In this document: in pieces, positions 1 through 64,000 of the stretch
How positions within the stretch are numbered: position 1 is the stretch's first letter
Layout of the letters: each line of letters opens with the position of its first letter
Source of the DNA: Rhodospirillaceae bacterium UBA4468
Lineage (GTDB): Bacteria > Pseudomonadota > Alphaproteobacteria > Rhodospirillales > Casp-alpha2
Direction of reading: 5' to 3'
Assembly: GCA_002389385.1 (NCBI GenBank)
Contig: DGOK01000054.1
Location: 1,258-65,257 of the forward strand
Length of the DNA: 64,000 nucleotides
Program-made: the position numbers and the translations under genes
Notes under the pieces: generated by a model
What the model saw: the letters and a program-made list of their open reading frames with translations, nothing else
Told to the model about the DNA's origin: nothing
Databases searched by the model: none

Positions 1-191
1 ACTTATGAATTTAACCAGTCTTATTCTGGCAGAGGAACTTTAATTAGTACATTGCCATGTTCGAATATACGCATGCTCAAATCGAAAATACTTGGTTTGA
101 AGCATTTATGTGAATATGTGCTCGTTTCCTCATTTGACATCAGGCACCGTGCCACTAACGTTCGATGGCCGAAGATCATCAGGACTAAATC

Positions 192-1913
192 ATGCGCCAA
201 CGAAAACTTTCCCAATTTACATTCCTACTCGTCATGACCGCATTCCTCAGCGCCTGCGACGATACAATTGATATTTATGATCACCGCCGCGGTGATGCTG
301 AAAATTATATGATTGCCGTTGCGCATCCGCTGGCAGCCATCGCTGGACGAGACATACTGGCCCAGGGCGGCAGTGCCGTCGACGCGACAATTGCCGCAGA
401 AATGGTTCTAACTCTTGTTGAGCCTCAATCATCTGGCATAGGTGGCGGCGCATTCCTAGTCCATCATGATGCATCCAAATCTGAATTTGAAACCTATGAT
501 GGCCGTGAAATGGCCCCCGCCTCAGCACATCCAGAAATGTTCTTAAAAGACGACGGCACGCCCATGGATTGGCCAGGCGTTGCCCTTGGTGGCCATGCTG
601 TTGGCGTCCCCGGACTTATTCGAATGCTCGCGATGGCACATGCCGAACATGGCGTCATGGCGTGGGAAGATTTATTCCAACCTGCGATAAAACTGGCAGA
701 AAACGGCTTCTACGTCACACCGCGACTAGCTGGTTTATTAGCGAACGATACCGAATTGCGGACTGTTCCTGGGACACGAGAGTATTTTTATCCGAACGGC
801 GAGCCCCTAGAAGAAGGTGATCTTCTTAAAAACCCGGCACTTGCAAAAGTTTTGCGCCAAGTTGCCTCAACTGGGCCCAATGCTTTTTATGCGGGCGAGA
901 TCGCAAAAGGCATTGCTCAAGCCGTCTCGAACGCCCTGGTAAATCCAACGCCTATGACACCTGGCGATCTGGCAGGCTACGTCGCAAAAAAACGCCCACC
1001 CGTTTGCGCAACCTACCGAATGCATCGCGTATGTGGGATGGGGCCACCGTCATCTGGCGGCATCCTCGTTGCACAAACATTAGGTATTCTGGATCATTTT
1101 GATCTCAGCCAGTATGAGCCGTTTTCCGTTGAGGCGGTGCATTTGATTATAGGTGCAAGCCAGCTCGCCTTTGCGGATCGTAATTTTTATGTCGCAGATA
1201 GTGATTTCATTCCAGTACCTGTCGCCGCGCTGGTCGACCCCAATTACCTGGCTGAGCGCGCAAGCCACATTGACCCAGACAAAGCGATGCAGAATGTCCG
1301 CCCCGGGCGCCCAGGACGCAGTGCATGGAACTGGCGTGCGAGCCCAGAAACTGAAAAAGGCCTGTCGACGACGCATTTCAGCGTCCGCGACCAATATGGC
1401 AATATTGCCTCGATGACTGCCAGCATTGAACGCGCATATGGCTCGAAGCATATGACACAGGGCTTTTTGTTAAATAATCAGCTGACTGATTTTTCATTCA
1501 AGCCGACACACATGGGACACCCAGTTGCGAATGCAGCGGCCCCACAAAAGCGACCTCGGAGCACCATGTCTCCTACGATTGTCTATGATGCCGATAGAGA
1601 GCCAGTTCTGGCGATTGGCTCCCCCGGAGGCTCTCGGATCGCTGGCTATACGTTAAAAGCTATTATTGGCGTCCTGGATTGGGACATGCACGTCGCCGAT
1701 GCGATCGCCACACCAAATATCGTCAGCGGTGGTGGGCCCGTCACGCTTGAGAAAGACAGCGATGCCGAAGCGCTTAAACCTGCACTTGAAGCGATGGGGC
1801 ATAAAGTGAGAATTCGACCTATGACGAGCGGTCTCCATGGGATTCATTTCCATAAAGATCACATGACAGGCGGGGCAGACCCTAGACGTGAAGGCATTGT
1901 TCTTGGTGATTAA
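192..1913 (+). CDS. ggt: gamma-glutamyltransferase, lipoprotein-type signal
   Basis: 573-aa ORF. N-terminal signal ends in the lipobox LSAC. GGT autoprocessing region EKGLSTTHFSVRD and C-terminal GSPGGSRI / GGADPRREG motifs are present. Confidence 0.9.
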   Translation: MRQRKLSQFTFLLVMTAFLSACDDTIDIYDHRRGDAENYMIAVAHPLAAIAGRDILAQGGSAVDATIAAEMVLTLVEPQSSGIGGGAFLVHHDASKSEFETYDGREMAPASAHPEMFLKDDGTPMDWPGVALGGHAVGVPGLIRMLAMAHAEHGVMAWEDLFQPAIKLAENGFYVTPRLAGLLANDTELRTVPGTREYFYPNGEPLEEGDLLKNPALAKVLRQVASTGPNAFYAGEIAKGIAQAVSNALVNPTPMTPGDLAGYVAKKRPPVCATYRMHRVCGMGPPSSGGILVAQTLGILDHFDLSQYEPFSVEAVHLIIGASQLAFADRNFYVADSDFIPVPVAALVDPNYLAERASHIDPDKAMQNVRPGRPGRSAWNWRASPETEKGLSTTHFSVRDQYGNIASMTASIERAYGSKHMTQGFLLNNQLTDFSFKPTHMGHPVANAAAPQKRPRSTMSPTIVYDADREPVLAIGSPGGSRIAGYTLKAIIGVLDWDMHVADAIATPNIVSGGGPVTLEKDSDAEALKPALEAMGHKVRIRPMTSGLHGIHFHKDHMTGGADPRREGIVLGD

Positions 1914-3349
1914 ATTTCGTCAGTAATCGGCGATGGATGCTCTTCGATATCGCTGGGCAAGATAATCTGAAAAGTCGTTCCATTCTCATCACTTCGGGTC
2001 AACGTGATCTCGCCCCCATGCTCGTGAACGATATCGCGAACAATAACCAAACCAAGGTCCGTACCGCCTTTTCTGCTGGAGCTGGAAAACGGTTTGAACA
2101 AGTTCTCACTTGCTTTTTCAGACAACCCAGGACCGTTATCAGTTACATCAATAATAATCGTTTCATCTGAGAATCTTGAGGTGATTATGAGTTTTGCACC
2201 ACCCGCCTGAACCGCATTGCTGCACAAATTCGCGATACCGCGAAGTAAATGCCGACGGTCAGCCACAATATCTAACTCGGGATCAATATTTATATCCCAA
2301 ACTGTTTCAGAAAAATCATCCGAAAGTGACAAGTTGCTGCGCACTTCTTCGATAGGGTCATACAATCCAAATCGCCGCGGGCGTAATACCAAAGCATCAT
2401 CGGCTGCGTAGTTCAGAGTTTGGCGAAACAGATCAATCGCGCGGTCGATGGCCTTCATCAGGCGCGGCGTCACGCGCTTTACTTCTGGGTCTTCAATGTA
2501 TTGCAGCTTATCCGAGACCAAAACGGCGGTCGCAAGTGTATTTCGGAGATCGTGATTGATCTTGGCCATCGCCCCACCAAGAGCTGCCATGCGCCCTTGC
2601 TGTTTGAGAGATAGCTGAACTTGGCGCTGCATCTCAGCGAGCTCTAATTGAGCCGTTCCAATTTCATCACTGCGACCTGTGGGCGCAATAATTTTTGTTG
2701 CGTCTTCAGTATTGTCACTAAAACTCATCATAGACCGCGTAATGCGTTGGATAGGACGTACAATCATCCATTGCAGCGAGATATATACCATGGTCGCGGT
2801 GATAAATGAGATGACAATCGAAAGATTTAAAATGCGCGCGGAGAAATCAAACATCGCGTTGCGCATGGTCCGTTCTTCAAAAAGAACCTCAACAACGGCA
2901 TCGGGTTGTCTGGGCGGCATGCCAACCGCACGGATAACCCGATTGTCCGTGCGCAACATCGTATCGAAAGCATCAAAGACCAGCCCAACGAATGAAATAT
3001 CACGCATATCAACAGTAAGATCGACGGCCAGTGGCATATCCCCACCAACCATCAGCATCTTGCGATCTTCCCGCGCCACAATAATGGCCAAGGCATCTGT
3101 CTGAAATAAAAGTTCGTTCTCAAGGTCCTGATTGGGCTGTGTTTCGGGCATGGCATTCAATGCCAGTATCGCAAGGTGCGCACAACCAATATAGTCTTCC
3201 ATTTATGCCAATCGGAACCAGGCGATAGATGGCGTCCAGATCAAGACTTCTGCGAGCATCACAAAACTGACGGTCAGAATCAGAAGCCGTGTCGATAGGT
3301 TTACAAATCTTCTTGGCATCGATTTTTTTGTCTGATCTGCTTCGCTCAT
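1910..3349 (-). pseudogene. sensor histidine kinase interrupted by in-frame TAA at 3203..3205
   Basis: ORF 1910..3202 has the H-box INHDLRNTLATA, N-box NLCSNAVQAG, G1 DNGPGL and G2 GGTDLGL. A 48-codon ORF at 3206..3349 (MSEADQTKKSMPRRFVNLSTRLLILTVSFVMLAEVLIWTPSIAWFRLA, one TM helix) lies in the same frame, separated only by TAA, which is followed directly by ATG. Confidence 0.7.
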
Positions 3350-3367
3350 TGGTTTTCCAGCACTACT

Positions 3368-4795
3368 TTAGCCAAACATAGATAAGAAACGCACAATCTT
3401 CCGCGTCTTTTCACTAAATAGCGATGGCGTATAATAACTACCTGCTACCCGCTTATTCACTTCGCCAAACGTCGGATACGGCGCAATCATCGTGGCAACC
3501 CCACCAATCTTAATTTTCTGCGACATTGCTAAAACCCAGGTATGGATCTGCTCGCCCGCATGTGGCCCAACGATACCACACCCAAGGATAACACCTTTTT
3601 TGGTCGTTATCGCTTTGACCATGCCATGTGTTTCACCCTCAGCCTGCGCACGGTCGTTCTCATGAAAAGGCCAGCGCAAGACGCGAATATCATCGCCGTA
3701 TTGTTCTTTCGCCTGCGCTTCGGTCAAACCAACTTGGGCGAGTTCAGGAGAGGTATACGTAACCCAAGGCACCGAGCTGTGATCCGCCTTGGCAGGCAAC
3801 CGGAACAAAGCGTTCTTGATGACAATGCCTGCGTGATAGCCAGCAACGTGGGTAAACTGCAGCCCACCTGCGACATCACCAATAGCAAAAATCTTCTTGT
3901 TTGAGGTCCGAAGCCGCTTATCCACCTCGATACCCTTTGGTGAGTAGGTCACATTCGCGGCCTCAAGGTTCAAGCCGTTAACATTAGGCCGCCTACCCGT
4001 CGCCACCAAAAGATGCGAGCCATCTAACGTTTCTTCGCCCTCATCAGATTCAAGAACAACGGCAATGCCGTCACCAGATTTCTCAATCCGCGAAATTTTA
4101 ACACCTTCACGAATGACCAGTCCTTCTGCATCAAGTTGCGCTCTGACAACTTCAACCAGCTCTTGATCATCTTTCGGCATAACCTTGAATACTTCGAGGA
4201 CAGTCACATCACATCCCAACTGACGATGCGCTTGCGCAAGCTCGATACCAATGGGTCCACCACCTATAACAATTAGATGCTTTGGCAGCTCATCCGCATA
4301 AAAGACGTTTTCGTTTGTATAGAAAGGAACATCGCTCAAGCCTGGAATGGGTGGCACAAACGCCGATGATCCCGTTGCAATGACGAATCTCCGCGCCGTA
4401 ATGCGTGTGTCACCGGCTTCGACCTTATTCGCATCAACGAATTTTCCTTCGTCTTCAATGACCTGAACACCGAGGCCTGTAAATCTTTCAACAGAATCAT
4501 TAGGCGCAATTGCGCCAATCGCGCCGTGCACATGTTCAAAGACCCGCTTTGCATCAACTTTGGGCGCTCCCGCGTCGACCCCAAACCGTGCGGCATCTCT
4601 TATGTGTTGAGCCGCATGCCCTGCTGCCAATAGCGCTTTAGACGGCACACAGCCATAGTTCAGGCAGTCACCGCCCATTTTACCTTTTTCAAGCAATACG
4701 GTATCAGCGCCCATCTGCACGGCACCTGAACTGACCGAAAGACCGCCAGATCCTCCACCGATGACGCAAATATCTGTGATTATTGTTTTACTCAT
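3368..4795 (-). CDS. FAD-dependent pyridine nucleotide-disulfide oxidoreductase (dihydrolipoamide dehydrogenase / mercuric reductase-like)
   Basis: GGGSGG FAD fold, redox-active GGDCLNYGCVPSK, second Rossmann motif IGGGPIG and C-terminal dimerisation motif YPTFGE. Start placed at MSKTIITD (ATG top at 4795), 5 nt after the upstream gene's stop; the longer ORF start at 4858 would overlap that gene. Confidence 0.85.
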   Translation of the reverse strand: MSKTIITDICVIGGGSGGLSVSSGAVQMGADTVLLEKGKMGGDCLNYGCVPSKALLAAGHAAQHIRDAARFGVDAGAPKVDAKRVFEHVHGAIGAIAPNDSVERFTGLGVQVIEDEGKFVDANKVEAGDTRITARRFVIATGSSAFVPPIPGLSDVPFYTNENVFYADELPKHLIVIGGGPIGIELAQAHRQLGCDVTVLEVFKVMPKDDQELVEVVRAQLDAEGLVIREGVKISRIEKSGDGIAVVLESDEGEETLDGSHLLVATGRRPNVNGLNLEAANVTYSPKGIEVDKRLRTSNKKIFAIGDVAGGLQFTHVAGYHAGIVIKNALFRLPAKADHSSVPWVTYTSPELAQVGLTEAQAKEQYGDDIRVLRWPFHENDRAQAEGETHGMVKAITTKKGVILGCGIVGPHAGEQIHTWVLAMSQKIKIGGVATMIAPYPTFGEVNKRVAGSYYTPSLFSEKTRKIVRFLSMFG

Positions 4796-4799
4796 GTGT

Positions 4800-5567
4800 T
4801 CAAGCCCCTGGCGTGGCGGATTTACCACGACGAATGCGTTTATAAACCACTGGTACAAGCGATAATAATGCCAACCCTAAAATAGGGCCTAAAATTTGAG
4901 GCGTGAAGATAATACCCAAATCAGGTGTTCCTCCTTGCTCAAATACAGCGCCTAACCCGTTTCCAACACTGGCATATACCAGCGATCCCGGCATAATTCC
5001 AAAAAACGTTCCAATCATATATGTCCGCATTTTTACGCCCAAGAATGCAGGGACGAGATTAACCAGCCAGAACGGAAATAATGGGACGAGCCGCAGTACA
5101 AACATGTAACTGAGGGCGTTTTCATTAAACCCGGCTTCCATTTTTTTAATCGAGCTACCTGTTTTTGATCGAAAAAAGTCAGCCAAGGCATAACGTGCTA
5201 TAAGAAAAATTGCCGTCGCACCGAGTGTGGCGCCCGTCACGACATAAACACCGCCCACGACAGTGCCAAACACGAAACCGCCTGCCAACGTTGCCCAAAT
5301 AGCCCCCGGTAAAGACAAGGCAACCATGACACAGTAACCAGCAACAAATATCACAGCTGCCTGCACCTGATTCTCTGCAGTCCAGGTTGTAAAAAACTCT
5401 CGATGCTCACTAAGCGCCTGGAAAGAAAGGTACTTATTCAGCCCCAAGGCAAAGAATGCCGCGATACCAGCCGCAATAATAAGCAACGATAACAGCCGCA
5501 TAACCAATGATTTTTTTGGTGCCACAGACACCGTATTCATATTTAAATTTTGATCGCTCTCAGACAT
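4800..5567 (-). CDS. TVP38/TMEM64 (DedA-related) family membrane protein
   Basis: Multi-TM protein with the typical LRLVPLFPFWLVNL segment. Start placed at MSESDQ (5567). Confidence 0.75.
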   Translation of the reverse strand: MSESDQNLNMNTVSVAPKKSLVMRLLSLLIIAAGIAAFFALGLNKYLSFQALSEHREFFTTWTAENQVQAAVIFVAGYCVMVALSLPGAIWATLAGGFVFGTVVGGVYVVTGATLGATAIFLIARYALADFFRSKTGSSIKKMEAGFNENALSYMFVLRLVPLFPFWLVNLVPAFLGVKMRTYMIGTFFGIMPGSLVYASVGNGLGAVFEQGGTPDLGIIFTPQILGPILGLALLSLVPVVYKRIRRGKSATPGA

Positions 5568-5773
5568 GAGCGCCACTCCATCTATTAAAAAAAATTTCAC
5601 CCCTACAGCGATCAATCTTACGTTTTAGATCGACGCCAACCCCTGCGCACCAATGGCCCGCGAACATCGGCATTGTCGCAATATCGCCACCTTGAGCAAC
5701 CTACGTTACACTGACGCCTTTTCAAGTTCACGTGAGCAGGGTAAACAATTTCCAACTAATAAGCATGCGGTCG

Positions 5774-5802
5774 TTGACTTGCCTGCAACCAGACCGTATA
5801 CA
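5774..5802 (+). promoter_or_regulatory. candidate sigma70-type promoter for rpmH-rnpA
   Basis: TTGACT (5774..5779), a 17-nt spacer, then TATACA (5797..5802), about 27 nt upstream of the rpmH GTG. The SD GAAGGAG follows. Confidence 0.35.
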
Positions 5803-5828
5803 GCGGTCGATTTTGAAGGAGAAGTTTC

Positions 5829-5963
5829 GTGAAACGCACGTACCAGCCGAGCAAGCTAATTCGCAAGCGCCGTCACGGCTTCCGTCACCGTATGGCGACG
5901 GTAGGTGGTCGTCGAGTGCTTCAAAACCGCCGCGCCAAGGGCCGCAAGCGCCTGTCCGCTTAA
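5829..5963 (+). CDS. rpmH: 50S ribosomal protein L34
   Basis: GTG start, 44 aa: [44 protein letters not shown]. Below the 60-aa cutoff of the ORF track. Preceded by GAAGGAG. Confidence 0.95.
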
Positions 5964-5988
5964 GGCCAGCGGTCGTTCTTACGCCCGC

Positions 5989-6393
5989 ATGTCTACGTCC
6001 CCTACATTGCCACACATCACCCGCATAAAGCGGCGGCGTGATTTTTTGGCAACTGCTGGCGCAAGACGTAAGTGGGCAACAACGGGAATGGTTGTTCAGG
6101 TTCGCAAGCGCAGACCCGGTGAAGCCGGGGATGATCTTGTGCGTGTTGGCTTTACAACCAGCCGCAAAGTGGGCAACGCCGTGATGAGAAACCGCGCACG
6201 CCGCAGATTGCGTGCATGCGTGGACGCCGTACTTCCGGGTATTGTTAAACCCGGCCTAGACATTGTCATCATCGGTCGTGCCGCGACCACAGCAAGACCG
6301 TTCGACGCCCTAAAGGATGATTTCTTGAAAAGCTTGAAGAAATTAGATGCCGTTGATCGTATTACCGATGAGGTATCATGCAATGGCGTCTAA
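5989..6393 (+). CDS. rnpA: ribonuclease P protein component
   Basis: Basic 134-aa protein (RIKRRRDFL ... [21 protein letters not shown]) directly downstream of rpmH. Start placed at the ATG at 5989. Confidence 0.85.
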
Positions 6394-6658
6394 AATCATC
6401 GCATGGCCGTTTCGCGCCTTAATCGCTATTTATCAATACTGCATATCCCCATTTATCGCGGGAGCATGCCGTTTTCACCCAAGCTGTTCTGCTTATGCAG
6501 ACGAATCATTTCAAACGCACAACGCATTCAAGGCAAGTATTTTGACTTTGAAACGTATCAGTCGTTGCCACCCCTGGGGGGGTTCGGGATACGATCCCGT
6601 CCCCGCAGCAATTGCGGTCGACAATGATGACCGAAAAGGGAGCCCCGAACGCTCATGA
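6383..6658 (+). CDS. yidD: membrane protein insertion efficiency factor YidD
   Basis: [23 protein letters not shown] ... [14 protein letters not shown]. Overlaps the rnpA end and the yidC start (ATGA). Confidence 0.85.
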
Positions 6659-8409
6659 CCGATAATAAAAACATGATCCTGGCTATCGTCTTATCGATTG
6701 CCATTCTTGTGCTTTTCGAGACTTTCTTTAATCCGGGGCCGACACCTGAGCAGCAAGCGGCGGCAACAGCAGCCCAACAGCAAGCTCAATCGGGTCAGGC
6801 AACGCCTGCAGCACCGAACGGTCAAATCCCAGCAGTTCCAGGCGGCGCGCCAATCGCGAGCTCGGCAGAATTAATAGAACAGAGCCGTAAAGCAGCCCTA
6901 GACGGCACCCAGCGTGTTCGTATTGATACACCTCGCCTACACGGCTCCATTTCACTTACAGGCGGTTTGGTCGACGATCTGACGCTAGCTAAGTATCGTA
7001 AGAGTATTGACCCTGAGAGTGACGAGATCGTGTTGTTATCACCACGTGGATCTGTTGGCGCCTACTATTCCGGCTACGGATGGACTGGCACCGAAGACCA
7101 GCCAATGCCTGGCCTGGATACAGAATGGACCGCGGATCGTGCCACGCTGACGCCTGACCAACCTGTCACACTAACCTGGGACAACGGTAAAGGGCTGGTC
7201 TTTAAACGTATCATGAGTATCGACGAAAACTATATGTTTGGTGTCGAGCAGCGCGTTCAGAACAACACGGGCAACGCCATGACGCTCTATCCATTTGGCC
7301 TTATCAGCCGCTACGGCACACCAGAAACAACAGACTTCTATATCCTCCACGAAGGACTGCTCGGTGTTACCGGCGGTCAACTCCAGGAAATTGACTATTC
7401 TGATCTGAGCGAAGAGCCTGCTGGCATTTCAGCTGAAACTACAGGCGGCTGGATCGGCATCACAGATAAGTATTGGTTGGCGACGTTAGTGCCTAATCAG
7501 AGTGAAACAGTACAAACACGCTTCCTACAGCGTAAAGAAGGCCTTGTAGACGTCTATCAGGCAGACTTCCTGGGTGCACCAGTTGTTGTCCCGGCAAACG
7601 GCACAGCATCATCAGCAAGCCATCTCTTTGCCGGTGCAAAAGAAGTCACACTGCTTGATGCGTATTCTGAGGAATTGGGTATCGAGAATTTTGACCTGGC
7701 CATCGACTTTGGCTGGTTTTACTTCCTCACCAAACCAATCTTCCTGACATTGCTTTGGATTAACTCCAGCGTGGGTAACTTAGGGGTTTCAATCCTCTTG
7801 CTCACAGTCGCCATTAAGGCGTTGTTCTTCCCGCTCGCAAACAAATCATATGTTTCGATGAGCAAAATGAAGAAGCTCCAGCCAGAAATGGTTAAGCTAC
7901 GCGAGCGCTTCTCCGAAGATAAGGTGAAGCTGAATCAGGAAATGATGGCACTTTATAAGCGGGAGAAAGTGAATCCGGCTTCAGGTTGTTTGCCCATTCT
8001 GGTTCAAATTCCCGTCTTCTTCGCACTTTATAAAGTGCTGTTCGTGACAATCGAAATGCGTCACGCACCGTTCTTTGGCTGGATTCAAGATTTGTCTGCG
8101 CCAGACCCAACATCGCTTTTCAACCTGTTTGGTCTAATTCCATTCACACCACCAGATTTCTTGATGATTGGCGTATGGCCGCTGTTGATGGGCTTCTCAA
8201 TGTTCATTCAACAGAAATTAAATCCGCAACCTGCAGATCCAATTCAGGCGAAGATTTTCCTCTTTATGCCGCTGTTCTTCATGTTCTTGCTGGCAAGTTT
8301 CCCAGCTGGCCTCGTGATTTACTGGGCTTGGAACAACACGCTCTCGATCATCCAACAGTGGATTATCATGCGGCGCATGGGCATTAACACAAAAGACGCC
8401 CTAAACTAG
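6655..8409 (+). CDS. yidC: membrane protein insertase YidC
   Basis: 584 aa. N-terminal TM segment, large periplasmic domain, and a C-terminal 60-kDa insertase core ([19 protein letters not shown]). Confidence 0.95.
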
Positions 8410-8418
8410 GCAACAACA

Positions 8419-9069
8419 ATGACACAGGACGCTCCGGAATACGATCAGCATGAACTGGAAGCCGGGCGCCTGCTCTTTGCAGGTGAGATCGACTTCGTGC
8501 TGGGTGCGCGTGCAATGGAGCAAATCCCGACGGGGAATATCCCCGAGATTGCGTTTGCAGGACGCTCCAACGTTGGCAAATCGAGTTTGCTGAACGCACT
8601 GACCGGTCGCAAAAGTTTAGCCCGGACGTCAAATACGCCTGGGCGGACGCGCGAAGTGAATTTCTTTAACGCCAAAGATCGCCTTATGCTTGCCGATTTA
8701 CCGGGATATGGCTATGCGCGGGTCTCAAAGACTGAAGTTGAAGGTTGGACCCGGCTGATTGAAGACTATCTCCGAGGCCGCGTTCAGCTTCGCCGCTGCT
8801 GTTTACTGATCGATTCCAGACATGGACTTAAAGATAGTGACCGAACAGCCATGGCAATGATGGACCAGGCAGCGCAAAACTATCAAATTGTGCTGACAAA
8901 ATGTGACAAGATCAAACCAGGCCCGCTTAAAAAGCGCGTTGAAGATATCACCTTAGAACTCGCAAAACATGGTGCTGCGCATCCGCAAATCATGTGCACA
9001 AGTGCGCGAGATGCAGGCGGTATCGCGACGCTTCGGGCTGAACTGGGCCGCTTAGCAGAACCATTATAG
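8419..9069 (+). CDS. engB: ribosome biogenesis GTPase EngB/YihA
   Basis: G1 GRSNVGKSSLLNAL, G3 DLPGYG, G4 TKCDK. Conserved position after yidC. Confidence 0.9.
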   Translation: MTQDAPEYDQHELEAGRLLFAGEIDFVLGARAMEQIPTGNIPEIAFAGRSNVGKSSLLNALTGRKSLARTSNTPGRTREVNFFNAKDRLMLADLPGYGYARVSKTEVEGWTRLIEDYLRGRVQLRRCCLLIDSRHGLKDSDRTAMAMMDQAAQNYQIVLTKCDKIKPGPLKKRVEDITLELAKHGAAHPQIMCTSARDAGGIATLRAELGRLAEPL

Positions 9070-9089
9070 TGTAAATATCGATCAAAGGA

Positions 9090-9120
9090 TTAGCGTTTCC
9101 AGAGCGCATACGCTAATTTT
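9090..9120 (+). terminator. possible intrinsic terminator after engB
   Basis: TTAGCGT ... ACGCTAA 7-bp stem followed by TTTT. The 13-nt loop is large, so this is weak. Confidence 0.3.
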
Positions 9121-9126
9121 CCCGCC

Positions 9127-10035
9127 ATGAGCAAGAAACATGATGAAAATCGCGAGGCTAACCTAGCCAAAGCCTTAGTTCTTTCGGAAGCCCTGCCTTA
9201 TATGCGGCGCTTTACCGGACGTACCGTCGTGGTCAAATTTGGCGGCCATGCCATGGGCGATACAAAACTTTTTGACCTATTTGCCCGTGACATGGTGCTT
9301 CTACGCCAAGTCGGCATCCGACCAATAGTTGTGCATGGCGGCGGACCACAAATTGGTGCGATGCTGGAAAAGCTTCAAATCAAGTCTGAGTTTATCGATG
9401 GATTGCGGGTAACCGATCAATCAACGATTGATGTCGTGGAAATGGTTTTGTCCGGCTCAATCAACAAAAAGATCGTTTCAGCGATCAATAATGCAGGCGG
9501 CACGGCCATTGGACTGTCTGGCAAAGATGGGAACCTCATTCGTGCCGATCGCTTAAAACGCACAAAGCGTGATCCTGATAGCAATGTTGAGCGGGTCATT
9601 GACTTGGGTCTTGTTGGCCAACCCAAAGTTATATCAACGGCTGTGCTCGATGCCTTTAAAGATAGTGACGTTATTCCGGTGATCGCACCAATTGGTACCG
9701 GGCCTGATGGCGAGACCTTAAATATCAATGCAGATACCGCAGCAGGCGCGATTGCGGCCGCAACACAAGCCTGTCGCATGTATATGCTGACAGATGTAGA
9801 TGGTGTCCTTGATGCGGATCAGAACCTCATTTCTGAACTTAAAGTTTCAGAAGCTCAGGCAGCTATTGAAGCTGGCGTGATCACGGGCGGCATGATCCCT
9901 AAAATCGAAACGTGCATTGAAGCTATCCAGGGTGGCGTTGATGGCGCGGCCATTATTGATGGGCGGATCAGCCACACCGTTCTCGTCGAATTGTTTACCG
10001 AAGGTGGCGCGGGCACTCTGATAACGCGCGGTTAA
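9127..10035 (+). CDS. argB: acetylglutamate kinase
   Basis: 302 aa. [17 protein letters not shown] and [11 protein letters not shown] motifs of the amino-acid kinase family. Confidence 0.95.
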
Positions 10036-10125
10036 CGGACACCTTAAAGGCGTCGAACAAAATCGATTTGCCACACGAGGTCTTTTTACGGGACCGGGTA
10101 TTCACCATTATTTGCATAGAGCACC

Positions 10126-11343
10126 TTACCCGCTTAAATGCCGGCCAATTGTTCTTGCACGATCTCGGCCGTGTTTGCTGAAAGGCTCGCCCGCCAAGAA
10201 ATGGCTAGACAGCCTTTTGCATTTTTTTGCGGCGCATGTCCGTTCAACAATGCGTAAAGACAAATCAGACATCACTGCAATCATCGCCATTGCGAGCTTT
10301 TTCTGACCTTCATTAATCGTATTAATGACTTCGGCCTCATCAAGCTTTCCATCAGCCCACATTTTAGCAGCGCGATCAAATTCGGTATCATCGTCAACAC
10401 TCATGCCACTTTGAACGCCATCAGATGAGCCCAGAGCATCAGGCATAACCGCTTCGCCATCACCTAAACGTTTGTGAACCACATCTCGAACTGCCGCATA
10501 TGCTTTTGGCGACAGATCTTTTCGTGCGGCCATGCGTTTCAATATATCATCAGCAACAAAGCGCGCTATTTTCACCGCCGCCGATGTAGGAAGACGCGGC
10601 CGCATAGCAAGGGGCTTATGCCAAAGGTTAATCTGATCCGCTTGATCAATAACTTTGCTTAATGTCTCTTCACGAATTTGTGCACTATCGTTCCCCAAAA
10701 GAAGCGCAATTGCATCCGTATCTGAACTATCAACAATGGCGCTGGAAACAGCATTGGAAACATTTTCCCGCTGAGAAACCGTCTGAGTGCAACCTTCTGA
10801 AGGCTTAGCGCGAATAATTTCGATTAAGTCTTCATCGTTGAGTATCAGCGAAAACTGCAATGCCGGCGTTGCCACGGCTGCTTCAACATCCCATGCAAGC
10901 CTGCGGATGACGTCTGGCGGCGCGTTAGCCACATCCCGTAAAGCCTCAGACAGTATCTGCCGCACGCGTGTCGCTTGATCTTTTGCCAATATAGATAATG
11001 CATCATATGTCATGTGGCGCAGACGATTTTGTTCGTCGGCGGTCAATCCAGGTGAAAGACGCGCAATTTTCTTAGCTAAAGAACTTCGAACATTCTCATT
11101 CTTATATTTCGCTAATAACAGATCCGCATGTTCAGGTGCTGCCGTATTCGACGCTATGCTCTTGCGAACATTTGGAGAAGGGTCATCAGCAAGATAATAG
11201 AGGACTTCTCGCGGAACATCATTGCGCCCTGCCAAATCTGCGCGTGATTTTTCGTCACCATCAACGGCAAGCGCTTTGGCTTCCTCGTAAGAAATTACTT
11301 TCTTCTTTTTCTTCGACTTCTTTGAGAAAATTTTCCAAACCAT
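10126..11343 (-). CDS. alpha-helical (HEAT-like) repeat protein, probably DUF2336 family
   Basis: 405 aa. Repeated xxVR helical units, LLGNDSAQIREETL segment, lysine-rich N-terminus. Family name recalled from memory and not searched. Confidence 0.6.
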   Translation of the reverse strand: MVWKIFSKKSKKKKKVISYEEAKALAVDGDEKSRADLAGRNDVPREVLYYLADDPSPNVRKSIASNTAAPEHADLLLAKYKNENVRSSLAKKIARLSPGLTADEQNRLRHMTYDALSILAKDQATRVRQILSEALRDVANAPPDVIRRLAWDVEAAVATPALQFSLILNDEDLIEIIRAKPSEGCTQTVSQRENVSNAVSSAIVDSSDTDAIALLLGNDSAQIREETLSKVIDQADQINLWHKPLAMRPRLPTSAAVKIARFVADDILKRMAARKDLSPKAYAAVRDVVHKRLGDGEAVMPDALGSSDGVQSGMSVDDDTEFDRAAKMWADGKLDEAEVINTINEGQKKLAMAMIAVMSDLSLRIVERTCAAKKCKRLSSHFLAGEPFSKHGRDRARTIGRHLSG

Positions 11344-11367
11344 AATTAAATCAGTACTGAGTATTTA

Positions 11368-12645
11368 TCATGCACGCGCGCTTATATCGGAGAAGAACTC
11401 GATCTGCCAATCAATTTCTTTCTGAGCCATTGGGAAGCTGTCGTCTGCTGGAAGTTCAATTATTTCTGATGGAGCGATCCGGCCCATTTGCTGTTGGATC
11501 ATAACCAACAATGATGATGGCAATCTGGCTTTCCCAATGAGTGCAAAAATACCTTTCGGGCTTTTTTCAACAAAAATCTTTCGCGCCACAGTGAGGTCTA
11601 CAGCACTTCGAACGATTAAGGCCGCAAAGACAAAGACGTGGTCACCAGCTTGCATGTCCTTAACGATAGACGCGTCTGTCAGCTTATTACTGACATGGAG
11701 CCGAGCGACCTTAGCAATCGGTGGTTCAACTTTTAAGAAATCAAATCCGGCGCCAACGGCATTCGTATCATCAACTTTATTCCCGCCAAGCCGGTCTCGG
11801 ACGATGTCACTTACGGCGGCAAGAGCTGTCGGATCTAGGTCTGATCGTTGTTTCAATGCGTCCAGTAAGTTTTCAGCAAGGAACCCTGCCATCCGCTGCG
11901 CAGCGCCGTCTGGTAATTCTGGGCGTGAAACAAGCGGGGCATGCCACAATTCTACATTGCTTGATTGATTGATGAGATCATCGAGCGCCTCTTCACGAAT
12001 TTGGGCACTGTCATTCCCTAAAAGGTCAGCGATGTCATCCACATCTTCCGTTCCGATGATTGCATCAGCCAGGTTTTCTGAAACATTTGAGCGACGGGAA
12101 ATCGCCGCAACGCCCCCGTTTGCCGGCCCTTTTTTCAATGATCTGAATAAGATCAGATTCACTGAGAACAGGGGAGAATTCGAGAATCGGGCCAGAAACT
12201 TCAATCTCAAGATCGCTCGCAAGCATCTTGATGATTACTGCAGGCGCATCGACAACGTCCTTGAGGGCGTCGGAAAGGATCGCGCGGACTTTGGTATCTG
12301 ATCCCTTGCGAGGGTTGCCAGCGCTTCATGCGTTTGTGCGTAAATCTTGCTGCTTTCTGCCACGTTCAATTCAGGCGCAACCATCGCAATTTTTGCAGCA
12401 AGACCCCCACGAACATCCGCATCCGTATCTTGTGCCAACAACAAATCCGTCTGCCGGGGTGCACGCTCGTTACTGGCAACGGCAAGACGAACATCTGCCG
12501 ACGTATCTTCTGCCAGATAATATAAAAGTTCGGGCGAGAGATCTTCTCGTTCGGCGAGCGCACGCCTCACAGACGCATCATCACTCCGTGCAAGTTCTTT
12601 TGCACGTTCGTAGGTAATTTCTTCTGGTCCGAGTGGCCCTGTCAT
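11368..12645 (-). pseudogene. tandem paralog of the 10126..11343 gene carrying two frameshifts
   Basis: ORFs 12235..12645 and 11368..12222 share a frame and match the N- and C-terminal parts of the neighbouring 405-aa protein. The middle section (TKVRAILSDALKDVVDAPAVIIKMLASDLEIEVSGPILEFSPVLSESDLIQIIEK) is readable only in another frame, between about 12296 and the T6 run at 12130..12135. Confidence 0.7.
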
Positions 12646-12688
12646 GCCGCGCCTTTTATACTGCAGTTATCGCACATGCTATTCAACT

Positions 12689-14401
12689 TTAGCCCTGTGG
12701 CTCAAGAGGTGTACCCGGTGCAGGCGCTAACTCAAAGTTACCCTTGCTGCGTTTTTTAACTGAGTACATTACTGCATCAGCACGCGCTAAGAGATTATCC
12801 AACGATTCGCCAGTGCTTGGGTCAAAGAACGCAACTCCTACCGAAATGCCGAGCGGATGATCGTCATCGCCAGACATCGAGATCATTTCTTTGCTCATTG
12901 CGAGTAGTTGCTGGACGCGTTTTACACTTGTCTGCTCATCAATGCCGTCGAGCCATATTGCAAATTCATCACCGCCTAACCGCGCGACTAAGTCACCCGG
13001 CCTCGAAAAATTAATCATTATGTCACGAAGATATAAAATAGCTTCATCACCTGCCTGTTGCCCATTCACATTATTGACCCGTTTGAGGTTATCCATATCG
13101 ACATAGTACATCGCAGCCGTTTGGGCACTTCGCTCAAGTCTGGATATCCGCCTTGGCAACTCCTCATCATAAAAGGCCCGACGGTTGAGCAATCCTGTCA
13201 TCCCATCCGTTCGAGACAATTTTACAATACGTTCGTGATTAGCAATCTGCTCGTTCGCAATGCCCAGTTAATTTGCAACATCAGTCAGCATCATACGGTG
13301 ATCATCATCCCAAGGCACTTCTTGTGCAGGCTTCCACATCGCCAACGCGCCATTAACTTCATTTCGATATTGAGTCGTCGCCATTAGACCAGACCAGTTG
13401 TCGATCTGAATATCCATGACTTCGCCAGCGCGGAGCTTGCTAATATTTTCGTGCAACGCTTCGAGGCCTTCAACATTGCCGTATTCGGCAGCGATCGCAA
13501 AACTATCAGCGGCTAAATCTTCACGGTAAATGCGTGAGCCAGCAGCACCCAAAGCCCGCGCAGTCGCAGTCGCCGCAGCAACCAACATATCGTTAGGTTC
13601 GATCTCGTCACGAATTTGCCCAACGATGTAGTTCAAAAGCTGTTCACGGTGACGCGCGCGGGCAAGAGCGGCTTCGCTCTCTCGCTCTTCTGTCACATCA
13701 CGGCAATTTCCCCGGCATCCGATCCAGGTTTCGCTGTCATCATCGTTTTTAACCAAGGGGAGTGCTGAAACAACTATGCATGCGGTCGACCCGTCTTTGT
13801 TGGTCATCCACATTTCAATGTTGTCGAGCTTACGATTGGTCGTAAATGGTAAAGGCGTAAACTCGTCCGGATCAATCACAAACTTCCGAGCCGCTTCACC
13901 AATGAGTTCATCGGGCTTATAGCCCAGGGCACCTTGAGGCGAGACAAAAATGAATTTGCCCGACGCATCCACTTCCCATGAAAAGTCACTGGATATCTCA
14001 ACAAGGTCTTTATACCGCTGTCTCGATTCAACGAGCGTCGTACGAAGGTTACGCTCCATGGTTAGGTCGCGTGCCAGAACCAGCGTTTTTGTAACAGCTT
14101 TTTCCGCATCCAAGACCGGGACGGCAGTTACTTCCAGGACGAGTTCGCCACGACTGGTTGCAATTGTCACCGTCGCATTGGCGATACTTGTACTTTCGGC
14201 AGATTTTTCAATGAGCGCTTCAATCTCGGGCACGACGCCACCAACTAACGCTTTCTCTAATCCAACACCTTTTGCATTGGCAAGGCTCGGTTTGGCGTCC
14301 GCATTCAGCAACAAAGCTGGTCCAGGATAACCTGCAATCAATTTTATATCATTATCGCTGGCAACATTCTTATCGTCCGATGTTACCTTATCGTCAGCCA
14401 T
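12689..14401 (-). pseudogene. PAS / GAF-like / GGDEF diguanylate cyclase interrupted by in-frame TAA at 13268..13270
   Basis: The 377-aa sensor ORF (PAS-like ESRQRYKDLVEISSDFSWEVDASGKFIFVSPQ) and the 176-aa GGDEF ORF (RLGGDEFAIW, I-site RPGD) are in the same frame. The 16 codons between the stop and the TTG (LGIANEQIANHERIVK) read as the normal linker helix. Confidence 0.75.
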
Positions 14402-14531
14402 TAAACGTACCTGTCCCCCATTTCCGCTAGAATATATACTAGAAGATGCTTTCCGCCCGTGCCAGCCTACTATTAAATGTTTTCTGAATCAGCTTGTCAG
14501 TGATCGTTTATACCCGTTAATTAAACGTACT

Positions 14532-15254
14532 ATGGAATCAAACGACACAAATAAAACCCCACATCGCATCCGCCAAAGCCCTGACGAGCTTATGGCAGCC
14601 GAAGTATGGATTTTTGACCTCGACAACACGCTGTACCCAGCCGCTTCAAAACTTTTTGATCAAGTCGACTGGAACATGACGCGCTTTGTCGGAGAATTAC
14701 TTAATCTCGAGCAAATTGAGGCGCGGAAACTGCAAAAGCAGTATTTTCGTGAGTACGGAACAACAATGCGCGGCCTCATGACATGCCATGATGTCGATCC
14801 AAAAGAATTTATGGACTACGTCCACGATATCGATTTGGCGCCAATCTCCGCAAACCCGATTTTAACGGAAGCCCTGGCTAAACTCCCCGGGCGCAAAGTC
14901 ATCTATACCAACGGCACCACAACACACGCCGAAAACATTACCCAGCACCTGCAGATTGACCATCATTTTGAAGGTTGTTTCGATATCATCGATGCTGAAT
15001 ATGTACCAAAACCTGCAACAGGCCCTTATGAAACTTTTTGTGCGCGATTTGATATAGATCCCAAAACCGCCATCATGGTTGAGGATATGGCACGCAATCT
15101 GGTGCCCGCTGCTGCACTGGGCATGACCACGGTCTGGCTCGATACAGACGTTGACTGGGCGCGTGATGGCGCAGAACACGGTCATGTCCATCACCGGACA
15201 GTCGATATTGCCACATGGCTCAATGATGTCGTCTCCGGCGTGCAGCCGAGTTGA
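14532..15254 (+). CDS. HAD-superfamily pyrimidine 5'-nucleotidase-like hydrolase
   Basis: Motif [10 protein letters not shown], motif II YTNG, C-terminal MVEDMARNL. Confidence 0.8.
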
Positions 15255-15333
15255 CACAGCCCAACTGCCGCGTCAAATTCCTGGCACATTTATTAAACGA
15301 GAATATTGCACAGAAATAACACAGAGGATCACC

Positions 15334-16176
15334 ATGGATACCAATCAGCTTGAACAAATCATCGACAACGCCTGGGATGATCGGGATAACGTTTCGCTGA
15401 CCACCACAGGTGAAATTCGCGACTCCGTCGGCGAAGCCCTAAACCTTCTCGACAAGGGTGAATGCCGCGTTGCCGAAAAAACAGATGGTGCATGGCAGGT
15501 CAATCAGTGGCTTAAAAAATCTGTGTTGTTGTCGTTTCGCTTGAACGACATGGCTCCAATCCCTGGCGGCCCTGGTGGCGCACATTGGTGGGACAAAGTT
15601 CCATCCAAGTTTGAAAACATGGATGAAAATGCGTTTAGAGCCGCCGGTTTCCGTGCTGTTCCAGGCGCGATTGTCCGCCATTCAGCATTTATTGCGCCAA
15701 ACGTCGTCTTGATGCCAAGCTTTGTAAACCTAGGCGCATACGTTGGCGAAGGCACCATGGTCGATACATGGGCAACCGTTGGCTCATGTGCTCAAGTGGG
15801 CAAAGGCGTTCACTTATCTGGAGGCGTTGGCCTTGGCGGTGTCCTTGAGCCACTTCAGGCAGGACCTGTGATCATCGAAGACAACTGCTTCATCGGTGCA
15901 CGTTCAGAAGTTGTTGAAGGCGTTATCGTCGAGGAAGGTTCTGTTCTTTCGATGGGCGTATTCATCACAGCAACGACAAAGATCATTGATCGTAACACTG
16001 GTGAAATCTTCGTGGGCCGTGTGCCTGCGTATTCCGTTGTGGTACCAGGCACATTGCCAGGCAAACCACTGCCAGACGGCACACCAGGCCCATCGCTGGC
16101 ATGTGCAGTTATTGTGAAGCGCGTCGATGCGCAAACACGCTCAAAAACGTCGATCAATGAACTTCTTAGAACTTGA
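15334..16176 (+). CDS. dapD: 2,3,4,5-tetrahydropyridine-2,6-dicarboxylate N-succinyltransferase
   Basis: 280 aa from the ATG at 15334 (SD AGAGGA). Hexapeptide-repeat core [42 protein letters not shown]. Confidence 0.95.
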
Positions 16177-17320
16177 TCCCCTCCAGCTTTCTGAAGCGCT
16201 AATCAAGCGTCCAAGCGTCACCCCAACAGATGCGGGTGCGTTGGATGTTTTGATTGAGTACCTGACGCCGCTTGGGTTCGAATGTCATGACCTGACTTTT
16301 GACGATGCGGATGGTGAGCCAACGCGTAATGTCTATGCGCGCCTTGGCACATCTGGGCCCAATTTCTGCTGGGCCGGGCACACCGATGTTGTGCCACCTG
16401 GCGATCTTGCCGATTGGACGTCTCCTCCGTTCGAACCTGAAATTCGCGACGACCGCCTATATGGTCGAGGTGCTGCTGATATGAAATGCGCCGTTGCGTG
16501 CATGATGACGGCGACGAAGTCTTTCCTTGAATCTAATGATGGCGAATTTAACGGGTCGATCAGCTTTCTGATCACGGGCGACGAAGAAGGTGACGCGACA
16601 AACGGTACAAAGAAAGTCTTGGATTGGCTTCAAGAACGTGGCGAAACAATTGATGCGTGCCTTGTTGGCGAGCCAACAAACCCAGACAACATCTCAGATA
16701 TGGTCAAAATTGGGCGACGTGGCTCAATGAATGTGTGGTTGGATGTGGAGGGTGTGCAAGGCCATTCAGCTTATCCTCATCTTGCAGATAATCCAGTTCA
16801 TAAAATCATGACCTTGTTGCGTTCATTAACCGATGTGCCCCTTGATGAAGGGTCTGATCATTTTCAGGCATCAACACTGCAAATAACAACGGTCGATGTG
16901 AATAATGCCGCTACGAACGTTATTCCAGCGCGCGCATCTGCACGGGTCAATATTCGCTTTAATGATCTTCATACCTCAGCAAGCGTCGAAGACACCCTTC
17001 GGGGTCGACTTGACCAAGCTGGCGGTGGATACGAGATGCGCACACGAGTCTCGGGTGAAAGCTTTTTAACGCCCCCAGGACAGCTCAGCGAGACCGTTTC
17101 TGATGCCATCAAGGCGATCACGGGCGGCACACCTGAGCTCAGCACGACAGGCGGTACGTCCGATGCTCGGTTTATCAAAGACCATTGCCCCGTCGTCGAA
17201 TTTGGCTTGATCAATCAAACGGCACACAAGGTTGACGAGAATGCGCGGGTCTCTGATATCCATGCCCTTTCTAAGATTTACACACGTGTTTTGAGCGGGT
17301 ATTTCGAGAAAACGTCGTAA
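16157..17320 (+). CDS. dapE: succinyl-diaminopimelate desuccinylase
   Basis: 387 aa. M20 peptidase motifs [23 protein letters not shown]. Follows dapD. Confidence 0.95.
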
Positions 17321-17895
17321 TGCTGCCTAGGGCAGAAATTGCCAAAGCATTATCCGGCGCCATCCAACTTGCAAAATTCGATAAAGCGGGGCTTAGCGCC
17401 TTTGGTCATACAGGTGAGGCAGCGAAACGATCATTTTTCGCAGCTGTCATCGTTGCACCCATGTTTCTGCTTTGGATTGCCACCCACGGGATCGATACAG
17501 CCATCGATGTTCCGCTCCCATCTGAATTAACTTTTGCATTTCTAAGTTATGTCTGTGGGTGGTTGATTTTTCCGATCCTGATGTGGCATGTCAGTGAAAA
17601 ATTAGGCTGCCGTGCGCAGTTTTTTCATTTTCTCGCTGCCTATAACTGGGCTGCCGTTATCCAAAATGGCTTATTTATGGCCATGGACGTCATTTTTGTA
17701 TCCATTGGAGCACCAGAAGGTGCGCGCGGATTATTTGGTCTGATTTTACTGGTCTACGTGTTGTTGTATGCATGGTTTGTTGCCAAAAGCGCCCTGGACC
17801 TGCCAGCAGGGCCCGCATGCCTTGTCGTCGCATTGGATATGATGGCGTCTGTGTTGTGGGAATCTTTTACCAACAACATGTCGACAAGCGGCTAG
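17320..17895 (+). CDS. hypothetical integral membrane protein
   Basis: 191 aa, about 4-5 predicted TM helices. ATG overlaps the dapE stop (TAATG). No recognisable family. Confidence 0.5.
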   Translation: MLPRAEIAKALSGAIQLAKFDKAGLSAFGHTGEAAKRSFFAAVIVAPMFLLWIATHGIDTAIDVPLPSELTFAFLSYVCGWLIFPILMWHVSEKLGCRAQFFHFLAAYNWAAVIQNGLFMAMDVIFVSIGAPEGARGLFGLILLVYVLLYAWFVAKSALDLPAGPACLVVALDMMASVLWESFTNNMSTSG

Positions 17896-17906
17896 ACGAT
17901 CACGCG

Positions 17907-18260
17907 TCAAACATCCTTGCCATTGCCAATCATCTCATAGAGTGGCTGCAGCATTTCCTGCCAATCGAAGGTCATATAAATCGCACCAAGGCCAATGATC
18001 CCCATGAAAATCGGTGAACTCAGAATGCCGCCGATGGCTAGCAGTAAACCAACGAACCCCCATGCCCCTTGGCCACGAAACAATGCAATCAACGAGAACA
18101 ATAGACCAAGTGGCGTAAAGATAAATGCCGGACCAAATATACCAAGCATACCGAAGCCAACAGCCAGATATCCTGAAAGCGGCGTCGATTCTTCAACCTG
18201 CTCAGACGCTGATAGCCTGTCAGTCTGATTTTCAGATAAACCAAGGGGTATTTTTTCCAT
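17907..18260 (-). CDS. hypothetical small membrane protein
   Basis: 117 aa with three glycine-rich hydrophobic segments. An in-frame stop lies immediately upstream of the ATG. Confidence 0.45.
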   Translation of the reverse strand: MEKIPLGLSENQTDRLSASEQVEESTPLSGYLAVGFGMLGIFGPAFIFTPLGLLFSLIALFRGQGAWGFVGLLLAIGGILSSPIFMGIIGLGAIYMTFDWQEMLQPLYEMIGNGKDV

Positions 18261-18298
18261 AGATCAACTTTATCACATCAACACAGGCCTGAAAGCGG

Positions 18299-19042
18299 TC
18301 ATTCATCATATGTAACTCGCGTGAGATAAAGCCCCTCAGGGGGTGCCGTGGGACCACCTGCGCGACGATCTTTTTTCATCAAAGCATCATGTACATCCCG
18401 CGCACGCCATTTACCGGCACCAACAATCTGCAAAGTGCCCACAAAATTTCGAACTTGGTGATGTAAAAAAGATCGAGCTTCACACGTCACATGAATTTCA
18501 TCGCCAACCCTGGAAACATCCAACTTATTCACAGTCTTAACAGGCGATTTAGCTTGGCATTCACTGGCCCTGAATGTTGTGAAGTCATGATGACCAACGA
18601 GTTCTTGCGCAGCCTCGTGCATCACTTTTGCATCCAAAGGCGTTGCAACCCACCAAACCTGTCCTTCGTCTAATACAGGCGGCGGACGACGATTAAGGAT
18701 GCGGTACAAATATGCGCGACCTGCTGCTGAATAACGCGCGTGAAAGTCATCAGATACATCTTCAACATGGAGAATACTCACAGGATACGGTCGCAAGTGA
18801 TTGTTCAATGCGTCACGGACGGTCGCAGCGGAAAACGGTTTCTCAATATCCACGTGTGCAATTTGGCCCAATGCATGTACGCCTGAATCCGTTCGACCAG
18901 CACCTTGTACAAACGCGGGTTCACCTGAAAGCTTGAAGACCGCCGTTTCCACGGCTTCCTGCACGCCAAAGCCACTATCCTGGCGTTGCCAGCCGACAAA
19001 GCCGCTGCCGTCATATTCAATCGTTAACTTAAAGCGCGACAT
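18299..19042 (-). CDS. truA: tRNA pseudouridine(38-40) synthase
   Basis: MSRFKLTIEYDGSGFVGWQRQ and catalytic GAGRTDSGVHALGQ. Confidence 0.95.
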   Translation of the reverse strand: MSRFKLTIEYDGSGFVGWQRQDSGFGVQEAVETAVFKLSGEPAFVQGAGRTDSGVHALGQIAHVDIEKPFSAATVRDALNNHLRPYPVSILHVEDVSDDFHARYSAAGRAYLYRILNRRPPPVLDEGQVWWVATPLDAKVMHEAAQELVGHHDFTTFRASECQAKSPVKTVNKLDVSRVGDEIHVTCEARSFLHHQVRNFVGTLQIVGAGKWRARDVHDALMKKDRRAGGPTAPPEGLYLTRVTYDE

Positions 19043-19197
19043 GGCAAGATTATCCGTCGAAGCTTGAACTCAAAAATTATTGGTTACTAGGGTATTTCTG
19101 TTAATGTAGCTAAATTGTCAAACGCAGGGAAATTCTGATGCAAGAAGATGATCGATCTTCTATCCTCATTCAGAACGAACGAGATTAGTTACATATC

Positions 19198-20157
19198 TTG
19201 CCATTAGATATATTGCCTATCAAAACGCCCGGGCTGAAACGCGCGCGTATGATCAAAAATGCTCACCTAAACAGCGTTGTTGAGCTATTTAGGGATGCGC
19301 ATACCGGCAGCGGCCAATTGCATGTTCAAGATCTTTCCAATGAATTCGACTGGGAAGATGGCAATAATCATCCTGATCTTGTTCTTTTGCGCCGCGTCGC
19401 TGCCATGCCGAGCTATGACGTTTATTCATTGCGCGTCGCATTGAGAGAAATTGGCATCAAAGTTAATGACGTCGAGACACTCAAGCTGTCTCCCGAAATG
19501 AACCAGGAACTAACATCATATATGACGGATTTCACCCGCCCGCTCATATTGCAGATTTACGGTAAAGAAGACGGCGTTGAGATCGAGACATTTGAAGATG
19601 TTGTCCTATTATTTCGTGATCCCGATATGAAGCGCGCCCTTGAAAAATTAAAAATTATGGCTGACAAACTTGGCCTTAATCCTGAAGATGTCCCAAGTTT
19701 TATTGAAGATTATGGCGATATTTTCTTGTCGCTCTCGTACTATCGATGGTGCCTGGATTCGATTAATCCAATTATTGCAAATTTCCTGGAATCATTGCCT
19801 GACCTTCGTAAGAGCTATGTGCTTAAAAGCGATCAAATCCTACAAAAGAACGTCAATATATTGGAAGCAAAAGTGACTGAGCTTAACGCCCAACTTGTCG
19901 AACGTTTTGATAGCTTTGAACGCGAAACCCAGAATATGTGGGACGACATCTCCGCCGTAAAATTTCGCGAACTTCAAAAGGTCATAACAAGCTATCACAG
20001 GAGCTTAGGTGGCATACTTTGCGTATTGAGTGTAAGGATGGATTCCTGGCATTCATTGTTTCCAAAGCGCGAGATTGGCAGTCCACAAAAACGCGGGGAG
20101 TTCATCATGATTGAGATGCGCCAGGGCATTCATAAAATTAGAGGCGTGGATTCCTAA
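19198..20157 (+). CDS. hypothetical protein, no recognisable domain
   Basis: 319-aa ORF from TTG (alternative ATG at 19249). Reads as predominantly helical and acidic, and looks more AT-rich than its neighbours by eye. Start uncertain; see the finding on an upstream in-frame ATG...TAG. Confidence 0.5.
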   Translation: MPLDILPIKTPGLKRARMIKNAHLNSVVELFRDAHTGSGQLHVQDLSNEFDWEDGNNHPDLVLLRRVAAMPSYDVYSLRVALREIGIKVNDVETLKLSPEMNQELTSYMTDFTRPLILQIYGKEDGVEIETFEDVVLLFRDPDMKRALEKLKIMADKLGLNPEDVPSFIEDYGDIFLSLSYYRWCLDSINPIIANFLESLPDLRKSYVLKSDQILQKNVNILEAKVTELNAQLVERFDSFERETQNMWDDISAVKFRELQKVITSYHRSLGGILCVLSVRMDSWHSLFPKREIGSPQKRGEFIMIEMRQGIHKIRGVDS

Positions 20158-20177
20158 GTAGCCTGAGCAGCCAAACC

Positions 20178-21116
20178 TTAAGAATTAAGTTTTGTCCCAC
20201 GTTTAATCGGATAGCCGCGCAAGAACGCATCAGCATCCATCATGCCTTTACCAGGTCTTTGTAATCGCACGGGGCGCACAGCACCCAAACCACAGGCAAT
20301 CGACAATTCATTATCAATGAGTGTGCCGGGTTCACCCGTAGCATCGTTCAAAAGCTCTACGGCACCCACCTTGATGCGCGCATTCTCATGCTCAAACCAT
20401 GTCCCCGGCCAAGGATTGAGCGCACGAACCTTACATTCGATTTCTCCGGCCAATGCCTGAAAATCGATCAGCCCCTCACCGCGTTCCAGCTTTGATGCGT
20501 ATGTAATGCCGTCTGCAGACTGCGCAGTGGCAACAAGATCACCAGCGGCATATGCTGACAAGGTTGGCACTAACAATGATGCGCCCATTTCAGATAGTCG
20601 ATCGTGCAGCGTACTCGCCGTTTCATCAGCAGCAATGGATGTTTTAGCTTCGGCAAGAACATCACCGGTATCCAAGCCCTCATCCATTTGCATAATGCCA
20701 ACGCCAGTTTCCGTATCACCTGCCATGATCGCACGCTGGATCGGTGCAGCCCCTCGCCACCTGGGCAATAACGACGCGTGTACGTTCAAACAGCCCAATT
20801 TCGGCGCATCTAAAATCTCTTGCGGTAGGATCAATCCGTATGCCACGACAATGGCGGCATCGAGATTCAATTCTGCAAATTCAGCCTTCACGTCATCCGC
20901 ACGCAATGACTTAGGCGTCCGCGCCGGGATGCCTAAGCGATTTGCCTCTGCATGCACAGGGCAAGGCCGTTCTTTTTGGCCCCGGCCCGCAGGTTTCGGC
21001 GGTTGCGCATAGACACATACGATCTCATGCCCGGCATCGATCAAAGCGCTGAGGGTTGTGACTGAAAATTCCGGGCTGCCCATAAATGCAAGGCGAAGGG
21101 GCTTGAAATCGCTCAC
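20178..21116 (-). CDS. fmt: methionyl-tRNA formyltransferase
   Basis: 312 aa. LRLAFMGSPEFSV and NVHASLLPRWRGAAPIQRAI motifs. Confidence 0.95.
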   Translation of the reverse strand: MSDFKPLRLAFMGSPEFSVTTLSALIDAGHEIVCVYAQPPKPAGRGQKERPCPVHAEANRLGIPARTPKSLRADDVKAEFAELNLDAAIVVAYGLILPQEILDAPKLGCLNVHASLLPRWRGAAPIQRAIMAGDTETGVGIMQMDEGLDTGDVLAEAKTSIAADETASTLHDRLSEMGASLLVPTLSAYAAGDLVATAQSADGITYASKLERGEGLIDFQALAGEIECKVRALNPWPGTWFEHENARIKVGAVELLNDATGEPGTLIDNELSIACGLGAVRPVRLQRPGKGMMDADAFLRGYPIKRGTKLNS

Positions 21117-21634
21117 GCTGGTTGCTGGGCGAGCTTTTTCGCCTTCACGAGTTTACGCAGGATCATATTGCGTTTGAGCGCAGAGACATGGTCGACAAAC
21201 AAAATACCATCAAGATGATCGATTTCGTGCTGAATACATGTCGACAGCAACTCATCTGCTTCGATCTCGCGAATTTTATTATCTCGATCAAGGTAACGGA
21301 TTTTCACCCGGTCCGGTCGAGTCACTTCAGCAAAATGCTCGGGCAACGACAAGCATCCTTCCTCATGGATACGATCATCATCGCCAACGTCAACAATCTG
21401 AGGATTCGCCATATACATGGGTGCCGGATCTTCATCCTGACGTGCAACATCAACAACGATCACACGGCGATCATCACCAACCTGAGGTGCTGCAAGGCCA
21501 ATTCCGTTGGCGCTATACATGGTATCAAGCATATCATCCATAAGCGTGCGCACAGCATCATCAACCTTGTCGATCGATTTCGCTTTGATCTTCAGGCGCG
21601 GGTCTGGCGCAACAATGATCGGCATGACAGCCAT
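21113..21634 (-). CDS. def: peptide deformylase
   Basis: GIGLAAPQVG, EGCLSLP and HEIDHLDG metal-binding motifs. 4-nt overlap with fmt. Confidence 0.95.
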   Translation of the reverse strand: MAVMPIIVAPDPRLKIKAKSIDKVDDAVRTLMDDMLDTMYSANGIGLAAPQVGDDRRVIVVDVARQDEDPAPMYMANPQIVDVGDDDRIHEEGCLSLPEHFAEVTRPDRVKIRYLDRDNKIREIEADELLSTCIQHEIDHLDGILFVDHVSALKRNMILRKLVKAKKLAQQPA

Positions 21635-21740
21635 AATAAAATCCGTTTTTGTTCAATTGATGATAAGGAAATATGACCTTGGCATCGGATCGTCAAGAAA
21701 CGACACTCATTCTTTGTTTTGTTAGTTTGAGAATATCGAC

Positions 21741-22973
21741 ATGTGGCACGGCATTTTTGGCATCATCGCGTTCCCACTTATCGCCTGGGCGCTCAGTGAA
21801 AACCGACGTGGCGTTGACGTTAAAGCCGCTATCATCGGGATCGCGTTGCAGCTTGTACTGGCTGGCTTGTTGCTTGGTATTCCCCCGATAAAACATGCAT
21901 TTCTTGCGCTCAATAATGTAGTTTTAATTATTGTCGAAGCAACCCGCGCTGGCACATCGTTCGTGTTTGGGTACTTGGGCGGCGGACAACTTCCGTTTGA
22001 AGCAACCGGCGCTGGAACAACTTTTAATCTCGCCTTTCAGGCCTTGCCGCTGATCCTTGTCATGAGTGCCTTGGCTGCACTTTTATTCCATTGGCGCGTC
22101 CTTCCCGTCATCGTCAAAGCCGCAGCCTGGATACTGCAACGGACGCTACGCCTCGGCGGCGCGCTAGGTGTTGGTGTTGCCGCAAACGTATTCATCGGCA
22201 TGGTCGAGAGCCCGCTTCTGGTCAGGCCTTATGTAAAAGCGCTAGGACGCGGCGAACTATTCGTCCTCATGACAGCGGGCATGGCGACGGTCGCCGGGAC
22301 TGTGATGGTCCTTTATGCCAGCATCCTGGGCGACGTTATTCCAGGCGCGCTGGGACATATCCTGACCGCGTCTCTTTTGAGTGTCCCCGCGGCGATCACC
22401 ATCGCTGCCCTGATGGTACCCCTCGATGAACCAACACCAGGCGATATCGAGCTCCCAAAAGATGGAAATGCGATGGCAGCCATCACCCGTGGCACTATGG
22501 AAGGTGTCACCTTGTTAATTAATGTCATTGCCATGCTGGTTGTCGTCGTTGCTCTCGTGGCACTTTTAAATATGCTGCTGGGGCTTTTCCCAGATATTGA
22601 CGGTGGTGCACTTAGCCTCGAGCGGATACTCGGCTGGATCATGGCCCCCATTGTCTTTCTGATGGGTATCCCTTGGTCGGAAGCATCAGACGCGGGGGCG
22701 TTGATGGGTGTCAAAACTGTCTTGAACGAGTTCCTGGCCTACCTGCAGATGGCAGCACTCCCCAGCGATGTCTTATCAGACCGTAGTCGTTTGATTATGA
22801 CTTACGCGCTATGTGGCTTTGCAAACTTCGGCAGCCTTGGCATCATGATCGGCGGTCTGACGACATTATGCCCTGAGCGCCGGGACGAAATCATTGCCCT
22901 TGGTGGTCGCACAATTATCTCTGGGACACTGGTAACTTGCATGACCGGCGCTGTGGCCGGATTATTTTTTTAA
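21741..22973 (+). CDS. NupC-family (CNT) nucleoside transporter
   Basis: 410-aa polytopic protein. N-terminal ALSENRRGVDVKAAIIGIALQLVL and C-terminal TYALCGFANFGSLGI are typical of CNT transporters. Confidence 0.8.
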   Translation: MWHGIFGIIAFPLIAWALSENRRGVDVKAAIIGIALQLVLAGLLLGIPPIKHAFLALNNVVLIIVEATRAGTSFVFGYLGGGQLPFEATGAGTTFNLAFQALPLILVMSALAALLFHWRVLPVIVKAAAWILQRTLRLGGALGVGVAANVFIGMVESPLLVRPYVKALGRGELFVLMTAGMATVAGTVMVLYASILGDVIPGALGHILTASLLSVPAAITIAALMVPLDEPTPGDIELPKDGNAMAAITRGTMEGVTLLINVIAMLVVVVALVALLNMLLGLFPDIDGGALSLERILGWIMAPIVFLMGIPWSEASDAGALMGVKTVLNEFLAYLQMAALPSDVLSDRSRLIMTYALCGFANFGSLGIMIGGLTTLCPERRDEIIALGGRTIISGTLVTCMTGAVAGLFF

Positions 22974-22975
22974 TC

Positions 22976-24370
22976 CTATCGCCTGACCCGGACACGGTAA
23001 GTCAAATCCATTTGCCCATTTTCTGGAACTGACACATCCCAGGTTGCAGAAATGCCATCACGTCGATGGGTCATATTTTCAGAGAGAATCTCCCAATCAC
23101 CTGGGATTTCTTCCGTAACCTTTACAACTGATGTCGATGTACCACCGTTGCGAAAAGTAAGCGTGAATGCGGTCTCGGTGGTTCTGTCACCTGTTCGCTT
23201 AAAATCTGTCTGTTGGCGCTTAACTGTAACATCGAATGCGCGCCCAAGGTCCAGTGACACTTCGTTGCCAACAGCCGTATTGTTAATGCGGTCCTCGCCA
23301 ATAAACCTTAAAGCCCCTTCGCTGTCGTGCACATATGCACGCAACACACCGGCAGGCAGCGGCACCCCAAGTTTGCTGTCGGTGTTATTTAAAAACTTCA
23401 CGCGCTGGCGAACAGGCTGTGGTCTTTGCGTCCCTCGCACCGGACCAAACACGGGCGCGCCACTACGATATTCCAATACGCGCTCTGACTTAACGCCTTT
23501 CGCATCTAAAAGCCTGAGTTGACGAGTCTCCTTATTGCGCAGCGTCACACGACCTGGCATCGAATACATATGAAAGGCGGAGAGTTCACTTCTAGGCGCG
23601 TTGAAACTGCTAGAATCAGATGTTGCCATTGCCTCAGCGCGCATCAAAATCTTTCCACGCGGGGCCGGGCTTTCGCGGCGCACATCGCCAGCAACCAGCG
23701 ACACATCAGCATTCGCAAAATCAACGCCCGCATTATTTGTTACCTTGGCCCAGGCATTTAGATCAAGTTGATCGTGCTTAGGCGTCAATACCGCCGTATA
23801 GACAGCATTCCAGGTGACACCGCTGGTTAAGTAAGCCATTTGCGCATCAATTGGGGCCTTAAGGCTCTCTGCGAACGTCAATGAAAGTGTCGGTGTTGCA
23901 TTCAGGTCCGCCGGGACATCATTAAATACAATACGGCCGGGAGGATTCGTTTCGATACGCCCGCCAACACGCAGGACAAGACCACCTGCGATACTCAGAA
24001 CTTCTGCCTGTTCGATTGTTTCCGCACCTGTCGCTGGATTGACCCGCACCAGTTGAACGGTTTTACCAAGCGACCGCGCGAGGAGCGTTTGACGGTTAAG
24101 TATATCCGAATCAAGGGCGATTTCATGCAAGGCAGGCCCATTGTTTAATGTTAGACGGACACTGTCGGTGATTATCATAGGACCGACACGGTCCAGCCTG
24201 ACGGTTTTCTGCCCCTTGCCATCCAGTTTCCTGACTTCATCAACCAAGGCGAGCCCATTTGCATAAATAGTGAGGCGTGGCCCCATTTTTGAGATGTCTT
24301 GCGCAATCGCGGTATGCGTCAATGATACAGCGAGCGTAAAGACTGAGATGATTGATATGGCACGAAACAT
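22976..24370 (-). CDS. secreted protein, possibly DUF4139 family
   Basis: 464 aa. Cleavable signal peptide (SLTHTAIAQD), beta-rich, ends LTYRVRVRR. Family assignment from memory only. Confidence 0.55.
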   Translation of the reverse strand: MFRAISIISVFTLAVSLTHTAIAQDISKMGPRLTIYANGLALVDEVRKLDGKGQKTVRLDRVGPMIITDSVRLTLNNGPALHEIALDSDILNRQTLLARSLGKTVQLVRVNPATGAETIEQAEVLSIAGGLVLRVGGRIETNPPGRIVFNDVPADLNATPTLSLTFAESLKAPIDAQMAYLTSGVTWNAVYTAVLTPKHDQLDLNAWAKVTNNAGVDFANADVSLVAGDVRRESPAPRGKILMRAEAMATSDSSSFNAPRSELSAFHMYSMPGRVTLRNKETRQLRLLDAKGVKSERVLEYRSGAPVFGPVRGTQRPQPVRQRVKFLNNTDSKLGVPLPAGVLRAYVHDSEGALRFIGEDRINNTAVGNEVSLDLGRAFDVTVKRQQTDFKRTGDRTTETAFTLTFRNGGTSTSVVKVTEEIPGDWEILSENMTHRRDGISATWDVSVPENGQMDLTYRVRVRR

Positions 24371-24473
24371 AGGTATTTATCCTCTGAGCTATCGTTCAAG
24401 TGCACAGACGTTTGCGTCATCGTCTATGCTCGGGCAAGCTTTTCGCACATGATTTTGACGAAAGAGAGGCAAC

Positions 24474-25568
24474 GTGCAAGTCGACGTACAAACCCTGATT
24501 ATTTTAGCAGCTCTCGGTGCTACACTTTTGGTCGTCATTCTCGCAATGACCCGGGGTTCGCGTGAACGCGCTGAACAAGGGGCGAAGATGCAACAGTTGG
24601 GTGAGATTGCCCAAAATCTGGCCCATGCACAGACCAGCCTTGCGGGTCGCATGGAACAAGCACAGGCAGATTCTAATCAACGGCTAGATAGTTTATCCAA
24701 GCGACTTGGTGACGGTCTAACACAACAAACCGCGACGACGGGACAAACCTTGAAGGTCCTGCACGAGCGGTTGGCGGTTATTGATACGGCGCAGAAAAAC
24801 ATTACAGACCTTTCGCAGCAAATGGTTGGCTTGCAGGACATATTATCGAACAAGCAAGCACGCGGCGCATTTGGCGAAATCCAACTCAACGATCTCGTCA
24901 TCTCTGCGCTTCCCGCATCGGCTTATGAGATGCAAGTGACACTATCGAATGGCAAGCGCGTGGATTGCTTACTCAAGCTGCCAAATCCCCCGGGCTCGAT
25001 TGCGATCGACAGCAAGTTCCCATTAGAAAGCTATGAAGCGCTTAGGAATGCTGAGACAGATGCAGAAAAAACTCAGGCTGGGCGCGCATTCTCTTCGGCA
25101 GTTCTAAAACACGTAAAAGATATCTCCGAGCGTTACATCTTGCCCGGCGAAACGTCAGAAAGCGCATTGATGTTTCTTCCCAGCGAAGCTGTTTACGCTG
25201 AACTGCATGCAAATTTTAGAAACGTTGTCGAAGAGGGCTTTCGTAGACGTGTCTGGATTGTCTCGCCAACAACCTTGATGGCGACGCTGAATACAGTCCG
25301 CGCAATCCTCCGTGATGTGCATATGCGGGAACAAGCTGATGTGATCCAAGATGAGGTCAGGAAGATGCTCGAAGATGTGGGCAGGCTTGATGACCGGGTC
25401 GACAAATTGCAAACCCATTTTGATCAGGCCCATCGTGACATACGTGATATAAGAATATCAACAGACAAGGTCACTAAACGTGGCTCACGTATTGATGCCC
25501 TGCAACTTGGTGAAGATGAAGAAAGCCCAGACAAATTGCTTGCCCCTGCAAAGACAACTGCTTCTTAA
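24474..25568 (+). CDS. rmuC: DNA recombination protein RmuC
   Basis: GTG start after the SD AGAGAGG. N-terminal TM segment, long coiled coil, and a C-terminal nuclease-like core (VDCLLKLP...IAIDSKFPLESY ... FLPSEAVY). Confidence 0.85.
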   Translation: MQVDVQTLIILAALGATLLVVILAMTRGSRERAEQGAKMQQLGEIAQNLAHAQTSLAGRMEQAQADSNQRLDSLSKRLGDGLTQQTATTGQTLKVLHERLAVIDTAQKNITDLSQQMVGLQDILSNKQARGAFGEIQLNDLVISALPASAYEMQVTLSNGKRVDCLLKLPNPPGSIAIDSKFPLESYEALRNAETDAEKTQAGRAFSSAVLKHVKDISERYILPGETSESALMFLPSEAVYAELHANFRNVVEEGFRRRVWIVSPTTLMATLNTVRAILRDVHMREQADVIQDEVRKMLEDVGRLDDRVDKLQTHFDQAHRDIRDIRISTDKVTKRGSRIDALQLGEDEESPDKLLAPAKTTAS

Positions 25569-25595
25569 TAAAAGAAGAAGACGCCTGGAAAGTTA

Positions 25596-26867
25596 ATGGA
25601 CACAAAAGAGCTTAAAAAAATTCTTCGCGACCACGCGATGTTCATATCTGGTTCTGATGGCGGTCGAGGTGCGGATATTCGGCTCAAAGATTTGCGCAAG
25701 CTCAACCTCGACAATATCAACCTCAAAGAAGCTGTGCTCACAGGGTGCAATTTCTCTGAAGGCTCATTCATTAATGCTAACCTTAGAGGTGCGGATTTAT
25801 ATGGCTGCACTTTATCTGGTGCCAATCTGACAAATGCAAAGTTGGACCGTGCCGACATGCGCGGTGCATTACTTGATGGTGCAAACCTCGAGAATGCGTC
25901 CATGGTCGAAGTCGATTTGCGGCGAGGACAGATCGCAGAAGTTGGCTGGAAGCTGAGGGGTGCGAAGCTCTCTACCGAAGAAAAGGAACGGGGAGAAGAA
26001 TTAAAAGAGAATATCGGCAATACTGATTTATCAAATGCAAAGGCTCAAAGTGCAGACCTCCAAGCAGCAGACCTTCAGTCCGCAAATTTTGAAAATGCTA
26101 ATCTTTCCAAGGCGAATTTAACCAGGGCAAAACTTGGCGATGCCATGTTGAAGGGTGCTAATCTCAGCGAAACCAACCTCAGCGAGGCAAACCTGCAATC
26201 CGCTGTGTTAGACGGTGCCAACATGCGCGGTGCCATCTTGAATGCCACAAATATGGCCCACGCAAGCGTTGAAAATATTGTGGTGCCTGAATCATTATCT
26301 CACCTCGACGAAACAATCCGAAGCCGCATGGTGAAACATCATATCTGGATCCGAACCAATGGTGCCGAAGGCAGGCCTGCAGATTTACATAGCGTGGATT
26401 TGATCGACATTAATCTCCGTGGTGTCAATCTAAGCGGCATGAACATGAAGAACGCCAACCTTCATTCGGTTAATTTCAGCGATACCATCTGCATGTTCAC
26501 TTTTTTTCAAAATTCCAACCTTAATAACTCGAGCTTCCAGAATGCTGACTTGGATGCCACCAATTTTAAAAAATGCGTCTTAAAAAATACTGATTTAAGG
26601 CGGGCAAATTTCTGACCCATTGAAGTCCATAGTCCGGAAGGTAAGAAAACAGGTCAGCTGTGGAGTCCCAGTCTTGCCAGCGCAATCATGACTGACAGTG
26701 ATATGAGCGATGCGTGTCTTAAACAAGTTAACCTTAAGGGCACTGATTTTGGCGGCGTTAACGTCACAGGAACTAAATTCGTTGGATGCGATATGGATGA
26801 TGGTGTTGCTGAAAAGCTGACGGAGCAAGGAGTTACAGTTGAGCCTCTTCCAGCCCCTGCGACTTAG
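25596..26867 (+). pseudogene. pentapeptide-repeat protein with in-frame TGA at 26613..26615
   Basis: A 339-aa ORF of A(D/N)LxX repeats ends at TGA. The next 83 in-frame codons up to TAG at 26865 are stop-free and keep the 5-residue periodicity (SDMSD ACLKQ VNLKG TDFGG VNVTG TKFVG CDMDD). Confidence 0.7.
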
Positions 26868-26905
26868 TGTGTTGTTCTGATCCATAGAACGAGGAACGCG
26901 AATAC

Positions 26906-27205
26906 ATGAACACAGATGCCCGCCATTTTAATCGAAAATCCACAGAACTTAGTGGCCTCGTATCCAGTCCAACCGATCCTAATATTGATCTCACATGTGA
27001 GATCATCGATTTGTCGGCTGGTGGCGCTAAATTAAACATCAGCAAGGCTGGGACACTCGCTGGCGAAATCGCACTGAAAATCGGCGATCTAGGCCCTTAC
27101 CGTGCAGACGTCGTCTGGTCACGTCCTCCGCACATGGGTGTAAAGTTTCGGGTTTCCCCAGAAGTGATGGCATATGTCGTCATGGCCGTGGCGTTATACC
27201 GCTAG
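26906..27205 (+). CDS. PilZ-domain protein (single domain)
   Basis: 99 aa. c-di-GMP binding signatures RHFNR and DLSAGG. SD GAGGAA lies upstream. Confidence 0.75.
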
Positions 27206-27795
27206 ACTGGCCTTCGATCTCGAAGCGCTGCTGATATCGTCCCATCGTCCAGATAGTCTAGTTCACCGCCTACCGGCACACCGTGCGCAAGCCCAGAGAC
27301 TTTCACGCCTTTTTCACGCAATCGGTCGGCAATATAGTGTGCCGTTGTCTGGCCATCTACTGTGGCACTGGTGGCAAGGATCACTTCTTTCAATGTTCCA
27401 TCAGCCGCGCGCGCCACTAGGCTTGGAATATTCAATTCATCAGGGCCGACACCGTCCAGCGCGGATAGTGTTCCACCCAGAACATGATAATGGCCTTTGA
27501 AACTTGATGTGCGTTCAAGCGCCCACAAGTCAGCAACATCCTCGACAACGCAAAGTGTTGTCCTATCGCGTTTTGGACTGTTGCAGATGCCACATGGGTC
27601 ATGGGTATCAAGATTGCCGCAGATTGAGCACGCGCGCACACGTTCACCCGCCTCATTAAGGGCTGCAGCCAATGGCTGGAGAAGCCCCTCACGGCGCTTG
27701 AGCAGTTGCAAGACTGCGCGTCTTGCTGACCTTGGCCCTAACCCTGGCAGCTTCGCCAAGAGTTGAACCAGTCGTTCTATTTCACGTTCGGCCAC
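27202..27795 (-). CDS. recR: recombination protein RecR
   Basis: Hh[12 protein letters not shown], zinc finger [16 protein letters not shown], and a Toprim domain. Start moved to the GTG at 27795 (SD GAGG, 8 nt after the ybaB stop), giving 197 aa. Confidence 0.9.
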
Positions 27796-27802
27796 TGGAA
27801 CC

Positions 27803-28126
27803 TCAGAAAGGCAGTTGCATACCAGGTGGCAAAGATAAGCCACCGGTGATTTCCTTCATTTTTTCACGGGACGCTTCATCTGATTTGGCGCGCGCATCAT
27901 TAATTGCAGCCACGATCAAATCTTCCAAAACTTCTGCGTCTTCAGGCTTAACAAGAGCCGGGTCGATTAATACTTTTTTTGCTTCGCCTTTGCCGTTCAA
28001 GGTTACCTGGCACATACCGCCGCCAGACCTGCCGACGACTTCCATCGCAGCAAGCTCTTCCTGCATATTGGCCATCTTTTGTTGAACTTCTTGGGCTTGC
28101 TTCATCATTTGACCGAGGTTTTTCAT
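27803..28126 (-). CDS. ybaB: nucleoid-associated protein YbaB/EbfC
   Basis: 107 aa from [18 protein letters not shown]. Conserved dnaX-ybaB-recR order. Confidence 0.9.
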
Positions 28127-28187
28127 CGTCGGAAATACTCCACTGCTGTACTGGGAATCTATTGCAAAGCCTTGTATAACATTTGGC

Positions 28188-29021
28188 ATGCTGCATCAAA
28201 ACCTGTTCGTATTCGATATTGAAACTGTACCAGATACAGACGTCGCGCCAAACCTTACTGGCGAAACGTCACCTGATGTCCAGGTTCGACGCGAAGCCAT
28301 TGAGCAATATCATCTTGGCGTTACAGATGGGCGAAATAGTTTCCCACGGCAACCTTTCCATAAAGTCGTAGCTATATCTTTCCTTGAAGCTGAAATTGAA
28401 CGTGACGGCGGATCAGAGGGCTATATTCTGCGTGATCTCAGATCTGGCGGTGAAGCCGGATATGATGAGGCGAAACTGCTGCAAGGTTTTTTCACCTATC
28501 TGGATCGCATGAAGCCTCGGCTGGTCAGTTACAACGGACGCAGCTTTGATCTGCCTGTCTTGAAATACAGGGCCATGGTGCATGGGATTTCATCACCGTG
28601 GCTCCACAAATCTGGCGATAAATGGAATAGCTACGGATATCGGTATGCCACGGATTGGCATTGTGACCTGCTCGAGGTGTTGTCGGATTATGGCGCGTCT
28701 GCGCGGGTGAAATTGAACGAAGTCTGCGCAGCGTTTGGCTTCGCCGGGAAATTTGGTATTGATGGCTCAAACGTCGCCGACTTAATTGATCAAGGCCGCG
28801 TCGATGACGTTCGCCATTATTGTGAGACCGATGTGCTCAATACTTATCTGGTGTATCTGCGCTGGCAGTTACACTCAGGCACCCTTAATCAAACGGGCTA
28901 TAACGCGTCTGTTGCAGAGCTCATCACGTTCATTGATGCAGAAAAAGAAGCCCGGCCTTATCTTGGTGAATTTATGGATGCTTGGGGCGAAGCATCTAAC
29001 AATAAATTTCTGATCGAATAA
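28188..29021 (+). CDS. predicted 3'-5' exonuclease, RNase H fold (PolB exonuclease-domain-like)
   Basis: 277 aa. Exo I-like FVFDIETVPD near the N-terminus, later YNGRSFDLPVL and HYCETDVLNTYLVY. Confidence 0.65.
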   Translation: MLHQNLFVFDIETVPDTDVAPNLTGETSPDVQVRREAIEQYHLGVTDGRNSFPRQPFHKVVAISFLEAEIERDGGSEGYILRDLRSGGEAGYDEAKLLQGFFTYLDRMKPRLVSYNGRSFDLPVLKYRAMVHGISSPWLHKSGDKWNSYGYRYATDWHCDLLEVLSDYGASARVKLNEVCAAFGFAGKFGIDGSNVADLIDQGRVDDVRHYCETDVLNTYLVYLRWQLHSGTLNQTGYNASVAELITFIDAEKEARPYLGEFMDAWGEASNNKFLIE

Positions 29022-29579
29022 TTACGCGAAGTAGTTATCCAGATCGATATCAACATCGACAAAGTCTTTAATCGTCTGTTGAACATCATCATAGAAACCA
29101 ACGCTTAGAATACGATCGATAGCATTTGTTCCCAGATCCGAATGACACGACATGCGGAGCATAGCTTCATATTTTTTATCCCAAGACTTTTCACCTAAGC
29201 AGGCAACAAAAAGACTTGGCTCACGGTAATCCACAATCCACTGATATTGGCTTTCAGAATAGCTCGCATGCCGCAGTGGTGCCAATTGGCTAACCCACCT
29301 GCCTGTCATATCCGTTGCATTAAAGCTGGCCACGCGTGTTCCCCAATATCGCTACGTGCCAAAGCCAGGCTCAAGGTCAACATCCAGCAGAATCATACGT
29401 GGCAAAATCCGCGGGTCAAAATCCAAAAAGTTGAGATGACCCCATACGGGCAGCCCATCATCAGGACGCTTTGCTTCCCAAAAAGCCAATGCCTCACATA
29501 AGTCGGCAATGCGCATATGCTTCAAATCAACTCGGTAGAAATCAGGGGTTTTGCCAAGCTGGCCGTCGTCGGGAGTCAA
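29022..29579 (-). pseudogene. PAS_5 (DUF1457)-like protein with in-frame TAG at 29352..29354
   Basis: A 75-aa ORF (…FDPRILPRMILLDVDLEPGFGT) and a 103-aa ORF starting at GTG are in the same frame. Reading across gives FGT*RYWGTRVASFNATDMTGRW, which matches the family core pattern f.yR..Gt......d.tGr. The TTG start overlaps the dnaX stop. Confidence 0.65.
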
Positions 29580-31348
29580 ATATCATCCTCACCAATATCT
29601 GTATCCATATCGATTATGGGATCATCGATAATTGGCTCAGATGGACGTGCGACGTGACGCACTTCCTCGACTTTTGCACCGGGGAAAGTATCCAGCACGG
29701 CCCTGACTAAAGGATGATCACCGGCAGCTGTTCGGGCCTGCTTGGCCGCTTCAGCGCGCAATTCTGATATCGTTGCGCCACCGGCATCACGGGATAACGC
29801 AACAGCCCACGGCATCTCAGAATGATCTTCAAGAAATCCTTTGAGACGCTGCACCATCTCTCGGTCAGCACCGCCGTCAGCACTAAACTCAAGATGGCCT
29901 TGATCGAACCTGACGACACGCACCTGGCTTTCAATAAATGAAACCAGCATCCCTTCACGTAACTCACTCGCAAGTGCTGCAACAGCTGCAAAATCGGCAA
30001 ACACATGAGCCTTTGGTTGTTCGCTTACGGCTGGCGCAGGGTCCATGCGTGGTGCTGGCTCAGCAGATGCAATCACACCGCCCCCTGCATTTGCTTGCGC
30101 ACCACCGCCACCACCTGTGTTCGGCGGTGTCGATGCCGCTGGAGCAGAATTATCAACGCTACCTTGAAGCGCTTTAACTGCATCTCCCGGTGTCGGAAGT
30201 TCAGCGGCATAGGCCAAGCGAACCAGAACCATTTCGGCAGCAGCCAATGGCGAAGGTGCTATTTTGACTTCGCCCAAACCCTTTAAAAGAATTTGCCAGG
30301 CCCGGGTCAAGATCGGCATCCGGAGAGACGACGCAAGTTCTTTGCCTTTTGTACGTTCGTTCTCAGGCACTTCTGGTGCGTCCGCGCATTCCGGCAGAAT
30401 CTTAACCCGAGTGAGCCAATGCACGAGGTCGAGCATGTCTTCAACGACCGACGTTGGATCAGCACCATCTTTATATTGAGCTGAGAGTTCATCCAGGGCG
30501 CTCGCAATTTCGCCCTTCAGCACTGATTCTAAAAGATCAAACGTTCGGGTGCGATCAGCCAGGCCGAGCATATCACGGACCCGTTCTTCACCAATCACCC
30601 CGTCAGAATAGGCAATCGCCTGATCAAGCAAACTTAATCCGTCCCGAACAGAGCCATCAGCTGCGCGTGCAATAATGTGGAGGGCGCCATCAGATATCTC
30701 GGATCCTTCTTTTTTGCAGATTTCTGCAAAATACGTGACCAGCGCCTCGGTTGGGACACGGCGCAAATCGAATCGCTGACACCGCGAAAGAACCGTGATT
30801 GGCACTTTACGAATTTCAGTCGTCGCAAAAATAAAGATGACGTGCTCGGGCGGTTCTTCAAGCGTCTTCAAAAGCGCGTTGAAAGCGCTTTTCGAGAGCA
30901 TATGAACTTCGTCAATGATATAGACTTTGTAGCGCGCCGAGGATGGCCGGTACCGCACACCGTCAATTAATTCACGAATATTATCGACGCCCGTATTACT
31001 CGCAGCGTCCATCTCCAGGACATCCACATGCCGGTCACCAGCAATTGCGACGCAATTATCACAAACACCGCAAGGTTCAGTCGTGGGACCACCCACACTA
31101 TCCGGACCGATACAATTCAATGCCCGCGCAATAATCCGGGCTGTTGATGTCTTACCGACACCGCGAACACCAGTCATGACGAACGCATGATGCAACCGGT
31201 TTACCGCGAACGCATTGGTCAGCGTCTTGACCATCGCTTCCTGGCCAATCAAACCTGAAAACGTCGTTGGCCGGTACTTACGAGCCAGCACCTGGTATTC
31301 GCCAGCGGCAGACGCTTCGGCGGGTTCAGGGGCAGGACTGTGGTTCAT
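29576..31348 (-). CDS. dnaX: DNA polymerase III subunit gamma/tau
   Basis: 590 aa from the ATG at 31348 (MNHSPAPEP…YRPTTFSGLIGQ). Walker A GVRGVGKTS, zinc module CGVCDNC, DEVHML. The longer ORF start at 31486 would run through the SRP RNA gene. Confidence 0.95.
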   Translation of the reverse strand: MNHSPAPEPAEASAAGEYQVLARKYRPTTFSGLIGQEAMVKTLTNAFAVNRLHHAFVMTGVRGVGKTSTARIIARALNCIGPDSVGGPTTEPCGVCDNCVAIAGDRHVDVLEMDAASNTGVDNIRELIDGVRYRPSSARYKVYIIDEVHMLSKSAFNALLKTLEEPPEHVIFIFATTEIRKVPITVLSRCQRFDLRRVPTEALVTYFAEICKKEGSEISDGALHIIARAADGSVRDGLSLLDQAIAYSDGVIGEERVRDMLGLADRTRTFDLLESVLKGEIASALDELSAQYKDGADPTSVVEDMLDLVHWLTRVKILPECADAPEVPENERTKGKELASSLRMPILTRAWQILLKGLGEVKIAPSPLAAAEMVLVRLAYAAELPTPGDAVKALQGSVDNSAPAASTPPNTGGGGGAQANAGGGVIASAEPAPRMDPAPAVSEQPKAHVFADFAAVAALASELREGMLVSFIESQVRVVRFDQGHLEFSADGGADREMVQRLKGFLEDHSEMPWAVALSRDAGGATISELRAEAAKQARTAAGDHPLVRAVLDTFPGAKVEEVRHVARPSEPIIDDPIIDMDTDIGEDDI

Positions 31349-31373
31349 GAAATTCGTCCAGACTGGGATAAAA

Positions 31374-31470
31374 GTGGGAGACCGGACACCGACCCGGGCC
31401 GAAACTCGTTGCGGCTGCTTCCTTCCGGACCTGACCGGGTTCGCGAGAGGCCCGTCCGAGCCGATCTCCC
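31374..31470 (-). ncRNA. ffs: signal recognition particle RNA (small bacterial 4.5S type)
   Basis: The minus strand reads GGGAGAUCGG…CCCGGUCAGGUCCGGAAGGAAGCAGCCGCAACG…CCGGUCUCCCAC. It contains the conserved domain IV motif GGUCAGGUCCGGAAGGAAGCAGCC. The 5' and 3' ends pair, a U-rich tail follows, and the position upstream of dnaX is typical. Confidence 0.8.
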
Positions 31471-31557
31471 GAACGGAATATAACAACCGAACTCGATATC
31501 CGAAAGCCCCGAATCACATAGTATGGTGTGTTGCGCAAACATACCTGTAAATATCCC

Positions 31558-32076
31558 TTAGCTGAGCGCTTTTATCAAATCTTTGCGATCAGGATGTTGG
31601 ACCGCGAGGTCGTCAAATGTGCCCATTTCAAGGTCAGCAAAATCAAAACCTGGCGACACTGTCGTGCCCATTAAAGCGAATCCGACCGCATCCGGCACCG
31701 CGGCATCACGCTTCAACCGCCCACCCATCCACGTGTTGCCGAGTATTGTATACTGCACGTGGTCACCACCAAAGATGTCCTGACCAAACGTGATGATTTC
31801 AGAATTGGTGCTATCTGGATGCAGCAAAAGCATTTCAACAGGGTCACCAAGATAAAAATGAAACGTCTCATCAGACGGAAGACGATGCATACGCGACAAC
31901 GTATCAGTGGTCAGCACATAATAAATTGCAGTGCCGGCAGAGCGTTCACCGTCATATTGATCACCAAGTTCTGGTCCAGGAATGTTGGCCTTTGAGCGCC
32001 ATGTTTCGCGGTACCATCCCCCTTCCCAAGGCAGTGGAGAGAGATCGAGCGCCCGGATCACATCATCAGCATTCAT
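31558..32076 (-). CDS. cupin-fold protein, DUF985-like
   Basis: 172 aa. N-terminal LSPLPWEGGWYRETWRS and HRLPSDETFHFYLGDP are typical of the cupin_5 family. Confidence 0.7.
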   Translation of the reverse strand: MNADDVIRALDLSPLPWEGGWYRETWRSKANIPGPELGDQYDGERSAGTAIYYVLTTDTLSRMHRLPSDETFHFYLGDPVEMLLLHPDSTNSEIITFGQDIFGGDHVQYTILGNTWMGGRLKRDAAVPDAVGFALMGTTVSPGFDFADLEMGTFDDLAVQHPDRKDLIKALS

Positions 32077-32139
32077 GCGGTGATATCCTTATTAAGCAGA
32101 TGTTCGCGTTTGTAATTCAGATACCTATAACAAACGCAT

Positions 32140-32164
32140 AAGCGCCCGCAGAATGCAGGCGCTT
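32140..32164 (-). terminator. possible intrinsic terminator after the 32191..32733 gene
   Basis: AAGCGCC(C)GCA-gaa-TGC(A)GGCGCTT hairpin 27 nt downstream of the stop. The minus-strand tail is UUAUGCGUUUGUUAU. Confidence 0.35.
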
Positions 32165-32190
32165 AGCAGAACCATCAATCAGAAACTTGC

Positions 32191-32733
32191 TTAATTAAGG
32201 CCAGCTGTCTCGCGGCGTTCATCGATGACAATCGCACCTGATGCACCACCGAAAAACACAAATGGCAGAAGCAATGCGTTATCTTCGAATTCAAACGTGC
32301 CATCGGTGATCGCGACAACCCTGATCTCCGCACTTTGGCGCGCAGGAATAGAAACCGCGTTAATGCACGTGTGTTCCGCACGCACACCTTCAACGCCAAC
32401 TGCTATAACAGCATTGCGTTCAAAGAAGTCTTTGGCACGGAATACCCGAAGGCTGTCATCACGATTACGAATGCGAAGCACATAAGGTCGCCCTTGCTGA
32501 AGACGCGTCACCATTGGTGAATACTCACCATCGCGAACACGAATTTCAACTTTAGGGACACGTGCCCAATTTATCTTGGCCTCGGCGCGCTGTGATATTT
32601 GTTTACACTGGGCAACGCCAAAATCACTGACACCCGAAGGCGCAGCGCATGCCGCCAGCACCGTTACAGCAAGTGTAACAGCGCTCCAATTCATTACGTG
32701 TCTAACCAGCACACGACTCAATTTCATATTCAT
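32191..32733 (-). CDS. lipoprotein with cupredoxin-like beta domain
   Basis: Signal peptide plus lipobox (VLAAC). The pattern EIRVRDGEYSPMVTRLQQGRPYVLRIRNRDD resembles cupredoxin-like domains. Start placed at MNMKLS, with the SD GGTGGA. Confidence 0.5.
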   Translation of the reverse strand: MNMKLSRVLVRHVMNWSAVTLAVTVLAACAAPSGVSDFGVAQCKQISQRAEAKINWARVPKVEIRVRDGEYSPMVTRLQQGRPYVLRIRNRDDSLRVFRAKDFFERNAVIAVGVEGVRAEHTCINAVSIPARQSAEIRVVAITDGTFEFEDNALLLPFVFFGGASGAIVIDERRETAGLN

Positions 32734-32962
32734 ACTTTCCACCGTTCTCTCCACCTACCGACTGCAAGGAATGCAACGGCACCCAAGGGTGCGGGAACAT
32801 CAACTGCAACCGTAATGGCCAGGAATGGTTAAAAAACTCTCAATTAAGGCATAAGTCCAGCAACTTTCATAAAAGTATATATGGTTAACACCAAGAAAGA
32901 TAACGAATTATCCTATCCATATTTTTACCTGACGTTGATGCCATTGCTGATTTCGGTCTCTT

Positions 32963-33916
32963 ATGCAAAATTGTGCCATGAGCATAAATTTAACGTACAC
33001 CACGCTTTCCCTTCGCCGAGACAATATGTCCAGACGACCCGCAGAATGGCTTGCCGAGCGCATGGCTGAAGGCGTTGGCGTCGTCCCTGTGCATGGCGCA
33101 CTTAATCTTATAAAAAATGACGGTTCATACAGTGCTCAGATATTTGAAGGCGCTGCAGCACGCAAAATCCTCGCGAACGGACATCAAGAAGTTCTCCTCG
33201 GCACAGATGACCATAAGCCCGTATTCGCTATCGCTGTCGACGATACCTATGCAGATCAAATTGTTTCGATGACCGGGGATACTGCAGAATTCGTTGACCT
33301 TCGCAGCGTTGGATCATTTTTACCGGCGACGGATGCGCATTTACTCGCCCATGCCCGAGGAATGGTTTTCTGGCATTCCAGACACGGGCATTGCGGTGTC
33401 TGCGGCGCGCCGACCGTCTCACGCCATAGCGGACACGAGCGTGTTTGCGTAAATCCAGATTGCGCATCAAGCCACTTCCCGCGTACCGACCCTGCAATCA
33501 TTGTATTGGTTGTTCGTGACGATGTCCCTGGAGGCGCATGCTTGTTGGGTCGCTCGGGACGTTGGACGTTTGGCATGTATTCTACGTTGGCCGGTTTCAT
33601 TGAACCTGGCGAGACAATGGAGCAAGCCGTGACACGTGAAGTCTTTGAAGAATCCGGTATTGAGACAACGGGCGTCGAATATCTTGCTTCCCAGCCGTGG
33701 CCATTTCCATCATCGCTGATGCTCGGTTTTCACGCGAAAGCCACATCCTATGACATCACCATCGATAAAGAAGAGCTTGTTGATTGCCAATGGTTCAGTC
33801 GAGCAGATGTGCTGGGGATGAAAGAATCGCTTGATGCTGTCGGCGACGAAATACGACTTCCGCGAAAAGACTCTATATCGCGCTGGCTCATTCAAAAATG
33901 GCTGGATGCGGATTAA
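32963..33916 (+). CDS. nudC: NAD+ diphosphatase (NADH pyrophosphatase), Nudix family
   Basis: Zinc ribbon CGVCGAPTV…CVNPDC, Nudix box GFIEPGETMEQAVTREVFEESGI, and the NudC signature SQPWPFPSS. Start ambiguous (32963, 32978 or 33026). Confidence 0.8.
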   Translation: MQNCAMSINLTYTTLSLRRDNMSRRPAEWLAERMAEGVGVVPVHGALNLIKNDGSYSAQIFEGAAARKILANGHQEVLLGTDDHKPVFAIAVDDTYADQIVSMTGDTAEFVDLRSVGSFLPATDAHLLAHARGMVFWHSRHGHCGVCGAPTVSRHSGHERVCVNPDCASSHFPRTDPAIIVLVVRDDVPGGACLLGRSGRWTFGMYSTLAGFIEPGETMEQAVTREVFEESGIETTGVEYLASQPWPFPSSLMLGFHAKATSYDITIDKEELVDCQWFSRADVLGMKESLDAVGDEIRLPRKDSISRWLIQKWLDAD

Positions 33917-34764
33917 GTGTACGTCGATTTGCGGGATGCGTTCGCCGGATACACCCCAAGTACCGTCACTTCGTGCGAGAAAAATGCCAGTTCCTCAAGG
34001 GCGAGCTTAAGCCCAATATCGTCAGGATGACCTTCAACTTCGGCGTAAAACTGCGCTACGACAAAGCCTTCGCTCACATAGCTTTCAAGTTTCGTCATAT
34101 TGACGCCGTTCGTCGCAAACCCGCCCATCGCTTTATAAAGCGCTGCAGGAATGTTGCGCACGCGAAACACGAAACTGGTCATCATATCTGGCGTTCCAGC
34201 TGGATATGATTTCCCTTCACGCGCTAAAATAACAAACCGTGTTGTGTTGTGCTCCGCATCCTCAATATCTGACTTCAAGATATTCAGACCATAAACTTCG
34301 GCTGCCAGACGCGTCGAAATAGAGGCTTTGGTCGGATCTGCCCATTTCGCGATATCAGCAGCGGCTGCCGCTGTATCCGCATGAACTACAGCTTTAACAC
34401 CGAGTTCAGCAATCAAGCCACGGCATTGATTGAGGGCATGAACATGGCTGTGCACTTCCGTAATATCTTCGATTTTTGTGCCTGGAAGCGCCAAAAGCTG
34501 ATGATTGATGCGCTCAAATTGCTCGCCAATAATTTGTAAGCCACTATCGGGTAAAAGATGGTGAATATCTGCAACACGGCCTGCGACCGTATTATCAATC
34601 GGAATCATCGCCAACAAAGCCCGACCTGACTGCACAGCATCAAAGGCATCCGCAAACGTATCGCATGGCAGACTTATCATCTCAGGATACACGGTGCGGC
34701 ACGCAATATCAGAATTGGCCCCAACGGCACCTTGGAATGCGATCAATTTGTCCGGTGATGTCAT
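33913..34764 (-). CDS. pheA: prephenate dehydratase
   Basis: 283 aa. FQGAVGANSD at the N-terminus, TRF motif (HNTTRFVILA), and a C-terminal ACT domain. Confidence 0.9.
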   Translation of the reverse strand: MTSPDKLIAFQGAVGANSDIACRTVYPEMISLPCDTFADAFDAVQSGRALLAMIPIDNTVAGRVADIHHLLPDSGLQIIGEQFERINHQLLALPGTKIEDITEVHSHVHALNQCRGLIAELGVKAVVHADTAAAAADIAKWADPTKASISTRLAAEVYGLNILKSDIEDAEHNTTRFVILAREGKSYPAGTPDMMTSFVFRVRNIPAALYKAMGGFATNGVNMTKLESYVSEGFVVAQFYAEVEGHPDDIGLKLALEELAFFSHEVTVLGVYPANASRKSTYT

Positions 34765-34796
34765 GTATCTAAATCCAATTTCGTATTCAGGCTCAA

Positions 34797-35528
34797 TTAC
34801 GGTCTCAGCATCTCGCGTGCCCGCTCCAAGTCGGCGGGAGTATCGACACCAAGCGGAACCGTGTCAACGCGGACAGCCTCTATCCTCATACCGGCTTCAA
34901 GGGCTCGTAATTGCTCAAGTTTCTCGCGTTGCTCCAGCAATCCAGGCGACATTGAGACAAATCGTTCAAGTGCACTGCGGCGATATGCGTAGATCCCGAT
35001 GTGATGCCATAGTGGCCCGTCCCCCGTAGGCGCAGTCGCGCGCGTAAAATAAAGAGCTCGGGCGTGGGCACGTCCATCATCCAAAGCAGCAACACATTTG
35101 ACAACATTTGGGTTGTCGCGCTCATTGTTCTCGGTAATTTCGGATACCAATGTCGCAATATCCACATCCGGATTACTCAAAGGGGTCACAACCGCCGTTA
35201 CAAGGCTGGGGTCCAATGTCGGCAAATCCCCCTGCAAATTCACGATGACATCGTAAGAACCGTTTGGATCCTCTGCACACAATGCTTCCCAGATTCGATC
35301 CGAACCAGATGGATGATCAGGGTCTGTTAAGACTGCCTTGTATCCCGCATTTTTGACGGCACTGATGATTTCTATTTCAGCAGCCGCACAAAGTACCGGC
35401 CCAACATCAGCCTCAGCTGCACGGTCCATGACGTGAACAATCATGGGCTTACCATGAATGTCTGCGAGTGGCTTATCAGGTAGGCGCATTGATGCCATTC
35501 TGGCCGGAACAATAACAATTGGGTTCAT
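34797..35528 (-). CDS. kdsB: 3-deoxy-manno-octulosonate cytidylyltransferase
   Basis: 243 aa from [28 protein letters not shown] motif present. The longer ORF start is rejected. Confidence 0.9.
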
Positions 35529-35669
35529 CGAAAAAATCCCTATATATAGTATTCGGTATACCTGCTTCCGGCGCTTCCTCAAAATCCTTTCATGATTTTT
35601 ACGAGTTCGGTTGAAATCCCGGCGATGAGCAGGTAAAAAAAGACTGCTATTCGGGTAGGAGACACACGC

Positions 35670-36206
35670 ATGCATTTCTCATTTTGGGAAAAATCAGGTT
35701 TCGCTTTGCTCATCGCGGCTTGGGTCGTTTGGGGCAGCAATCAAATAGGCAACACACTCGTTCACGCGGAAGAGCTCGCAGAGAACGCTTATAAGATTGA
35801 AGTTGCTGAAAAAGATGACGGAGATGCTGTTTTGCTGGCTTCTGCGCCTGTTGAAGAAAGCGTCCTGGTGCTTATGGCATCTGCGTCCGTTGAAAAGGGC
35901 GAGAAAGCAGCCAAAAAATGCCTTGGTTGCCATAGCCTCAAAAAAGGTGGTGCCAACAAGGTTGGTCCAAATCTGTGGAATGTTGTTGGTCGCAATCAAG
36001 GTGCCGCAAAAGGTTATGCCTACTCTGACGCTCTTTTGAGTCTTGGCACCACGTGGACTTATGAGAATTTCAACGATTTTCTTAAGAACCCAAAAGAATA
36101 TGCACCAGGTACAAAGATGTCATTTGCGCTTAAGAAAGCTTCTGACCGTGCAAACGTGATCCTGTATCTTCGTGAAAACAGTGATAATCCTCTGCCTCTA
36201 CCATGA
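35670..36206 (+). CDS. membrane-anchored c-type cytochrome
   Basis: N-terminal TM anchor, haem site CLGCHS, and a distal Met in PGTKMSF. Confidence 0.8.
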
Positions 36207-37012
36207 GTAGGGCGGCGGATATCCCCGCCGATATTGATGCGATCTTAGATTTAGCCGGGCGTCTTGCTGATGCAGTACGCCCGATTACCCTTAAGCATTT
36301 CAGAAGTGGTATCGGTCATGTTGCTAAAGGCGACGAGAGCCCTGTAACTGAGGCGGACCGTGCTGCTGAGCAAATCATGCGAGACATGATTGCCGCCGAA
36401 CGCCCTTCCGATGGTATCTTTGGCGAAGAGTTTGGTGTTTCCAATCCTGACGCAGATACGGTGTGGATTCTCGATCCAATCGACGGCACCAAAGCGTTTA
36501 TTACCGGCAAACCAATTTTTGGTACCCTGATCGGCATTATTCGAAACGGACAAGCCATTGCAGGCGTCACCGATGCACCCGCGACAAGTGATCGATGGGT
36601 CGGCGGTGTTGGTCGTGCAACCACGTTCAACGGCGAGACTGTGACCACAAGGCCTGAACGCGCCATCGACGAAGCCTGGATGACATCAACTTCTCCAGAA
36701 ATGTTTGTGAGCGATCATAAAGCACGATTTGAAGCTCTGATGGAAGCTGTGCACTACACGACGTTTGGATCAGAATGCCAAGGATATGGCCAACTCGCAT
36801 GCGGTTGGGTGGATATGGTTTGCGAAGACACATTGGCACCTTACGACTATGCCGCTTTAATCCCTATTATTGAAGGTGCAGGCGGCATCATCACGGATTG
36901 GCTCGGCACGCCGTTAACCTTCGAGGCCGGCGACGATGCAAAGAAACATACCGTACTTGCCTCAAGTGGTCCTGCATTGCATCAAGCTGGAATCGATATC
37001 CTGTCGCGTTAA
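36203..37012 (+). CDS. inositol monophosphatase-family phosphatase (possible histidinol-phosphatase HisN)
   Basis: IMPase motifs FGEE, WILDPIDGTKAF and the C-terminal WDYAA-like YDYAAL. ATGA overlap with the cytochrome gene. Confidence 0.7.
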   Translation: MSRAADIPADIDAILDLAGRLADAVRPITLKHFRSGIGHVAKGDESPVTEADRAAEQIMRDMIAAERPSDGIFGEEFGVSNPDADTVWILDPIDGTKAFITGKPIFGTLIGIIRNGQAIAGVTDAPATSDRWVGGVGRATTFNGETVTTRPERAIDEAWMTSTSPEMFVSDHKARFEALMEAVHYTTFGSECQGYGQLACGWVDMVCEDTLAPYDYAALIPIIEGAGGIITDWLGTPLTFEAGDDAKKHTVLASSGPALHQAGIDILSR

Positions 37013-37172
37013 ACGATCGTCCACTCTACATTATGAACAATCATTAAGTTGCGTATAAATGCCAAGCGATCAATCGTTCACGCGGATTTTATTACTGCGT
37101 GATGCGGTCTTTCTTGTAGAGAACCTCTCAGCAGACCAATATCTTGGCAGTTACATTTGAGTTGGAGGCTCC

Positions 37173-39005
37173 ATGTTTGTGCATCGTCTTGTTATCCTGA
37201 GTATCACCGCCTTTAGTCTTGTGGCGATCCCTGCAGTAAATGCTGATGACCCGGCACCAGCGCACGGTTTGGCAATGCACGGTGATCTGAAATATAGCCC
37301 TGATTTCAAAAATTTTGAATATGTGAACCCAGACGCACCAAAAGGTGGGACCATAAGGCTCAGCGCTATTGGCGGCTTCGATAGCCTGAACCCGTTTATT
37401 GTCAAAGGGAATGCCGCCGGTGGTGCCGCATTCATCTACGACACACTGATGACCTCATCTGCTGATGAAGCATTCAGTGTTTATGGCCAGTTGGCAAAAA
37501 CAGTGCGCACCCCGAAGGATCGGTCTTGGGTTGAATTCACATTACGCGATGAAGCCCGGTGGCATGACGGCAAAGAAATCACAGCGGATGATGTCATCTT
37601 TAGTTATGAGACATTGGTCTCGAAAGGGGCACCATTCTATCGATTTTACTACGGCAGTGTTGAGCGTGCCGTGAAAGTTGGCCCAAAAACCGTTCGATTT
37701 GACTTCAAGCCAGGCAAAAACCGCGAACTTCCATTGATTTTAGGCCAGTTGACGGTGCTCCCAAAGCATTATTGGGCAACACGCGAATTTGATTCAACCA
37801 CGCTGGAGCCCCCACTCGGGAGCGGCCCTTATAAAATCAAACGCGTCGAAGCAAACCGTACAATCGTCTTAGAGCGCGTGCCGGATTATTGGGGTAAAGA
37901 TGTTCCGGTGAATAAAGGCATTAACAACTTCGAGACGCTTGAATTTGAATATTACCGGGACGCACAAGTTGCGATCGAAGCCTTTACTGGGGGTCGGTTT
38001 GATTTTCGCCGCGAAAATTCATCAAAAGCCTGGGCTACATCATACAAAGTACCCGCCGTCGACAAAGGTCATATTAAGCTAGAACGCTTTGACCATAACC
38101 GCCCTGCAGGCATGCAAGGATTTGCGTATAATATCCGTCGTGATTTGTTTAAAGATCCCGCCGTACGCGAAGCTTTGGCTTATGCATTTGACTTCAACTG
38201 GTCTAACAAAAATCTTTTTTACGGGCAGTATGCACATTCTCGGAGTTACTTTGATAACTCCGAGCTTGCAGCGACTGGCTTGCCATCCGACGCTGAACTC
38301 ACCTTGCTAGAGCCACTTCGAAGCTCGATTCCGCCAGAGGTATTTACAAAAGAATATAATCCGCCAGAAACAGACGGCAGCGGAAAAATTCGCGGAAACC
38401 TCCGGACCGCGTCCAAACTGTTGCGTGATGCAGGCTGGGTTATCAAAGATGGCGTTCGCGTGAACGAAAAAACTGGTGTTAAACTTGAGTTTGAAATTCT
38501 TTTATCCAGCCCAATTTTTGAGCGCATTGTACTGCCTTTCTCAAAGAATCTTGAAAAGCTGGGTGTAAAAACACGCACCCGTACAGTTGAATCCGCACAA
38601 TATCGACGACGCCTGGATACATTCGACTATGACGTCGTCGTAGGAAACTGGGGGCAATCCATGTCACCTGGTAACGAACAAAGGGATTCCTGGGGTAGCG
38701 TATCTGTCGATCAACAAGGAAGCCGCAATATCGTCGGCATTAATGACCCAGCGGTCGACACGCTTATTGAAAAACTGATCGCTGCGCCGAACAGAAAAGC
38801 ACTCGTGACTGCTGCCCGCGCATTGGACCGGGTTCTACAATGGAACCATTTCGTTATCCCTCATTTCCATGCAGGGTACGACCGCATTGCTTATTGGGAT
38901 AAATTTGGAAAACCTGACGTGACGCCTGCAAGTGGTACCCAGTTTCTTTCCTGGTGGGTCGACAAAGAAAAGGCGGCCGTTATTAATGATGTTCGTAAAA
39001 AATAA
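37173..39005 (+). CDS. yejA: ABC transporter periplasmic substrate-binding protein, family 5 (YejA-like)
   Basis: 610 aa with a signal peptide. Heads a four-gene oligopeptide/microcin-type ABC operon. Confidence 0.75.
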   Translation: MFVHRLVILSITAFSLVAIPAVNADDPAPAHGLAMHGDLKYSPDFKNFEYVNPDAPKGGTIRLSAIGGFDSLNPFIVKGNAAGGAAFIYDTLMTSSADEAFSVYGQLAKTVRTPKDRSWVEFTLRDEARWHDGKEITADDVIFSYETLVSKGAPFYRFYYGSVERAVKVGPKTVRFDFKPGKNRELPLILGQLTVLPKHYWATREFDSTTLEPPLGSGPYKIKRVEANRTIVLERVPDYWGKDVPVNKGINNFETLEFEYYRDAQVAIEAFTGGRFDFRRENSSKAWATSYKVPAVDKGHIKLERFDHNRPAGMQGFAYNIRRDLFKDPAVREALAYAFDFNWSNKNLFYGQYAHSRSYFDNSELAATGLPSDAELTLLEPLRSSIPPEVFTKEYNPPETDGSGKIRGNLRTASKLLRDAGWVIKDGVRVNEKTGVKLEFEILLSSPIFERIVLPFSKNLEKLGVKTRTRTVESAQYRRRLDTFDYDVVVGNWGQSMSPGNEQRDSWGSVSVDQQGSRNIVGINDPAVDTLIEKLIAAPNRKALVTAARALDRVLQWNHFVIPHFHAGYDRIAYWDKFGKPDVTPASGTQFLSWWVDKEKAAVINDVRKK

Positions 39006-39046
39006 TAATTAGAGACGCACCCATGAGGGATCAGTAAACTCATACC

Positions 39047-40168
39047 ATGTTTGCATATATCGTTCGCCGCCTATTGTTCGTCCCACCGACGCTATTTGTG
39101 ATCATTCTGATCAACTTCGCTGTTGTTCAAGTGCTTCCTGGTGGCCCTGTCGAACAGATGATTTCAGAGATTTCCGGTGAGGCTGTCGATGCAACAGGTC
39201 GTATAAGCGGCAACGTGGGCTCAGAAACCGGCAACACCGACAGTCCTAGAATGGGGACGGGCAACACGTCTGGCGCCTTAGAGAGTAAATACCGTGGCGC
39301 GCAGGGATTGCCACCTGAATTCATCGCTGAATTGGAAAAGCAATTTGGATTAGACAAGCCAGCTCATGAGCGGTTCTGGCTGATGCTTAAGAACTACATC
39401 ACTTTTGATTTTGGTGAGAGTTACTTTAAAGACGCCAGCGTTGTCGATCTGGTTCTAGAGAAAATGCCAGTGTCCATTTCATTAGGGCTTTGGACAACAC
39501 TACTTGTTTACATGATTTCAATCCCACTTGGTGTTGCCAAGGCAGTACGTGACGGGACACGATTCGATGTGTGGACGTCGGGGATCATCATTGTTGGCAA
39601 TGCGATTCCGGCCTTTCTTTTTGCAATCTTGTTGATCGTGCTATTCGCAGGGGGTCGGTATTTTGACTGGTTCCCGCTCAGGGGCTTGTATTCAGAAAAC
39701 TTCGCAGACATGTCCACTTTTGAGCAAATTGGCGATTACTTCTGGCATCTGGCTTTACCCATATTGTCGATGGTCATTGGTGGATTTGCCGGCCTTGCAA
39801 TGCTGACCAAGAACTCGTTCATGGAAGAAATCAACAAACAGTATGTGACGACAGCTCGCTCAAAAGGCCTAACGCAAACGCGCGTGCTTTATGGGCATAT
39901 TTTCCGCAATGCCATGCTGATTGTAATTGCCGGTTTCCCGGGTGCATTTATTGGCATCTTATTTTCAAGCTCATTGATTATTGAAATTGTCTTCTCGCTC
40001 GATGGCCTTGGCTTGTTAGGTTTTGAAGCTGCCCTGAACCGTGACTATCCTGTGATGTTCGCGACGCTTTATTTCTTTGGGTTATTGGGTCTCGTCGTCA
40101 GCATTGTTTCCGATATCATGTATCACATCGTTGACCCTAGAATCGATTTTGAAAGTCGCGGTGTATAA
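39047..40168 (+). CDS. yejB: ABC transporter permease (YejB-like)
   Basis: 373 aa. N-terminal [17 protein letters not shown] and the BPD-type EAA loop TARSKGL. Confidence 0.8.
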
Positions 40169-40169
40169 G

Positions 40170-41249
40170 ATGGATACTGCAGCCGCACAAAATCGAACGC
40201 CCCCACAAACATCCACATTAGCAGATCGTTTGTCGCCTTTGAACGCGCGACGGCTAAATAGTTTCTGCGCCAATCGACGTGGGTTTTGGTCACTATGGAT
40301 TTTCCTCGTGATGTTTGTCCTTAGCTTATTCGCTGAATTTATCGCCAACGATAAACCGGTTTTCATCTGGTATGATGGTGGCGCCTATATGCCCATATTT
40401 AGCGCATATCCAGAAACTGCGTTTGGTGGCGAATTTTTAACCGAGGCTGATTATCGCGATCCTTTTGTGAGCGAGCTGATCAACGAAAAGGGCTGGATGG
40501 CCTGGCCACCTGTACGGTTTTCATACGACACGGTGAACCTGAACTTGGCAGGCCCTGCCCCTTATGGGTTAACTTCCGAAAACTGGCTTGGTACTGATGA
40601 CCAGGGCCGAGATGTGCTGGCCCGTACGATCTATGGCTTTCGAATTTCTGTTGTCTTCGGCCTCATGTTGACGATCTTAAGTTCCTTTATCGGGATCTGG
40701 ATTGGGGCCATTCAGGGATACTTTGGTGGCTGGACAGACCTCATCGGGCAGCGCTTGATCGAGATTTGGCAATCTATGCCGCAATTATATTTATTGATCA
40801 TCCTGGCCAGCGTCTTTGTACCAAGTTTCTGGCTGCTGCTTGGTCTTCTCTCATTATTCCAATGGGTCAATCTAGTTGGCGTTGTGCGCGCAGAATTTCT
40901 TCGCACGCGAAATTTCGATTACGTCCGGGCGGCGCGCGCGCTTGGCGCATCGGATTTTGTCATCATGTTTAAGCACATCTTGCCCAATGCCATGGTCGCA
41001 ACATTGACCTTCCTGCCCTTCATTCTCGCTGGCTCAGTAACAATCTTAACGTCGCTTGATTTTCTTGGGTTTGGCTTGCCGCCGGGATCGGCATCATTAG
41101 GCGAGCTTTTGAATCAGGGTAAGAACAATCTCCATGCACCTTGGTTAGGTATTACTGCGTTTTTTATTCTTTCTATAATGCTTTCGCTCCTCGTATTTAT
41201 TGGCGAAGCCGTTCGTGATGCTTTCGATCCAAGGAAGACTTTCAAATGA
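40170..41249 (+). CDS. yejE: ABC transporter permease (YejE-like)
   Basis: 359 aa from the ATG at 40170, 2 nt after the yejB stop. EAA loop AARALGAS. Confidence 0.8.
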   Translation: MDTAAAQNRTPPQTSTLADRLSPLNARRLNSFCANRRGFWSLWIFLVMFVLSLFAEFIANDKPVFIWYDGGAYMPIFSAYPETAFGGEFLTEADYRDPFVSELINEKGWMAWPPVRFSYDTVNLNLAGPAPYGLTSENWLGTDDQGRDVLARTIYGFRISVVFGLMLTILSSFIGIWIGAIQGYFGGWTDLIGQRLIEIWQSMPQLYLLIILASVFVPSFWLLLGLLSLFQWVNLVGVVRAEFLRTRNFDYVRAARALGASDFVIMFKHILPNAMVATLTFLPFILAGSVTILTSLDFLGFGLPPGSASLGELLNQGKNNLHAPWLGITAFFILSIMLSLLVFIGEAVRDAFDPRKTFK

Positions 41250-42865
41250 GTAAGATTCTATCGGTCGAAAATTTACATGTCTCGTTTGGTCAGGGTGACC
41301 GCGAAGTCAAAGCCGTCAAAGGCGTGTCCTTTGATATCGAAGCTGGACGCACCCACGCGCTGGTTGGAGAGTCAGGCTCAGGAAAGTCTGTGTCCGCTTT
41401 ATCAATCATGCGGCTGCTTCCCTACCCCACAGCCTGGCACCCATCTGGCAACATTGATTTTGATGGGCAGGAAATTATCGACGCGCCTGAGTCTTTGATG
41501 CGTTCATTCCGAGGAAATCGCATTGCGATGATTTTCCAGGAACCCCTTAATAGTTTGAACCCACTGCATTCGATTGAGAAACAAATATCTGAAGTCCTGT
41601 TTGTGCATAAGCACATGTCTCCAGGGCAAGCCCGTGACCAGGTCGTTGAGCTACTTGAATTGGTTGGCTTGGAAAGTGCGACAGAGCGCCTACATGCATT
41701 ACCGCATGAATTTTCTGGTGGACAACAGCAACGCATCATGATCGCGATGGCGCTTGCGAACGAACCGGAAATATTAATTGCAGACGAACCGACAACGGCG
41801 CTCGATGTGACAGTCCAGGCACAGATATTGGTCTTATTAAAAGAGCTCCAAGAAAAGCTCGGCATGGCAATGCTTCTCATCACGCACGATCTTGGTATCG
41901 TGCGCCGCATGGCAGACACCGTTTCTGTGATGAATGACGGTAAAGTTGTGGAAAGTGGCGATGCCCAGAATGTATTTGAGAACCCACAACACGAGTACAC
42001 TCAACACCTGTTATCAGCAGAACCTAAGGGACGATCTGATGCAGCGCCCGCTGGCGCAAGCATTCTTAAGGGCGATGACGTTCGTGTCTGGTTCCCGATT
42101 AAGCGCGGCGTGCTCCGCCGCACAGTTGGACACATCAAAGCCGTTGATGGCATTTCAGTAGATATACGCGCCGGGCATACGGTTGGTATTGTCGGCGAGT
42201 CTGGATCTGGCAAATCAACGCTTGGACGTGCACTTATTAAACTAGAGCATGCAACCGGGCAGATTGCCTTTAATGGTCAGTCTTTAGAAGGCTTGGGTTG
42301 GAAGGCATTACGCCCTCTCCGACGTGAATTTCAGATTGTCTTTCAGGATCCATATGGATCGCTTAGCCCCCGGATGTCGATCAGCCAGATTATTGAAGAA
42401 GGCTTGATCATTCATGATCTTGGGACGCCAGAAGAACGACATCAACAAGTCGCAGATGCTTTGGAAGAAGTTGGCCTGGATGCATCAATGCGTGATCGTT
42501 ATCCGCATGAATTCTCAGGTGGCCAGCGTCAGCGTATCGCCATTGCGCGTGCCCTCGCATTAAAACCAAAGTTCATTGTTTTGGACGAGCCGACCAGCGC
42601 ACTCGACATGTCAGTCCAAGCGCAGATCGTTGAATTACTGCGAGGCCTTCAAAAGAAGTATAACCTTGCCTACATGTTTATCAGTCACGATCTCAAAGTC
42701 GTTCGCGCGCTCGCTCATGATGTCGTGGTCATGAAGGACGGTAAGGTTGTCGAACAGGGCCCATCCGAACAAATTTTTGAGGCCCCACAACAACCTTATA
42801 CAAAGGCACTGTTGGCTGCCGCACTCAACTTAAGCGCAGACACCACCGGTGCTGTTAGCTCCTAA
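41246..42865 (+). CDS. yejF: ABC transporter ATPase with two fused ATP-binding cassettes (YejF-like)
   Basis: Two Walker A motifs (GESGSGKS twice), two signature motifs (FSGGQQQR and FSGGQRQR), and two Walker B motifs. Confidence 0.85.
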   Translation: MSKILSVENLHVSFGQGDREVKAVKGVSFDIEAGRTHALVGESGSGKSVSALSIMRLLPYPTAWHPSGNIDFDGQEIIDAPESLMRSFRGNRIAMIFQEPLNSLNPLHSIEKQISEVLFVHKHMSPGQARDQVVELLELVGLESATERLHALPHEFSGGQQQRIMIAMALANEPEILIADEPTTALDVTVQAQILVLLKELQEKLGMAMLLITHDLGIVRRMADTVSVMNDGKVVESGDAQNVFENPQHEYTQHLLSAEPKGRSDAAPAGASILKGDDVRVWFPIKRGVLRRTVGHIKAVDGISVDIRAGHTVGIVGESGSGKSTLGRALIKLEHATGQIAFNGQSLEGLGWKALRPLRREFQIVFQDPYGSLSPRMSISQIIEEGLIIHDLGTPEERHQQVADALEEVGLDASMRDRYPHEFSGGQRQRIAIARALALKPKFIVLDEPTSALDMSVQAQIVELLRGLQKKYNLAYMFISHDLKVVRALAHDVVVMKDGKVVEQGPSEQIFEAPQQPYTKALLAAALNLSADTTGAVSS

Positions 42866-42889
42866 TTTCTAATCACAGGGATACTATCC

Positions 42890-43822
42890 ATGAAGTTTCT
42901 ATTTATCTCAGCCGCCGATAAGGCAATCGCATGGCGTGAGGCCATTCTTGGGAAGTTTCCTGATGCGACATTTGATATCTGGCCGGACGAAGTGGTTGAT
43001 AAAGCATCTTACGATTATGCCATTGTATGGCGACCGCCTGTCGGGGAATTAAAGACGTATCTAAATCTTAAAGGTATCCTTTCACTTGGTGCGGGTATTG
43101 ACGGCATCCTGATGGATACAGAATTACCTGATGACATCCCCGTTGTACGCCTTGTCGATCGTTGCCTGACTGAAGGCATGAGCGAGTACGTCTTATATTG
43201 GGTGATCCATTATCATCGCCGCATGGGTGTGTATCTTAACTGGACGGCAAATGGCACATGGAAACAGATGCGCCAGACAGATACCCGTGACAAGAAAGTT
43301 GGTTTCCTGGGTATTGGCGAACTTGGAAGCGACGCAGCTGGTAAAGCTGCTGCCTTGGGCTTTGACGTCGCAGGTTGGTCTCGGACTGAGAAAAAGATCG
43401 ATGGGATCACGTCCTTTTATGGCGCCGATGGTCTTGTCCCGTTTTTGAACAGAACAGAAATTCTCATTATATTATTGCCGCTCACTGATTCGACAAAAGG
43501 CATTATTAACAAAGACACCCTAGCTGCATTGCCAGAAGGTGCATCGATTATCAATTGCGCACGCGGAGCACACGTCGTCGACGAAGATTTGATTGCCGCA
43601 CTCGATAGCGGACACATCAACGCAGCAACATTGGATGTCTTTCACGTAGAACCTCTCCCAGAAGATCATCCGTATTGGACCCATCCGAAAGTAACCGTAA
43701 CTCCACATGTTGCGAGCTTAACGGTACCGTCGAGTGCTGCGGATTGGATGGAAGAGAACATCAAGTTAATTGAGGCAGGCAAGCCACCACTCAACACCGT
43801 TGATGTGAAAAAAGGTTATTGA
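42890..43822 (+). CDS. D-isomer-specific 2-hydroxyacid dehydrogenase (glyoxylate/hydroxypyruvate reductase A-like)
   Basis: 310 aa. NAD fold GFLGIGELG, catalytic region NCARG…D, and TPHVAS. Confidence 0.8.
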   Translation: MKFLFISAADKAIAWREAILGKFPDATFDIWPDEVVDKASYDYAIVWRPPVGELKTYLNLKGILSLGAGIDGILMDTELPDDIPVVRLVDRCLTEGMSEYVLYWVIHYHRRMGVYLNWTANGTWKQMRQTDTRDKKVGFLGIGELGSDAAGKAAALGFDVAGWSRTEKKIDGITSFYGADGLVPFLNRTEILIILLPLTDSTKGIINKDTLAALPEGASIINCARGAHVVDEDLIAALDSGHINAATLDVFHVEPLPEDHPYWTHPKVTVTPHVASLTVPSSAADWMEENIKLIEAGKPPLNTVDVKKGY

Positions 43823-44544
43823 GCTAAGCCCGTCCAGATCATTGAACCTCCTGAGATGACCAGCATGATATCAAGCAGGTAGTCGAAGGTCCGCACGCTC
43901 ATCCGGTCGACAAAGTACTTTCCAATAAACGAGCCTGCCATGATGGTGCCGCCGACGATCAACCCTTGAACGATTTGTGGCCAGGGGAGCGCACCAAAAT
44001 GCTGGAATGTCGCGACTTTGCTGATCATTAAAGCTAGAGACGCCACCGCTTCGGTCGACAACAATGTGCCTTTGCTTAAACCCACGGCTGCAAATGCTGG
44101 AATGCTGAGTGGCCCGGTCGAAATCACGATGCCTGTGAGGAATCCGATGCCACCACCGATGATGGCCAGTTGCCACAACGGCAGATTAAAATCTCGCACA
44201 CGCATCCATCGTCGAAGCGGGATCATACCAAGAAAGAAAAAGCCTAGTGCAAGTTCGACGACGCTTGCTGGTAACGTCAGTAACGTTCGGGCACCAAGTG
44301 CGGCGCCCGGCGCACCAAAGCATGTATAAGCCCAAAAGGCGCGCCAGTGGATTGCACGCCACCAGGCGAGCGCCTTACCAATATTCCCGACCACCGAAGC
44401 GACAGCCATGATCGGCACGGCTTGTTGTGGACCGAACTGTAAAATGAGAATTGGCAGTAAAATGATTGAGGCGCCCGTGCCGATAATGCCGCTCAATGTT
44501 CCCGACGCCAGACCCGCTAAAAGAACAAAAACGTAACCGGTCAT
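43816..44544 (-). CDS. TauE/SafE-family anion exporter membrane protein
   Basis: 242 aa, about 7-8 TM helices, internally duplicated GxGGG-type segments (GIIGTGASIILLP / IIGGGIGFLTG). Confidence 0.7.
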   Translation of the reverse strand: MTGYVFVLLAGLASGTLSGIIGTGASIILLPILILQFGPQQAVPIMAVASVVGNIGKALAWWRAIHWRAFWAYTCFGAPGAALGARTLLTLPASVVELALGFFFLGMIPLRRWMRVRDFNLPLWQLAIIGGGIGFLTGIVISTGPLSIPAFAAVGLSKGTLLSTEAVASLALMISKVATFQHFGALPWPQIVQGLIVGGTIMAGSFIGKYFVDRMSVRTFDYLLDIMLVISGGSMIWTGLAQ

Positions 44545-45350
44545 ATGACGCCGTAGGCAACCATCAGCAAGAATACACCCAGAATCACACGATAAATCAC
44601 AAATGGTGTAAATGATGCGCGCTTTAACCAGGCCATCATAATCGCGATCGCGATCAGCGCGAATCCAAACGCCAGCCCTGCCGCAATAAACACGTCTGAG
44701 GCTAATTCGACACTGCCACTTTCATAAAGATCGAGGCCACTTAAAGTCCCTGCTGCAATGATCGTTGGGATCGACAGCAATAAAGAAAATCTGGCCGCAT
44801 CCACCCGTTCCATTCCAATGAAGCGCGCCGCCGTCATCGTAATACCTGACCGACTGGTTCCTGGAATCAATGCAAGGCACTGAGCCGCACCAATGAACAA
44901 CACGTCGAGAATTCCTAAATGCTCAATCCGCCGCACCGTCATACCGACTTGATCTGAGATCCAGAGTAAAAGACCAAAGCCAAGCGTTGCCCACGCAATG
45001 ACTTCCAGACTTCTAAACATACCAGGGAAATATTGGTGTAACGCGTATCCAGCACAAACGACGGGAATGGTTCCAATAACAAGCAGACCAAATAATCTAG
45101 CGCCAGGAGCTGAACGGCCACGCATAAACATGATGACACCGCCCACCATGGAGCCAACATCGCGGTATAAGTAGACGAGAACGGCGAACAGCGTTCCAAC
45201 ATGGACAGCAACGTCCATGATGAGCCCTTGGTCAGGCCAACCTAAGAATTGTGGGACCAAAACAAGATGGCCCGACGAACTTATCGGCAAAAATTCCGTA
45301 AGTCCCTGAACAGCAGCTAAAATAGCAAGATGTAGGATCGGCATGCACAC
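44541..45350 (-). CDS. uppP: undecaprenyl-diphosphate phosphatase
   Basis: LTEFLPISSSGHL and PGTSRSGITM motifs. GTG at 45350, or ATG two codons downstream. Confidence 0.9.
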   Translation of the reverse strand: MCMPILHLAILAAVQGLTEFLPISSSGHLVLVPQFLGWPDQGLIMDVAVHVGTLFAVLVYLYRDVGSMVGGVIMFMRGRSAPGARLFGLLVIGTIPVVCAGYALHQYFPGMFRSLEVIAWATLGFGLLLWISDQVGMTVRRIEHLGILDVLFIGAAQCLALIPGTSRSGITMTAARFIGMERVDAARFSLLLSIPTIIAAGTLSGLDLYESGSVELASDVFIAAGLAFGFALIAIAIMMAWLKRASFTPFVIYRVILGVFLLMVAYGVI

Positions 45351-45630
45351 CCCTCACAAGGCCTTGTAATCAATACCGCGATTGTGATGCCCTGCCAATC
45401 ATCAAATTAGTCAATAAATAGGACTAATTGCACTTATTTATACTCAATTTCTCCAATTCCACGGCAATATAAATATATTCATTGCGCAAACCGCCATAAA
45501 TTAGTAAAAAATACTGACCTAATGACCATGATCCGTTATCCAACGCCACTTTGCGATAAGAGTTTTGCATGGTTCTGGCGAAATAACGAAGATTGCAGCG
45601 TGGTAAAACAGTGTTTCGGAGGGACTTTAA

Positions 45631-47097
45631 ATGCCAGATCGCATGCAACAATTCATCAATATTGATGGCTCGATGCCTGATAAACGCAACGCTGATAAAC
45701 GCCGCGAAGACTTCGATGAAATTTATGATGAATACAGTGCTGAAGGTGCTGTCGAACAGGCTTCACGGTGCGAGCAATGTGGCATTCCTTACTGTCAGGT
45801 TCATTGTCCGTTACAAAACAATATTCCAGATTGGCTCCAGCTTGCAACCGAAGGGCGTCTGCAAGAAGCCTATGAAGTCTCACAAGCAACGAATACGTTT
45901 CCTGAAGTCTGCGGGCGCATTTGCCCACAAGACCGATTGTGTGAAGGATCCTGTGTGCTTGAGCAATCTCGCCATGGCACAGTGACGATTGGTGCTGTTG
46001 AGAAATACATTACCGATACCGCATGGAAAGAAGGCTGGGTTAAGGCCCCCGTGGCCCGCACCGAGCTCGAGCAATCCATTGGCATTATTGGTGGTGGCCC
46101 AGCAGGCCTTGCAGCGGCTGAACGACTTGTCACGTTAGGGTATCAGATTCACGTTTACGACCGATATGATCGCATGGGCGGCCTGATGATTTATGGTATC
46201 CCTAACTTTAAGCTTGAGAAAGATATTGTTGAGCGTCGCACCAAACTATTGGCCGATGGTGGCATTATTTATCATCATGAATTTGAAGTTGGACGCGACG
46301 CATCCCTTGAAGACTTGAGAGAAAAGCACGACGCTGTTTTGATCGCGACGGGCGTCTACAAGCCGCGCGAACTCCCAGCGCCGGGTTCTGGTTTGAAAAA
46401 TATTTTTGCAGCGATGGATTTTCTGACCGCATCAAATCGCAAGGGCCTTGGCGATGCCGTCCCTATGTTTGATGACGGCACGCTGAATGCAAATGGTAAA
46501 AACGTTGTCGTTATTGGCGGCGGCGACACCGCAATGGATTGCGTACGAACAGCCGTACGCCAAGGTGCAAAGACGGTCAAATGCTTGTATCGACGTGACC
46601 GCGCGAATATGCCCGGCTCACAGCGAGAAGTCTCTAACGCAGAAGAAGAAGGCGTCGAATTTGTCTGGCTCTCGGCACCAGAGGCTTTCCACGGCAAGGA
46701 CCACGTTGAGGCCGTCCAGGCACATCGCATTCACTTGGGGATTGCCGACATCACTGGTCGCCAAACACCTGAGCCTATTCCAGATTCAAGCTTTAATCTG
46801 GATGCTGACATTGCAATCAAAGCTCTTGGCTTCGATCCAGAAGACCTGCCAACGTTGTTTAATGCACCAGAACTTGGGGTCAGCAAGTGGGGCACGATCA
46901 ATGTTCAAGAGCCAAACAAAATGACGAATCTCGAAGGTGTCTTTGCCGCAGGAGATATTTATCGCGGTGCGTCTCTTGTTGTTTGGGCCATCAAAGATGG
47001 ACGCGATGCCGCTGACGGCATTCATCAGTATGTGCAGAACAAGAAATCTGAGCAACTCGGTCGAGATATCGACGAATCTCTTCGGGAGGCAAGTTGA
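45631..47097 (+). CDS. gltD: glutamate synthase small subunit
   Basis: 488 aa. Fe-S cysteine clusters (CEQCGIPYC…CP, CGRICPQDRLCEGSC) and two dinucleotide folds (GGGPAGLAAA, VIGGGDTAMDC). Confidence 0.95.
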   Translation: MPDRMQQFINIDGSMPDKRNADKRREDFDEIYDEYSAEGAVEQASRCEQCGIPYCQVHCPLQNNIPDWLQLATEGRLQEAYEVSQATNTFPEVCGRICPQDRLCEGSCVLEQSRHGTVTIGAVEKYITDTAWKEGWVKAPVARTELEQSIGIIGGGPAGLAAAERLVTLGYQIHVYDRYDRMGGLMIYGIPNFKLEKDIVERRTKLLADGGIIYHHEFEVGRDASLEDLREKHDAVLIATGVYKPRELPAPGSGLKNIFAAMDFLTASNRKGLGDAVPMFDDGTLNANGKNVVVIGGGDTAMDCVRTAVRQGAKTVKCLYRRDRANMPGSQREVSNAEEEGVEFVWLSAPEAFHGKDHVEAVQAHRIHLGIADITGRQTPEPIPDSSFNLDADIAIKALGFDPEDLPTLFNAPELGVSKWGTINVQEPNKMTNLEGVFAAGDIYRGASLVVWAIKDGRDAADGIHQYVQNKKSEQLGRDIDESLREAS

Positions 47098-47528
47098 TGT
47101 TAGCAAAAGGCGGTTGTCTCTGCGGGGAGGTCCGCTTTTCAGCACCTGACGAGGTCGTTGAAGTTGGTGTTTGCCATTGCAACATGTGCCAACGTTGGTC
47201 CGGCGGGCCAGGCTTTGCTACGCATTCAGGCAAAGCCCCAAAGATCGAAGGCGCTGAAAATATTAAATGGTACCGAAGTTCAGAATGGGCTGAGCGCGGC
47301 TTCTGCAATGAATGCGGCAGCAATCTATTCTATCGTCTAGGCGGCGATGAGCCTCAATATTCTTGTTTCGCAGGACCATTTGACGATCAAAAAAAATTCA
47401 AACTCGCAGCGCAAACCTTTATCGAAGAAAAACCAGATTACTACGCCTTTGCTGGCGACATTCCATCGATGACCGGCGCCGAAGTTTTTGCCATGTTCGC
47501 GCCATCCAGCAACAGTTCTGAGGGATAA
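47094..47528 (+). CDS. GFA-family (glutathione-dependent formaldehyde-activating / CENP-V-like) zinc protein
   Basis: 144 aa. CLCGEVRF, CHCNMCQRWSGGP and the later CNECGS cysteine pattern. Overlaps the gltD stop (ATGA). Confidence 0.8.
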   Translation: MMLAKGGCLCGEVRFSAPDEVVEVGVCHCNMCQRWSGGPGFATHSGKAPKIEGAENIKWYRSSEWAERGFCNECGSNLFYRLGGDEPQYSCFAGPFDDQKKFKLAAQTFIEEKPDYYAFAGDIPSMTGAEVFAMFAPSSNSSEG

Positions 47529-47532
47529 AATT

Positions 47533-50500
47533 ATGAGCGATAAAAATATCGAAACGGGAAAAGAATTCGTCAGAAACTGGCAGCAAAACGCAGACCATCT
47601 TGAAAAAACAGGAATGTACAATCAGGATGAAGAGCATGCGTCATGTGGCGTAGGCATGATTGCAGCGATGGATGGCACACCGAGCCGTCGTGTTGTTGAA
47701 TCTGGAATCGAGGCGCTTAAGAAAATCTGGCATCGTGGTGCCGTAGACGCCGATGGTAAAACCGGTGATGGCGCTGGTATCCATGTTCAAATTCCCTGGG
47801 AATTTGTAAAAGAGCATATTCGCTACACTGGCCATGAGCCGGGTGATTCAAAAATTGCTGTCGGCATGATTTTTCTGCCAAAAGCCGATCTTGGTGCGCA
47901 GGAAGTATGCCGAAGCATTGTTGAGACAGAAGTCCTTCGTGCAGGATACAGCATTTATGGTTGGCGACAGGTTCCTATCAACGTCGAGGTTATCGGCGAA
48001 AAAGCCAATGCATCACGCCCTGAGATTGAGCAAATCATGCTCTCAACAAGTCCTGACGTGACGTATGAAGACTTTGAACGCGATCTTTATGTCGTTCGCC
48101 GCCGCATTGAGCAGCAAGTCTTAAACGAACACATCAATGACTTTTATATCTGCTCTTTGAGCTGTCGTTCCGTTGTCTACAAAGGCATGTTCCTGGCCGA
48201 ACAGCTGACGTCATTCTATCCAGACCTACTGGACGAGCGTTTCATCTCAAATTTTGCGATCTATCACCAACGGTATTCAACGAACACGTTCCCAACGTGG
48301 CGCCTTGCTCAGCCATTTCGGATGCTCGCGCACAATGGTGAAATTAATACGCTGACCGGCAACGTCAAATTGATGCAATCGCACGAACCTAAAATGGCGT
48401 CGCCTCTATTCGGCGATAACATTGAAGACTTGAAGCCTATCATTCCAAAGCGGAGCTCTGACTCTGAAGCACTCGACAGTGTGTTTGAACTTTTATGTCG
48501 TGCCGGGCGACCTGCGCCGATGGTCAAAGCAATGACGATCCCTGAATCCATTGCACAGAACAAAACGATGCCCCCTGAACATGAAGCCTTGTTCTCATAT
48601 TGTAATGCTGTGCTCGAGCCTTGGGATGGTCCCGCAGCGATCTGCGCACATGACGGACGCTGGGTTATCGCTGGACTCGACCGTAATGGCCTTCGTCCTA
48701 TGCGGTTTGTGACGACAAAAGACGGACTATTAGTTGTCGGCTCTGAAGCCGGCATGGTGGAAATTCCCGAAAGCGATATTACCGAAAAAGGCCGCTTAGG
48801 GCCTGGTGGTATGATCGGCATCAATCTGGAAGATGGTAAATTTTATCACGACAATGAGCTCAAATCCCTGATCGCCAAGCGAGGCGACTTTGGCAAATGG
48901 GTTGAGCGCACCCAAATTCTAGACGAATTGATCAAAGCCGATGATGTCAAAGGCAGCCGCTTGACGCGTGAAGAATTACGTCGTCGCCAGCATTGCTTTG
49001 GCCTGAGCATGGAAGACATGGAGATGATTCTCCAGCCCATGATTGAAGGTGGAAAAGAAGCGACAGGATCAATGGGTGATGATGCGCCATTGGCTGTCCT
49101 TTCGGATCGCCATCGCGGCATGCATCATTTCTTTCGCCAAGCCTTTAGCCAGGTAACGAACCCACCGATCGACAGCTTGCGCGAACGCCGCGTCATGAGT
49201 TTGAAGACGCGTCTGGGGAACCTCGGCAACATCCTCGAAGAAGAACCGACCCAGTGCGACCTTCTCCAGTTGGAAAGCCCTGTCCTCAGTAACACAGCAT
49301 TCGAAGCCATGAAACGTTACATGGGTGACACCGCAGCCGAAGTTGACTGCACGTTCACGCCAGATGGCCCCAACTCACTGACAAACGCCTTAATCCGTAT
49401 CCGCCAAGAGGCCGAAGCCGCTGTGCGTGAGGGCAAAACACACCTTGTATTGTCCGACATGAATACAGGCGAAGGCCGTGCCCCTGTGCCAATGATCTTG
49501 GCAGCTGGTGGTGTCCACACTCATTTGGTTCGTGAAGAATTACGGACGTTTACGTCGATCAATGTGCGGTCATCAGAATGTCTCGATGTTCATTATTTCG
49601 CTGTACTGATTGGTGTTGGCTCGACAACCGTCAACGCTTACCTCGCAGAAGAAGCGATCTACGACCGCCAACGGCGCGGACTGCTGGGTGATATCAGCGT
49701 CGAAGCAGCTGTTGAAAACTTCAAAACAGCGATTGATCAAGGTTTGCTCAAAATCATGTCTAAGATGGGCATTGGCGTTTTGAGTTCTTACCGGGGTGGG
49801 TACTGTTTTGAGGCCGTTGGTTTATCACGCGCCCTTGTTGCAGAATTTTTCCCAGGCATGTCATCGCGGATTTCAGGCATTGGCTTGTCAGGTATAAAGA
49901 AGAATATCGCAGCAATGCATAAAGATGCATATCAAGCGGATGCGATCCCACTGCCCGTTGGTGGCTTCTATAAGTTCCGAGCCGGCGGCGAGCGTCACGG
50001 CCATGACGGCAAGCTGATCCATGTCTTACAGACAGCGGTCGGCAATGAATCCTACACACTCTATAAAAAATACGCCAAGGGTGTTCAGTCCCGCGAGCCT
50101 ATCTATTTACGCGACCTGCTGGACTTCAAGCCGGATCGTAGAAGCATTAGTGTTGAACGCGTTCAAAGTGTCACAGAAATCAGGAAGCGCCTGGTCGCAC
50201 CTGGCATTTCGCTTGGCGCGCTGAGCGTCGAAGCACATGAAACGCTATCCATCGCGATGAACCGGATTGGCGCGAAGTCAGATTCTGGTGAAGGTGGCGA
50301 GGATCCTGCGCGTTTCCAACCGCGCCCAAACGGTGACAACCCATCCAGCGCCATCAAGCAGATTGCGTCCGGTCGCTTTGGTGTTACGGCTGAATATCTA
50401 AATAACTGTCGTGAGATCGAGATTAAGATCGCACAAGGTGCAAAACCTGGCGAAGGTGGCCAGTTACCTGGGTTCAAAGTAACATCAATGATCGCCAAGT

Positions 50501-52086
50501 TGCGTCATGCGACAGAAGGTTTGACGCTGATCAGCCCACCGCCGCATCACGACATTTACTCTATCGAAGACCTGGCACAGCTTATCTATGACTTAAAACA
50601 GATCAACCCTGATGCAAGCGTCTGCGTTAAGCTTGTTGCCCGCTCCGGCGTTGGCACCATCGCTGCGGGTGTCGCCAAAGCAAAAGCTGATGTCATTTTA
50701 ATATCGGGCCATGATGGCGGCACAGGTGCGAGCCCACAAAGCTCAATCAAATATGCAGGTATTCCATGGGAAATGGGGCTTTCTGAAGCTAACCAGGTCC
50801 TGACCCTGAACCGTTTGCGCCATAAAGTTAAACTCCGCGTCGATGGCGGTTTCAAAACTGGTCGTGACGTAGTGATGGCTGCAATGCTGGGCGCTGACGA
50901 ATTTGGTATCGGTACCGCGTCTCTGGTCGCAATGGGATGCATCATGGTGCGTCAATGCCATTCCAATACGTGTCCAGTTGGCGTCTGTACCCAAGATGAA
51001 GCGCTACGTAAAAAATTCACCGGCACACCTGAAAAAGTTGTGAACCTGTTCTCGTTTGTCGCCGAAGAGGTCAGTGAGATTCTGGCATCACTCGGATATG
51101 AAACATTACATGATATTACCGGTCGCTCAGATTTGTTGGCTCAGGTAAGCCGAGGTGCTTCGCACTTGGATGATCTTGATCTCAATCCGTTGTTGCAACA
51201 AGCCGATAGTGGTGGCTATCCACGTTACTATAACGGCGAAGGCCGCAATGAAGTTCCTGACTCATTGGATGCATTAATCATCAAAGACGCGATGCAAACT
51301 TTTGAGCATGGAGAGAAAATGCAACTCACCTATGCCATACGGAATACGGACCGCGCTGTCGGTGCCAGAACCAGTTCACTGATTACCCGCAAGTACGGTA
51401 TGTCGACACTTGATCATAATCACCTGACCGTTCGGCTTCGCGGTTCTGCCGGGCAATCCTTGGGCGCATTTGCCGTGCAAGGTTTGGCGCTCGAGGTTTT
51501 GGGGGATGCTAACGATTATGTTGGTAAGGGCCTGTCTGGCGGCACGATCGTTCTCCGCCCGCCTGTATCTAGCCCCTTGGAAAGCGAAAAGAATACAATC
51601 ATCGGCAACACAGTGCTTTATGGCGCAACCGCGGGGCGTTTATTTGCCGCGGGCCAAGCGGGTGAGCGGTTCTGTGTCAGAAACTCTGGTGCCACTGCTG
51701 TTGTCGAAGGTTGCGGCTCTAACGGGTGTGAATACATGACCGGGGGGATGGTTGTCATTCTAGGTGCTGTAGGCTCAAACTTTGGCGCAGGCATGACCGG
51801 CGGTATGGCCTTCATTTATGACACCGAAAATGCTTTTGATCATCAAGCCAATCCGGAAACGATAACTTGGAATCGCGTTGAAACTGAATACTGGCAGGAG
51901 GTGCTTAAAATTCAAATTCAGCAACATGTTAAGCGGACACATTCTAAGCACGCGTTACGATTGCTGAATGCCTGGGAGCGTAAATTACAAAACTTTGTAC
52001 AGGTTGTTCCCCATGAGATGCTTTCTAAGCTTGAGCATCCGGTGACATTAAAAGAAGAAGCCAACATGAAAACAGCGGGCGAATAG
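47533..52086 (+). CDS. gltB: glutamate synthase large subunit
   Basis: 1517 aa from the ATG at 47533. Ntn amidotransferase N-terminus …HASCGVGMIA, FMN/3Fe-4S central region, and a C-terminal GXGXG beta-helix domain. Confidence 0.97.
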   Translation: MSDKNIETGKEFVRNWQQNADHLEKTGMYNQDEEHASCGVGMIAAMDGTPSRRVVESGIEALKKIWHRGAVDADGKTGDGAGIHVQIPWEFVKEHIRYTGHEPGDSKIAVGMIFLPKADLGAQEVCRSIVETEVLRAGYSIYGWRQVPINVEVIGEKANASRPEIEQIMLSTSPDVTYEDFERDLYVVRRRIEQQVLNEHINDFYICSLSCRSVVYKGMFLAEQLTSFYPDLLDERFISNFAIYHQRYSTNTFPTWRLAQPFRMLAHNGEINTLTGNVKLMQSHEPKMASPLFGDNIEDLKPIIPKRSSDSEALDSVFELLCRAGRPAPMVKAMTIPESIAQNKTMPPEHEALFSYCNAVLEPWDGPAAICAHDGRWVIAGLDRNGLRPMRFVTTKDGLLVVGSEAGMVEIPESDITEKGRLGPGGMIGINLEDGKFYHDNELKSLIAKRGDFGKWVERTQILDELIKADDVKGSRLTREELRRRQHCFGLSMEDMEMILQPMIEGGKEATGSMGDDAPLAVLSDRHRGMHHFFRQAFSQVTNPPIDSLRERRVMSLKTRLGNLGNILEEEPTQCDLLQLESPVLSNTAFEAMKRYMGDTAAEVDCTFTPDGPNSLTNALIRIRQEAEAAVREGKTHLVLSDMNTGEGRAPVPMILAAGGVHTHLVREELRTFTSINVRSSECLDVHYFAVLIGVGSTTVNAYLAEEAIYDRQRRGLLGDISVEAAVENFKTAIDQGLLKIMSKMGIGVLSSYRGGYCFEAVGLSRALVAEFFPGMSSRISGIGLSGIKKNIAAMHKDAYQADAIPLPVGGFYKFRAGGERHGHDGKLIHVLQTAVGNESYTLYKKYAKGVQSREPIYLRDLLDFKPDRRSISVERVQSVTEIRKRLVAPGISLGALSVEAHETLSIAMNRIGAKSDSGEGGEDPARFQPRPNGDNPSSAIKQIASGRFGVTAEYLNNCREIEIKIAQGAKPGEGGQLPGFKVTSMIAKLRHATEGLTLISPPPHHDIYSIEDLAQLIYDLKQINPDASVCVKLVARSGVGTIAAGVAKAKADVILISGHDGGTGASPQSSIKYAGIPWEMGLSEANQVLTLNRLRHKVKLRVDGGFKTGRDVVMAAMLGADEFGIGTASLVAMGCIMVRQCHSNTCPVGVCTQDEALRKKFTGTPEKVVNLFSFVAEEVSEILASLGYETLHDITGRSDLLAQVSRGASHLDDLDLNPLLQQADSGGYPRYYNGEGRNEVPDSLDALIIKDAMQTFEHGEKMQLTYAIRNTDRAVGARTSSLITRKYGMSTLDHNHLTVRLRGSAGQSLGAFAVQGLALEVLGDANDYVGKGLSGGTIVLRPPVSSPLESEKNTIIGNTVLYGATAGRLFAAGQAGERFCVRNSGATAVVEGCGSNGCEYMTGGMVVILGAVGSNFGAGMTGGMAFIYDTENAFDHQANPETITWNRVETEYWQEVLKIQIQQHVKRTHSKHALRLLNAWERKLQNFVQVVPHEMLSKLEHPVTLKEEANMKTAGE

Positions 52087-52133
52087 ACACGATCAAGGTT
52101 TGCAAACTTTTAGTCTCGGCATAGAATCGCTGC

Positions 52134-52853
52134 ATGTCTAAACGCCCACTCATTGGTTTACTCTTGGATTACGAGCATCAAGGCTCGTTTTCTAAACGCC
52201 CACATTACGCAATCCGCACCGCATATTTTGATGCGATCTGGAAAGCAGGCGGCTTGCCTGTCGGTCTTCCTTATGTGGCAGAAGCACGGGCAGACTACCT
52301 GAACACGATTGATGGATTGATTGTCCCTGGTGGGTTCTATCCATTCCCACCTGAGATTTATAGCCTCCCGGCTGATGGTAGCCCCGTCCATCCACGTTTT
52401 GAGTTCGAGCAAACGCTCATGATCCAGGCGTTAGATAAAGACCTGCCAACACTTGGCGTTTGTGCAGGCCTACAAGTCATGGCTGTCGCTAGAGGCGCCA
52501 CGATTTGGTCAGATATTGCCAATCAATTGGATTGTGCCGTCGATCATTTGAATGAAAAACCCGCAGAAGAAGCTGCGCACGCGATAACTATTGAGCAAGG
52601 TACCAAGCTTTTCCGCATTGCCGGTGCCACAGAAATTTCAGTGAATACTGCACACAATGAAGCGCTGCGCGTTATTCCTGATGGGATCACGGTGAGTGCA
52701 CGCGCGCCCGATGGAATTGTTGAAGCCATAGAACTCCCCGACCGCCGCTTTGCAATTGGTGTTCAATGGCACCCTGAGTTCTTCTTGGATGATGGCGATC
52801 CGAATTTGGGTCTGTTTGAGGCATTGGTTCGCGCTGCCGGAGACGATCGTTGA
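52134..52853 (+). CDS. class I glutamine amidotransferase-like peptidase C26 (gamma-glutamyl-GABA hydrolase family)
   Basis: Nucleophile elbow GVCAGLQVM and VQWHPE histidine motif. Confidence 0.8.
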   Translation: MSKRPLIGLLLDYEHQGSFSKRPHYAIRTAYFDAIWKAGGLPVGLPYVAEARADYLNTIDGLIVPGGFYPFPPEIYSLPADGSPVHPRFEFEQTLMIQALDKDLPTLGVCAGLQVMAVARGATIWSDIANQLDCAVDHLNEKPAEEAAHAITIEQGTKLFRIAGATEISVNTAHNEALRVIPDGITVSARAPDGIVEAIELPDRRFAIGVQWHPEFFLDDGDPNLGLFEALVRAAGDDR

Positions 52854-53683
52854 GCGATAGCCCTGTTAATATTATTGGCGTTGCTGGCTGCGGCAATATG
52901 GGCCTTTCCATGGCAGAGAACCTTTTAGCTAATGGCTACGATGTATGGGGGTATGACATTCGTTCCATCAATGCGTCCGACGATTTCCAAAACCGGATGA
53001 TCAGTAATGCTCGCACGTTTGCATCGAAAGTTAATACCGTCATTTCGGTCGTGCGCGATATCGCTGAGACCAACGCCCTGCTGTTTGATGATCAGGCGAT
53101 CATGTGTAGCCCTAACTATCCTACATCACTCATCATTTCATCAACGTTATCACCTCGCTTTATCCATGACCTGAAAGATCGCATCCCTGATGATGTTGTG
53201 TTGATAGATGCCCCTATGTCAGGAACCTCTTACCGCGCAAAACTTGCCACGCTGACGTTTATGGTTGGTGGTGAGGCTGATCACGTTCAACGTTTGATGC
53301 CAATACTTGGCGTTATGGGATCGGATATTCATCACCTTGGCCCCGTTGGCGCCGGGGCTGCGTGTAAAGTCGCAAACAATCTTTGTGCCGCAGCTGGTAT
53401 GGTGGCTGTCAGGCGTGCACTTGCGGCAGCCAAAGGCTACGGGATACCGCAAGATAAGTTACTCGATGTTATGCGGACAAGTTCCGGCAGTACATGGTAC
53501 GGAGACAACTTTACTGACATCGACTGGGCACGTGAAGGTTATGCGCCAACCAATACTATGGGGATCGTCGAGAAAGACGTGAAGAGCTTCGTTGATGCCT
53601 TAGAGGGACTGGCTGGCATTGAGTCTGGTGCGCTAGAAGACACCATCATCGAAGAAATTCGCAAGCTGGAGCCTTTAATATGA
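52850..53683 (+). CDS. NAD(P)-dependent oxidoreductase, 3-hydroxyisobutyrate/6-phosphogluconate dehydrogenase-like
   Basis: N-terminal Rossmann motif GVAGCGNMG, DAPMSG, and GAGAACKVANN. Confidence 0.75.
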   Translation: MSDSPVNIIGVAGCGNMGLSMAENLLANGYDVWGYDIRSINASDDFQNRMISNARTFASKVNTVISVVRDIAETNALLFDDQAIMCSPNYPTSLIISSTLSPRFIHDLKDRIPDDVVLIDAPMSGTSYRAKLATLTFMVGGEADHVQRLMPILGVMGSDIHHLGPVGAGAACKVANNLCAAAGMVAVRRALAAAKGYGIPQDKLLDVMRTSSGSTWYGDNFTDIDWAREGYAPTNTMGIVEKDVKSFVDALEGLAGIESGALEDTIIEEIRKLEPLI

Positions 53684-54072
53684 GCGACCATTCATCTTCA
53701 TCAAACTATTTGGTGGCAGCGGCTGCATTGTCTGCATTGATTGGCGTTGCCGTCGGCGGATACGGTGCGCATGGTCTGAACGCCAACGAGAGCCTGACGA
53801 GCATGTGGGAGACTGGCGTTACCTATCAAATTTGGCACGCGTTAGGTGCCTTTGCAGCAAGCTGGCTTGCATCTACACGCGAAGCGCATACAAGAAAAAT
53901 TGTGACGGCTGGTGGATGGTGTCTTGTTCTTGGGTCTCTGAGTTTCTCCGGATCGTTATACTTTTTTATAATCGATAGTATCTTTCCATTTCCAATGCTC
54001 GCTCCAATCGGCGGAACTGTGATGATGCTTGGATGGGGTGGCATTGTGTATGGCGCACTCCGACGTCGATGA
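53680..54072 (+). CDS. DUF423-family small membrane protein
   Basis: 130 aa, four TM helices, GGYGAHGL and QIWHALG motifs. Confidence 0.7.
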   Translation: MSDHSSSSNYLVAAAALSALIGVAVGGYGAHGLNANESLTSMWETGVTYQIWHALGAFAASWLASTREAHTRKIVTAGGWCLVLGSLSFSGSLYFFIIDSIFPFPMLAPIGGTVMMLGWGGIVYGALRRR

Positions 54073-54195
54073 TTTTACTCGAGGATTATTGCTAAATCCG
54101 TAGACGCGTTTTTCTCCTTCTCGACGCAGGGCACGAACAAGTCCAATGTCTAAGGTCGTTGACTGTGTTCTAATTGGACTTTTTCTCTGAACGAT

Positions 54196-55086
54196 TTGGC
54201 TGTGATGGTTGAATCAATGCCCGGTGTTTATGACGCGCATAAAACACTCTTTGATCGCTTTGAAATTTTTTCCATCATCTTTTTTAAAATTGAGTATTTG
54301 TTCCACGTTTGGTCTTCTGTCGAAAGTCATAACCCACGCTTTAAGTCCTCAATCAAAGGTCGCCTTCGCTACATGCTCACACCGCTGGCATTGATCGATC
54401 TTATCGTCATCTTACCCTTTTACGTGAGCGCACTCGTCGGTGTGGACTTGAGAATGCTCCTTGCTCTACGTCTTTTAAGGGTCTTTAGACTGACCCGTTA
54501 TGCAAAGTCGATGAACATGCTTCTACAAGTACTTCGCGATGAAGCCCCGATTATTTCTTCAGCTTTGTTTGTCTTATTGATGCTGATTTCTGTTGCCGCC
54601 AGCATCACATACCTGGCCGAGCATGAGGCACAGCCCGAGGCGTTTGCATCGATCCCCCATGCACTCTGGTGGGCCGCCGTCACAATGACGACCATTGGTT
54701 ATGGCGACGTTGTGCCTGTGACGCTTATCGGGCGCATTTGCGCAGCTGCGATTGGTATTGTCAGTGTGGGAATGGTTGCCTTACCTGCGGGTATCCTGGC
54801 ATCCGGCTTTAACGAGGCCCTACATAAACGTCGCAAGCAATATGAAGATGTCGTCGACACCGCACTCCAGGATGGCGTCATTGATCCAAACGATCATGAA
54901 CAACTTCGTATCGTACAAGAAGAGCTGGGGCTATCTGCTCATGAAGCCGCAAACATGCTCAAAGCTGGTTACCGTAAAATATCTACAGGCACGGAGATTT
55001 GCGGACATTGTGGCAAAACAGTTTTACGTCCGAAAGACCCCGATGACAGTGGTGGCACTAGTCATCGAGTTTCCAAGTTCGACTAG
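54196..55086 (+). CDS. voltage-sensor-type K+ channel (ion transport family); N-terminus possibly frameshifted
   Basis: S4-like LRLLRVFRLTRYAK, selectivity filter TTIGYGD, inner helix, and a cytoplasmic tail. The predicted S1 helix is split between two frames (see finding). Confidence 0.8.
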   Translation: MAVMVESMPGVYDAHKTLFDRFEIFSIIFFKIEYLFHVWSSVESHNPRFKSSIKGRLRYMLTPLALIDLIVILPFYVSALVGVDLRMLLALRLLRVFRLTRYAKSMNMLLQVLRDEAPIISSALFVLLMLISVAASITYLAEHEAQPEAFASIPHALWWAAVTMTTIGYGDVVPVTLIGRICAAAIGIVSVGMVALPAGILASGFNEALHKRRKQYEDVVDTALQDGVIDPNDHEQLRIVQEELGLSAHEAANMLKAGYRKISTGTEICGHCGKTVLRPKDPDDSGGTSHRVSKFD

Positions 55087-55577
55087 GCAACGGCGCACAA
55101 TACTGTTTCTCGCATATCAGGGGTTACCGAATTACGCGGTTTGGCAATTTCAAGACCACCTGCTTTAAAAGCACGCCCTATTTCTCCTGCAACTGCGAGT
55201 ACCGTGCCATGACACGGTGTCGGCAAAAGCCACGACGCAATAGCATTTGCATGCGGCTGTCGGTCGTGGAGAACAGCGCCTATCAACGCCAACAAAGCGC
55301 GTTCATCCGCCGTAGCACCTTTGCTTCCCGGATGCATCAAATAAAACGTCCGTCGTGCATGCAGCCCAAGAACATGAGCCAACAATTTCACACCCTTACT
55401 CGCGCGATCCGCATGCGGCGATCCAAATTCACGCGCCATCAGTCCGCGTAAGTACGTGTAGTTTTCAGAGCTTTGCGACCATAGCCGAAAACAATCCAAT
55501 AATAACGATTCCGTACGGCAGAAACGGGTTTCATTTGATTTTAAAGGACTTACGTAAGCTCGTTTTTTGATTGCCAT
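55083..55577 (-). CDS. hypothetical protein (164 aa), candidate Fur-regulated gene
   Basis: ATG at 55577 preceded by GGGAGA. No recognisable domain. A Fur-box-like site lies 54-72 nt upstream. Confidence 0.5.
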   Translation of the reverse strand: MAIKKRAYVSPLKSNETRFCRTESLLLDCFRLWSQSSENYTYLRGLMAREFGSPHADRASKGVKLLAHVLGLHARRTFYLMHPGSKGATADERALLALIGAVLHDRQPHANAIASWLLPTPCHGTVLAVAGEIGRAFKAGGLEIAKPRNSVTPDMRETVLCAVA

Positions 55578-55630
55578 AAAGGATCTCCCTGATTGAACGT
55601 TCAAAAGAAATACCACAACATTTTACAAAT

Positions 55631-55649
55631 GCAAATGATAATCATTATT
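55631..55649. promoter_or_regulatory. Fur-box-like operator
   Basis: GCAAATGATAATCATTATT matches the 19-bp consensus GATAATGATAATCATTATC at 16 of 19 positions. It sits between the folC stop and the 55083..55577 gene, adjacent to a TAAAAT -10-like hexamer on the minus strand. Confidence 0.5.
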
Positions 55650-55661
55650 AATAACTATTAT

Positions 55662-56987
55662 TTATTGATGATCCTTGAGGATCTTTCCGGCGAAGTAGAG
55701 CGATCCACAAATCAATATCCGGGAACTTTTGAACTGATCCTCTGCTATTTTTTTGACCGCCGACAACGCATCATCGGCAACATCAACCTTCAATCCAACA
55801 GACAGCGCAATATCTCTTAGGTCAGTGGCTTGAATGGCTGCGGCTTCATCCGGGATCGTGACACAGTGAACACTCGCCGCGATCTCAGAAAACGCGCGGA
55901 AGTATCCTTCCGGTTCTTTACTGTTAATCATTCCAACAACAAGATGGAGCGGTTGGTCCTGCCAAACGGCGCGTCCATGATCTGCAATAATCTCACCTGC
56001 TGCTGGGTTGTGGCCACCATCCAACCAAACGTCCCAACTTTCAGGCACCGCATCGATAATCGGGCCACGTCGTAATTGTTGCATACGTGCTGGCCATTCG
56101 ACGGCGCGAAATCCTGCCTCTATATGTGCCGTTGAAATATCAAACTCGCTCAAGCTTCTCGCCATCACCGCAGCCTGCGCTGCATTCATAATTTGATGTG
56201 CACCAGGCAAAGCAGGTTTTGGTAAGATAAGTTGCTCACCATGATGTTCAAGAATGATCTGGCCATCTTCTTCGTGTGCTCGCCAGTTCACGCCACATTC
56301 AATCAATGGCGCTTCTTTGGCGTCTGTGTGACCAACAATGACATCCATCACCTCTGAACGTTGCGGACCAACAACGCAAGGAACCCCCGGTTTTATAATG
56401 CCCGCCTTTTCCGTCATGATTTTAGCAAGCGTATCGCCTAGAAATTGCTGATGGTCGAGCGATACCGGTGTAATTCCTGTTAAAGCGGGCTTGGGCACAA
56501 CGTTCGTCGCATCTAAGCGTCCGCCCAATCCATTTTCTAAAAGTACGATATCAGCCGGGACACGCGAGAACGCAATGAATGCAGCCGCCGTCGTGATTTC
56601 AAAAAACGTTATCGGTAGGCCATCGTTCGCAATCTCACATTCGGCCAACATCTCTTGTAGATACGCTTCATCAATCAGCTTACCTGCCAGACGAATCCGT
56701 TCATGAAAATCTACGAGATGAGGCGATGTATAGACATGAACCCGAAGCCCGGCAGCTTCCAAGATTGCACGGAGGAATGCCAGCGTTGAGCCTTTCCCGT
56801 TCGTACCAGTTACATGCACAACAGGCGGCAATGCCCGTTCGGGATGACCAAGAGCAGCCAGAAGCCGCTCCATTCGGCCCAAGGATAAATCAACAAGTTT
56901 TGGGTGGAGGGATAAGAGACGCTCTAGCGTCGACTCACTTTTTGCTCTCGTCACGGCTTTCAATGCCGTCCTTTTTACTGTCCGCAT
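55662..56987 (-). CDS. folC: bifunctional folylpolyglutamate synthase / dihydrofolate synthase
   Basis: P-loop VTGTNGKGST and Mur-ligase-like domains. The start may be an internal GTG (about 56954), because the ATG start overlaps accD by 53 nt. Confidence 0.9.
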   Translation of the reverse strand: MRTVKRTALKAVTRAKSESTLERLLSLHPKLVDLSLGRMERLLAALGHPERALPPVVHVTGTNGKGSTLAFLRAILEAAGLRVHVYTSPHLVDFHERIRLAGKLIDEAYLQEMLAECEIANDGLPITFFEITTAAAFIAFSRVPADIVLLENGLGGRLDATNVVPKPALTGITPVSLDHQQFLGDTLAKIMTEKAGIIKPGVPCVVGPQRSEVMDVIVGHTDAKEAPLIECGVNWRAHEEDGQIILEHHGEQLILPKPALPGAHQIMNAAQAAVMARSLSEFDISTAHIEAGFRAVEWPARMQQLRRGPIIDAVPESWDVWLDGGHNPAAGEIIADHGRAVWQDQPLHLVVGMINSKEPEGYFRAFSEIAASVHCVTIPDEAAAIQATDLRDIALSVGLKVDVADDALSAVKKIAEDQFKSSRILICGSLYFAGKILKDHQ

Positions 56988-57939
56988 CAGATTTTATTTC
57001 TGCGTTGGTCACAGTGACCGGCGGAAGAATTTCAGCTTCGACAATGGCGGTGCTTTTCGTCGTCACCGTCATAGGCTTTGTTGCTTTACTGGTGACCATC
57101 AGTAAATCGATGACCTTCGCCAATTCCGCCTGCAAGTTCTTACGCGGCACGACCATATCGATCATACCATGTTCAAGAAGATACTCTGCGCGCTGGAACC
57201 CCTCAGGCAAGGTTTCGCGGATTGTTTGTTCGATGACGCGCTGTCCGGCAAATCCGATCACAGCACCCGGTTCAGAAATATGTATGTCCCCCAACATTGC
57301 GAGAGATGCACTCACACCACCGGTTGTTGGATCACATAAAATCACGATGTAAGGCAAACCAGCTTCGCGCACTTCTTCGACGGCAATTGTGGTTCTGGCT
57401 AGCTGCATGAGCGAATGAATGCCCTCTTGCATGCGTGCGCCACCAGATGACGTCAACACGACCAATGGCGCATGCTGTTTCACAGCAAGACGCGCGGCCT
57501 TAATAACCCCATCACCAACAGCCAACCCCATCGAGCCACCCATAAAGGCGAAATCGAAAGCAGCCATAACCGTTTGCGCACCACTAACTTTGCCATGCGC
57601 AACCATGATCGCATCATTGCTTTTAGTTTTGGCTTTAGATTCTTTAAGACGCTCCGTATAGCGCTTAACGTCCCTGAATTTGAGGGGGTCCGTAATCGGC
57701 GCTTCAACCTCAACCTTCTCAAACACGCCATCATCAAACAACATTTCAAGGCGCTCATTCGCACCTAAGCGCATGTGATGATCACAGTGCTGACAGACTT
57801 TTAAATTTTTAGCGAGATCGCGATGGAAGATCATCTGCCCGCAATCAGGACACTTATACCAGAGGTTATCTGGGACTTCTTTGCTGCCACCAACTAGCTT
57901 TTGAAGCTTAGGGCGAACGAAGTTTGCAATCCAACTCAA
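56935..57939 (-). CDS. accD: acetyl-CoA carboxylase carboxyltransferase beta subunit
   Basis: TTG start overlapping the trpA stop. Zinc ribbon CPDCGQ…CQHCDHH and GGSMG carboxyltransferase core. About 50-aa low-complexity C-terminal tail. Confidence 0.95.
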
Positions 57940-58802
57940 GAGACGGTCTCCGTCTTCTTTACACTGCGCACACCAACGGCGAGTGCTTTCACAAGGTCGA
58001 GCACCGCATCAACGGTGCCTGGTCCTGGCTTATTGTTGTCATCAAAGTTTGCAGTGATCTGGTCAACCAACGCCGACCCAACAACCGCTGCATCTGCAAC
58101 GGCTGCAATACCTGCAGCTTGTTCAGGTGTACGAATACCAAAACCAACCGCAACCGGCAGATCAGTCTGCGCGCGAATACGCCCAACGTGTGCAGCAACA
58201 TCCGTTGTCTTTGCTGAACTCGTGCCTGTAATTCCAGTGATCGATACGAAATAAACGAACCCGCTGGCATGGTCCAATACCCGCGGCAATCTGGCATCTG
58301 TTGTTGTTGGTGCTGTCAGATAAATGAAATTGATCCCCGCTTTTAAAGCCGGCAAACACAACTCGCCTTCTTCTTCCGGGGGCAGATCAACAACGATAAG
58401 TCCATCAACGCCTGCTTTTTTGGCATCAGCCAAAAACGTGTCGACGCCATAAATATAGATCGGATTATAATATCCCATCAAAACGATGGGCGTCTCGTCG
58501 TCTTTCTTACGAAATTCAGCAACGATGCCCAAAGTTTTGCGAAGCGTCATGCCCGCCTTGATCGCACGTAATGAACTGGCCTGAATAGCAGGGCCATCAG
58601 CCATCGGGTCTGAAAACGGCACGCCGATTTCAATCAAGTCCGCACCAGCTTCAGCAATCCCATCAAGGATTTTAACCGATGTTTCGAGGTCGGGATCGCC
58701 CGCCGTCGTAAATGTCACGAGACCCGCCCGGCCTTCGGCACGGAGCTTCTCGAAGCGTTTGGCGATACGTGTTTCTGGGTTTTTCGTCATCATACCACTC
58801 AC
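57936..58802 (-). CDS. trpA: tryptophan synthase alpha chain
   Basis: [19 protein letters not shown], and the GFGI phosphate loop. GTG overlaps the trpB stop (GTGA). Confidence 0.95.
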
Positions 58803-60010
58803 ATATCAAAGCCAAAGCGTTCGGCAACGGCGAAAATATCTTTATCGCCACGGCCGCACAGGTTCATCACCATCAAATGATCTTTCGGTAGGTCTGGCGC
58901 AATTTTCGCCACGTGCGCTAAAGCATGGCACGGCTCAAGTGCAGGGATAATCCCTTCTTTTGCTGTGCATAATTTAAATGCTTCCAATGCTTCGAGATCC
59001 GTAACTGAAACATATTCAACCCGACCAATATCACGAAGCCAAGAATGCTCGGGCCCGATACCTGGATAATCAAGGCCTGCCGAAATCGAATAGCCATCTT
59101 TAATCTGACCTTCGTCATCTTGTAACAAATAGGTCCGGTTGCCATGCAATACGCCAGGACGTCCACCTTTCAATGACGCACAGTGCTCACCGGTTTCAAT
59201 ACCGTGGCCAGCAGCTTCGACGCCAATAATGCGGACACTATCGTCATCAAGGAAGGGGTGGAACAAACCAATTGCATTGGAGCCACCGCCGATCGATGCG
59301 ACCAACGAGTCGGGTAAACGCCCTTCTTGCTCATACATCTGTTCACGTGTTTCATTGCCGATGATACACTGGAAATCCCGTACCATCATTGGGTACGGAT
59401 GCGGACCCGCAGCGGTTCCGATCAGGTAATACGTGTCTTCGACATTCGCGACCCAATCGCGCAAGGCTTCGTTCATCGCATCTTTGAGCGTGCCCGTGCC
59501 AGCGGTCACCGGAATAATCTCAGCACCCAGTAACTTCATCCGAAAGACGTTTGGCTTTTGGCGCTCGACATCCGTCGCACCCATGTAGACAACGCACGGC
59601 ATGCCATACAATGCACACACGGTTGCCGTCGCAACGCCATGCTGCCCGGCCCCGGTTTCAGCAATGATCCGTTTTTTGCCCATCCGACGCGCCAACAAAA
59701 TTTGACCAATTGTGTTATTGATCTTGTGCGCACCCGTATGATTAAGCTCATCGCGTTTGAAGAAAATCTTCGCGCCGCCAAAATGCTCGGTCATTCTTTG
59801 CGCATAATAAAGCGGCGAAGGGCGCCCAACATAATGCTTCATCAGACGGTCAAACTCTGCCCAGAAACCATCGTCATTACTGGCTTTCTCGTAAGCTTTC
59901 TCAACTTCGAGAATGAGCGGCATCAGCGTTTCCGCGACAAACCGACCCCCATAAATACCAAAGTGGCCATTCTCGTCGACACCATTTCTGAGCGTGTTTA
60001 ATTTGTTCAT
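58799..60010 (-). CDS. trpB: tryptophan synthase beta chain
   Basis: PLP lysine region [17 protein letters not shown], and GGGSNAIG. Confidence 0.97.
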
Positions 60011-60089
60011 ATCTCAACCTTTCCTCAAGCGCCGCAATTTAGCCGCTGAGTACCCGGTTTAACAGGGCTTTCTCACTATCGCGGCAGCG

Positions 60090-60731
60090 TTATATTTGTT
60101 TTACGGCAGCGATGAAGTCTTGGATTTTCTGGATGCTTTTCTGGCCTGATGCATCCTCGACACCGCTCGAGACATCCACCATCGGCGCATTTGTCGCCTT
60201 TATTGCTGTGCCGACGTTTTCAGCATCAAGCCCACCCGCCAAAAGCCAAGGCACAGACCAACTTTCATCAGACAAAAGCCCCCAATCGAAGCTTACTGCA
60301 TTGCCACCGGGACGCGTTGCATCTTTTGGTGGTTTTGCATCGAACAGCAACATGTCTGAAACAGTTTCGAATGCATGGGCGGCTTTAACATCGTCGGCTG
60401 AAGCAATCGGCAGCACCTTGATCACACTCAGCCCGTATTTCTGGCGGACTTCACTGACACGCTGGGCTGTCTCATGCCCATGCAACTGTAATGTGTCGAC
60501 ACCGGCACCAGCAACAATCTGATCCAGCAATTCATCGTCAGCATCCACCGTCAGCGCAACCTTGCGAACATTGTCCGGAACACTCGCCGTCAGGCTGGCT
60601 GCGGCTTCAATTGTCACATTTCGCGGCGAGCGCGGAAAGAACACGTAGCCTGTCAGCCCCGCACCAGCTTCGACGGCAGCATCAACGTGCTGAGCCTTGC
60701 TCAAGCCACATATTTTAACGATAGTATTCAT
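60090..60731 (-). CDS. trpF: phosphoribosylanthranilate isomerase
   Basis: VKICGL at the N-terminus, LQLHG, and LAGGL. Sits in the trpFBA cluster. Confidence 0.9.
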   Translation of the reverse strand: MNTIVKICGLSKAQHVDAAVEAGAGLTGYVFFPRSPRNVTIEAAASLTASVPDNVRKVALTVDADDELLDQIVAGAGVDTLQLHGHETAQRVSEVRQKYGLSVIKVLPIASADDVKAAHAFETVSDMLLFDAKPPKDATRPGGNAVSFDWGLLSDESWSVPWLLAGGLDAENVGTAIKATNAPMVDVSSGVEDASGQKSIQKIQDFIAAVKQI

Positions 60732-60754
60732 TGTAGTCTCCAGAGTTTCCTAGA

Positions 60755-61465
60755 TTAAAGGCCTCCAAGCTCGTCAGCAATTCGTTTTGCAGCAGCGACA
60801 GGGTCGTCGGCCCCCGTAATAGGACGGCCAATAACAAGATAATCTGCGCCGTCTCGGATGGCATCAGCGGGGGTCGTGATCCGCTTTTGATCGCCTGTTG
60901 CCGCCCATGTAGGACGAATACCCGGCACCACCAACTTAAAGTCAGGTCCACAAACTGCGCGAATAGGTTTGATTTCGTGCGGACTGCAAACAACACCATC
61001 AAGGCCACATGACTTGGCCAGCGACGCCAAATGTACAACTTGATCTTCAGCCGTCTTGTCGACACCAAGTTCGTGTAAATCGTCATCACCCAGCGACGTG
61101 AGAACAGTGACAGCGATAAGCATTGGCTTTTCGCCAGATACCTCATCAAGTGCTGTACGTGCTTTGCGCATCATTTCTGAACCGCCGCATGCATGTACAT
61201 TCAATATTGATGGCGATAATGGTAACGCTGAGCTTATCGCACCTGCGACTGTATTTGGAATATCGTGGAACTTTAAATCCAGGAAAACGGGCATGCCGAC
61301 TTCGGCTAACGCACGCACCCCTTCAGGGCCATTCGCCACAAAGAATTCTTTGCCAAGCTTCACACCGCCGACGTGCCCTATGAGTTGCTTTGCAAGCTCA
61401 AGGGCCTTCGCCGTATCAGGCGTGTCCAGGGCAACATAAATGCGTTCTGTTGGTGTCAGTGTCAT
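60755..61465 (-). CDS. pyrF: orotidine 5'-phosphate decarboxylase
   Basis: ALD…DLKFHDIPNTV catalytic motif and a C-terminal VIGRPI. Confidence 0.9.
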   Translation of the reverse strand: MTLTPTERIYVALDTPDTAKALELAKQLIGHVGGVKLGKEFFVANGPEGVRALAEVGMPVFLDLKFHDIPNTVAGAISSALPLSPSILNVHACGGSEMMRKARTALDEVSGEKPMLIAVTVLTSLGDDDLHELGVDKTAEDQVVHLASLAKSCGLDGVVCSPHEIKPIRAVCGPDFKLVVPGIRPTWAATGDQKRITTPADAIRDGADYLVIGRPITGADDPVAAAKRIADELGGL

Positions 61466-61477
61466 AATGGCGACGAT

Positions 61478-62419
61478 TTAACCTTCCAGCCGCTTGTAAG
61501 CAAGCATTGCAGCGGCCAAATCTTCAATTGCTGTGCCTGCAGACTTGAACAACGTGATGTCGTCGGGCTTACGATCAACGGTGATTGAGCCCGATGCTAA
61601 ATCGAAGAGATCGCCCAAAACATCGCTATCAGAAATTATACCGCGCGCTAATGGGTCGCACAGATCACCAGCTTCTTTCGTCGTACCAGCACGCGTATCA
61701 CAGTAAATCTTCGATTTTAGTAATACCCCGTCATCGGCTTCGCGCATATCCGGACGGAACGCGCCGACCAAATCAATATGCTGCCCCGACCTCAGCCATT
61801 CACCCATTATCAAAGGTTTTTTAGAAAGTGTGCCTGCGGAAATGATATCCGCCCAATTTGCACTTTCAGCCAAATCATCGGCAACAGAAGCGTTCATTCC
61901 AGCTGCCTTCAATTCATCAACACGTGCCTGTGCATTCTCAGCGTCCCGCCCCCAAACACGTACATCATCAATGGGACGGACAGCTGCATGTGCTTGTGGC
62001 AAGTGTTGCGCGAGCACCCCTGTGCCCACCATCAGCAGCTTGCGCGCATTTTTAGGCGCTAAGTACCGTGCTGCCACAGCTGACGAGGCGGCCGTGCGCC
62101 TTGCCGTTAATTCTGGCCCGTCGAGCAAAGCCAGTGGCTGGCCGGTCTCACGGTTGAATAATTGGTACGTCGCTTGGACTGCAGGCAAAGACTTCAACGC
62201 ATTATCAGGAGCCACAATGACTGTTTTCACCCCTAGAAACCCGTCATCAGACCATGCGGGCATCAAGAGCAACGTCGCGCCCTGCCCGTCGGTCACATCA
62301 ATATTATGATGAGCGCGAACAGGTACCGTGAAGCCGCCCTGGAATGCAGCATCAATGGCATCAACAAGATTTAAATAAGGAAGAGCCTGACGAAGTGCTG
62401 CTGCGTCGAATAATTTCAT
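61478..62419 (-). CDS. ornithine cyclodeaminase / mu-crystallin family protein
   Basis: 313 aa. LLMPAW, TARRTAA and Rossmann MVGTGVLA motifs. Confidence 0.8.
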   Translation of the reverse strand: MKLFDAAALRQALPYLNLVDAIDAAFQGGFTVPVRAHHNIDVTDGQGATLLLMPAWSDDGFLGVKTVIVAPDNALKSLPAVQATYQLFNRETGQPLALLDGPELTARRTAASSAVAARYLAPKNARKLLMVGTGVLAQHLPQAHAAVRPIDDVRVWGRDAENAQARVDELKAAGMNASVADDLAESANWADIISAGTLSKKPLIMGEWLRSGQHIDLVGAFRPDMREADDGVLLKSKIYCDTRAGTTKEAGDLCDPLARGIISDSDVLGDLFDLASGSITVDRKPDDITLFKSAGTAIEDLAAAMLAYKRLEG

Positions 62420-62428
62420 GGGGCGTCT

Positions 62429-62797
62429 TTAACCCTTGGATGGGGCCGTGAGCAAATTCTTATCGTCACTATCTATTGAGTCTTTAACATTCCGGAGTTC
62501 ACGTTCTCGGTCATGCAGCGTATTCTTAATGGAGCGCAATTCCCGTTCAGCTGTTTCTGCACGCCAAAGCGCATTACGAGCCTTCCTGCGCTGGGTTCCT
62601 GCAGATACCCAAGCCACAATGCCGCCAAACAAAAACCCAAAGATGAAGACGGCTAAAACCATCGTAAACACAGGCACCGTAATCTCGTTTGGCAATGGCC
62701 AGAGATCCAATGTGACCAGGTCACGATTAACTGCCGAAAATACAATCACCACGAGGGCGAAAGGAATCATTATGATCCAGGATATAATGCGTTTCAC
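62429..62797 (-). CDS. LapA-like (DUF1049) inner-membrane protein
   Basis: 122 aa. Two N-terminal TM helices, then a charged coiled tail. Position next to ihfB and pyrF is typical of lapA. Confidence 0.6.
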   Translation of the reverse strand: MKRIISWIIMIPFALVVIVFSAVNRDLVTLDLWPLPNEITVPVFTMVLAVFIFGFLFGGIVAWVSAGTQRRKARNALWRAETAERELRSIKNTLHDRERELRNVKDSIDSDDKNLLTAPSKG

Positions 62798-62845
62798 GCT
62801 TTTGCCTCTGCCGCTTGTAACGTTTTAGCGATCAACACCTTAACT

Positions 62846-63130
62846 TTATTGACCGTTATTCAACCGTTCGCGAAGCTGTTTACCTGTTTTAAAGTATGGG
62901 ATGTACTTCTCATCGACACTTACAGTCTCACCTGTCCGTGGATTACGTCCAACCCGTGATGGCCGCGCTTTAACTGAGAACGCGCCAAAACCACGAAGCT
63001 CGACCCGATCACCTCGGGACAATGCGCCAGTGATCTCTTCGAAGATCGTTGAGACAATACGCTCGACTTCACGGTGATAAAGCCGTGGGTTATCCGCAGC
63101 CAACTTCGCAATGAGCTCTGATTTTGTCAT
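62846..63130 (-). CDS. ihfB: integration host factor subunit beta
   Basis: [11 protein letters not shown]…[33 protein letters not shown] lies upstream of the ATG at 63130. Confidence 0.9.
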
Positions 63131-63167
63131 CTGTAACAATCCTCCAAAGATATACGACGGACCACCC

Positions 63168-64000
63168 CTATTGCCCTTCGCTCATAGAAGGGTGCCAAAG
63201 GGCTTGTATGCCGTCAAGTCCAAGTCTTTCAGACCAAAGCGATTTTCCAAAAATAGATGAGGCCATTGAAGACGCGCCATCACGCCACCATGCCATTGGA
63301 TCTTCGGGTTCCCATTCAATCAACGGCAAATCAACCGACACATCATGCGTTACCTGCAACCAAGCACGTGCTGTATTAATGTCACCAATAGCATCAACCA
63401 ACCCCGCATCAAGTGCAGCGCCGCCGATCATAATTCTGCCATCACCCGTACGTTCGCGCACCTGAGCAACGCTCAAGCCTCGACGTTCGGCAACCATCTC
63501 CATAAATCTTAAATGCAGGGCATCAATAATGCTTTGCAGTTGCCCGCGCGCTGGCACCGTGAGTTCTTCCATTGGATTCGGCGTCGCCTTCAAGGCACCG
63601 CTTTTCAAAATCTCTGGCTTTACGCCGATCTTATCCATCAAGCCTGTCACGTCAGCAGACTGCATAATCACACCAACAGACCCCGTGATTGTGCCATGGC
63701 CCGCATATATTCGATCTGTCGCAATTGCCGCCATATAGGCACCACTGGTCGCAATACCACCCATGACCCCAACGATGGGCTTATTCGCACTGATACGACG
63801 AAGCGCGTTATAAACAGCTTCACCGCCAGTGAACGTGCCACCTGGGCTGGAAATTTCAACGATGACGGCCTTTGCCGTCGCATCGTCATTTATGGCATCC
63901 AGCATGTCCAGAAACGCACGGTCTTCAACGATAACCCCTTCGAGGGCAATGCGCGCCACATGGTCTTCCTGACTTAAGACACCGATATCTTTAACTGAAA
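63168..64000 (-). CDS. sppA: signal peptide peptidase SppA (36K type), 5' end outside the window
   Basis: [10 protein letters not shown], catalytic Ser region ATSGAYMAA and later Lys region. The reading frame stays open to position 64000, so the GTG at 63959 is probably internal. Confidence 0.85.

Follow-up and report, generated by a model that had tools for sequence, protein, structure and literature searches.

Disrupted and missing genes in the window

The window (the whole stretch of DNA that was analysed, 64 kb in length) corresponds to about 65 ancestral genes, 10 of which are affected, and the remaining ~55 are without lesion. The decaying set consists of a membrane sensor histidine kinase (HK), a PAS-GGDEF cyclase, a PAS_5 protein, two DUF2336 paralogs, a pentapeptide-repeat protein (PRP), a K+ channel, and a conserved hypothetical (orphan) gene (Table 1), and an EamA/AsnC gene pair that is now absent probably also belongs to the lost set. 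The family assignments of the broken genes were confirmed by Pfam on intact orthologues, and the orphan gene has no Pfam or NCBIfam family. Public metagenome-assembled genomes of the window organism are labelled 'Rhodospirillales bacterium', its relatives carry the label Thalassospiraceae, and the genomes of family-level relatives measure 3.9-4.4 Mb.

Table 1. Positions of the decaying genes and of the gap junction in the window
Feature	Position	Strand	Ancestral length
Sensor histidine kinase (HK) pseudogene	1910..3349	-	479 aa
DUF2336 (SpbR-like) paralog b pseudogene	10044..11343	-	432 aa
DUF2336 (SpbR-like) paralog a pseudogene	11368..12645	-	425 aa
PAS-PAS-GGDEF diguanylate cyclase pseudogene	12689..14401	-	570 aa
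Conserved hypothetical (orphan) gene	19138..20157	+	339 aa
Pentapeptide-repeat protein (PRP) pseudogene	25596..26867	+	423 aa
PAS_5 (MopJ-like single-domain PAS) pseudogene	29022..29579	-	185 aa
Junction of 1.39-kb gap (breakpoints about 32112-32131)	32077..32190	.	
6-TM K+ channel (Ion_trans), pseudogene or truncation	54096..55086	+	330 aa

Five of the genes contain in-frame stop codons that had been recognized in a preliminary description of the window, and since relatives carry the ancestral codons TAT, CAA, CGA, TAC, and TCG at these sites, each such stop is a single-base change. In HK, a TAT-to-TAA change at codon 49 (3203-3205, minus strand) separates TM1 from the remaining protein and is directly adjoined by an ATG, and the G2 box was altered later than the stop from GGTGLGL to GGTDLGL (base 2058). 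The PAS-GGDEF gene has a CAA-to-TAA change at codon 378 (13268-13270, minus strand) immediately upstream of the GGDEF domain, and the downstream motif FKRVND..GH has become LKRVNN..GQ. Similarly, a CGA-to-TGA change interrupts PRP at codon 340 (26613-26615, plus strand), where a T-run at 26498-26504 also varies between T6, T7, and T8 among subclones, and a TAC-to-TAG change at codon 76 of PAS_5 (29352-29354, minus strand) falls within the PAS domain. The orphan carries TCG-to-TAG at codon 17 (19186-19188) with a 319-aa ORF restarting at TTG 19198, and it is, less certainly, either a dead gene or a gene for a protein shortened at the N-terminus.

Insertions and deletions of single bases account for further lesions. 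DUF2336 paralog a contains a 1-bp deletion at 12296 (TT to T), a 1-bp insertion in the A-run at 12131-12136 (A5 to A6), and a shifted-frame stop at 12235-12237, and paralog b combines a frameshift at 10222-10228 (A6 to A7) with two stops in the ancestral frame, TCA-to-TAA (10134-10136) and GAA-to-TAA (10086-10088). The K+ channel has lost its start codon (ATG to ATC at 54096-54098) and two single bases, near 54143 and 54181, which takes away the N-terminus and the S1 helix and leaves a 293-aa ORF from 54205. Some residual activity could persist in this ORF, in the 319-aa orphan ORF, or in the 377-aa PAS-only fragment. All seven lesions listed in the preliminary description are present, but its census was incomplete, having taken paralog b with its three lesions as intact and having missed the two-gene EamA/AsnC gap. 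At the gap site, sister lineage R2 carries an EamA transporter gene and an AsnC/Lrp regulator gene as a divergent pair, which the R3 gene table places at the same position; in the window the 3' ends of the two genes survive as remnants of 11 nt (EamA) and about 40 nt (AsnC), and both genes are absent from all five clone loci spanning the site. A deletion of the pair is suggested, its direction being read from these remnants rather than from an outgroup.

Recurrence and derived state of the lesions

The lesions had been proposed to be biological, and they recur in hundreds of independent assemblies. Exact fragments of the broken proteins were found on 99-184 contigs and in 230-278 index blocks, and 15 loci in 13 assemblies, which are independent and come from different assemblers and sources, match the window at 99.92-99.98% identity with the same lesions in place. 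Indels scattered over argB, def, fmt, and nupC in long-read-style contigs show what assembly error looks like, unlike the pattern in the window. Consensus or base-calling errors in the source assembly, for which the three indels in short homopolymers (A6 to A7, A5 to A6, TT to T) would be a typical context, can accordingly be dismissed with near certainty, given these replicate loci and contigs, the scatter over housekeeping genes in truly erroneous contigs, and the position of the five reported stops, as single-base substitutions, outside homopolymers. The suggestion of mutation during laboratory passage is not supported, as matching sequence is present in environmental metagenome assemblies of many samples.

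The lesions are derived, because in four syntenic sister lineages (86-93% nucleotide identity) the orthologues are unbroken. In R1, R2, R3, and L182, each of the eight broken genes is a single uninterrupted ORF, including PAS_5 in all four and HK at 479 aa in R2, R3, and R1, and the K+ channel is intact at 330 aa in the 99.07%-identical conspecific strain L188. HK, GGDEF, both DUF2336 paralogs, and the orphan are likewise uninterrupted in about 20 family-level relatives, in alignments covering the full length except for HK, where the locus ends within the gene in most relatives. A split into two ORFs, which would have marked naturally divided genes, was found in none of the relatives. In the ~55 other genes, a codon-by-codon comparison with syntenic relatives revealed 0 in-frame stops and 0 frame-breaking indels, so the earlier statement that housekeeping genes are free of lesions stands; purifying selection would give such a distribution in any case.

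Conspecific strains have been hit independently in the same genes. For example, the PAS-GGDEF gene of L091 (a single 4.4-kb Logan contig) keeps CAA at codon 378 and has instead a private stop at codon 490 and a GGDEF motif changed to VGDEF, and its DUF2336 paralog a shows the ancestral state at both window indel sites together with a private GAA-to-TAA change at codon 163 and one inserted base at W11567. Paralog b in L092 (a single 6.1-kb JGI contig) has neither the stops nor the frameshift of the window and contains a private nonsense codon near codon 288, and in L191 both paralog b stops are present and the A6-to-A7 frameshift is absent. The private lesions of L091 and L092 could in principle be assembly errors, yet none of them lies in an intact gene. 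Within the clone, subclones carry further lesions in already broken genes, such as an extra nonsense codon at codon 65 of DUF2336 paralog a in P0048/49/56/58. The window lesions are genuine: they inactivate genes and have become fixed in an uncultured marine alphaproteobacterium whose population is nearly clonal.

Substitution patterns and loss of constraint

Relaxed selection with ongoing gene loss, as previously proposed, is borne out by the substitution patterns. Polarised substitutions on the window branch give nonsynonymous to synonymous counts (N/S) for broken genes of 18/2 against L091 and 13/5 against L092, compared with 1/3 and 9/19 for intact genes (Fisher, p = 0.018 and p = 0.015), and the remaining ORF of the K+ channel shows 10 nonsynonymous and 1 synonymous change on the window branch. 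With a neutral expectation of 2.6, these recent substitutions in broken genes (18/2, 13/5, 10/1) fit neutral evolution. Between the window and L191, a 99.7% strain, broken genes differ by 13N/6S and intact genes by 4N/14S (p = 0.008), and HK alone has 5 nonsynonymous and 0 synonymous differences. Over the longer term, with R1 as outgroup, broken genes have N/S of 174/326 on the window branch vs 90/295 on the R2 branch (p = 2.7e-4), and intact genes show no significant N/S difference between these branches. The relaxed-selection signal is modest for PRP (13/25 vs 4/19) and PAS_5 (7/12 vs 3/8), both against L182, and for the orphan, where it is confined to the long branch (24/54 on the window branch vs 5/46 on the R2 branch). 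Polymorphism inside the clone does not differ between broken (14/9) and intact (32/24) genes, on a timescale too recent to inform.

Relaxation had been placed in sensing genes; the broken genes are indeed relaxed, but core genes also have high N/S and a GC-to-AT bias. The branch of the clone carries 111 polarised substitutions (74% GC-to-AT) vs 21 in a 99%-identical sister strain, which makes it five times longer, and its GC content is 0.5 points below that of the sister strain. In intact genes, N/S is 63/60 in the clone vs 4/29 in the sister strain (p = 4.7e-5). This long, AT-biased branch, on which even core genes have many nonsynonymous changes, would point to lineage-wide weakened purifying selection, with 'genome-wide' being an extrapolation from one 64-kb window and homologous contigs. 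Because core genes have such strongly raised N/S and GC-to-AT bias relative to the sister strain, selective 'streamlining' is a poorer fit than drift, a bottleneck, or a mutator phase.

The same patterns bear on whether the genes still function through readthrough or suppression at a weak +4 C, through reinitiation at the HK TAA-ATG, or as natural split genes. As in programmed readthrough, recoding, or split genes, family-typical coding sequence continues in long ORFs after the in-frame stops, C follows three of the four stops first reported, ATG adjoins the HK stop, and whole-gene pairwise dN/dS against R2 is low (0.05-0.12). The low values arise because inactivation came after most of the 0.5 dS divergence, and the stop contexts are the ancestral TAT-ATG, CAA-C, CGA-C, and TAC-C with one base changed, the +4 base being inherited from the ancestral next codon. 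The reported +4 C is thus correct for those stops, but across seven premature stops (C, C, C, A, A, G, T) it is found in 3/7 (p = 0.24), which is no enrichment. Unlike in programmed systems, the stops are conserved in no relative and include TAA, TAG, and TGA alike, and neither a recoding element nor a tRNA is present in the window, where an Rfam search matched only SRP RNA. All three stop codons also end intact genes, in agreement with the earlier view that a changed genetic code is unlikely. Upstream and downstream of the lesions alike, recent substitutions have an N/S that equals or exceeds the neutral value, mutations in the HK G2 box and the GGDEF motifs postdate the stops, and extra stops and frameshifts have accumulated in the same genes, in independent strains as well as in subclones. 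On these grounds, functionally maintained readthrough or reinitiation, which the preliminary description had treated as a real possibility, is very unlikely, as is natural splitting.

Gene decay in a nearly clonal marine lineage

Bottlenecked, niche-restricted clones with pseudogene build-up include Shigella, Yersinia pestis, Salmonella Typhi, Mycobacterium leprae, Burkholderia mallei, and Sodalis. The window lineage resembles them in its many young pseudogenes with one or few lesions each, its very low diversity, its lineage-specific rise in dN/dS with GC-to-AT-biased substitutions, and its losses, which fall mostly on sensing, regulatory, transport, and accessory genes while the core is intact. 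It differs in being marine and environmental, represented by metagenomes only, with no known host, and in that the one 64-kb window shows no insertion-sequence expansion or rearrangement and is perfectly collinear with relatives. In free-living marine bacterioplankton such as SAR11, Prochlorococcus, and pelagic Roseobacter, the roles of streamlining and drift are debated (PMC10837832; bioRxiv 10.1101/2021.01.15.426902). There too, a pelagic lineage loses signal transduction, regulators, and transporters, but classic streamlined genomes have very few pseudogenes and an ancient reduction, whereas decay in the window is recent (within 1-3% divergence), visible as pseudogenes, and coupled with indications that selection is weak, not strong.

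The best explanation as a whole, with a probability of about 0.85, is lost constraint on dispensable genes followed by decay in a nearly clonal lineage. A dispensable gene set would have lost selective constraint and then decayed through point mutation and homopolymer slippage, with the loss of constraint probably preceding the individual lesions, because no inactivating mutations are common to the strains. The likely cause would be that a regulatory module for the motile/sessile switch, c-di-GMP, and cell polarity became useless. A period of weak purifying selection in the clone, whether from a bottleneck or a clonal sweep and perhaps at an elevated mutation rate, would let lesions fix quickly, and nonsense and frameshift mutations in essential genes would still be purged, which is why housekeeping genes look untouched. 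The idea of a lost polarity/motility module draws on distant homology, as the DUF2336 and PAS_5 proteins match the SpbR family and MopJ, respectively, far below NCBIfam cut-offs. Caulobacterales without flagellum and holdfast have convergently lost SpbR, mopJ, and dgc/pleD cyclases, among other regulators (PMC12700997), and the window similarly has affected SpbR (DUF2336), MopJ (single-domain PAS), GGDEF cyclases, and associated kinases. The order differs (Rhodospirillales/Thalassospiraceae-like), and the window genes are only distant SpbR/MopJ homologues that persist as pseudogenes rather than being absent.

Two other accounts concern what drove the decay. A hypermutator episode, arising from a repair gene defect elsewhere rather than from small effective population size, could have made the AT-biased branch and the lesion burst, in keeping with ~2x synonymous and ~16x nonsynonymous changes relative to the sister strain, a predominance of C-to-T (57%) and C-to-A (17%), and several homopolymer slips. 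This is improbable, since mutation rate alone does not lift N/S and reduced selection efficacy would still be needed, GC-to-AT is a general bacterial mutational bias, recR, rmuC, and dnaX are intact in the window, and the L091 and L092 branches are likewise AT-biased and nonsynonymous-rich. Adaptive loss, in which inactivation of sensing and c-di-GMP genes was positively selected in a pelagic niche (cells locked planktonic, or cost saved) and swept the clone, would match the independent hits in three conspecific strains, the N/S above the neutral value in some broken genes (18/2, 10/1), the nearly clonal population, and the Caulobacterales parallel (PMC12700997). The excess over neutral N/S is not significant (p = 0.08, 0.31), however, repeated hits in already dead genes are expected under neutrality and not if loss is selected, and raised core-gene N/S with GC-to-AT bias on the same branch argues for inefficient selection rather than adaptive tuning; adaptive loss thus appears doubtful. 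It is compatible with lost constraint and does not exclude it.

Decay of signalling and accessory genes in a lineage with intact core genes is an ordinary event, seen here with unusual clarity while under way; the phenomenon is already known, and what is new is a well-resolved case.

Inactivating lesions and their recurrence across assemblies

Lesions in the window were called by codon-by-codon comparison with relatives and by targeted alignments, in which the ancestral codons were identified, and the evidence base is this single 64-kb window together with its homologous contigs. The syntenic sister lineages used were R1 (Logan SRR23274242, about 86% nucleotide identity), R2 (SRR23272334, 88–89%), R3 (SRR23272335), and L182 (SRR23272296, 93%), and the conspecific strains were L191 (99.7%), L188/L189/L190 (99.1%), L091 (98.5%), and L092 (97.1%), the last two being represented by one short contig each. 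About 20 family-level relatives (about 69% nucleotide identity) came from species-representative genomes and metagenomes; the intact GGDEF protein, used as query against the GTDB species representatives, returned family-level relatives only, which served as outgroups, and neither the window's species nor a sister species. Of the matches listed in a metagenome scan with ArgB, one contig (L092) was close and the others were distant relatives; the population data were taken from exact-protein look-ups.

Disrupted and missing genes in the window, with window coordinates and changes from the ancestral state
Gene	Position	Strand	Lesion	Remark
Histidine kinase (HK)	3203–3205	−	TAT → TAA, codon 49	ATG directly after the stop
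DUF2336_b	10044–11343		A6-to-A7 frameshift; two TAA codons in the ancestral frame	
DUF2336_a	12296; 12131–12136		1-bp deletion at the former; A5-to-A6 insertion at the latter	
PAS-GGDEF	13268–13270	−	CAA → TAA, codon 378	Just upstream of the GGDEF domain
Orphan (conserved hypothetical)	Codon 17		TCG → TAG	319-aa ORF remains
Pentapeptide-repeat protein	26613–26615	+	CGA → TGA, codon 340	
PAS_5 protein	29352–29354	−	TAC → TAG, codon 76	
K+ channel			Start ATG → ATC; two 1-bp deletions	N-terminus and helix S1 lost
EamA/AsnC gap			1.39-kb segment absent, which in R2 encodes an EamA transporter and an AsnC regulator	3′-end remnants of both genes at the junction

Translation of the HK, PAS-GGDEF, pentapeptide, and PAS_5 genes places all four in-frame stops where the preliminary description had put them, with family-typical sequence resuming in the same frame beyond each, and its remaining lesions were likewise confirmed, although DUF2336_b and the two-gene EamA/AsnC gap had been overlooked. 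From the gene remnants alone, we infer that this gap is a deletion. Pfam domains on the intact orthologues are HATPase_c/HisKA/HAMP, PAS with GGDEF, Pentapeptide, PAS_5, DUF2336, and Ion_trans. The window thus holds eight disrupted and two missing genes out of ∼65 ancestral ones (about 15%), and codon-by-codon comparison found neither in-frame stops nor frame-breaking indels in the other ∼55, including gltB, gltD, yidC, dnaX, the trp genes, an ABC transporter operon, and several hypotheticals, so that the earlier statement that housekeeping genes are lesion-free holds. Relatives differ in the called start of a HAD-hydrolase gene (14421–15254; 277, 243, or 240 aa), and at the positions of the longer starts the window reads TTT and AAA, a difference that most likely reflects start-annotation variation and not a lesion.

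The window is perfectly collinear with all of these relatives, and all eight disrupted genes are intact single ORFs in R1, R2, R3, and L182, with HK, GGDEF, DUF2336_a, DUF2336_b, and the orphan also uninterrupted in the approximately 20 family-level relatives. In exact-sequence look-ups, the 90%-identity clusters of the broken fragments also hold full-length versions. As expected of pseudogenes, these loci therefore combine full-length homology to intact single ORFs in close relatives with disrupting lesions that are derived (from the ancestral codons) and real (15 loci from 13 assemblies). The exact broken proteins occur on 99–184 contigs each (NCBI, JGI, ENA, and Logan; 230–278 index blocks), and the 15 loci are 99.92–99.98% identical to the window, carry identical lesions, and differ by 5–18 SNPs per about 21 kb. 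The same lesions on so many contigs and assemblies establish a real and nearly clonal lesion-bearing population (hereafter the clone). Three clone loci (L175, L178, and L179; "contig_N" records, ERZ106466xx) have argB, def, fmt, and nupC interrupted by many dispersed 1-bp indels, for example at window-equivalent positions 9699, 12611, 12924, and 19904–22694; these are probably long-read assembly errors and, as an internal control, display what error looks like, from which the reproducible lesions of the window differ. A T7 run in the pentapeptide pseudogene (26498–26504), upstream of its TGA, is T8 in the clone locus L185 and T6 in L186, the L185-type T8 length being accompanied by 15 further similar places; this is homopolymer length polymorphism among subclones.

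Loss of constraint and independent hits

Substitutions were polarised with one or two outgroups, and nonsynonymous (N) and synonymous (S) changes were counted on the window's own branch, where the neutral N/S expectation is about 2.6 under the observed mutation spectrum.

Nonsynonymous and synonymous changes in broken and intact genes
Comparison	Broken genes	Intact genes	Fisher p
Window branch, sister L091	18N/2S	1N/3S	0.018
Window branch, sister L092	13N/5S	9N/19S	0.015
Window vs L191, all differences	13N/6S	4N/14S	0.008
K+ channel ORF, sister L188	10N/1S		

On the branches since the R2 split, N/S in the broken genes was 174/326 for the window and 90/295 for R2 (p = 2.7e-4), and the intact genes did not differ between the two. 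The loss of purifying selection expected after inactivation (dN/dS about 1) was seen in HK, GGDEF, both DUF2336 paralogs, and the K+ channel; in the remaining three genes (PAS_5, pentapeptide, and orphan), the signal pointed the same way but was weak. Polymorphism within the clone (84 SNP alleles) did not differ in N/S between the broken and intact sets, the timescale being too recent. Whole-gene pairwise dN/dS against R2 scarcely separates the two sets because inactivation was recent, and polarised branch counts were used instead. The G2 box of HK has changed from GGTGLGL to GGTDLGL (G-to-D), later than the stop as read from L191, and the GGDEF-domain motif from FKRVND..GH to LKRVNN..GQ; these mutated residues lend indirect support to the absence of a functional product, and the 319-aa orphan ORF or other truncated products may retain residual activity.

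The same genes have been hit more than once within the species. At GGDEF codon 378 (CAA) and at both DUF2336_a frameshift sites, L091 is ancestral; its private lesions are a stop at GGDEF codon 490, a GGDEF → VGDEF change, and, in DUF2336_a, a stop at codon 163 plus a 1-bp insertion. Similarly, L092 has none of the three DUF2336_b lesions of the window and its own nonsense codon near codon 288. The extra lesions of subclones fall only in already broken genes, for example a nonsense codon at DUF2336_a codon 65 and the T6 and T8 variants of the pentapeptide run. Since no inactivating mutation is common to the strains, the broken genes had probably escaped constraint by the time their individual lesions arose. 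Recurrence across assemblies, the N/S counts, and these independent hits support a biological origin with relaxed selection and ongoing gene loss, as the preliminary description had argued; its further suggestion of mutations from laboratory passage is not supported.

Readthrough, recoding, and the kinds of genes hit

Partial readthrough or reinitiation had been proposed from the C that follows several of the stops and from the ATG after the HK stop. A C occupies +4 in three of the seven premature stops (p = 0.24), and both the +4 bases and the post-stop ATG of HK are inherited from the neighbouring ancestral codons; the cues are therefore coincidental. No stop is conserved in relatives, all sister lineages having sense codons at these positions (at GGDEF codon 378, even at 98.5% identity), and the recent-branch changes downstream of the stops are mostly nonsynonymous, motif residues included. 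The ancestral context, neutral N/S, motif decay, and additional hits thus leave the proposal unsupported. A changed genetic code had been thought unlikely, and this is borne out, as the premature stops use all three stop codons and all three also terminate intact genes of the window. Neither a suppressor tRNA nor a recoding RNA (SECIS, PYLIS) was found within the window, which has no tRNA and, as its sole Rfam match, a bacterial small SRP RNA. Natural split genes are not supported, relatives having single ORFs (479, 570, 423, 185, 425, and 432 aa). These loci call for annotation as pseudogenes, and labels such as sequencing error, recoding site, or split gene should be avoided.

The SRP RNA (RF00169, 59.8 bits) lies at 31373–31470 (−) and shortly precedes dnaX, following the common gene order ffs-dnaX-ybaB-recR. 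A mechanically called 636-aa "dnaX" ORF overruns it; the real start is the ATG at 31348, which matches relatives.

Among dispensable genes, the lesions do not strike at random. The signalling genes hit encode a membrane sensor kinase, a PAS-GGDEF cyclase, a single-domain PAS_5 protein, and two DUF2336 proteins. The PAS_5 protein is distantly similar to Caulobacter MopJ (29.9 bits against an NCBIfam cut-off of 200) and the DUF2336 proteins are homologous to SpbR (143 and 157 bits, cut-off 400), scores that fall short of NCBIfam equivalog membership and indicate homology of the PAS_5 and DUF2336 domain families instead of equivalogs. MopJ regulates motility and CtrA (PMC4432633), and Caulobacterales lineages that lost flagellum and holdfast have convergently lost SpbR, mopJ, and dgc/pleD cyclases, among other regulators (PMC12700997). 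A motile/sessile, c-di-GMP-linked regulatory module may have become useless in the species of the clone and would now be being dismantled, with the K+ channel, the pentapeptide protein, the orphan, and the EamA/AsnC pair as further accessory casualties.

The gene for PilZ, a c-di-GMP receptor (26906–27205), adjoins the pentapeptide gene and is undamaged in the window, R1, R2, and L182; the R3 copy (L083 12378–12620) has lost about 80 nt internally, which changes the frame, an independent lesion in another c-di-GMP gene of a different lineage. The N/S of PilZ is high on both branches (window 11/12, R2 7/13). In the region preceding the window's first gene, a 2OG-Fe(II) oxygenase gene separates panB from the gamma-glutamyltranspeptidase gene in R3 (L087 2289–3338) and is absent in R2 (L088 2962–3540), so that gene content varies among "healthy" sister lineages too.

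Lineage-wide signal and its possible cause

The sister strain L188/L189 is 99.07% identical to the window and has an intact K+ channel gene (330 aa). With R2 as outgroup, 111 substitutions fall on the window branch, 74% of them GC-to-AT, and 21 on the sister branch, and N/S in intact genes is 63/60 on the former vs 4/29 on the latter (p = 4.7e-5). GC content at aligned sites (window 44096–59660 vs L188 and 32486–52865 vs L189) is 49.96% in the clone, while the 99% sister strain has 50.47% and R2 50.50%, and this 0.5-point lower value of the clone fits the GC-to-AT bias of its branch. The L091 and L092 branches are likewise AT-biased and nonsynonymous-rich. Imports by recombination would give low N/S and a balanced spectrum and so do not account for these data; the pattern is the mark that raw mutational input leaves when purifying selection is inefficient, for which a bottleneck or a clonal sweep, possibly with a mutator phase, could be the cause. 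As a separate observation, rnpA and yidD (6046–6658) and a GFA-domain gene (47097–47528) have unusually low dS values of 0.14–0.18 against R2, where their neighbours have about 0.5, and recent recombination between lineages may be responsible.

Selection against complete loss of essential functions would still be effective in the clone, since its core genes are free of nonsense and frameshift lesions; the restriction of lesions to dispensable genes would then be due to this remaining selection and not to anything special about the mutations. The earlier proposal of relaxed selection on environmental sensing consequently stands for ongoing gene loss but not for its specificity to sensing genes, the core-gene N/S making the cause look lineage-wide. 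Pseudogene density in the window, the rise in core-gene dN/dS with a GC-to-AT spectrum, and very low diversity within the population are all as expected of drift-dominated reduction, whereas the insertion-sequence expansion and rearrangements also expected of it were not found within the window (no inserted element; collinear gene order). Tentatively, with a probability of about 0.3, the window may come from an abundant marine alphaproteobacterial clone, either free-living or newly dependent, whose drift-driven reduction is in its first stage, a reading that joins three components: about 15% of genes freshly dead or missing, a branch five times longer, AT-biased, and nonsynonymous-rich relative to a 99%-ANI sister that still has intact genes, and one c-di-GMP, polarity, and sensing module that conspecific strains are each taking apart independently.

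Recently bottlenecked clonal bacteria (Shigella, Y. pestis, S. Typhi, and M. leprae) accumulate pseudogenes, and by analogy these would be the closest known situation. Like them, the lineage is clonal, carries young, single-hit pseudogenes, and shows a raised dN/dS and AT-biased change; unlike them, it comes from marine metagenomes and has no insertion-sequence expansion in the window. To our knowledge, classic streamlined genomes are without pseudogenes, and the window differs from such marine genomes in its visible gene decay. The phenomenon is of a known kind, and the new part is this well-documented case, which has unusual resolution: intact orthologues exist at 99, 93, 88, and 86% identity, the order of lesions within genes can be reconstructed, and independent conspecific lesions in the same genes are accompanied by weakened core-gene selection on the same branch.

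The roles of drift and streamlining in marine genome reduction are under debate (PMC10837832), on which this case bears. If the pattern extends genome-wide, the lineage would be a rare present-day natural experiment on whether bacterioplankton genome reduction starts by drift or a bottleneck as opposed to selection for economy, and would offer a direct test of drift vs selection in early genome reduction in marine bacteria, with the c-di-GMP, polarity, and sensing module suggested as the first to go.
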